From an uncultured archaeon (lineage in GTDB: Archaea > Asgardarchaeota > Jordiarchaeia > Jordiarchaeales > Jordiarchaeaceae), in the NCBI GenBank assembly GCA_964510585.1, contig CAZECW010000037.1:1-14230 (forward strand): a stretch of 14,230 nt of DNA. The letters run 5' to 3'. Made by a program: the position numbers and the translations under genes. The notes beneath the pieces were generated by a model, which saw only the letters and a list, made by a program, of their open reading frames with translations, ran no database searches and was not told the DNA's origin. Below, piece by piece: positions 1-14,230 of this stretch; the first letter of the stretch is position 1, and every line of letters begins with the position of its first letter.

Positions 1-206
1 GGTATATAAATAGTTGTTGGTAGCTGAAGGGTTTGGCTTGGGCTTTAAGGGGCTAAACAAGACGCAGCCCCCATGAGGGTGCCAACATAGACGCCGTTCC
101 CATGAGGGAAGGGCGTGCTAACTGGGTGATGGCACACCCATTGCTTCGAAGGCTCCCAATGAGCCAGAAGCAAGAATCTCCCGACTTTAGTCGCGGAGAG
201 TGTCAA
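1..206 (+). mobile_element. Non-autonomous IS200/IS605-family mini element, copy 1 (left end outside window)
   Basis: Aligns to 11243-11448 with 8 differences over 206 nt (counted by eye). Right end: GAAT (174-177), bulged hairpin CTCC-CGACT-TT-AGTCG-C-GGAG, then AGTGTCAA ending at 206, resembling the IS608 right end. Confidence 0.88.
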
Positions 207-226
207 ATGTAGAAAATTACAAACCA
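13..226 (+). ncRNA. Candidate omegaRNA from copy 1 (putative guide ATGTAGAAAATTACAAACCA)
   Basis: Same stems as copy 2; the differences fall in loops, linkers or the 5' arm of the right-end hairpin. Confidence 0.5.
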
Positions 227-288
227 ATTTTGGTTACCGCTAATTAAAATAAATGGAGGTAAAAATTGCGGTTCTCTCGGGAAATTTT

Positions 289-882
289 TTAGGTCTGCTT
301 GGGTTTGAAGTGCTTTTTGAAAACTTCATATATGTCTTCAGGTTTTTCCAGTATATGTACGTCGTCCATTTTTGATAGTTTTTTTACGTGTTCCACGTCT
401 TCTGGTCTTATTCTTAATCGTAAGTCTCTTCCGTCAGGGAGCTTTGTAGTTACGGTTCCCACCTCGTAGTCGGAGGGCATTATGTAGAGTGGAACATAGG
501 CCTTCAAGCCCATGATGGCAGCGTTGGAAAGTAGGCTGTCAGCCAAACCCATGGCGATCTTAGCTACAGTGTTCGATGTTGCGGGAGCGATTAGTAAGAA
601 TTCAAATTTTCCCATTTGTAGTTGACCTGCAAGAAAGGGTGCATTGGCGTTAATTTCAACCCAAACCTTGTCGAAAACCTCAAGTATATCGTGGCTCAAC
701 TTATAATACTTTAAAACTTGGTCGCCTGCCTTGGAAACGTAAACCCGAATATCCACTAAGTCCTCAAATTCTTCGTTTATTCTTCTCATGACTTCGAATG
801 TTTCCCTTAGTCGGTCTCCGCTACCCGTAATTCCCCAAGCCACCTTTTTCAGCTTCTTTTTCTCCTCCTTTTTCTCAACCAT
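289..882 (-). CDS. afpA: Archaeal flavoprotein (AfpA-like, HFCD/Flavoprotein family, FMN-binding)
   Basis: N-terminal VAWGITGSG and APATSNTVAKIAMGLADSLLSNA motifs; no Fe-S cysteines; GGAGGAGTGA RBS before the ATG; directly downstream of an Isf-like gene, a pairing known from Archaeoglobus. Confidence 0.8.
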   Translation of the reverse strand: MVEKKEEKKKLKKVAWGITGSGDRLRETFEVMRRINEEFEDLVDIRVYVSKAGDQVLKYYKLSHDILEVFDKVWVEINANAPFLAGQLQMGKFEFLLIAPATSNTVAKIAMGLADSLLSNAAIMGLKAYVPLYIMPSDYEVGTVTTKLPDGRDLRLRIRPEDVEHVKKLSKMDDVHILEKPEDIYEVFKKHFKPKQT

Positions 883-904
883 TATTCACTCCTCCAAAAT
901 CTAT

Positions 905-1504
905 CTATACCTTTTTTTCTTTTGTCTCGATTTTTTCTAATAACTTGACAAATTTTTTAACGGTCTTTTCCAGGCTTCTGAATCCTTCTTCGTCTTCTTT
1001 TACCCCTTCCAGAGTGTCCTTAGACCAAAATGTGGCTCCCAGATTTGCTCCGAAGGAGCCGCCGCTAACTGGTATAATTCCATTCAGTACATAGAAAGTT
1101 ATGATTTGTTGTATCGCCAGCTCCTGTCCCCCCATCCGGTCACCGCCCACTGCGATTGCCATACCCACCTTGTACTGCAGAGCGTTGCGGTCTTCCGCAA
1201 GGAGAGCTCTACACCGGTCCATTACTACTTTAATCTGGGCGCTGAGTGCACCATTGTAGACTGGGGTGGCCATTATTAATCCCTTAGCATTTTTGATGAG
1301 GGGGTAGAGTTCAAACATGTCGTCTTTAATTCTACACTCCTTATTTTTCAGGCAGTAGTCGCAGTGTTGACATGGCGCAATGTTTTTGCCCCTCACACCA
1401 AAAAACTCTGTTTCGAATCCCTTTTCTTCAAGCATCCTCAAAGCTTCTCTCAAAACATACTCCGTTGCCATTTTCCTTGGGCTTCCACAAATGCCAAGTA
1501 TCAT
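905..1504 (-). CDS. isf: Iron-sulfur flavoprotein (Isf)-like, flavodoxin/NADPH-dependent FMN reductase fold
   Basis: Begins MILGICGSPRK; compact CX2CX2CX5C motif (CQHCDYCLKNKEC); ATPVYNG and AVGGDRMGGQE flavin-binding segments. Start moved from the ORF-track 1585 to the ATG at 1504 because the family homology begins there. Confidence 0.82.
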   Translation of the reverse strand: MILGICGSPRKMATEYVLREALRMLEEKGFETEFFGVRGKNIAPCQHCDYCLKNKECRIKDDMFELYPLIKNAKGLIMATPVYNGALSAQIKVVMDRCRALLAEDRNALQYKVGMAIAVGGDRMGGQELAIQQIITFYVLNGIIPVSGGSFGANLGATFWSKDTLEGVKEDEEGFRSLEKTVKKFVKLLEKIETKEKKV

Positions 1505-1589
1505 TTCCACTTCCCAAAATCCTATAATTTCCCAAGACTTATTAACATTCTCACAAAAATGCCTGCAGAAACTTTCCAAATTCATCTCA

Positions 1590-1616
1590 AAAAGGAGTAT
1601 TTATATGGCTCCTTTT
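1590..1616 (-). promoter_or_regulatory. Putative TATA box of isf-afpA enclosed by an 8-bp inverted repeat
   Basis: AAAAGGAG (1590-1597), 11-nt spacer, CTCCTTTT (1609-1616); the spacer reads TATAAATA on the minus strand, about 95 nt upstream of the isf ATG. Confidence 0.45.
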
Positions 1617-1851
1617 CCAATTTAGAGCCCAAAAAAGGGAAAACGGAATAACCACATCACTAGAGTGTTAGCCGCTTAAAAAATTTGAATGGGTAAATCC
1701 TCAAACTGTCAAATTAATAATTTGCCGATGGTAGAGAAGAAAGCAGTCCAAGAAAATATTTTAGATTCGCGGTATCCTACATGTAACTCTAAGGGTTCTA
1801 AAGGGGGAATCTTTTTAGCCCAAAAATCTTGGATGTGGAACTAAACGAATT

Positions 1852-2763
1852 CTAGGTGTCAGGGAGATCTGAGCTCTGTGTTTGCTCCCTTGTTTGTTGT
1901 ACCAATATTTCAGTTATTATGGATCCTGTGCGTATGGTTCGCACTTTATAAAGTATGATTCCTTTAAAGAATCCTATTGTGTGTGCTACTGCTTCAAAAA
2001 ACTTTATGGTAAATAGGCCCAGTGTGTAGGCCAGGTTTCTCATCAGTTCCCTCCTTTTTTGAGCCAGAACTTTCCAGTAAACCATTGCTTGTTGTTTCAC
2101 CAGTTGGGGATGCTTGCTGACATAGTGGTAGAAGCTCCTAGCATATTGGTATTCTCTCCTAATTGTTTTGAGGATGTTAAAGTTTTTTTCCACGTGCTTC
2201 AAGTGGGAGTCTACTCTTTTGATGGTGACGCCCTGTTCTCTGGCTCTCTGGGCTATGTCCCAGTCTTCTCCAGCCTCCAGCTGAGGGTCAAAGCCTCCAA
2301 GTTTCCAGTAAACACTTCTCCTAAAGAATCTGGGAACCTCCACCAGCTTCTCTCCTACGAAGAGGTTTCTCTCAAAACATTTACACTTGGCCCAGAATCC
2401 CTGTCCATCTGCAACTTCGGGAATAATTACAGCCTCGGCGCCCCTCAAAGCTTCACTCACACATTTTTCTATAGCATCGAAGCTAAGCTGCATATCTGCA
2501 TCTATTGAGAGAATAAACTCACCACGCGAATTTTTAGCTCCAATATTTCTAGCCTCAGACCTTCCAGCTCGCACCCTAATTACCCTGGCTCCAAACTCTC
2601 TCGCTATGTCCACTGTTCTGTCCCTAGAATAGTCATCAACGACAATAACCTCTATGTAGGGGTAAGTTTGGTTCCTTATTGACTCAAGACATAAAGCAAT
2701 ATATTTTTCTGCATTCCTTGTGGGAATAGTTACCGAAACAAGTCCTCCCAAACCCAACACCAA
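1852..2763 (-). CDS. Glycosyltransferase family 2
   Basis: VSVTIPTRN...LESIRNQTY...VIVVDDYSRDRT, SIDAD (DxD) and GEDWD motifs; exact start codon uncertain (TTG/GTG cluster). Confidence 0.9.
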   Translation of the reverse strand: MVLGLGGLVSVTIPTRNAEKYIALCLESIRNQTYPYIEVIVVDDYSRDRTVDIAREFGARVIRVRAGRSEARNIGAKNSRGEFILSIDADMQLSFDAIEKCVSEALRGAEAVIIPEVADGQGFWAKCKCFERNLFVGEKLVEVPRFFRRSVYWKLGGFDPQLEAGEDWDIAQRAREQGVTIKRVDSHLKHVEKNFNILKTIRREYQYARSFYHYVSKHPQLVKQQAMVYWKVLAQKRRELMRNLAYTLGLFTIKFFEAVAHTIGFFKGIILYKVRTIRTGSIITEILVQQTREQTQSSDLPDT

Positions 2764-3071
2764 TCCCTACCCTAACCGAAAATGCTCCTTCCTTAAAGGT
2801 GTTGGAAAGCTTAAAGCACCAATTGAAATTTAGATCCCCAAAAAAATATTTTTTTCGGTAATAACCTGCCAGAATTTTTCATACAAGGAGGATTGGAGGA
2901 AAAAGATAGGAGCATAGATTGAGCAAGGTCCACTTAATAATAACTCGCTTTAATCGTAAGTTATCCCTTTTTCTTGAGGCTTCTGAAAAGGTTAGGTGTC
3001 TGAGCCTTCCTTTTTTAATCTCACGCTTTTTAATATTTATGTTAAAAATTTACTATCCATTCTAAGATATG

Positions 3072-3105
3072 TTTATTAAAGGTTTAATCAATAAAAATTG
3101 ATTAA
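3072..3105 (+). promoter_or_regulatory. TATA box plus perfect palindromic operator candidate upstream of the lipoate ligase gene
   Basis: TTTATTAA at 3072-3079, followed by TTAATCAAT-AAAA-ATTGATTAA (3084-3105), which covers the expected transcription start. Confidence 0.55.
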
Positions 3106-3110
3106 CATTT

Positions 3111-4307
3111 TTGGAGGTGCATTGTCTGTCCGAAACCTTTTGGAAGAGAGAGGATGGTAAAACAAAGTGGGAGGAGGATGAGGCTGCCTACATTGTGAGG
3201 CATACAACTTGGGCTGAATTTGTTGTGATTGCAGGTTCTTCTTCGATGGTTCCCAAGGGGGTTCTTCCCCCCGCCTTTATGATGTGGCTGACTTGGAAGA
3301 AGAATAACATAATTTTCCCCTACTTCGCTTCTCCCGACTACGATGTAAACCTGAAATATTGTATGGAACACGACATTGCAGTTGAGATTAGATGTCCGTA
3401 TGGAGGAGGCGTATCGTGGGTAGATGTAGGGGCACCCGCAAGTACCATGGCCTTTAATCGGGAACATCCCAAGTGTCCACCAACCCTTGAGGAATTCTAC
3501 AGGAAGATTTTCTCAGGCGCAGCCAAAGAAATAGGGGAAGTATACGGTCTTAAAACCAGGTACAAACCCCTCAATGATGTGGAGGTCATGTGTGACGACG
3601 GGAAATGGAGGAAAATTAGCATTGCCAGCGGGATAAGTAGTCAGAGTTTCATGGGATGCGGCTACGTCATCCAATTAACCCCTGTTCCATGGGACATAGT
3701 AGACCAAATCATTACGCCTCCCCCCGAAAAGTTTGCGGATAAGGAGACAAAAACGCTTCGAGACAGATCCATAAATCTGAATGAACTGGTGGGGAGAGAA
3801 ATCACTTTAAAGGAGTTCCAAGGGGTGATGAGGGACGCATTGTCCAAAGCTTTCGGAGTTACACCAGTCCCTACGGTTGTGGAGTGGGAGAAGATTCCCG
3901 CATATAACATGGCTAAAGGCTTGCTCTCCTCTGAAAACTTCTTCTACAACAGGGCTGAGAGGGTAAAGTTTGCCGACACCCCCATAACAAAAGGAGTGGG
4001 TAAAGGAGAGGCTAGAATAAAAATTCCCCAAGGGCCATTCGTAAGGGTCGTAGTGCTTGTAAAAGAAAATAAACTGTATAACATTCTGGTAACGGGCACC
4101 CTCCACGCGGCTCCCATGATACCCTTCTCCCCCATAGATGTAATGGAAAAAGAGCTCAAAGACACACCCATAGACAAAAAAATAATTCTAGAAAAGGTAA
4201 AGAAGATATACGCCACCCCGGGATATGAAGTTCCAAACATCACACCGGAACAATTCACAGACCTAATAATGAGAGCAGTAGAAATAGCAAAAGAGTCCAC
4301 CCAATAG
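3111..4307 (+). CDS. Divergent lipoate-protein ligase family protein (catalytic domain fused to C-terminal accessory domain)
   Basis: DVNLKYCMEHDIAVEIRCPYGGG resembles the RRxxGGG motif; KPLNDVEV...GKWRKIS carries the conserved Lys; the C-terminal KIPQGPFVRVVVLV...ILVTG resembles the LplB-type domain. Start uncertain: GGAGGTG at 3113-3119 suggests a start slightly downstream. Confidence 0.8.
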   Translation: MEVHCLSETFWKREDGKTKWEEDEAAYIVRHTTWAEFVVIAGSSSMVPKGVLPPAFMMWLTWKKNNIIFPYFASPDYDVNLKYCMEHDIAVEIRCPYGGGVSWVDVGAPASTMAFNREHPKCPPTLEEFYRKIFSGAAKEIGEVYGLKTRYKPLNDVEVMCDDGKWRKISIASGISSQSFMGCGYVIQLTPVPWDIVDQIITPPPEKFADKETKTLRDRSINLNELVGREITLKEFQGVMRDALSKAFGVTPVPTVVEWEKIPAYNMAKGLLSSENFFYNRAERVKFADTPITKGVGKGEARIKIPQGPFVRVVVLVKENKLYNILVTGTLHAAPMIPFSPIDVMEKELKDTPIDKKIILEKVKKIYATPGYEVPNITPEQFTDLIMRAVEIAKESTQ

Positions 4308-4315
4308 ATCACCCC

Positions 4316-4328
4316 TCCCACTTTTTTA
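4316..4328 (+). terminator. Possible oligo(T) archaeal terminator after the ligase gene
   Basis: Pyrimidine-rich tract ending in T6 (4322-4327) just after the stop codon. Confidence 0.3.
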
Positions 4329-4542
4329 TATAAATAAGAGTGCCAAAAAGGCGGCCTAGTAATGGGATTAAACAATTAAAGGCACAAGTATAGCACACTG
4401 GTTTAGCACGCTATTTCCCTTTTTGAGCATGCCCTACCCTTTTTTTTCCTCCTTAGAGAGGAGCCTCTCTTAAAATCTTCTTCGGGGAGCCCTAGAAACT
4501 GATTCGGTTTATGCTCGCTTGGCGGAGGCACAAAAGTTTTTA

Positions 4543-4594
4543 CGCTCAAACACAATTTAAATATTATCCGTTTGTTATAGAAGCGTTTTGAGCG
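4543..4594 (+). promoter_or_regulatory. Putative promoter of the FAD/Fe-S cluster, TATA flanked by an 8-bp inverted repeat
   Basis: CGCTCAAA (4543-4550) and TTTGAGCG (4587-4594) bracket TTTAAATA (4556-4563). Confidence 0.4.
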
Positions 4595-4628
4595 GAGCTT
4601 AATGCGCCAATTATCTTTTTAGAAATTT

Positions 4629-6080
4629 TTGGCGGAGGAAAATGTTTTGTCCCAAAAAAAGCTTAGGAACCCTAACTATTCCAGTATCCGTAAATCTCTG
4701 GAGAGCATTGTTGGGAAAAATTTTGTTTCCGACCGTTCGGAGGAACGCTACTACTATTCCAGCGATCCCAGTGCTGAGGAGCCCTGCACTCCGGATTTTG
4801 TGGTAATGCCGGGCTCTGTTGAGGAGATTCAGGAAATAGTGAGGCTCGCCAATCGGGAAAAGATTCCTCTGACTCCCCGTGTAGGCGGTATGACTCTGTC
4901 CGGCCTAGCCATACCTTATGGCGGTGGTATACTGCTGGATTTGAAGAGGATGGATAGAATAATTGAAGTGAACGAGGACTCCATGTATGCGGTGGTGGAG
5001 TGTGGCGTGACAACGGGGCAACTCAAAACCTATCTGGAGGAGAACCATCCCCATCTCTGGTTCTGTCAGCCTCACGCTCCACAATCTGTTGGGGTAATAT
5101 CTAATGCGATCATATACGGTGCTGGACAGGTATCTCTAGGCTATGGTGTCAGCTCAGATATGATTAATGGTTTGGAGGTTGTTCTGCCCACAGGAGAAAT
5201 TCTAAGAACCGGCTCCTGTGCGTTGGGTAAGTCCTGGCTCACCAAGTACTGCCTCCCCGATTTTACGGGACTGTTTCTGGGCTGGTTCGGCGCCACAGGC
5301 ATAATTACCAAGGCTTCCGTGCAGCTCTGGCCAAAACCCAGCATTCGCGACACTATGTTTTATAAGGTGGATACTGTGGAGGACACTGTGGATATACTTT
5401 TGAAGCTGACTAAGAGTGAGGTTTGTGATGATATTTACATTAACAGTTGGACTGGAACCAGCACTAAAAGGTTCTACATGTCCCAGAAACCTGAAGGCAC
5501 CCCAGAGATTACTATGGACATCATTCTTAGCGGAAAGAACCAAGAACAAGTCGACTTAAAGAAGAGGATGATTGGAGAAATTATGGAGGAAGCCATGAGG
5601 AAGGGAGTTAAAGTTGAGGAGTTTGAACCTCCCTTAATGCTAAAAATCGCCATGTTGATGGTTCCCCAGCCCTTGCCTTTTATGGATTTGATGCTCGGTG
5701 GCGGCGCCGAATACTTGGGATGCTACATTCCCACGGAAGCCATGGGTGAAGCCTACAAGAGGGGAATAGAAATAGCGAAAAAGTATGGTTTCCAATACCT
5801 ACACGTGGTTAGGCCCTTCAGGACTGGACACTGCACCGGGATAATGTACGCCTTCCCCTTCGATAAAAGGAATCCCGAAGTGGTCGAAAAACTGCTAAAG
5901 GTTCTGGTGGAAATATGCGATATGGCCATAAATCTGGGGGGCGTTCCTTGGAAGCCCTCACCCACAGTTCAGAAAATCGTTTTAAAACACGCAGATTCCC
6001 AGTACGTGCAACTCATGAAAAAAATCAAAACCATGCTTGACCCGAACGGTATAATGGCTCCCGGACAATGGGCTCTTTAG
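4629..6080 (+). CDS. FAD-binding oxidoreductase (FAD_binding_4/VAO-PCMH fold, GlcD-like), paralog 1
   Basis: PDFVVMPGSVEEIQEIVRLAN...PRVGGMTLSG...GGILLDLKRM, GLEVVLPTGEILRTG, GATGIITKA and LDPNGIMAPG motifs; the TTG start is supported by N-terminal alignment to paralog 2. Confidence 0.9.
   Translation: MAEENVLSQKKLRNPNYSSIRKSLESIVGKNFVSDRSEERYYYSSDPSAEEPCTPDFVVMPGSVEEIQEIVRLANREKIPLTPRVGGMTLSGLAIPYGGGILLDLKRMDRIIEVNEDSMYAVVECGVTTGQLKTYLEENHPHLWFCQPHAPQSVGVISNAIIYGAGQVSLGYGVSSDMINGLEVVLPTGEILRTGSCALGKSWLTKYCLPDFTGLFLGWFGATGIITKASVQLWPKPSIRDTMFYKVDTVEDTVDILLKLTKSEVCDDIYINSWTGTSTKRFYMSQKPEGTPEITMDIILSGKNQEQVDLKKRMIGEIMEEAMRKGVKVEEFEPPLMLKIAMLMVPQPLPFMDLMLGGGAEYLGCYIPTEAMGEAYKRGIEIAKKYGFQYLHVVRPFRTGHCTGIMYAFPFDKRNPEVVEKLLKVLVEICDMAINLGGVPWKPSPTVQKIVLKHADSQYVQLMKKIKTMLDPNGIMAPGQWAL
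4692..4759 (+). repeat. Second near-identical tract shared by the FAD oxidoreductase genes (partner 7445-7512)
   Basis: 67/68 nt identical, including a 53-nt perfect run (4707-4759 = 7460-7512). Confidence 0.9.
5166..5339 (+). repeat. Near-identical tract shared by the two FAD oxidoreductase genes (partner 7919-8092)
   Basis: 165/174 nt identical; all 9 differences are synonymous. Confidence 0.9.
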
Positions 6081-6083
6081 GAG

Positions 6084-7277
6084 TTGATGGATATGGTTTT
6101 AGAAAAATATAAAGATATACTTCACCGCTGCTACAAGTGCCAGTACTGCAGAACCACAGGCCCTAACCTTTTCTACAACGGGTGTCCCTCCTACACCAAA
6201 TTTCGGTTTGAAACCTTCACGGGCGGCGGAAGGATGTGGACTGCCAGAGGCGTTTACGAGGAGGAGTTTGGCTTTGACGACGATATTGTAGATATACTTT
6301 TTGCCTGCCAAACCTGTGGAAACTGCTCCACCCAATGTATATATCCCATAAAGGACAGCATTTTGAGAATAATTGAAGCCACCAGAGCCGAAGCAGTAAA
6401 AGCGGGAATAAAACTTCCCGGCCGCCAGAAAGACTTCGGAGTACATATGGGAAAGGAACACAATCCTTACCTTGAACCCCACAGCAAAAGATTGGACTGG
6501 CTACCAAAAGGCATAATTCTACCCGAAAAATCAGAAATGGTTTACTTTGTAGGCTGCACTTCTGCTTATCGGCAGAAGGTTCTGGCACAGGACACCGTTG
6601 CTGTCTTTGATAGTTTAGGCTTGGACTTCACCATAATGAGAGATGAGTGGTGTTGCACCTCACCCCTGCTAAGAACTGGACAGTGGGAAACAGACTATGT
6701 CTCGGCTTCAAAGATTGCTCAACACAATATTGAAGAAGCCAAAAAAGTGGGCGCCTGTAAAATTGTTACCACCTGTTCCGGATGTTTCAGAACTTGGAAA
6801 AAGGACTACCTAGAGGAATACGACTGGCTTCTTAATTCCAAACACGACTTTGAAGTATTACACACTACCCAGCTGCTGGAGAACATGATAAAAAACGGCG
6901 AAATAGAGTTAAAAAACGAGGTGAAAATGAAGGTCACCTACCATGACCCCTGCCATCTGGGAAGACACATGTGGGTATACGACTCCCCACGCAACATACT
7001 TAAAGCAATACCTGGCATAGAACTGGTGGAAATGCCCCGCACTAGGGAAAATGCTTGGTGCTGCGGTTCCGGAGGAGGAGTCAAATCCGGCTACGGTGAA
7101 TGGTCAGTTGAAACCGCCTATGAACGAGTGAAGGAAGCAGAAAAACTTGGTGTTGAAGCCATCGTATCCGCTTGTCCCTTCTGCTGGCGTAATCTAGACG
7201 ACGCAATAAAACAGCACAACTCAAAACTCCAAATGTACGACGTGATACAGCTAGTCAGAAAATCAATGGGCATATAA
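6084..7277 (+). CDS. (Fe-S)-binding protein, GlcF/HdrD-like (two [4Fe-4S] motifs plus two CCG domains)
   Basis: CYKCQYC...CP and CQTCGNCSTQC; YFVGC, WCCTSP, TTCSGC; YHDPCHLGR, WCCGSGGG, SACPFC. Starts 3 nt after the upstream stop with an AGGAG RBS, consistent with an operon. Confidence 0.9.
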   Translation: MMDMVLEKYKDILHRCYKCQYCRTTGPNLFYNGCPSYTKFRFETFTGGGRMWTARGVYEEEFGFDDDIVDILFACQTCGNCSTQCIYPIKDSILRIIEATRAEAVKAGIKLPGRQKDFGVHMGKEHNPYLEPHSKRLDWLPKGIILPEKSEMVYFVGCTSAYRQKVLAQDTVAVFDSLGLDFTIMRDEWCCTSPLLRTGQWETDYVSASKIAQHNIEEAKKVGACKIVTTCSGCFRTWKKDYLEEYDWLLNSKHDFEVLHTTQLLENMIKNGEIELKNEVKMKVTYHDPCHLGRHMWVYDSPRNILKAIPGIELVEMPRTRENAWCCGSGGGVKSGYGEWSVETAYERVKEAEKLGVEAIVSACPFCWRNLDDAIKQHNSKLQMYDVIQLVRKSMGI

Positions 7278-7378
7278 AAACCAAAAATTTCAATCTCTCC
7301 TCCCCCTTTTTTGAATGGCACTCTTAAAAATTGAGTCTTTCTTAGTGTCATTTTTGGTTTGGGTTTTTGGCGTGAAAA

Positions 7379-8839
7379 ATGTATGTGGAGAAGCCTAATT
7401 TGCCTAAAAAAACGCTAACAAGGCAGAATCATAAGGGCATTTTGAAATCTCTGGAGAGGATTGTTGGGAAAAATTTTGTTTCCGACCGTTCGGAGGAACG
7501 CTACTACTATTCAGGTGACCCCAGTACTGAGGAATCACGCAGTCCAGGATTTGTGGTGTTGCCTGGAAATGTGGAGGAGATTCGGGAAATACTGTTGTTG
7601 GCCAATAGGGAGGGAGTTCCCATAACTCCTCGGGTTGGCGGTATGACTCTGTCTGGACTGGCGATACCGTGTGAGGGGGGCATAGTGCTGGACTTAAAAA
7701 GAATGGATAAAATTGTGGAATTAAATAAAAGTTCCATGTACGTGGTGGTGGAGTGTGGAGTAACAGTGGGCCAGCTTAAGACCTATCTTGAGGAGAACTG
7801 CTCCAATCTCTGGTTTAGTATGCCCCACGCTCCTCCCTCCGTGGGCGTTATTCCCAACGCGTTAATACACGGTTTGGGCCAATTGTCGCTTAGTTATGGT
7901 GCAAACTCAGACTTTGTTAATGGTTTGGAGGTGGTTCTTCCCACAGGAGAAATTCTAAGAACCGGCTCCTGCGCGTTGGGTAAGTCCTGGCTCACCAAAT
8001 ACTGCCTCCCCGATTTTACGGGACTCTTTCTGGGCTGGTTCGGCGCCACAGGCATAATCACCAAGGCTTCTGTGCAGCTCTGGCCGAAGCCCAATTTTAG
8101 GGACGCTCTGTTCTACAAAATCTATAATGTAAATGACATTCCTGAAATCTTCTTGAAGATGACTAGGAGTGAAGTGTGTGAAGACATTTGTATGTTTAGT
8201 TGGACAGGAACCAGCGGCAGAGAAAGGTTCCCCCTGCCCGAAAAACCCTCGGATGTTTCAGAAATCACCATGGACATTGTTTTAAACGGCAAATCCCTAG
8301 AAGAAATAGAATATAAGAAGCGGACTGTGAAAAGCATCGCAGAGAACCTGTTAAACAACGGTATCCAGATTGAGGAATACGCCCGCTCCCCACAGGCAAA
8401 AAAGGAGGTTTTAATGGTTCCACGAACCTTCCCCTTTATGGACTTATTGCAGGGTGGAGGAGCCGAGTACCTAGGATGCTACATACCTTCACCCTTGATT
8501 GACACTGCCTATAAGAGGGGGGTTGAAATAGCTAAAAGACACGGATTTCAATATTTGCACTTTCTGAGGCCTATGCGCTCAGGACACGCTATTTGCATTT
8601 TGTTCATATTTCCCTTTGACAAAAGAGACCCCAATCAAGTCAAAAAACTAGTAAACGTCTTGAAGGAACTCTCTCAGGACTGTATTAATCTTGGGGGTGT
8701 GCTTTGGAAGCCTTCCCCTACACTTCAAAATATTGTTCTGAAAAATGCTGATTCAGAATACCTCAAACTTATGAAAAAAATAAAAAAATTATTGGATCCC
8801 CGAGGGATAATGGCTCCCGGGCAATGGATGCTCTATTAG
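7379..8839 (+). CDS. FAD-binding oxidoreductase (FAD_binding_4/VAO-PCMH fold), paralog 2
   Basis: Collinear with 4629-6080 over its full length, including a 58-aa identical block. Confidence 0.9.
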   Translation: MYVEKPNLPKKTLTRQNHKGILKSLERIVGKNFVSDRSEERYYYSGDPSTEESRSPGFVVLPGNVEEIREILLLANREGVPITPRVGGMTLSGLAIPCEGGIVLDLKRMDKIVELNKSSMYVVVECGVTVGQLKTYLEENCSNLWFSMPHAPPSVGVIPNALIHGLGQLSLSYGANSDFVNGLEVVLPTGEILRTGSCALGKSWLTKYCLPDFTGLFLGWFGATGIITKASVQLWPKPNFRDALFYKIYNVNDIPEIFLKMTRSEVCEDICMFSWTGTSGRERFPLPEKPSDVSEITMDIVLNGKSLEEIEYKKRTVKSIAENLLNNGIQIEEYARSPQAKKEVLMVPRTFPFMDLLQGGGAEYLGCYIPSPLIDTAYKRGVEIAKRHGFQYLHFLRPMRSGHAICILFIFPFDKRDPNQVKKLVNVLKELSQDCINLGGVLWKPSPTLQNIVLKNADSEYLKLMKKIKKLLDPRGIMAPGQWMLY

Positions 8840-8867
8840 GGGTGAACTCACACTCTAAGACTCACTA

Positions 8868-8907
8868 CTCCCTTTTTGGCATTTACATAAAAGAAGGGGG
8901 AATTTTT
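8868..8907. terminator. Probable bidirectional terminator region between convergent genes
   Basis: CCCTTTTT on the plus strand and AAAAGAAGGGGG (pyrimidine/T-rich on the minus strand) within a 68-bp convergent gap. Confidence 0.3.
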
Positions 8908-9951
8908 TTATTCGAAAACTTTGCCTGCTCCCCCAACGGTGAGCTTCTCACCCAAGCTTAGACGTACCAAGTTGCTTAGTATGTAGGGTTCCAAGTTCTG
9001 TGCTTTGGCTCTGCTTCTGAGACCGAGAACACACATAGGGCAGAGAAAAACCATTGCTTCAGCTCCATGCTCCTTGGCGTCCATCAGGTTCTTGTTCCGC
9101 CACTCTTCCAATTCCTCTTTGGACACCGTGGACATTGCTCCCTGCGCCCCACCGCAGCACAAGGCATACATCCTGTCATATTTCCTATTCACCCTTTCAA
9201 CTCCTATGAGTTTAAAGAGTTCGTCAAGCATTTTGTCTTTGGCAAAGGTGTATCTTGAGGCGCAAGGCTGCTGGTACGCTATTTTCATGTTAAGCTTTTT
9301 TACTTCGTTCTTGTGAGCTTTGACGTAGTCCCTCAGATACTCTATTATGTGTATTGGTTTGAATGGTAGTTTTATTCCAAATTCGTGAACCTTGTTGCCT
9401 AAGAGGGCGTAGCAGTCGTCGTGGTAGCATATGACCTCTTTGGCTCCCACCTCCTTCACTACCTTGGACAAGTTGTCGACAAACTTTTGGGCGTTTTGTT
9501 TAACCATGCTGGGCTTACCGACGTGAATCCAGCCGATGTAGCAGAAGTAGTCTCCACCCTTAGTAATGGTTAACCCATCGAAAAGCCGGCCTTCAATAAC
9601 TCCTGGGAGAAGGTCTACCGTACAGAGGTTCAAAACTGGTTTACCCTTTTCACCCTTCTTAACTTCGGAGGGCAGTTGGGAGGCCATACTCATCATACTC
9701 ACTGCTCTCTCTGTTGCTGGAAAAGTCCCAGTTTCTTCCTGCCTTTGATTAATTAAGTCGAAGGGATTGGCTCCCTCAGGACAGTACATGTTGCAGGCAC
9801 AGCAGGTTATGCACTCCGAGGTTACTGGTGTGGGTTCTCCCTTAATTAACTTTTTAAATTCCTCCTTAGCTTTTTCCTCGGGGTAGGCTAAATAGGCGCA
9901 CTTCATGAGGCACTCTCCACAGAGGGTGCACTTTTCTTCATAAAACATCAT
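8908..9951 (-). CDS. (Fe-S)-binding protein with CCG domains (first CCG domain degenerate)
   Basis: CTLCGECLMKC and CITCCACNMYCP ferredoxin motifs; C-terminal YQQPCASR, LCCGG, FLCPMC. Start moved to the ATG at 9951 (or 9948) because GGAGG lies at 9960-9956. Confidence 0.85.
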   Translation of the reverse strand: MMFYEEKCTLCGECLMKCAYLAYPEEKAKEEFKKLIKGEPTPVTSECITCCACNMYCPEGANPFDLINQRQEETGTFPATERAVSMMSMASQLPSEVKKGEKGKPVLNLCTVDLLPGVIEGRLFDGLTITKGGDYFCYIGWIHVGKPSMVKQNAQKFVDNLSKVVKEVGAKEVICYHDDCYALLGNKVHEFGIKLPFKPIHIIEYLRDYVKAHKNEVKKLNMKIAYQQPCASRYTFAKDKMLDELFKLIGVERVNRKYDRMYALCCGGAQGAMSTVSKEELEEWRNKNLMDAKEHGAEAMVFLCPMCVLGLRSRAKAQNLEPYILSNLVRLSLGEKLTVGGAGKVFE

Positions 9952-10092
9952 ATTTCCTCCAATTAATTCTGCTAAATATCCTCTTCTAATCATATATTTT
10001 TTACTGCTCCACTAAAGTTTTGTAGTGGCGGAGTTGGAAAACAAAAATGATAAAAACTAACAGTGAGACTGGTATTTTTATAGGTATAAGGC

Positions 10093-10974
10093 TTATTCTG
10101 AATCGTATTTTAGGGCTGACTTCAGCGTTTCTATGTAGTTTATTCTTCTAATAGCGTCCTTTAGTGGGCCGTCAAAAAACTTTCGGGCTTCATCGAGACC
10201 TTTTCCGCCAAACCAAGTTTTGGACTTAATATTGGGGTCTAGTTTAGCTATTAGAATGTGCTCTCTTTCCAGGGGGGCTTCACCTATTTTTTCTCCAAAG
10301 GGTGAGAAAACGGCGCTTCGTCCGGGTAGTCTTCCAACCTTGGGGTGATAAGCAATTGGGTTAATCTGAACAATGAAGTAGCAGTTTTCTATGGCTCTCA
10401 CCCATGCAAACTCGTGAAACAACTGGAGTGAGAGTTCGTTGGCCAGGGTTGGGTGGAAAACGATTTCCGCACCCTTAAACTTTAGTGTTCTGGGGATTTC
10501 GCTCAGTAAAATGTCTCCACAAATTATGGCTCCTATCCTTCCAAATTCACTCTCTACGACGGGATATTTTCCTTCCAATTCATAGTATCCAGGGTAATAC
10601 CAAGCTCTACTAAAATCCACAACTTCACCCCGAGGAGAAACAATTATCCCCGCATTGTAAATTTTATCACCTTTTCGGGCCGGAATAGTGCCGCCCACCA
10701 GCCATACTCTCAACTCTCTCGCTTTCTCCCTAATTTTCTGGTATGTAGGGCCATCCAAGGACTCAACAACTTCCACCGGCCTTTTGTTCTCAAGCCAAGA
10801 ACCCACATTGAAAAACTCGGGAAGAGCAACAATCTCCGCTCCCCTACTCACCGCCCTCTCCACCATATCTAAAGCGTGGGAAACATTCTCATCTACATCA
10901 CACTTAGTAAAGGCGTCATTCAACCTCATCTGAATAGCAGCAACAGTAACTTCATTCACAGAAATCAACCCCAT
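10093..10974 (-). CDS. Carbon-nitrogen hydrolase (nitrilase superfamily) with atypical catalytic Lys site
   Basis: VAAIQM, ALPEFF (Glu), IYNAGII, GRIGAIICGD (Cys), GAEIVFHP, RAIEN and GRSAVFSPFG motifs. Confidence 0.87.
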   Translation of the reverse strand: MGLISVNEVTVAAIQMRLNDAFTKCDVDENVSHALDMVERAVSRGAEIVALPEFFNVGSWLENKRPVEVVESLDGPTYQKIREKARELRVWLVGGTIPARKGDKIYNAGIIVSPRGEVVDFSRAWYYPGYYELEGKYPVVESEFGRIGAIICGDILLSEIPRTLKFKGAEIVFHPTLANELSLQLFHEFAWVRAIENCYFIVQINPIAYHPKVGRLPGRSAVFSPFGEKIGEAPLEREHILIAKLDPNIKSKTWFGGKGLDEARKFFDGPLKDAIRRINYIETLKSALKYDSE

Positions 10975-11172
10975 AAGCGTAATACCAACTTCAACACTAG
11001 ATATAAATTTTTACAAAAAATGCTCCGTCAAACAATCTTCACTTTTGGAAAATATAAGTTGAATTCTGAAAATTTTTCAAATTAACTTTGTAAAGTTGCA
11101 AAAAATTAACCAAAACCCATAAAAAACTACACCCGCTTACGCGTTTTAGACAAGATATGAAAGAAGTTTTAC

Positions 11173-11448
11173 AAAACCTTGGTGAGAAAGCCCCCGACTT
11201 TAGTCGTGGGGATGAATCGCCAGAAAGTTTATTTGAAAGTAGGGTATGTAAATAGTTGTTGGTAGCTGAAGGGTTTGGCTTGGGCTTAAGAGGCTAAACA
11301 AGACGCAGCCCCCATGAGGGTGCCAACATAGACGCCGTTCCCTTGAGGGAAGGGCGTGTTAACTGGGTGATGGCACACCCATTGCTTCGAAGGCTCCCGA
11401 TGAGCCAGAAGCAAGAATCCCCGCGACTTTAGTCGCGGAGAGTGTCAA
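11173..11448 (+). mobile_element. Complete 276-bp non-autonomous IS200/IS605-family (IS608-like) mini element, copy 2
   Basis: TTAC at 11169-11172 immediately 5'; AAAG (11187-11190) at the foot of hairpin CCCC-CGACT-TT-AGTCG-T-GGGG (11191-11211); GAAT (11415-11418), hairpin CCGCGACT-TT-AGTCGCGG (11421-11438), terminal TCAA (11445-11448); no target duplication and no transposase ORF. Confidence 0.9.
11221..11235 (+). promoter_or_regulatory. Element-internal BRE/TATA-like promoter candidate
   Basis: CAGAAAG followed by TTTATTT (11228-11234), about 27 nt upstream of the start of the first predicted RNA stem (11255-11257). An alternative TATA is TATGTAAA (11245-11252), which reads TATATAAA in copy 1. 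Confidence 0.45.
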
Positions 11449-11468
11449 CATTCATAATGGCAGTTTAA
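11255..11468 (+). ncRNA. Candidate TnpB-type omegaRNA (scaffold ~11255-11448 plus ~20-nt flank-derived guide)
   Basis: Contiguous stems read by eye: 11257-64/11321-28, 11265-68/11306-09, 11273-79/11293-99, 11332-42/11347-57, 11364-69/11376-81, 11382-88/11408-14 enclosing 11392-96/11402-06, then the right-end hairpin. Ends at the IS right end, as TnpB omegaRNAs do. Confidence 0.6.
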
Positions 11469-11589
11469 AATTAAAAATTTGACGTAAATGGCAACACTTG
11501 AAAAACTTATTTCCCCAGCCTTCAATCGCCGGAAAATTATGAGGCATCCCACCGCGAATTTTTCGATTTTTGAACAATTATTTTGTTAG

Positions 11590-12339
11590 TTAAATTATAT
11601 TTATTATCCAGTCTACTACGGCGTCCATGGCCTTTTTGTTGTTCCTGATTTGGTGATTTACATTTTTGCAGATTAACAGTTTTTTGGGCTCCTTAGCATG
11701 CTGATATAGCTCGTAGGCGTTTTGAACTGGAATTATTTCGTCTTGGTCTCCGTGAACTATGAGAACCGGCCTGGGTGAAATACTTCCAGCCCAATTAAGA
11801 GGTTTCAAATTTTTTAGATCCACAAGTAATTCTTTTACTGTTTTCTCGACATTAGTTATCCTCAACATGCCGAATTCTTTTGCATATTTTATTCCTTCCA
11901 CTATTAGGGGAATTTTTTCAAGGTCTGAGGGACTAGAACAACTAGCGAAGGCTCTAACTCTGGGATCATTGGCTACAACAGACCAAGAAACGAATGCTCC
12001 AGCGCTGAAACTCACGAGCCCCAATCTTTTCGGGTCTATTCTTGGCAGAGAGGCAAGATAGGATATGGCGTCGTAAACATTGCGTGACCAGCCGGAAAAA
12101 CTGAATTCGCCTTCGCTGCCACTGGTGCCCTGAAAGTTGAAAATTAGTGCAGCGCATCCCCTTCCACAAAACTCCTTGGCTAATGAGGGGTACCCCTTCT
12201 CCTCAACTGGTTTATTCTCTCGGGGTAATCCGTGGCAGATGCATACTGCAGGCACCGGTTTGGCATCTTCGGGAAAAAAGATTGTTCCTCCCAGGCACAC
12301 CCCATTGCTGAGAATAGCAACCTTTCTACTCTCAATCAT
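11590..12339 (-). CDS. Alpha/beta hydrolase (serine, Ser-Asp-His triad)
   Basis: ICHG oxyanion segment, nucleophile elbow VSFSAG, IVHGDQDEII (Asp) and NVNHQI (His). Start moved to the ATG at 12339, which is preceded by a GGTG RBS-like sequence. Confidence 0.88.
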   Translation of the reverse strand: MIESRKVAILSNGVCLGGTIFFPEDAKPVPAVCICHGLPRENKPVEEKGYPSLAKEFCGRGCAALIFNFQGTSGSEGEFSFSGWSRNVYDAISYLASLPRIDPKRLGLVSFSAGAFVSWSVVANDPRVRAFASCSSPSDLEKIPLIVEGIKYAKEFGMLRITNVEKTVKELLVDLKNLKPLNWAGSISPRPVLIVHGDQDEIIPVQNAYELYQHAKEPKKLLICKNVNHQIRNNKKAMDAVVDWIINII

Positions 12340-12466
12340 ATTAACACCAAGCTTCGAACATTTGATGATAGAATAATTTATAATTTTCCAATTCATAAAC
12401 TATACATAGTATTATAATTAGGGAGTATAAAGTCTTATTCGATAGGAGAGGGTAAAAATTACAACC

Positions 12467-12991
12467 TTGCATGTGGAGGAAGCCCCCTTCGCAAGAGTTT
12501 TCGCATATAGGGTGATTTTCATCTTTTTCCTCAGTTTTATAGTGTTCGGAATTCTCGCATATGGACTGGGCCAGTTCTCAATTCAGCAATTATTCAGCAC
12601 ATCGATGAGCGCTGTCCAATTATTAGCCCTAGCATATCTGGGAGTAGCGTCTTTCCTAATCTATTTGGGAATTGTTTACTACAAGTTTAGATATGTGGTT
12701 AGGAGAGACAGATTACAGATTAAATTCTTCCCCTTCACAATTTCTATCCGCTACGACACAGTGTACGAAATTGATTTAGTCCCACATGAAAACTTGGAGC
12801 ATTCTCCCAAGTTTGGACTTATGATTCTGGGAAATTCCCTTATTGCCGTTGCAGGCAAAAAACCCGTTCTGTACATAAAAAGAATGGAGGGCATAATCAC
12901 AGACTTTTATATTTCCTCAGAATACCCGGAACAGTTGATTTCCAGAATTAAATTCAACATGAAGAAGTACTTCGCCCCCAGAAAAACTTGA
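12467..12991 (+). CDS. Hypothetical membrane protein (two N-terminal hydrophobic helices plus a soluble, possibly PH-like, C-terminal domain)
   Basis: Hydrophobic stretches VIFIFFLSFIVFGILAYGL and LLALAYLGVASFLIYLGIVY followed by a beta-rich region; divergent from the hydrolase. Confidence 0.65.
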   Translation: MHVEEAPFARVFAYRVIFIFFLSFIVFGILAYGLGQFSIQQLFSTSMSAVQLLALAYLGVASFLIYLGIVYYKFRYVVRRDRLQIKFFPFTISIRYDTVYEIDLVPHENLEHSPKFGLMILGNSLIAVAGKKPVLYIKRMEGIITDFYISSEYPEQLISRIKFNMKKYFAPRKT

Positions 12992-13027
12992 ACAGACACC
13001 CCAAAAATTTTCCAGCCCTTTTACGAT

Positions 13028-13909
13028 TCAGGGTTTTGCGAAGCCTCTTTTGAGCTCCAATCTTTGTAGAATGTTTTTCGCCGTTTCTTTTACGTCCTCG
13101 TCGGGATCCTCAGTGAAACCAGATAATTTCTGAATCAGATAATTTGTTTTTACTCCCCGATGGGCATAGGCTCCAAGTGCGAAAACAGCGTTGGCGCGCA
13201 CATGAGGATCAGGGTCATTTAGTAAGTTGAGTAGCGGCTTTAAGATTCTCTCGTCAACCTGTTTTTCTTCGGCGTTTTCCCCAATTACGAATGCAATTCC
13301 TTCACGAATTTGGGGATCCTTGTGACTTAAAAGTTCAATGAATCTTTCCAAGACTTGTTCCTTCATCTGCGCCCCGTCCCAGATGTTTTCCGCCAAGGCA
13401 ATAGAGAGTCCGACCTTAACATTGGAGTCCCGCGTTTCCAATATTTTTTCCATAAGTTCTGAATCGTTTTTTTCCAAAATTTCTTTTACAGCATAGATTC
13501 CAAGGGTCCAGCCCGCGTTGGCTCGGAGTTCCTTATCATCATCGGTGAGAAATCTGAGAAGCGTTTTTATGATTCCCCTACTATAAAAACCCAGCTTAGC
13601 ATACTCACCCAGAGCAGTGGTGGCGCGACAGCGCACCTTACTACTCCAATCCCTTAATAGTTTTATTAGTGGTTTCAGAGCAGACTCATCAAAAATTCCG
13701 CGAGAGGCATACTCCCCCACAGCAAAAGCCGAGTTCATCCGAACCTCCCTATCCTCATCCTGCAACATGGGTATAAGTAACTTTAAAGCCCTTCTATCAA
13801 GTTGACCTTGCAACGCGTATCTCCCAATGTTAAAAGCCGCACGGCTCCGCAACAATCTGTCCGAATCTGCCAATAGCCGAATCTGCTTTTCCAAGTCTTG
13901 CCCCTTCAA
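13028..13909 (-). CDS. HEAT-repeat (alpha-solenoid) protein
   Basis: About 7 repeats of the form L..LL.D.D..VR..AA.ALG.(Y)A; TTG start with GAGGGT 8 nt upstream. Confidence 0.9.
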   Translation of the reverse strand: MKGQDLEKQIRLLADSDRLLRSRAAFNIGRYALQGQLDRRALKLLIPMLQDEDREVRMNSAFAVGEYASRGIFDESALKPLIKLLRDWSSKVRCRATTALGEYAKLGFYSRGIIKTLLRFLTDDDKELRANAGWTLGIYAVKEILEKNDSELMEKILETRDSNVKVGLSIALAENIWDGAQMKEQVLERFIELLSHKDPQIREGIAFVIGENAEEKQVDERILKPLLNLLNDPDPHVRANAVFALGAYAHRGVKTNYLIQKLSGFTEDPDEDVKETAKNILQRLELKRGFAKP

Positions 13910-13936
13910 TTTGCAGTACCCTCATTTTGTTGCTTA

Positions 13937-14092
13937 CTATTTTTTACGTGTATCCTGCTGACTAACTTTAACCCCTATAAATATTACTGCAATTCCAGTT
14001 ATTTCTGTAGCAGCCGGAATTAAACGTACCAATAGTGGCGGCAAAAAAAAGTTCTTCACAAAATCCAAAGGAATTGGGATGGGATAGATAAG
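13937..14092 (-). pseudogene. Probable 3' remnant of a small membrane-protein gene interrupted by element copy 3
   Basis: 51 open codons beginning exactly at the element junction (LIYPIPIP...LLVRLIPAATEITGIAVIFIGVKVSQQDTRKK*) with a hydrophobic helix and a basic tail; stops 27 nt before the co-oriented HEAT gene. Confidence 0.45.
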
Positions 14093-14230
14093 TTGACACT
14101 CTCCGCGACTAAAGTCGGGAGATTCTTGCTTCTGGCTCATCGGGAGCCTTCGAAGCAATGGGTGTGCCATCACCCAGTTAACACGCCCTTCCCTCAAAGG
14201 GAACGGCGTCTATGTTGGCACCCTCATGGG
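14073..14230 (-). ncRNA. Candidate omegaRNA from copy 3, 5' part outside window (putative guide CTTATCTATCCCATCCCAAT)
   Basis: Reverse-complement match to the 3' ~138 nt of copies 1 and 2 with stems preserved. Confidence 0.5.
14093..14230 (-). mobile_element. Non-autonomous IS200/IS605-family mini element, copy 3 (inverted; left part outside window)
   Basis: The reverse complement ends GAATCTCCCGACTTTAGTCGCGGAGAGTGTCAA at 14093, identical to the copy 1 right end. Confidence 0.88.

Follow-up and report, generated by a model that had tools for sequence, protein, structure and literature searches.

A gene-less IS200/IS605 mini-transposon with a predicted TnpB omegaRNA scaffold, present in about 70-80 copies in an Asgard archaeal genome

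The three repeats of the window

The window analysed here, a stretch of 14,230 nucleotides, is the whole of contig C37 in the assembly of a hot-spring Asgard (Jordarchaeia) archaeon, and both of its ends break off within a copy of a repeat. Three copies are present, at 1-206 (+), 11173-11448 (+) and 14093-14230 (-), with a mutual likeness of 92-98%, and all are versions of one 276-nt protein-free mini-transposon of the IS200/IS605 group. The right terminus of each is CGCGGAGAGTGTCAA, ending in GAGTGTCAA, and the next base already differs, the 20 bases 3' of the right end forming three different strings. The preliminary description had recognized this shared end and immediate divergence, and the flanks it quoted are exact.

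The central copy (11173-11448, plus strand) is the complete element as assembled, with a left end, a promoter-like A/T stretch, a predicted omegaRNA scaffold and a right end, and no ORF of at least 80 aa was found inside it. It is preceded by TTAC at 11169-11172 (+), which the TTAC rule and an empty site in a related strain mark as the target or TAM of the insertion termed "site Y", whose left half lies in the window. The left-end TnpA recognition module (11187-11211, +) consists of AAAG (11187-11190) followed by an imperfect hairpin (11191-11211), and recurs in the left ends of autonomous copies on contigs C169, C7 and C162. Downstream lies an A/T-rich stretch with TATA-like boxes (11227-11256, +), a candidate promoter of the scaffold RNA, which aligns with the left end on C169 to a few bases short of the tnpA start codon. 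The right-end module (11415-11448, +) comprises GAAT (11415-11418), the hairpin S4 (11421-11438) and the terminal GAGTGTCAA, which includes the cleavage site TCAA (11445-11448, +); the last 25 nt are identical across most copies and are also present in Methanomethylicaceae and Bathyarchaeota MAGs. The guide-equivalent flank of "site X", CATTCATAATGGCAGTTTAA, follows at 11449-11468 (+) and has a near-identical empty site in the sister species G004.

The two terminal copies are truncated by the contig ends. Copy 1 is the right-hand 206 nt (1-206, +), 96% identical to element positions 71-276; it contains the scaffold stems and the right-end hairpin, with TCAA at 203-206, and its guide-equivalent flank, read from the sequence, is ATGTAGAAAATTACAAACCA (207-226, +). 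Copy 3 is the right-hand 138 nt (14093-14230, -) of a copy that is complete in the independent JGI contig L107, and its flank, read likewise, is CTTATCTATCCCATCCCAAT in minus-strand reading (14073-14092, -).

Genome-wide distribution and class of the element

A blastn search of the element against its own 3.78-Mb assembly gave 140 matches, including 29-30 complete internal copies, and an assembly-wide count of element-type ends gave 68 right and 81 left ends, which removes the possibility, raised earlier, that only these few copies exist. The identity among these 68-81 copies is 91-98%, and they are scattered over more than 100 contigs, each locus with one scaffold. TTAC stands directly before the left junction in 92 of the 93 readable cases, and the flanks at the right ends are all distinct (74/74), as expected from the earlier claim of one constant structured scaffold followed by a copy-specific flank. 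The recurrence is far beyond chance. On the whole, the genome holds about 70-80 copies, at a density of roughly 1 per 50 kb, a figure that replaces the "very many guides" extrapolated from local density: contigs tend to break at this repeat, as this one does on both sides, and "3 per 14 kb" reflects ascertainment. About 100 contig ends of the assembly break roughly 140 nt into the element, so that the terminal copies are not assembly artefacts, as had been considered, but real insertions cut by the assembler at the repeat.

The left and right ends of the element are dissimilar, each with a subterminal imperfect hairpin after a tetranucleotide, and the right end closes with the cleavage tetranucleotide TCAA. 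The element has no internal gene, shares its ends with a Y1-transposase element of the same genome and shows evidence of transposition in its many copies and polymorphic sites. The end code of IS608 combines a TTAC target, cleavage at TCAA on the right and AAAG and GAAT 5' of the subterminal hairpins. The repeats are thus a gene-less IS200/IS605 derivative (PATE/MITE) with the IS608 end code.

Empty sites and the structure of the contig

Two of the sites were found in an empty state. "Site X" is empty in G004, where TTAC is followed by CATTCACAATGGCAGTTTAA, with 19/20 guide bases, and where C99-type sequence lies directly upstream, contiguous with C37:11449-type sequence at TTAC|CATTCA. "Site Y" is empty in a 96%-identical strain (contigs L115/L116), which has CTAC and 18/20 guide bases; the same contigs carry an inverted element at C142:467/474 that is absent from this genome. 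Neither empty orthologous site (TTAC|flank in G004, CTAC|flank in the strain contigs) shows a target duplication. These comparisons show that insertion takes place 3' of TTAC, with no duplication of the target, and that the element has been recently mobile, with insertions polymorphic between strains. They also bear out the earlier statement that the flank is the sequence after a TTAC-type site in the pre-insertion allele, and the DNA outside the right end, matching the TAM and donor joint, would be the guide. The copy 1 flank has no TTAC-preceded match at up to 3 mismatches genome-wide, and the orthologous regions of the sister species are too diverged at this flank. At the copy 3 flank the orthologous stretch in the sister species is uninterrupted but diverged.

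The central copy unites two neighbourhoods that are non-adjacent in other assemblies. On its right, an independent 41.8-kb JGI contig has an element connecting window positions 11449-14092 with the end of contig C99; on its left, contigs of the 96%-identical strain run from the window up to 11172 straight into C142:139 onward. The halves of this copy probably come from two different insertions. Since other assemblies separate the two neighbourhoods, C37 is most likely a mis-join (assembly chimera), or a true recombinant, within the element. The right-end copy is linked to C30 in the JGI data, L107 having the whole element with C30 on the TTAC side.

Origin and predicted fold of the retained scaffold

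The left ~65 nt of the element share ~90% identity with the left end of the Y1-transposase elements on C169, C7 and C162, and the retained left end includes the region upstream of tnpA. The right two-thirds are homologous to the tnpB 3' end plus the right end of autonomous relatives: element positions ~120 to 276 align with the last tnpB codons and the right end in C8, C81, G004:C141 and G004:C193, a right-end position overlapping the tnpB 3' end in the full-length element, as is typical of an omegaRNA. These alignments show the origin of the element: deletion of tnpA and most of tnpB fused the left end onto the parent's terminal ~185 nt.

The predicted fold of the element has an energy of -86 kcal/mol (z = -4.75). 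In the minimum-free-energy fold of the central copy, stem S0 (11273-11299, +) forms the 5' hairpin of the predicted RNA, and its sequence recurs in a Bathyarchaeota MAG locus (L104). Stem S1 (11332-11357, +) has other stem sequences at the same place in relatives, such as ACGCC/GGCGT, GTGCC/GGCAC and GGCTT/AAGCC. It is followed by S2 (11364-11381, +), in which 4 of 6 pairs are altered on both sides and 91% of cells are paired, and by S3 (11382-11414, +), which reads UUGCUUC/GAAGCAA here and UUGGAGG/CUUCCAA in the C8-type element, with further versions in G002, G003 and G005. The S2 loop, UGGCA (11371-11375, +), is predicted to form a pseudoknot with UGUCA (11443-11447, +), 98% paired, whose middle pair is G-U in 17, A-U in 4 and G-C in 2 sequences.

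The same S1-S2-S3-S4 layout folds alone in about 19-20 of 23 diverged homologues, a count read by eye from dot-bracket strings, despite their different stem sequences; the scaffold of C81 differs from that of the mini-element in S1 and in how large the S3 loop is. S2 and the pseudoknot together are 94.5% paired, as against 28-49% in slid controls, and their covariation score was reached by none of 500 shuffles. The element thus combines a multi-stem fold with a guide-adjacent pseudoknot showing covariation, both features of omegaRNAs. Moreover, G004 contains a gene-less family of its own (~215 nt), whose deletion breakpoints are different and which has the same S1-S4 and terminal motif. Retention of the four-stem fold and pseudoknot with compensatory changes identifies the right part as a predicted omegaRNA scaffold, and the comparisons show the retained ~185 nt as what appears to be the TnpB omegaRNA scaffold, with S0-S4 and a pseudoknot ending just short of the transposon boundary. 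A weak Rfam match to HgcC at 11349-11461 (17.7 bits, E = 0.07, gathering score 50) falls far below threshold, and membership in RF00062 was rejected.

Autonomous relatives and the partner TnpB

The elements on C169, C7 and C162 encode an intact Y1 transposase domain (Y1_Tnp, 119.8 bits, full-length), followed by a tnpB N-terminus; these copies show that a Y1 TnpA, as judged from its domain match, would be available elsewhere in the genome to mobilise the mini-element. The assembly lacks the interior of the nearest autonomous element (C8/C169 type), the C7 copy looks frameshifted and the G004 homologue carries lesions, so that an intact cognate TnpB is seen only for the C81 type. This protein has 426 aa with OrfB_IS605 and TNB domains and belongs to a family of 687 relatives. 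The assembly contains five TNB-domain matches, of which some but not all are intact or belong to the cognate family, and the tnpB genes lie within mobile elements with ends, outside fixed host contexts.

The preliminary description had asked whether TnpB homologues keep the RuvC D-E-D residues. In a 24-row alignment that adds the G004:C141 homologue and the C-terminal fragment of C8 to C81 and 21 of its database relatives, both aspartates are kept, RuvC-I D183 at 90% or more and RuvC-III D356 invariantly, and the zinc-finger cysteines are invariant. The canonical glutamate is replaced: where 9nzp TnpB has the RuvC-II Glu, G275 is conserved at 90% or more, with E322 as an invariant alternative glutamate. 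This constellation is that of the RuvC-II-rearranged (RIIr) TnpB classes, predicted to be active from structure predictions (Altae-Tran et al. 2023, PMC10691335). By its conserved residues the partner family belongs to this published "rearranged" class and is not evidently dead, and such proteins are probably catalytically active.

Proposed mechanism and alternatives

The explanation that we favour, as reasonably probable, is that these gene-less IS200/IS605 mini-transposons keep the TnpB omegaRNA scaffold and act with TnpB in trans for their own retention. Transcription of each copy would start in the A/T-rich region kept at the left end, pass TCAA and run on into ~16-20 nt of flank, and the RNA of scaffold plus flank would be loaded in trans by TnpB from the few full-length elements. 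The complex would then cut TTAC plus flank, which would be present only once that copy is excised, and repair from the sister chromosome would restore the excised copy. Such retention by TnpB homing is the published model for IS200/IS605 elements (Meers et al., PMC10055086), in which PATEs "often encode omegaRNAs" and TnpB of other IS elements must act in trans (PMC10055086); in Halobacterium a PATE-derived RNA is transcribed (PMC4615843). As the scaffold is kept at the right end, the "guide" of each copy is its own right-hand flank, and since the guides are insertion-site flanks, the "repertoire" arises passively from about 70-80 insertion sites; the guides are neither acquired nor curated as a set.

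Counting against this explanation, copies vary most in the TATA-like candidate promoter, and the TnpB family is without the canonical RuvC-II glutamate. The intact cognate TnpB is moreover of the C81 type, with its somewhat different scaffold, and about half of the stem changes in single copies disrupt a pair. Furthermore, one guide, that of C12:8955, perfectly matches TTAC plus 20 nt at C154:2120 in the same assembly, within a 98%-identical duplicated stretch, a site where cleavage might be expected of an active system unless the contigs come from different strains.

A possible, though rather unlikely, alternative is that of a purely parasitic mini-transposon with no functional RNA, TnpB being uninvolved in these copies and the scaffold being kept as a remnant of the parent's right end or as an ssDNA structure needed by TnpA. 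IS200/IS605 transposition needs TnpA alone (PMC10055086), and the variability of the promoter-like stretch would also fit this. With a likeness of 95-98% the copies are young, and their conservation inside one genome offers little evidence of function; 47 stem substitutions in single copies break a pair and 41 keep it, so that per-copy constraint is weak. Yet among the copies substitutions are about half as frequent in stems as in loops, stems deviating from the consensus at 1.05% of positions as against 1.94% of unpaired ones. TnpA recognition requires only the subterminal hairpins and flanking tetranucleotides, whereas ~185 nt were kept on the right and ~90 nt on the left. The independently formed G004 family, with its other breakpoints, keeps S1-S4 and the pseudoknot partner, and the stems covary across diverged relatives that include gene-less ones free of coding constraint, all of which argues against a purely parasitic element.

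It is very improbable that the copies form a domesticated guide set through which a nuclease-dead, TldR-like TnpB binds and regulates host genes, as the preliminary description had suggested. The Gly at the RuvC-II position and the large excess of guide-only loci over the five TNB-domain matches could be taken to favour such a role. TldR-type TnpB proteins, reportedly described by Wiegand and colleagues in 2024, are said to have lost their catalytic residues, to stand in a fixed host context and to carry guides to TAM-flanked host promoters. Here the aspartates, zinc finger and E322 are kept in an E-to-G class that is probably active, the tnpB genes lie in mobile elements, the insertion sites are polymorphic between strains, and a TTAC-flanked match at another genomic position exists for only 1/74 guides (0-1 mismatch), inside the duplication mentioned above; a TldR-type assignment was accordingly rejected.

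A CRISPR-like defence repertoire against viruses or plasmids, for which nothing speaks but a formal likeness, a constant scaffold before a variable 3' segment, is scarcely credible, the segments being chromosomal flanks contiguous with host genes, the copies being dispersed, and neither the three window guides (TTAC + 16 nt) nor the 25-nt right end having an exact match in IMG/VR.

Comparison with known systems

Guide-RNA-bearing gene-less IS200/IS605 transposons are a class already known from the literature. The closest counterparts are the omegaRNA PATEs of Geobacillus stearothermophilus (Meers et al. 2023, PMC10055086), which like the present element are protein-free, share their ends with TnpA/TnpB elements of the same genome, keep an omegaRNA for which TnpB is proposed to act in trans, and have the flank after the right end as guide and the TnpA target as TAM. 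The present family differs in its copy number (about 70-80, as against "several" among 47 elements), its Asgard host and its RuvC-II-rearranged partner TnpB, and in being known from sequence alone. The archaeal RNAs VNG_R0052, the sotRNAs of IS1341-type tnpB and HgcC (Gomes-Filho et al. 2015, PMC4615843) resemble it in their origin from the tnpB 3' end or fused ends and in containing the right-end hairpin; transcription was demonstrated for the Halobacterium RNAs, whereas the element described here has been seen as genomic sequence.

IS608 of Helicobacter pylori, the IS200/IS605 prototype, shares the end code and insertion without target duplication (described in PMC10055086), but is a 1.8-kb autonomous bacterial element with tnpA and tnpB, in contrast to this 276-nt gene-less derivative of an archaeal relative. 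The PATEs/MITEs of Haloquadratum walsbyi (Dyall-Smith et al. 2011, PMC3119063), likened here by their description, are also multi-copy, gene-less, archaeal and of IS200/IS605 type, and were described before the guide RNAs were known.

In CRISPR arrays, too, a constant structured RNA is combined with a variable targeting part of ~20 nt, and the reading nuclease is of RuvC type and related to Cas12. The omegaRNA/TnpB layout, which is standard for IS200/IS605, is only analogous to them: an array is lacking, and the place of insertion, not acquisition, fixes the "spacers", so that the earlier designation as a CRISPR-like guide repertoire stands only as an analogy of constant scaffold and variable flank. 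A CRISPR array proper, with tandem repeats and acquired spacers, was rejected, each locus having one scaffold, one guide and a host flank as its variable part, without acquisition machinery. The guide in the present element is set by the landing site, and would target the element's own empty site.

Structure, copy number and genomic setting of the gene-less element

The window contains three copies of a repeat, located as described in the preliminary description at 1-206 (+), 11173-11448 (+) and 14093-14230 (-), which share 92-98% mutual identity and the terminal motif ...GAGTGTCAA, with the sequence beyond this motif differing copy by copy. The metagenome-assembled genome to which it belongs comprises 3.78 Mb in 217 contigs (C37, the window, being 14,230 bp), with 96% completeness and 41.7% G+C. 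Matches of at least 90% identity to the housekeeping proteins of the window carry the labels Candidatus Jordarchaeaceae, Jordarchaeia or Freyarchaeota (Asgard archaea), and its DNA occurs in hot-spring metagenomes. The genes between the copies are those of ordinary metabolism, namely flavoproteins, a glycosyltransferase, a nitrilase-family hydrolase, a peptidase, and two GlcD-like FAD oxidases with CCG-domain partners. The two oxidase genes (4629-6080 and 7379-8839) are paralogous, being 73-77% identical across several blocks, and each precedes, or is near, a gene for a CCG-domain iron-sulfur protein; the pair has the appearance of a lactate/glycolate-oxidase-type module that was duplicated locally.

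The 276-nt element, which has no ORF of at least 80 aa, is a high-copy, gene-less IS200/IS605 derivative with the IS608 end code (AAAG/GAAT/TCAA). In the central copy, the left end (11187-11211, +) consists of AAAG followed by an imperfect hairpin, and the right end (11415-11438, +) of GAAT followed by a hairpin, with the terminal TCAA lying beyond it. Over its first ~65 nt it shares ~90% identity with the left ends of elements located on three other contigs of the assembly (C169, C7 and C162); in these, a complete Y1 transposase domain (119.8 bits) precedes the TnpB N-terminus. A ~47-nt single-hairpin mini-unit, composed of TTAC, then AAAG, the same hairpin and GAGTGTCAA, was also observed on the minus strand of an Elusimicrobiota MAG contig (L105, JBDRIG010000050.1), ending at 7150 of its reverse complement; this unit might represent a fused-end derivative of minimal size, or the contig, labelled bacterial, may be a mis-binned archaeal one.

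With the element as query, blastn recovers 140 matches in its own genome, of which 29-30 are complete and internal, and the junctions amount to 81 left ends and 68 element-type right ends. TTAC lies immediately 5' in 92 of the 93 readable left junctions, and the flanks of the right end are all distinct (74/74). About 100 contig ends break ~140 nt inside the element, indicating that the repeat fragments the assembly, and it is for this reason that the window starts and stops inside a copy. The three copies in 14 kb are therefore an ascertainment effect, and the density that had been extrapolated from them to the whole genome gives way to a count of 70-80 copies, or about one per 50 kb. Just upstream of the central element lie two other short dispersed repeats. 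One (11063-11126) has a core of ~45-65 nt with ~40 matches in the genome and many more in three sister genomes (G001, G003 and the sister species G004), and the other (11134-11170) is a 37-nt repeat with ~10 genome matches at 89% identity; they might represent a different mini-element or a common intergenic signal.

The central copy represents two insertions

An independent JGI contig of 41.8 kb (L107) shows the order C30, element, window 14092 down to 11449, element, C99, where C30 and C99 are other contigs of the same assembly. Taken together with the empty sites described below, this order gives C99-element-C37:11449 onward and C37 up to 11172-element-C142 as the real neighbourhoods. The central copy differs from its counterpart in the JGI contig at several positions in its left half, whereas its right half and flank are 99.7% identical, and four short contigs from other assemblies run from the left flank into the central element, none of them spanning it. 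The central copy is either a mis-join by the assembler or the product of a true recombination between copies; in both cases it represents two insertions, and the window itself joins two unrelated neighbourhoods. A repeat that fragments the assembly and probably mis-joins it calls for caution in any synteny-based reading of this genome. The suspicion that the terminal copies might be assembly artefacts can be set aside: they are real insertions truncated by contig ends.

Guides and empty sites

The putative guide of each copy comprises the 20 nt directly after TCAA, and the proposal that it corresponds to the sequence that followed TTAC before insertion is borne out by direct observation for each half of the central copy. 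At the insertion whose right half adjoins 11449 (site X), the sister species G004 has the orthologues of C99:34729-36105 and C37:11449-13804 directly adjoining, with an empty junction TTAC|CATTCACAATGGCAGTTTAA in which 19 of 20 guide bases match. At the insertion whose left half adjoins 11172 (site Y), the left flank of the window continues directly into C142:139 onward in two contigs of a 96%-identical strain (L115 and L116), and the empty junction, ...CTAC|ATAGTAAATTGACAATGTTA, matches the flank after the element right end at the start of C142 at 18 of 20 positions. This strain lacks a copy at the TTAC of window 11169-11172, while its contig L115 (JGI 3300043569; reverse complement, 3915-4202) bears an inverted mini-element, absent from the present genome, at the equivalent of C142:467/474. 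Insertions are hence polymorphic in both directions, and transposition is recent.

For the first and third copies the orthologous regions of the sister species are uninterrupted but too diverged to keep TTAC and the guide. Contigs of four DNA runs covering 8900-13950 contain no joint skipping 11173-11448. In two runs of a related strain the alignment of long contigs starts only at 11449, leaving ~10 kb upstream unaligned, which fits an empty or differently occupied site and is not counted as evidence here. The summed contig depth over the element is 100-300x that of its flanks; all organisms contribute to this figure, which does not measure copy number.

A search of the genome with TTAC and 16 nt of each guide, allowing up to 3 mismatches, recovered a single exact match, namely that of the guide of C12:8955 to C154:2120, which is perfect over TTAC and 20 nt. 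The 198 bp that follow this match are 98% identical to C12, and on its upstream side the two contigs share no similarity. The C154 site may be a paralogue, which would be open to cutting or homing by an active system, or may belong to a second strain whose DNA was binned into the MAG. Seventeen guides have genome matches at 2-3 mismatches only, consistent with chance for A/T-rich 16-mers, and IMG/VR contains no exact match for TTAC and 16 nt of the three window guides, nor for the 25-nt right end. Nothing suggests any targets other than the empty site of each copy itself. As a separate observation, the first 49 nt after the element at C62:12659-12707 recur exactly at C75:18685-18733, where they are preceded by TTACAA, and the upstream sequences differ between the two contigs.

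A conserved omegaRNA-like scaffold

From ~120 to its end the element aligns with the final tnpB codons and right end of full-length relatives, both in this genome (C8 and C81) and in the sister species (G004:C141 and G004:C193), and this, with the covarying fold described next, marks the right two-thirds of the element as an omegaRNA scaffold. The RNA of 11262-11468 has a predicted folding energy of -86 kcal/mol against -65 kcal/mol when shuffled (z = -4.75), and its predicted fold comprises five hairpins, S0 to S4, of which S4 corresponds to the hairpin of the right end. Of 23 homologues drawn from six congeneric genomes, including both gene-less and tnpB-linked versions, ~19-20 fold alone, on our reading of the dot-bracket strings, into the order S1-S2-S3-S4, with the stem sequences themselves differing: S1 occurs, for example, as ACGCC/GGCGT, GTGCC/GGCAC and GGCTT/AAGCC, and S3 as UUGCUUC/GAAGCAA, UUGGAGG/CUUCCAA and CACUUCU/AGAAGUG. 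In the homologue alignment four of the six S2 pairs are altered on both sides. A predicted pseudoknot between the S2 loop (UGGCA) and the terminal UGUCA is paired in 98% of cells, its middle pair being G-U in 17, A-U in 4 and G-C in 2 sequences. Overall, 94.5% of cells are paired as against 28-49% in an alignment control with partners slid, and the covariation score was reached by none of 500 shuffles. In the known layout of TnpB omegaRNAs, as seen in the ISDra2 structures, the pseudoknot ends directly before the guide.

An Rfam search of the window returned no family at gathering score, the match of the scaffold to HgcC being sub-threshold only. Gomes-Filho et al. (PMC4615843) connected the HgcC family with the 3' ends of IS1341-type tnpB genes and with an RNA that is transcribed from a PATE in Halobacterium.

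The candidate TnpB partner and its RuvC site

Matches to the TnpB TNB domain in the genome number five. C81 carries an intact 426-aa frame, C8 a C-terminal stretch of 107 aa at the contig start (with C-terminal pieces of the same type also on C54, C152 and C45), C204 a member of a different TnpB family with the canonical DED triad, and C13 and C124 decayed tnpB copies. The full-length element on C81 (L062; 1393-3105, minus strand) has a decayed tnpA, with PGYIQLF where the HUH motif is expected, fused in frame to the apparently intact tnpB, whose frame has lost its stop and traverses the scaffold and the right end before meeting a TGA in the flanking DNA. This protein has 687 relatives at E <=1e-10, many of them 70-84% identical, derived from Jordarchaeaceae, Bathyarchaeota, Methanomethylicaceae and Nitrososphaerota MAGs.

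An alignment of the C81 protein with 21 database relatives, the G004:C141 homologue and the C8 fragment shows that the RuvC-I aspartate (D183) is conserved in at least 90%, and that neither the RuvC-III aspartate (D356) nor any of the four zinc-finger cysteines varies. The position of the canonical RuvC-II glutamate, which is E in the solved TnpB 9nzp, is occupied by a glycine (G275) conserved in at least 90%, and the next strand contains an invariant glutamate (E322, in SEY). The assembly lacks the central part of the closest autonomous tnpB (C169/C8 type), so the RuvC-II position is readable only in the G004 homologue (IVVGNL) and the C81 type. Large TnpB clades with glycine at RuvC-II and a compensating alternative glutamate, several of the branches being archaeal, have been modelled as rearranged rather than inactivated (Altae-Tran et al., PMC10691335). 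The partner family shows exactly this pattern, with both aspartates and E322 retained; hence co-option of the guides by a nuclease-dead TnpB, as had been envisaged, finds no support at the sequence level. This widespread hot-spring family of the glycine-for-glutamate type is a candidate nuclease.

Retention of the guide-RNA part

The element keeps ~185 nt on its right side versus only ~90 nt on its left. Since alignment of its left part with the left end of the autonomous element extends nearly to the tnpA start codon, the promoter driving tnpA, whichever that be, would now be fused to the scaffold; the TATA-like stretch at 11227-11256 is the most variable segment among the copies. The sister species G004 has its own gene-less family of ~215 nt, derived from a C8-type element with different deletion breakpoints, in which the left end extends as far as the tnpA start-codon position, where an ATAG links it to the base of S1, and exactly S1-S4 and the terminal motif are retained. 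The asymmetry of retention and this independent family hint that the guide RNA has been kept for a reason. Among the copies of the present genome, departures from consensus affect 89 of 8,503 stem cells versus 107 of 5,506 unpaired cells (odds ratio 0.53). These copies do not count as independent observations, and a pair is lost in 47 of the 88 stem changes, so the per-copy constraint is modest.

Tentatively, and with slightly less than even confidence, we envisage a genome-wide self-homing network, in which a few RuvC-II-rearranged TnpBs would be loaded in trans with ~75 flank-derived guides, each guarding its own insertion. Guide-only mini-transposons outnumber the nuclease genes by more than 10:1, and on this reading the independent birth of the G004 family would reflect selection for the guide RNA rather than accident.

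Relationship to known systems

The homing and retention mechanism invoked here is that of Meers et al. (PMC10055086), who explicitly noted PATEs, gene-less IS200/IS605 derivatives, that encode omegaRNAs and would need TnpB in trans, and an archaeal PATE-derived transcript was published in 2015 (PMC4615843). The likening of the copies to a CRISPR-like repertoire is apt as an analogy only, and they do not constitute a CRISPR system. They provide a natural set of ~75 scaffold and guide units for the study of homing by a trans-acting TnpB, and sister strains supply the corresponding empty sites. On the whole, the element is of the kind described by Meers et al. and reveals no new class of system; it represents a new, large and clean archaeal example of a known one, in which transposon ends and a guide RNA spread without the nuclease gene.

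Follow-up and report, generated by a model that had tools for sequence, protein, structure and literature searches.

The window, the whole 14,230-nt stretch of DNA that was analysed, is contig C37 of a Jordarchaeia metagenome-assembled genome (MAG) from a hot spring (3.78 Mb, 217 contigs). It contains a 276-bp unit that begins with AAAACC and ends with GTCAA and is flanked by genes for a carbon-nitrogen hydrolase and an alpha/beta-hydrolase on the opposite strand. The earlier note on this DNA had assigned IS200/IS605 ends to the unit and, in agreement with this, the tetranucleotides TTAC, AAAG, GAAT and TCAA as well as both hairpins can be read directly: TTAC precedes the unit, AAAG abuts the imperfect left hairpin on its 5' side and GAAT the right hairpin, which is followed by AGTG and the terminal TCAA (Table 1). 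As also described there, a gap of ~45 nt (11212-11256) separates the left hairpin from the first paired segment, and pairing runs from 11257 to the terminal TCAA. The gap contains the BRE/TATA-like motif CAGAAAG-TTTATTTG. No open reading frame of at least 50 aa overlaps 11173-11448 on either strand, which bears out the absence of a tnpA or tnpB reading frame from the unit. With subterminal imperfect hairpins at both ends, and without terminal inverted repeats or a target duplication, the element has the properties that define a PATE. Elsewhere in the window, a 174-aa reading frame without a Pfam match (12467-12991, plus strand) lies beside a gene for a HEAT/Armadillo-repeat protein (13028-13909, minus strand).

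Table 1. Features of the window and related protein-free elements in the same and other genomes. Positions without a contig name refer to the window.
Feature	Position	Strand	Remark
TTAC, TnpA target/left cleavage site and predicted TnpB TAM	11169..11172	+	precedes 83 of 84 left junctions
Complete protein-free IS200/IS605 derivative (PATE, family MITE-1)	11173..11448	+	boundaries common to 29 full copies
AAAG and imperfect left hairpin (TnpA recognition)	11187..11211	+	AAAG 11187-11190, hairpin CCCCCGAC-TTTA-GTCGTGGGG 11191-11211; ~89% identity to the left end before tnpA
BRE/TATA-like motif CAGAAAG-TTTATTTG, predicted transcription start ~11257	11221..11235	+	by homology; putative function
Hypervariable spacer, TATA-like motif to first stem	11236..11254	+	shared variants 66 per 1000 cells
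Stem domain S1, closing stem GUUGGUAGC/GUGCCAAC and inner hairpin	11255..11329	+	from folds
Stem S2, nine pairs	11331..11357	+	six keep pairing through two-sided changes
Invariant core AACTGGGTGATGGCACACCC with stem S3	11361..11380	+	81 genome matches
Stem S4 (UUGCUUC.../...GAAGCAA)	11382..11414	+	parent's tnpB stop codon lies here; closing stem 96% paired
GAAT, right hairpin, AGTG, terminal cleavage site TCAA	11415..11448	+	GAAT 11415-11418, hairpin CCCCGCGAC-TTTA-GTCGCGGAG 11419-11440, TCAA 11445-11448; aligns to the right end downstream of tnpB
Predicted guide CATTCATAATGGCAGT... of the window copy	11449..11468	+	predicted from position only
Right 206 bp of a second copy, ended by contig start	1..206	+	96% identity with positions 71-276 of the element
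Right 138 bp of a third copy, ended by contig end	14093..14230	-	98% identical
MITE-2 loci L060-L063	C58:28227-28557, C107:6908-7233, C32:13044-13376 (minus), C21:~141-398 (5'-truncated)
Ca. Methanomethylicota WYZ-LMO10 elements			L089, L095, L100, L106
Nitrososphaeria KM4338-22 elements			L091, L093, L101
Methanomethylicaceae KM4337-33 elements			L094, L102

A BLASTN copy count within the same genome, as the earlier note had proposed, yielded numerous copies, their boundaries after TTAC being identical: 29 are full-length, and a further 91 hits are fragments of at least 100 nt, with 91-98% identity. The first and the last base are identical in all 29 full copies, and the preceding TTAC is the only flank they have in common. 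Genome-wide, a single one of the 84 left-end junctions, at least six of which stem from autonomous copies, follows TCAC in place of TTAC. On the other side, 68 right-end junctions with different flanks were found, and the 20-nt interior core occurs 81 times in the genome. Hence, the occurrence of the element is not due to chance, given its many copies, fixed boundaries and flanks that are unrelated apart from TTAC. About 65-80 protein-free copies occupy different loci in this one genome, ~15 for each autonomous copy, and the element makes up ~0.6% of the genome. No frame of at least 150 aa is interrupted by 26 of the 29 full copies; the remaining three are inserted at most ~22 codons from an end of the frame.

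The two halves of the element have separate counterparts in tnpA- and tnpB-bearing insertion sequences. Its left ~90 bp, including the TATA-like motif, align to the left end and the tnpA leader, and its right ~155 bp (from ~11293) align to the tnpB 3' end and the right end of relatives on C8, C54, C152, C45 and C81. The portion of S1 that begins at ~11293 corresponds to the tnpB coding region in the vicinity of the RuvC-III motif, and in a tblastn search with the TnpB of a sister species many copies of the element were matched at TnpB residues 309-348. As judged from these alignments of its left and right halves, the 276-bp element is an internal-deletion derivative, in which the tnpA promoter region has been joined to the final ~155-190 bp of the parent, the part of the insertion sequence that encodes the guide RNA, with no other sequence retained. 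It is established that TnpB guide RNAs (omegaRNAs) are encoded at the tnpB 3' end and right end (restated in PMC10691335). An interior aligning to some other region would have spoken against the reading in the earlier note; only the tnpB 3' end and right end were matched. This homology, together with the compensatory stem changes described below, upholds the proposal that a TnpB-type guide-RNA scaffold was kept.

Y1 transposase genes are located on C169, C7 and C162; the left end found upstream of each has ~89% identity to that of the element. The TnpA encoded on C169 is 129 aa long, and its HUH motif (PDHLHLF) and catalytic tyrosine are intact. A Y1 transposase with matching ends is therefore present in the genome and could be supplied in trans, its activity being predicted from the gene. 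Directly downstream of the C169 tnpA follows tnpB, the N-terminal 174 aa of which are encoded on this contig. The C-terminal 107 aa, with the zinc ribbon and the RuvC-III aspartate, are found on C8, where the right end after the tnpB stop is ~78% identical to that of the element. The middle of this closest tnpB (~85 aa, residues ~142-224) is absent from the assembly and could not be bridged by joining contig ends. An autonomous parent with the same ends had been anticipated, and these copies, with the left end followed by tnpA and tnpB and with the right end after tnpB, correspond to it; tnpB genes with a homologous 3' region, the lack of which would have weakened the original proposal, are present in the genome.

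One complete, diverged tnpB copy is found on C81, within a stop-free frame of 571 aa (C81:5072-6787, minus strand; L034:1315-3030) that contains Y1_Tnp, OrfB_IS605 and TnpB zinc-ribbon domains. In its TnpA part, the alignment with solved TnpAs begins only near their residue 36, and the HUH motif has the sequence YIQ; the frame gives the impression of an in-frame fusion between a degenerate tnpA and a complete tnpB. In both TnpB types, that of C81 (IVLGRL) and that of the sister species G004 (IVVGNL; L080, G004:C141), a glycine occupies the position of the catalytic glutamate of RuvC-II; an unrelated TnpB on C204 has the usual LEDL there. In their glycine-type site, the two types agree with the clades of rearranged RuvC-II described by Altae-Tran et al. 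2023. The substitution marks large TnpB clades, for which alternative glutamate use and activity have been predicted (PMC10691335).

At least four protein-free families combine the left end, the TATA-like motif and a scaffold of at least 125 nt, namely MITE-1, MITE-2, a ~205-bp family in G004 and a variant in genome G003. MITE-2 (~330 bp) resides in the same genome as the window and has the same order of parts, the same TTAC/AAAG/GAAT/TCAA code and a TATA-like motif after the left end; its S4 is longer and resembles the S4 of the diverged IS copy on C81. The ~205-210-bp family in G004 lacks S1: the tnpA leader is joined directly to S2, and the part from S2 to the right end is kept. Short derivatives are represented by L074, L078, L082 and L076 in G004 and by L072 in G003, where yet another deletion junction is observed. 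L076 carries a ~200-bp insertion inside the left hairpin.

Within the genus, related elements occur in the genomes of Candidatus Jordarchaeia archaeon QZM_A3 and RPF2. The exact core pattern was found 6 times and once in two genomes of the same genus and in none of 397 other genomes of the phylum; as only exact matches were counted, the 3 positive genomes out of 400 leave out diverged relatives. The core is also present in MAGs of other archaeal phyla. Methanomethylicota and Nitrososphaeria MAGs contain elements of the MITE-2 layout, which are 327-346 bp long, preceded by TTAC and in many cases located at a contig end. Two of them, L093 and L094, have the same sequence even in their flanks; as their MAGs are placed in different phyla, an overlap in binning or a contig common to both is suggested. 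The protein-free elements of the three phyla have a common junction (an AT-rich spacer, then GATGTGGYCYGGATGTCC), and their S1 and S4 differ by compensatory changes.

The whole 300-nt stretch holding the element has a predicted folding energy of -115.6 kcal/mol, compared with -88.1 +/- 5.2 kcal/mol for shuffled sequences (z = -5.3). For the interior with the right end (11250-11448, 199 nt) the values are -84.2 and -63.2 +/- 4.4 kcal/mol (z = -4.8), and the fold consists of five stem domains, S1-S4 and the right hairpin. When MITE-1, MITE-2 and tnpB-linked copies are compared, six of the nine pairs of S2 are kept through double changes, for example ACGCC/GGCGU versus GUGCC/GGCAC. RNAalifold predicted 47 pairs for ten protein-free elements from three phyla. 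In our own count on this alignment, which used the structure derived from the same alignment and mutually related sequences, 93% of the cells were paired and 18 of the 47 pairs showed a compensatory change; in controls with the partners slid by 1-3 columns, 35-44% of the cells were paired and 1-7 pairs were compensatory. Some of this covariation may have arisen before tnpB was lost and been inherited from tnpB-linked ancestors. Compensatory changes are seen in S1, S2 and S4 (in 7 pairs of S4 across the protein-free elements) and, across phyla, in the left hairpin, while S3 is invariant and hence uninformative in this respect.

The variation among the ~120 copies and fragments of the window family was divided into variants shared by at least two copies, read as change in proliferating lineages, and singletons, read as decay after insertion. 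For shared variants, the rate per 1000 cells is 9.9 in the stems and 17.3 in the loops of the RNA part, and 66 in the spacer; for singletons it is 2.3 in stems and 1.6 in loops, roughly the same in both. At gathering thresholds, Rfam returned nothing in the window, and MITE-1 was without a match. One MITE-2 copy gave a weak full-length match to RF02656 (sot0042) of 23 bits against a cut-off of 88 (E-values up to 1), which was not repeated on seven further loci. RF02656 is a haloarchaeal sotRNA that is now regarded as an omegaRNA (PMC12558985). A pseudoknot between GTGCCA and TGGCAC was also considered and dropped on inspection of the alignment, since neither the tnpB-linked copies nor MITE-2 have this complementarity.

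In autonomous copies, the counterpart of the element's TATA-like motif is AAAAAG(C/T)TTATAGG, ~40 nt before the tnpA start codon ATG; the T-T-A core of the motif is kept across all aligned protein-free families. This left-end-proximal motif is a plausible candidate promoter. Another TATA candidate lies in the hypervariable spacer, reading TATATAAA in most copies and TATGTAAA in the window copy; if used, it would place the 5' end of the RNA inside S1. The left-end-proximal motif is favoured because of its conservation across families. To derive a promoter consensus, tRNA genes were predicted with ARAGORN, but no more than 6 were found in the 3.78-Mb genome, whether or not introns were allowed for. 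Among the RNA runs, only X11 contained part of the element, as one contig of 217 nt at a depth of 3.4. It spans 11296-11448 of a related copy plus 12 nt of right flank, with neither start nor strand visible; its 5' 53 nt match another gene (C35:1743-1772), and carry-over of DNA is possible. No transcript starting inside the element was found in these RNA data, in which the X11 contig is the only one with element sequence.

An omegaRNA derives its guide from the sequence immediately beyond the right end of the transposon (PMC10691335). Of the 68 guides read in this way, two have a match elsewhere that is preceded by TTAC (at most 2 mismatches), one of them exact, which argues against a systematic targeting of other sites. 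The exact match belongs to a copy on C12 (C12:8680-8955), whose guide agrees with TTAC + 16 nt at an unoccupied site at C154:2120. The right flanks of the two loci are ~96% identical over ~150 nt, starting with ATG, and the left flanks differ. The site on C154 may be either a paralogue or a strain variant, and is a predicted TnpB target. In three DNA runs holding the locus, all of them hot-spring metagenomes, no contig joining 11172 to 11449 as in an empty allele was detected, a result that is uninformative either way.

The reading that we favour, with a probability of roughly 0.6, is that the element is moved by TnpA in trans, transcribes a scaffold and guide RNA from its own promoter, and is retained by TnpB that acts in trans to cut the empty site. 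TnpA from the few autonomous copies would excise the top strand at TTAC and TCAA and paste it 3' of another TTAC. The left-end-proximal promoter would then give rise to a ~190-nt transcript from near 11257 that crosses TCAA into the flank and would constitute an omegaRNA with the guide CATTCATAATGGCAGT... in the case of the window copy. TnpB made elsewhere in the genome would load this RNA and cut the empty site (TTAC + guide), and recombination with a filled sister copy would restore the element, which would in this manner exploit both enzymes of its parent. Built on the observed anatomy, copies, TTAC specificity, homology, intact TnpA gene and stem conservation, this scheme predicts promoter activity, the transcript, TnpB loading and homing.

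The element could instead be a passive deletion derivative, which TnpA moves in trans and in which the omegaRNA-like part is an inherited remnant with no guide function. The copies are young, as their 91-98% identity indicates, and have thus had little time to decay; the families could owe their covariation to tnpB-linked ancestors, and both the missing transcript and the missing Rfam match of MITE-1 fit a remnant. Yet the right-end hairpin and cleavage site take up just 34 nt (11415-11448), and at least four families have kept a scaffold of at least 125 nt. In addition, shared variants avoid the stems, the adjacent spacer being about six times more variable, and elements of the three phyla that have the same junction differ by compensatory changes in S1 and S4. 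On balance we regard a passive remnant as rather unlikely. That the stems act at the level of DNA, by stabilising the circle, by helping TnpA synapsis or as protein-binding DNA, appears improbable. IS200/IS605 elements do move as top-strand single-stranded DNA, of the same sense as the proposed RNA (PMC5934647), and both strands of the element fold about equally well. Several of the conserved plus-strand pairs, however, are G-U wobbles, which would be weak as G-T in DNA, and the region is homologous to the omegaRNA-encoding part of tnpB elements. Moreover, IS608 TnpA is not known to require any interior structure.

Least probable of all, to the point of being a marginal option, is a use at the level of the host, in which ~70-80 guide-RNA genes would program a TnpB with rearranged RuvC-II for regulation or defence. 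The glycine at the RuvC-II glutamate position in both TnpB types would suit such a role, most insertions are intergenic, and according to PMC10691335 no role of standalone omegaRNAs is known. The guides, however, are whatever happens to flank each insertion, with matches elsewhere for just the two mentioned above, and the TnpBs are found in ordinary IS contexts together with tnpA. Returning to an element that uses both parental enzymes, a broader hypothesis can be put forward tentatively, at somewhat less than even odds: the protein-free elements may constitute a separate lineage, namely a guide-RNA gene with its own promoter, set between IS608-type ends. This lineage would have passed among hot-spring archaea of three phyla, with its RNA structure maintained by selection, and would act as a hyperparasite of IS605 elements by exploiting TnpB homing and TnpA transposition, having reached ~70-80 copies in one Jordarchaeia genome. 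If true, this would be the first comparative evidence for selection on the omegaRNA of a PATE itself.

Whether the kind of element had been described before, a question left open in the earlier note, can be answered in the affirmative for its general type. Standalone omegaRNAs are evidently mobilised, lack an effector and a transposase and act in trans with compatible effectors (Altae-Tran et al. 2021 via PMC10691335); their biological role is described as unknown. They share with the present element the mobilised omegaRNA locus free of effector and transposase genes, effector-bearing loci in the same genome and a guide from outside the transposon end. In contrast, the present element is archaeal (Asgard) and of TnpB type, and has ~65-80 copies, its RNA gene is located behind a motif inherited from the tnpA promoter region, and its function in trans is predicted. 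According to Meers et al. 2023 (PMC10055086), omegaRNAs are also often encoded by PATEs, in which case they would depend on a TnpB that is supplied by other IS elements and acts in trans. In Geobacillus stearothermophilus (PMC10055086) and among the IStrons of C. difficile (10.1101/2023.11.20.567912), PATE-like elements have been described that resemble the present element in their ends with subterminal hairpins, the absence of a protein gene and the presumed mobilisation by TnpA in trans. Compared with these, the element resides in another host domain, has many more copies per autonomous copy, and its layout recurs in several families and three archaeal phyla.

The haloarchaeal IS1341-type sotRNAs/omegaRNAs (RF02656, RF02657; PMC12558985) are likewise archaeal RNAs that overlap the tnpB 3' end in sense and end at the right end, but they are described inside tnpB genes, whereas the present elements are protein-free. 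In the literature searched, no description of the MITE-1 family, of such elements in Asgard archaea or of a fusion of tnpA leader and omegaRNA was found. Hence, the kind of element is already published, and what is notable here is the copy number, the recurrent layout and the spread across phyla.

IS608 of Helicobacter pylori is bacterial, autonomous (tnpA and tnpB) and about 1.8 kb long, whereas the present element is archaeal and protein-free. The two have the identical four tetranucleotides and the same geometry of hairpins and cleavage sites; in IS608, TTAC, AAAG, GAAT and TCAA are the left cleavage, left guide, right guide and right cleavage sequences, respectively (PMC5934647). Beyond this tetranucleotide code, no nucleotide similarity between the element and IS608 was detectable, as far as tested.

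For the role of standalone omegaRNAs, the elements provide a comparative data set of tens of young copies and at least four families with different deletion junctions. With young copies, several families distinct in their junctions and relatives in three phyla, selection on the RNA part can be measured without the constraint of a protein-coding sequence. The element also offers a concrete RNA, TAM (TTAC) and guide for an archaeal TnpB with a glycine-type RuvC-II site. Finally, the abundance of the element has marked the assembly itself. In X1, the hot-spring metagenome run that represents the locus best, unitigs of the element have a depth of 562 and their flanks one of 10.3, a difference of ~55 times, and 88 of 434 contig ends lie inside a copy, so that roughly one in five breaks between contigs of this Asgard assembly is due to the element.
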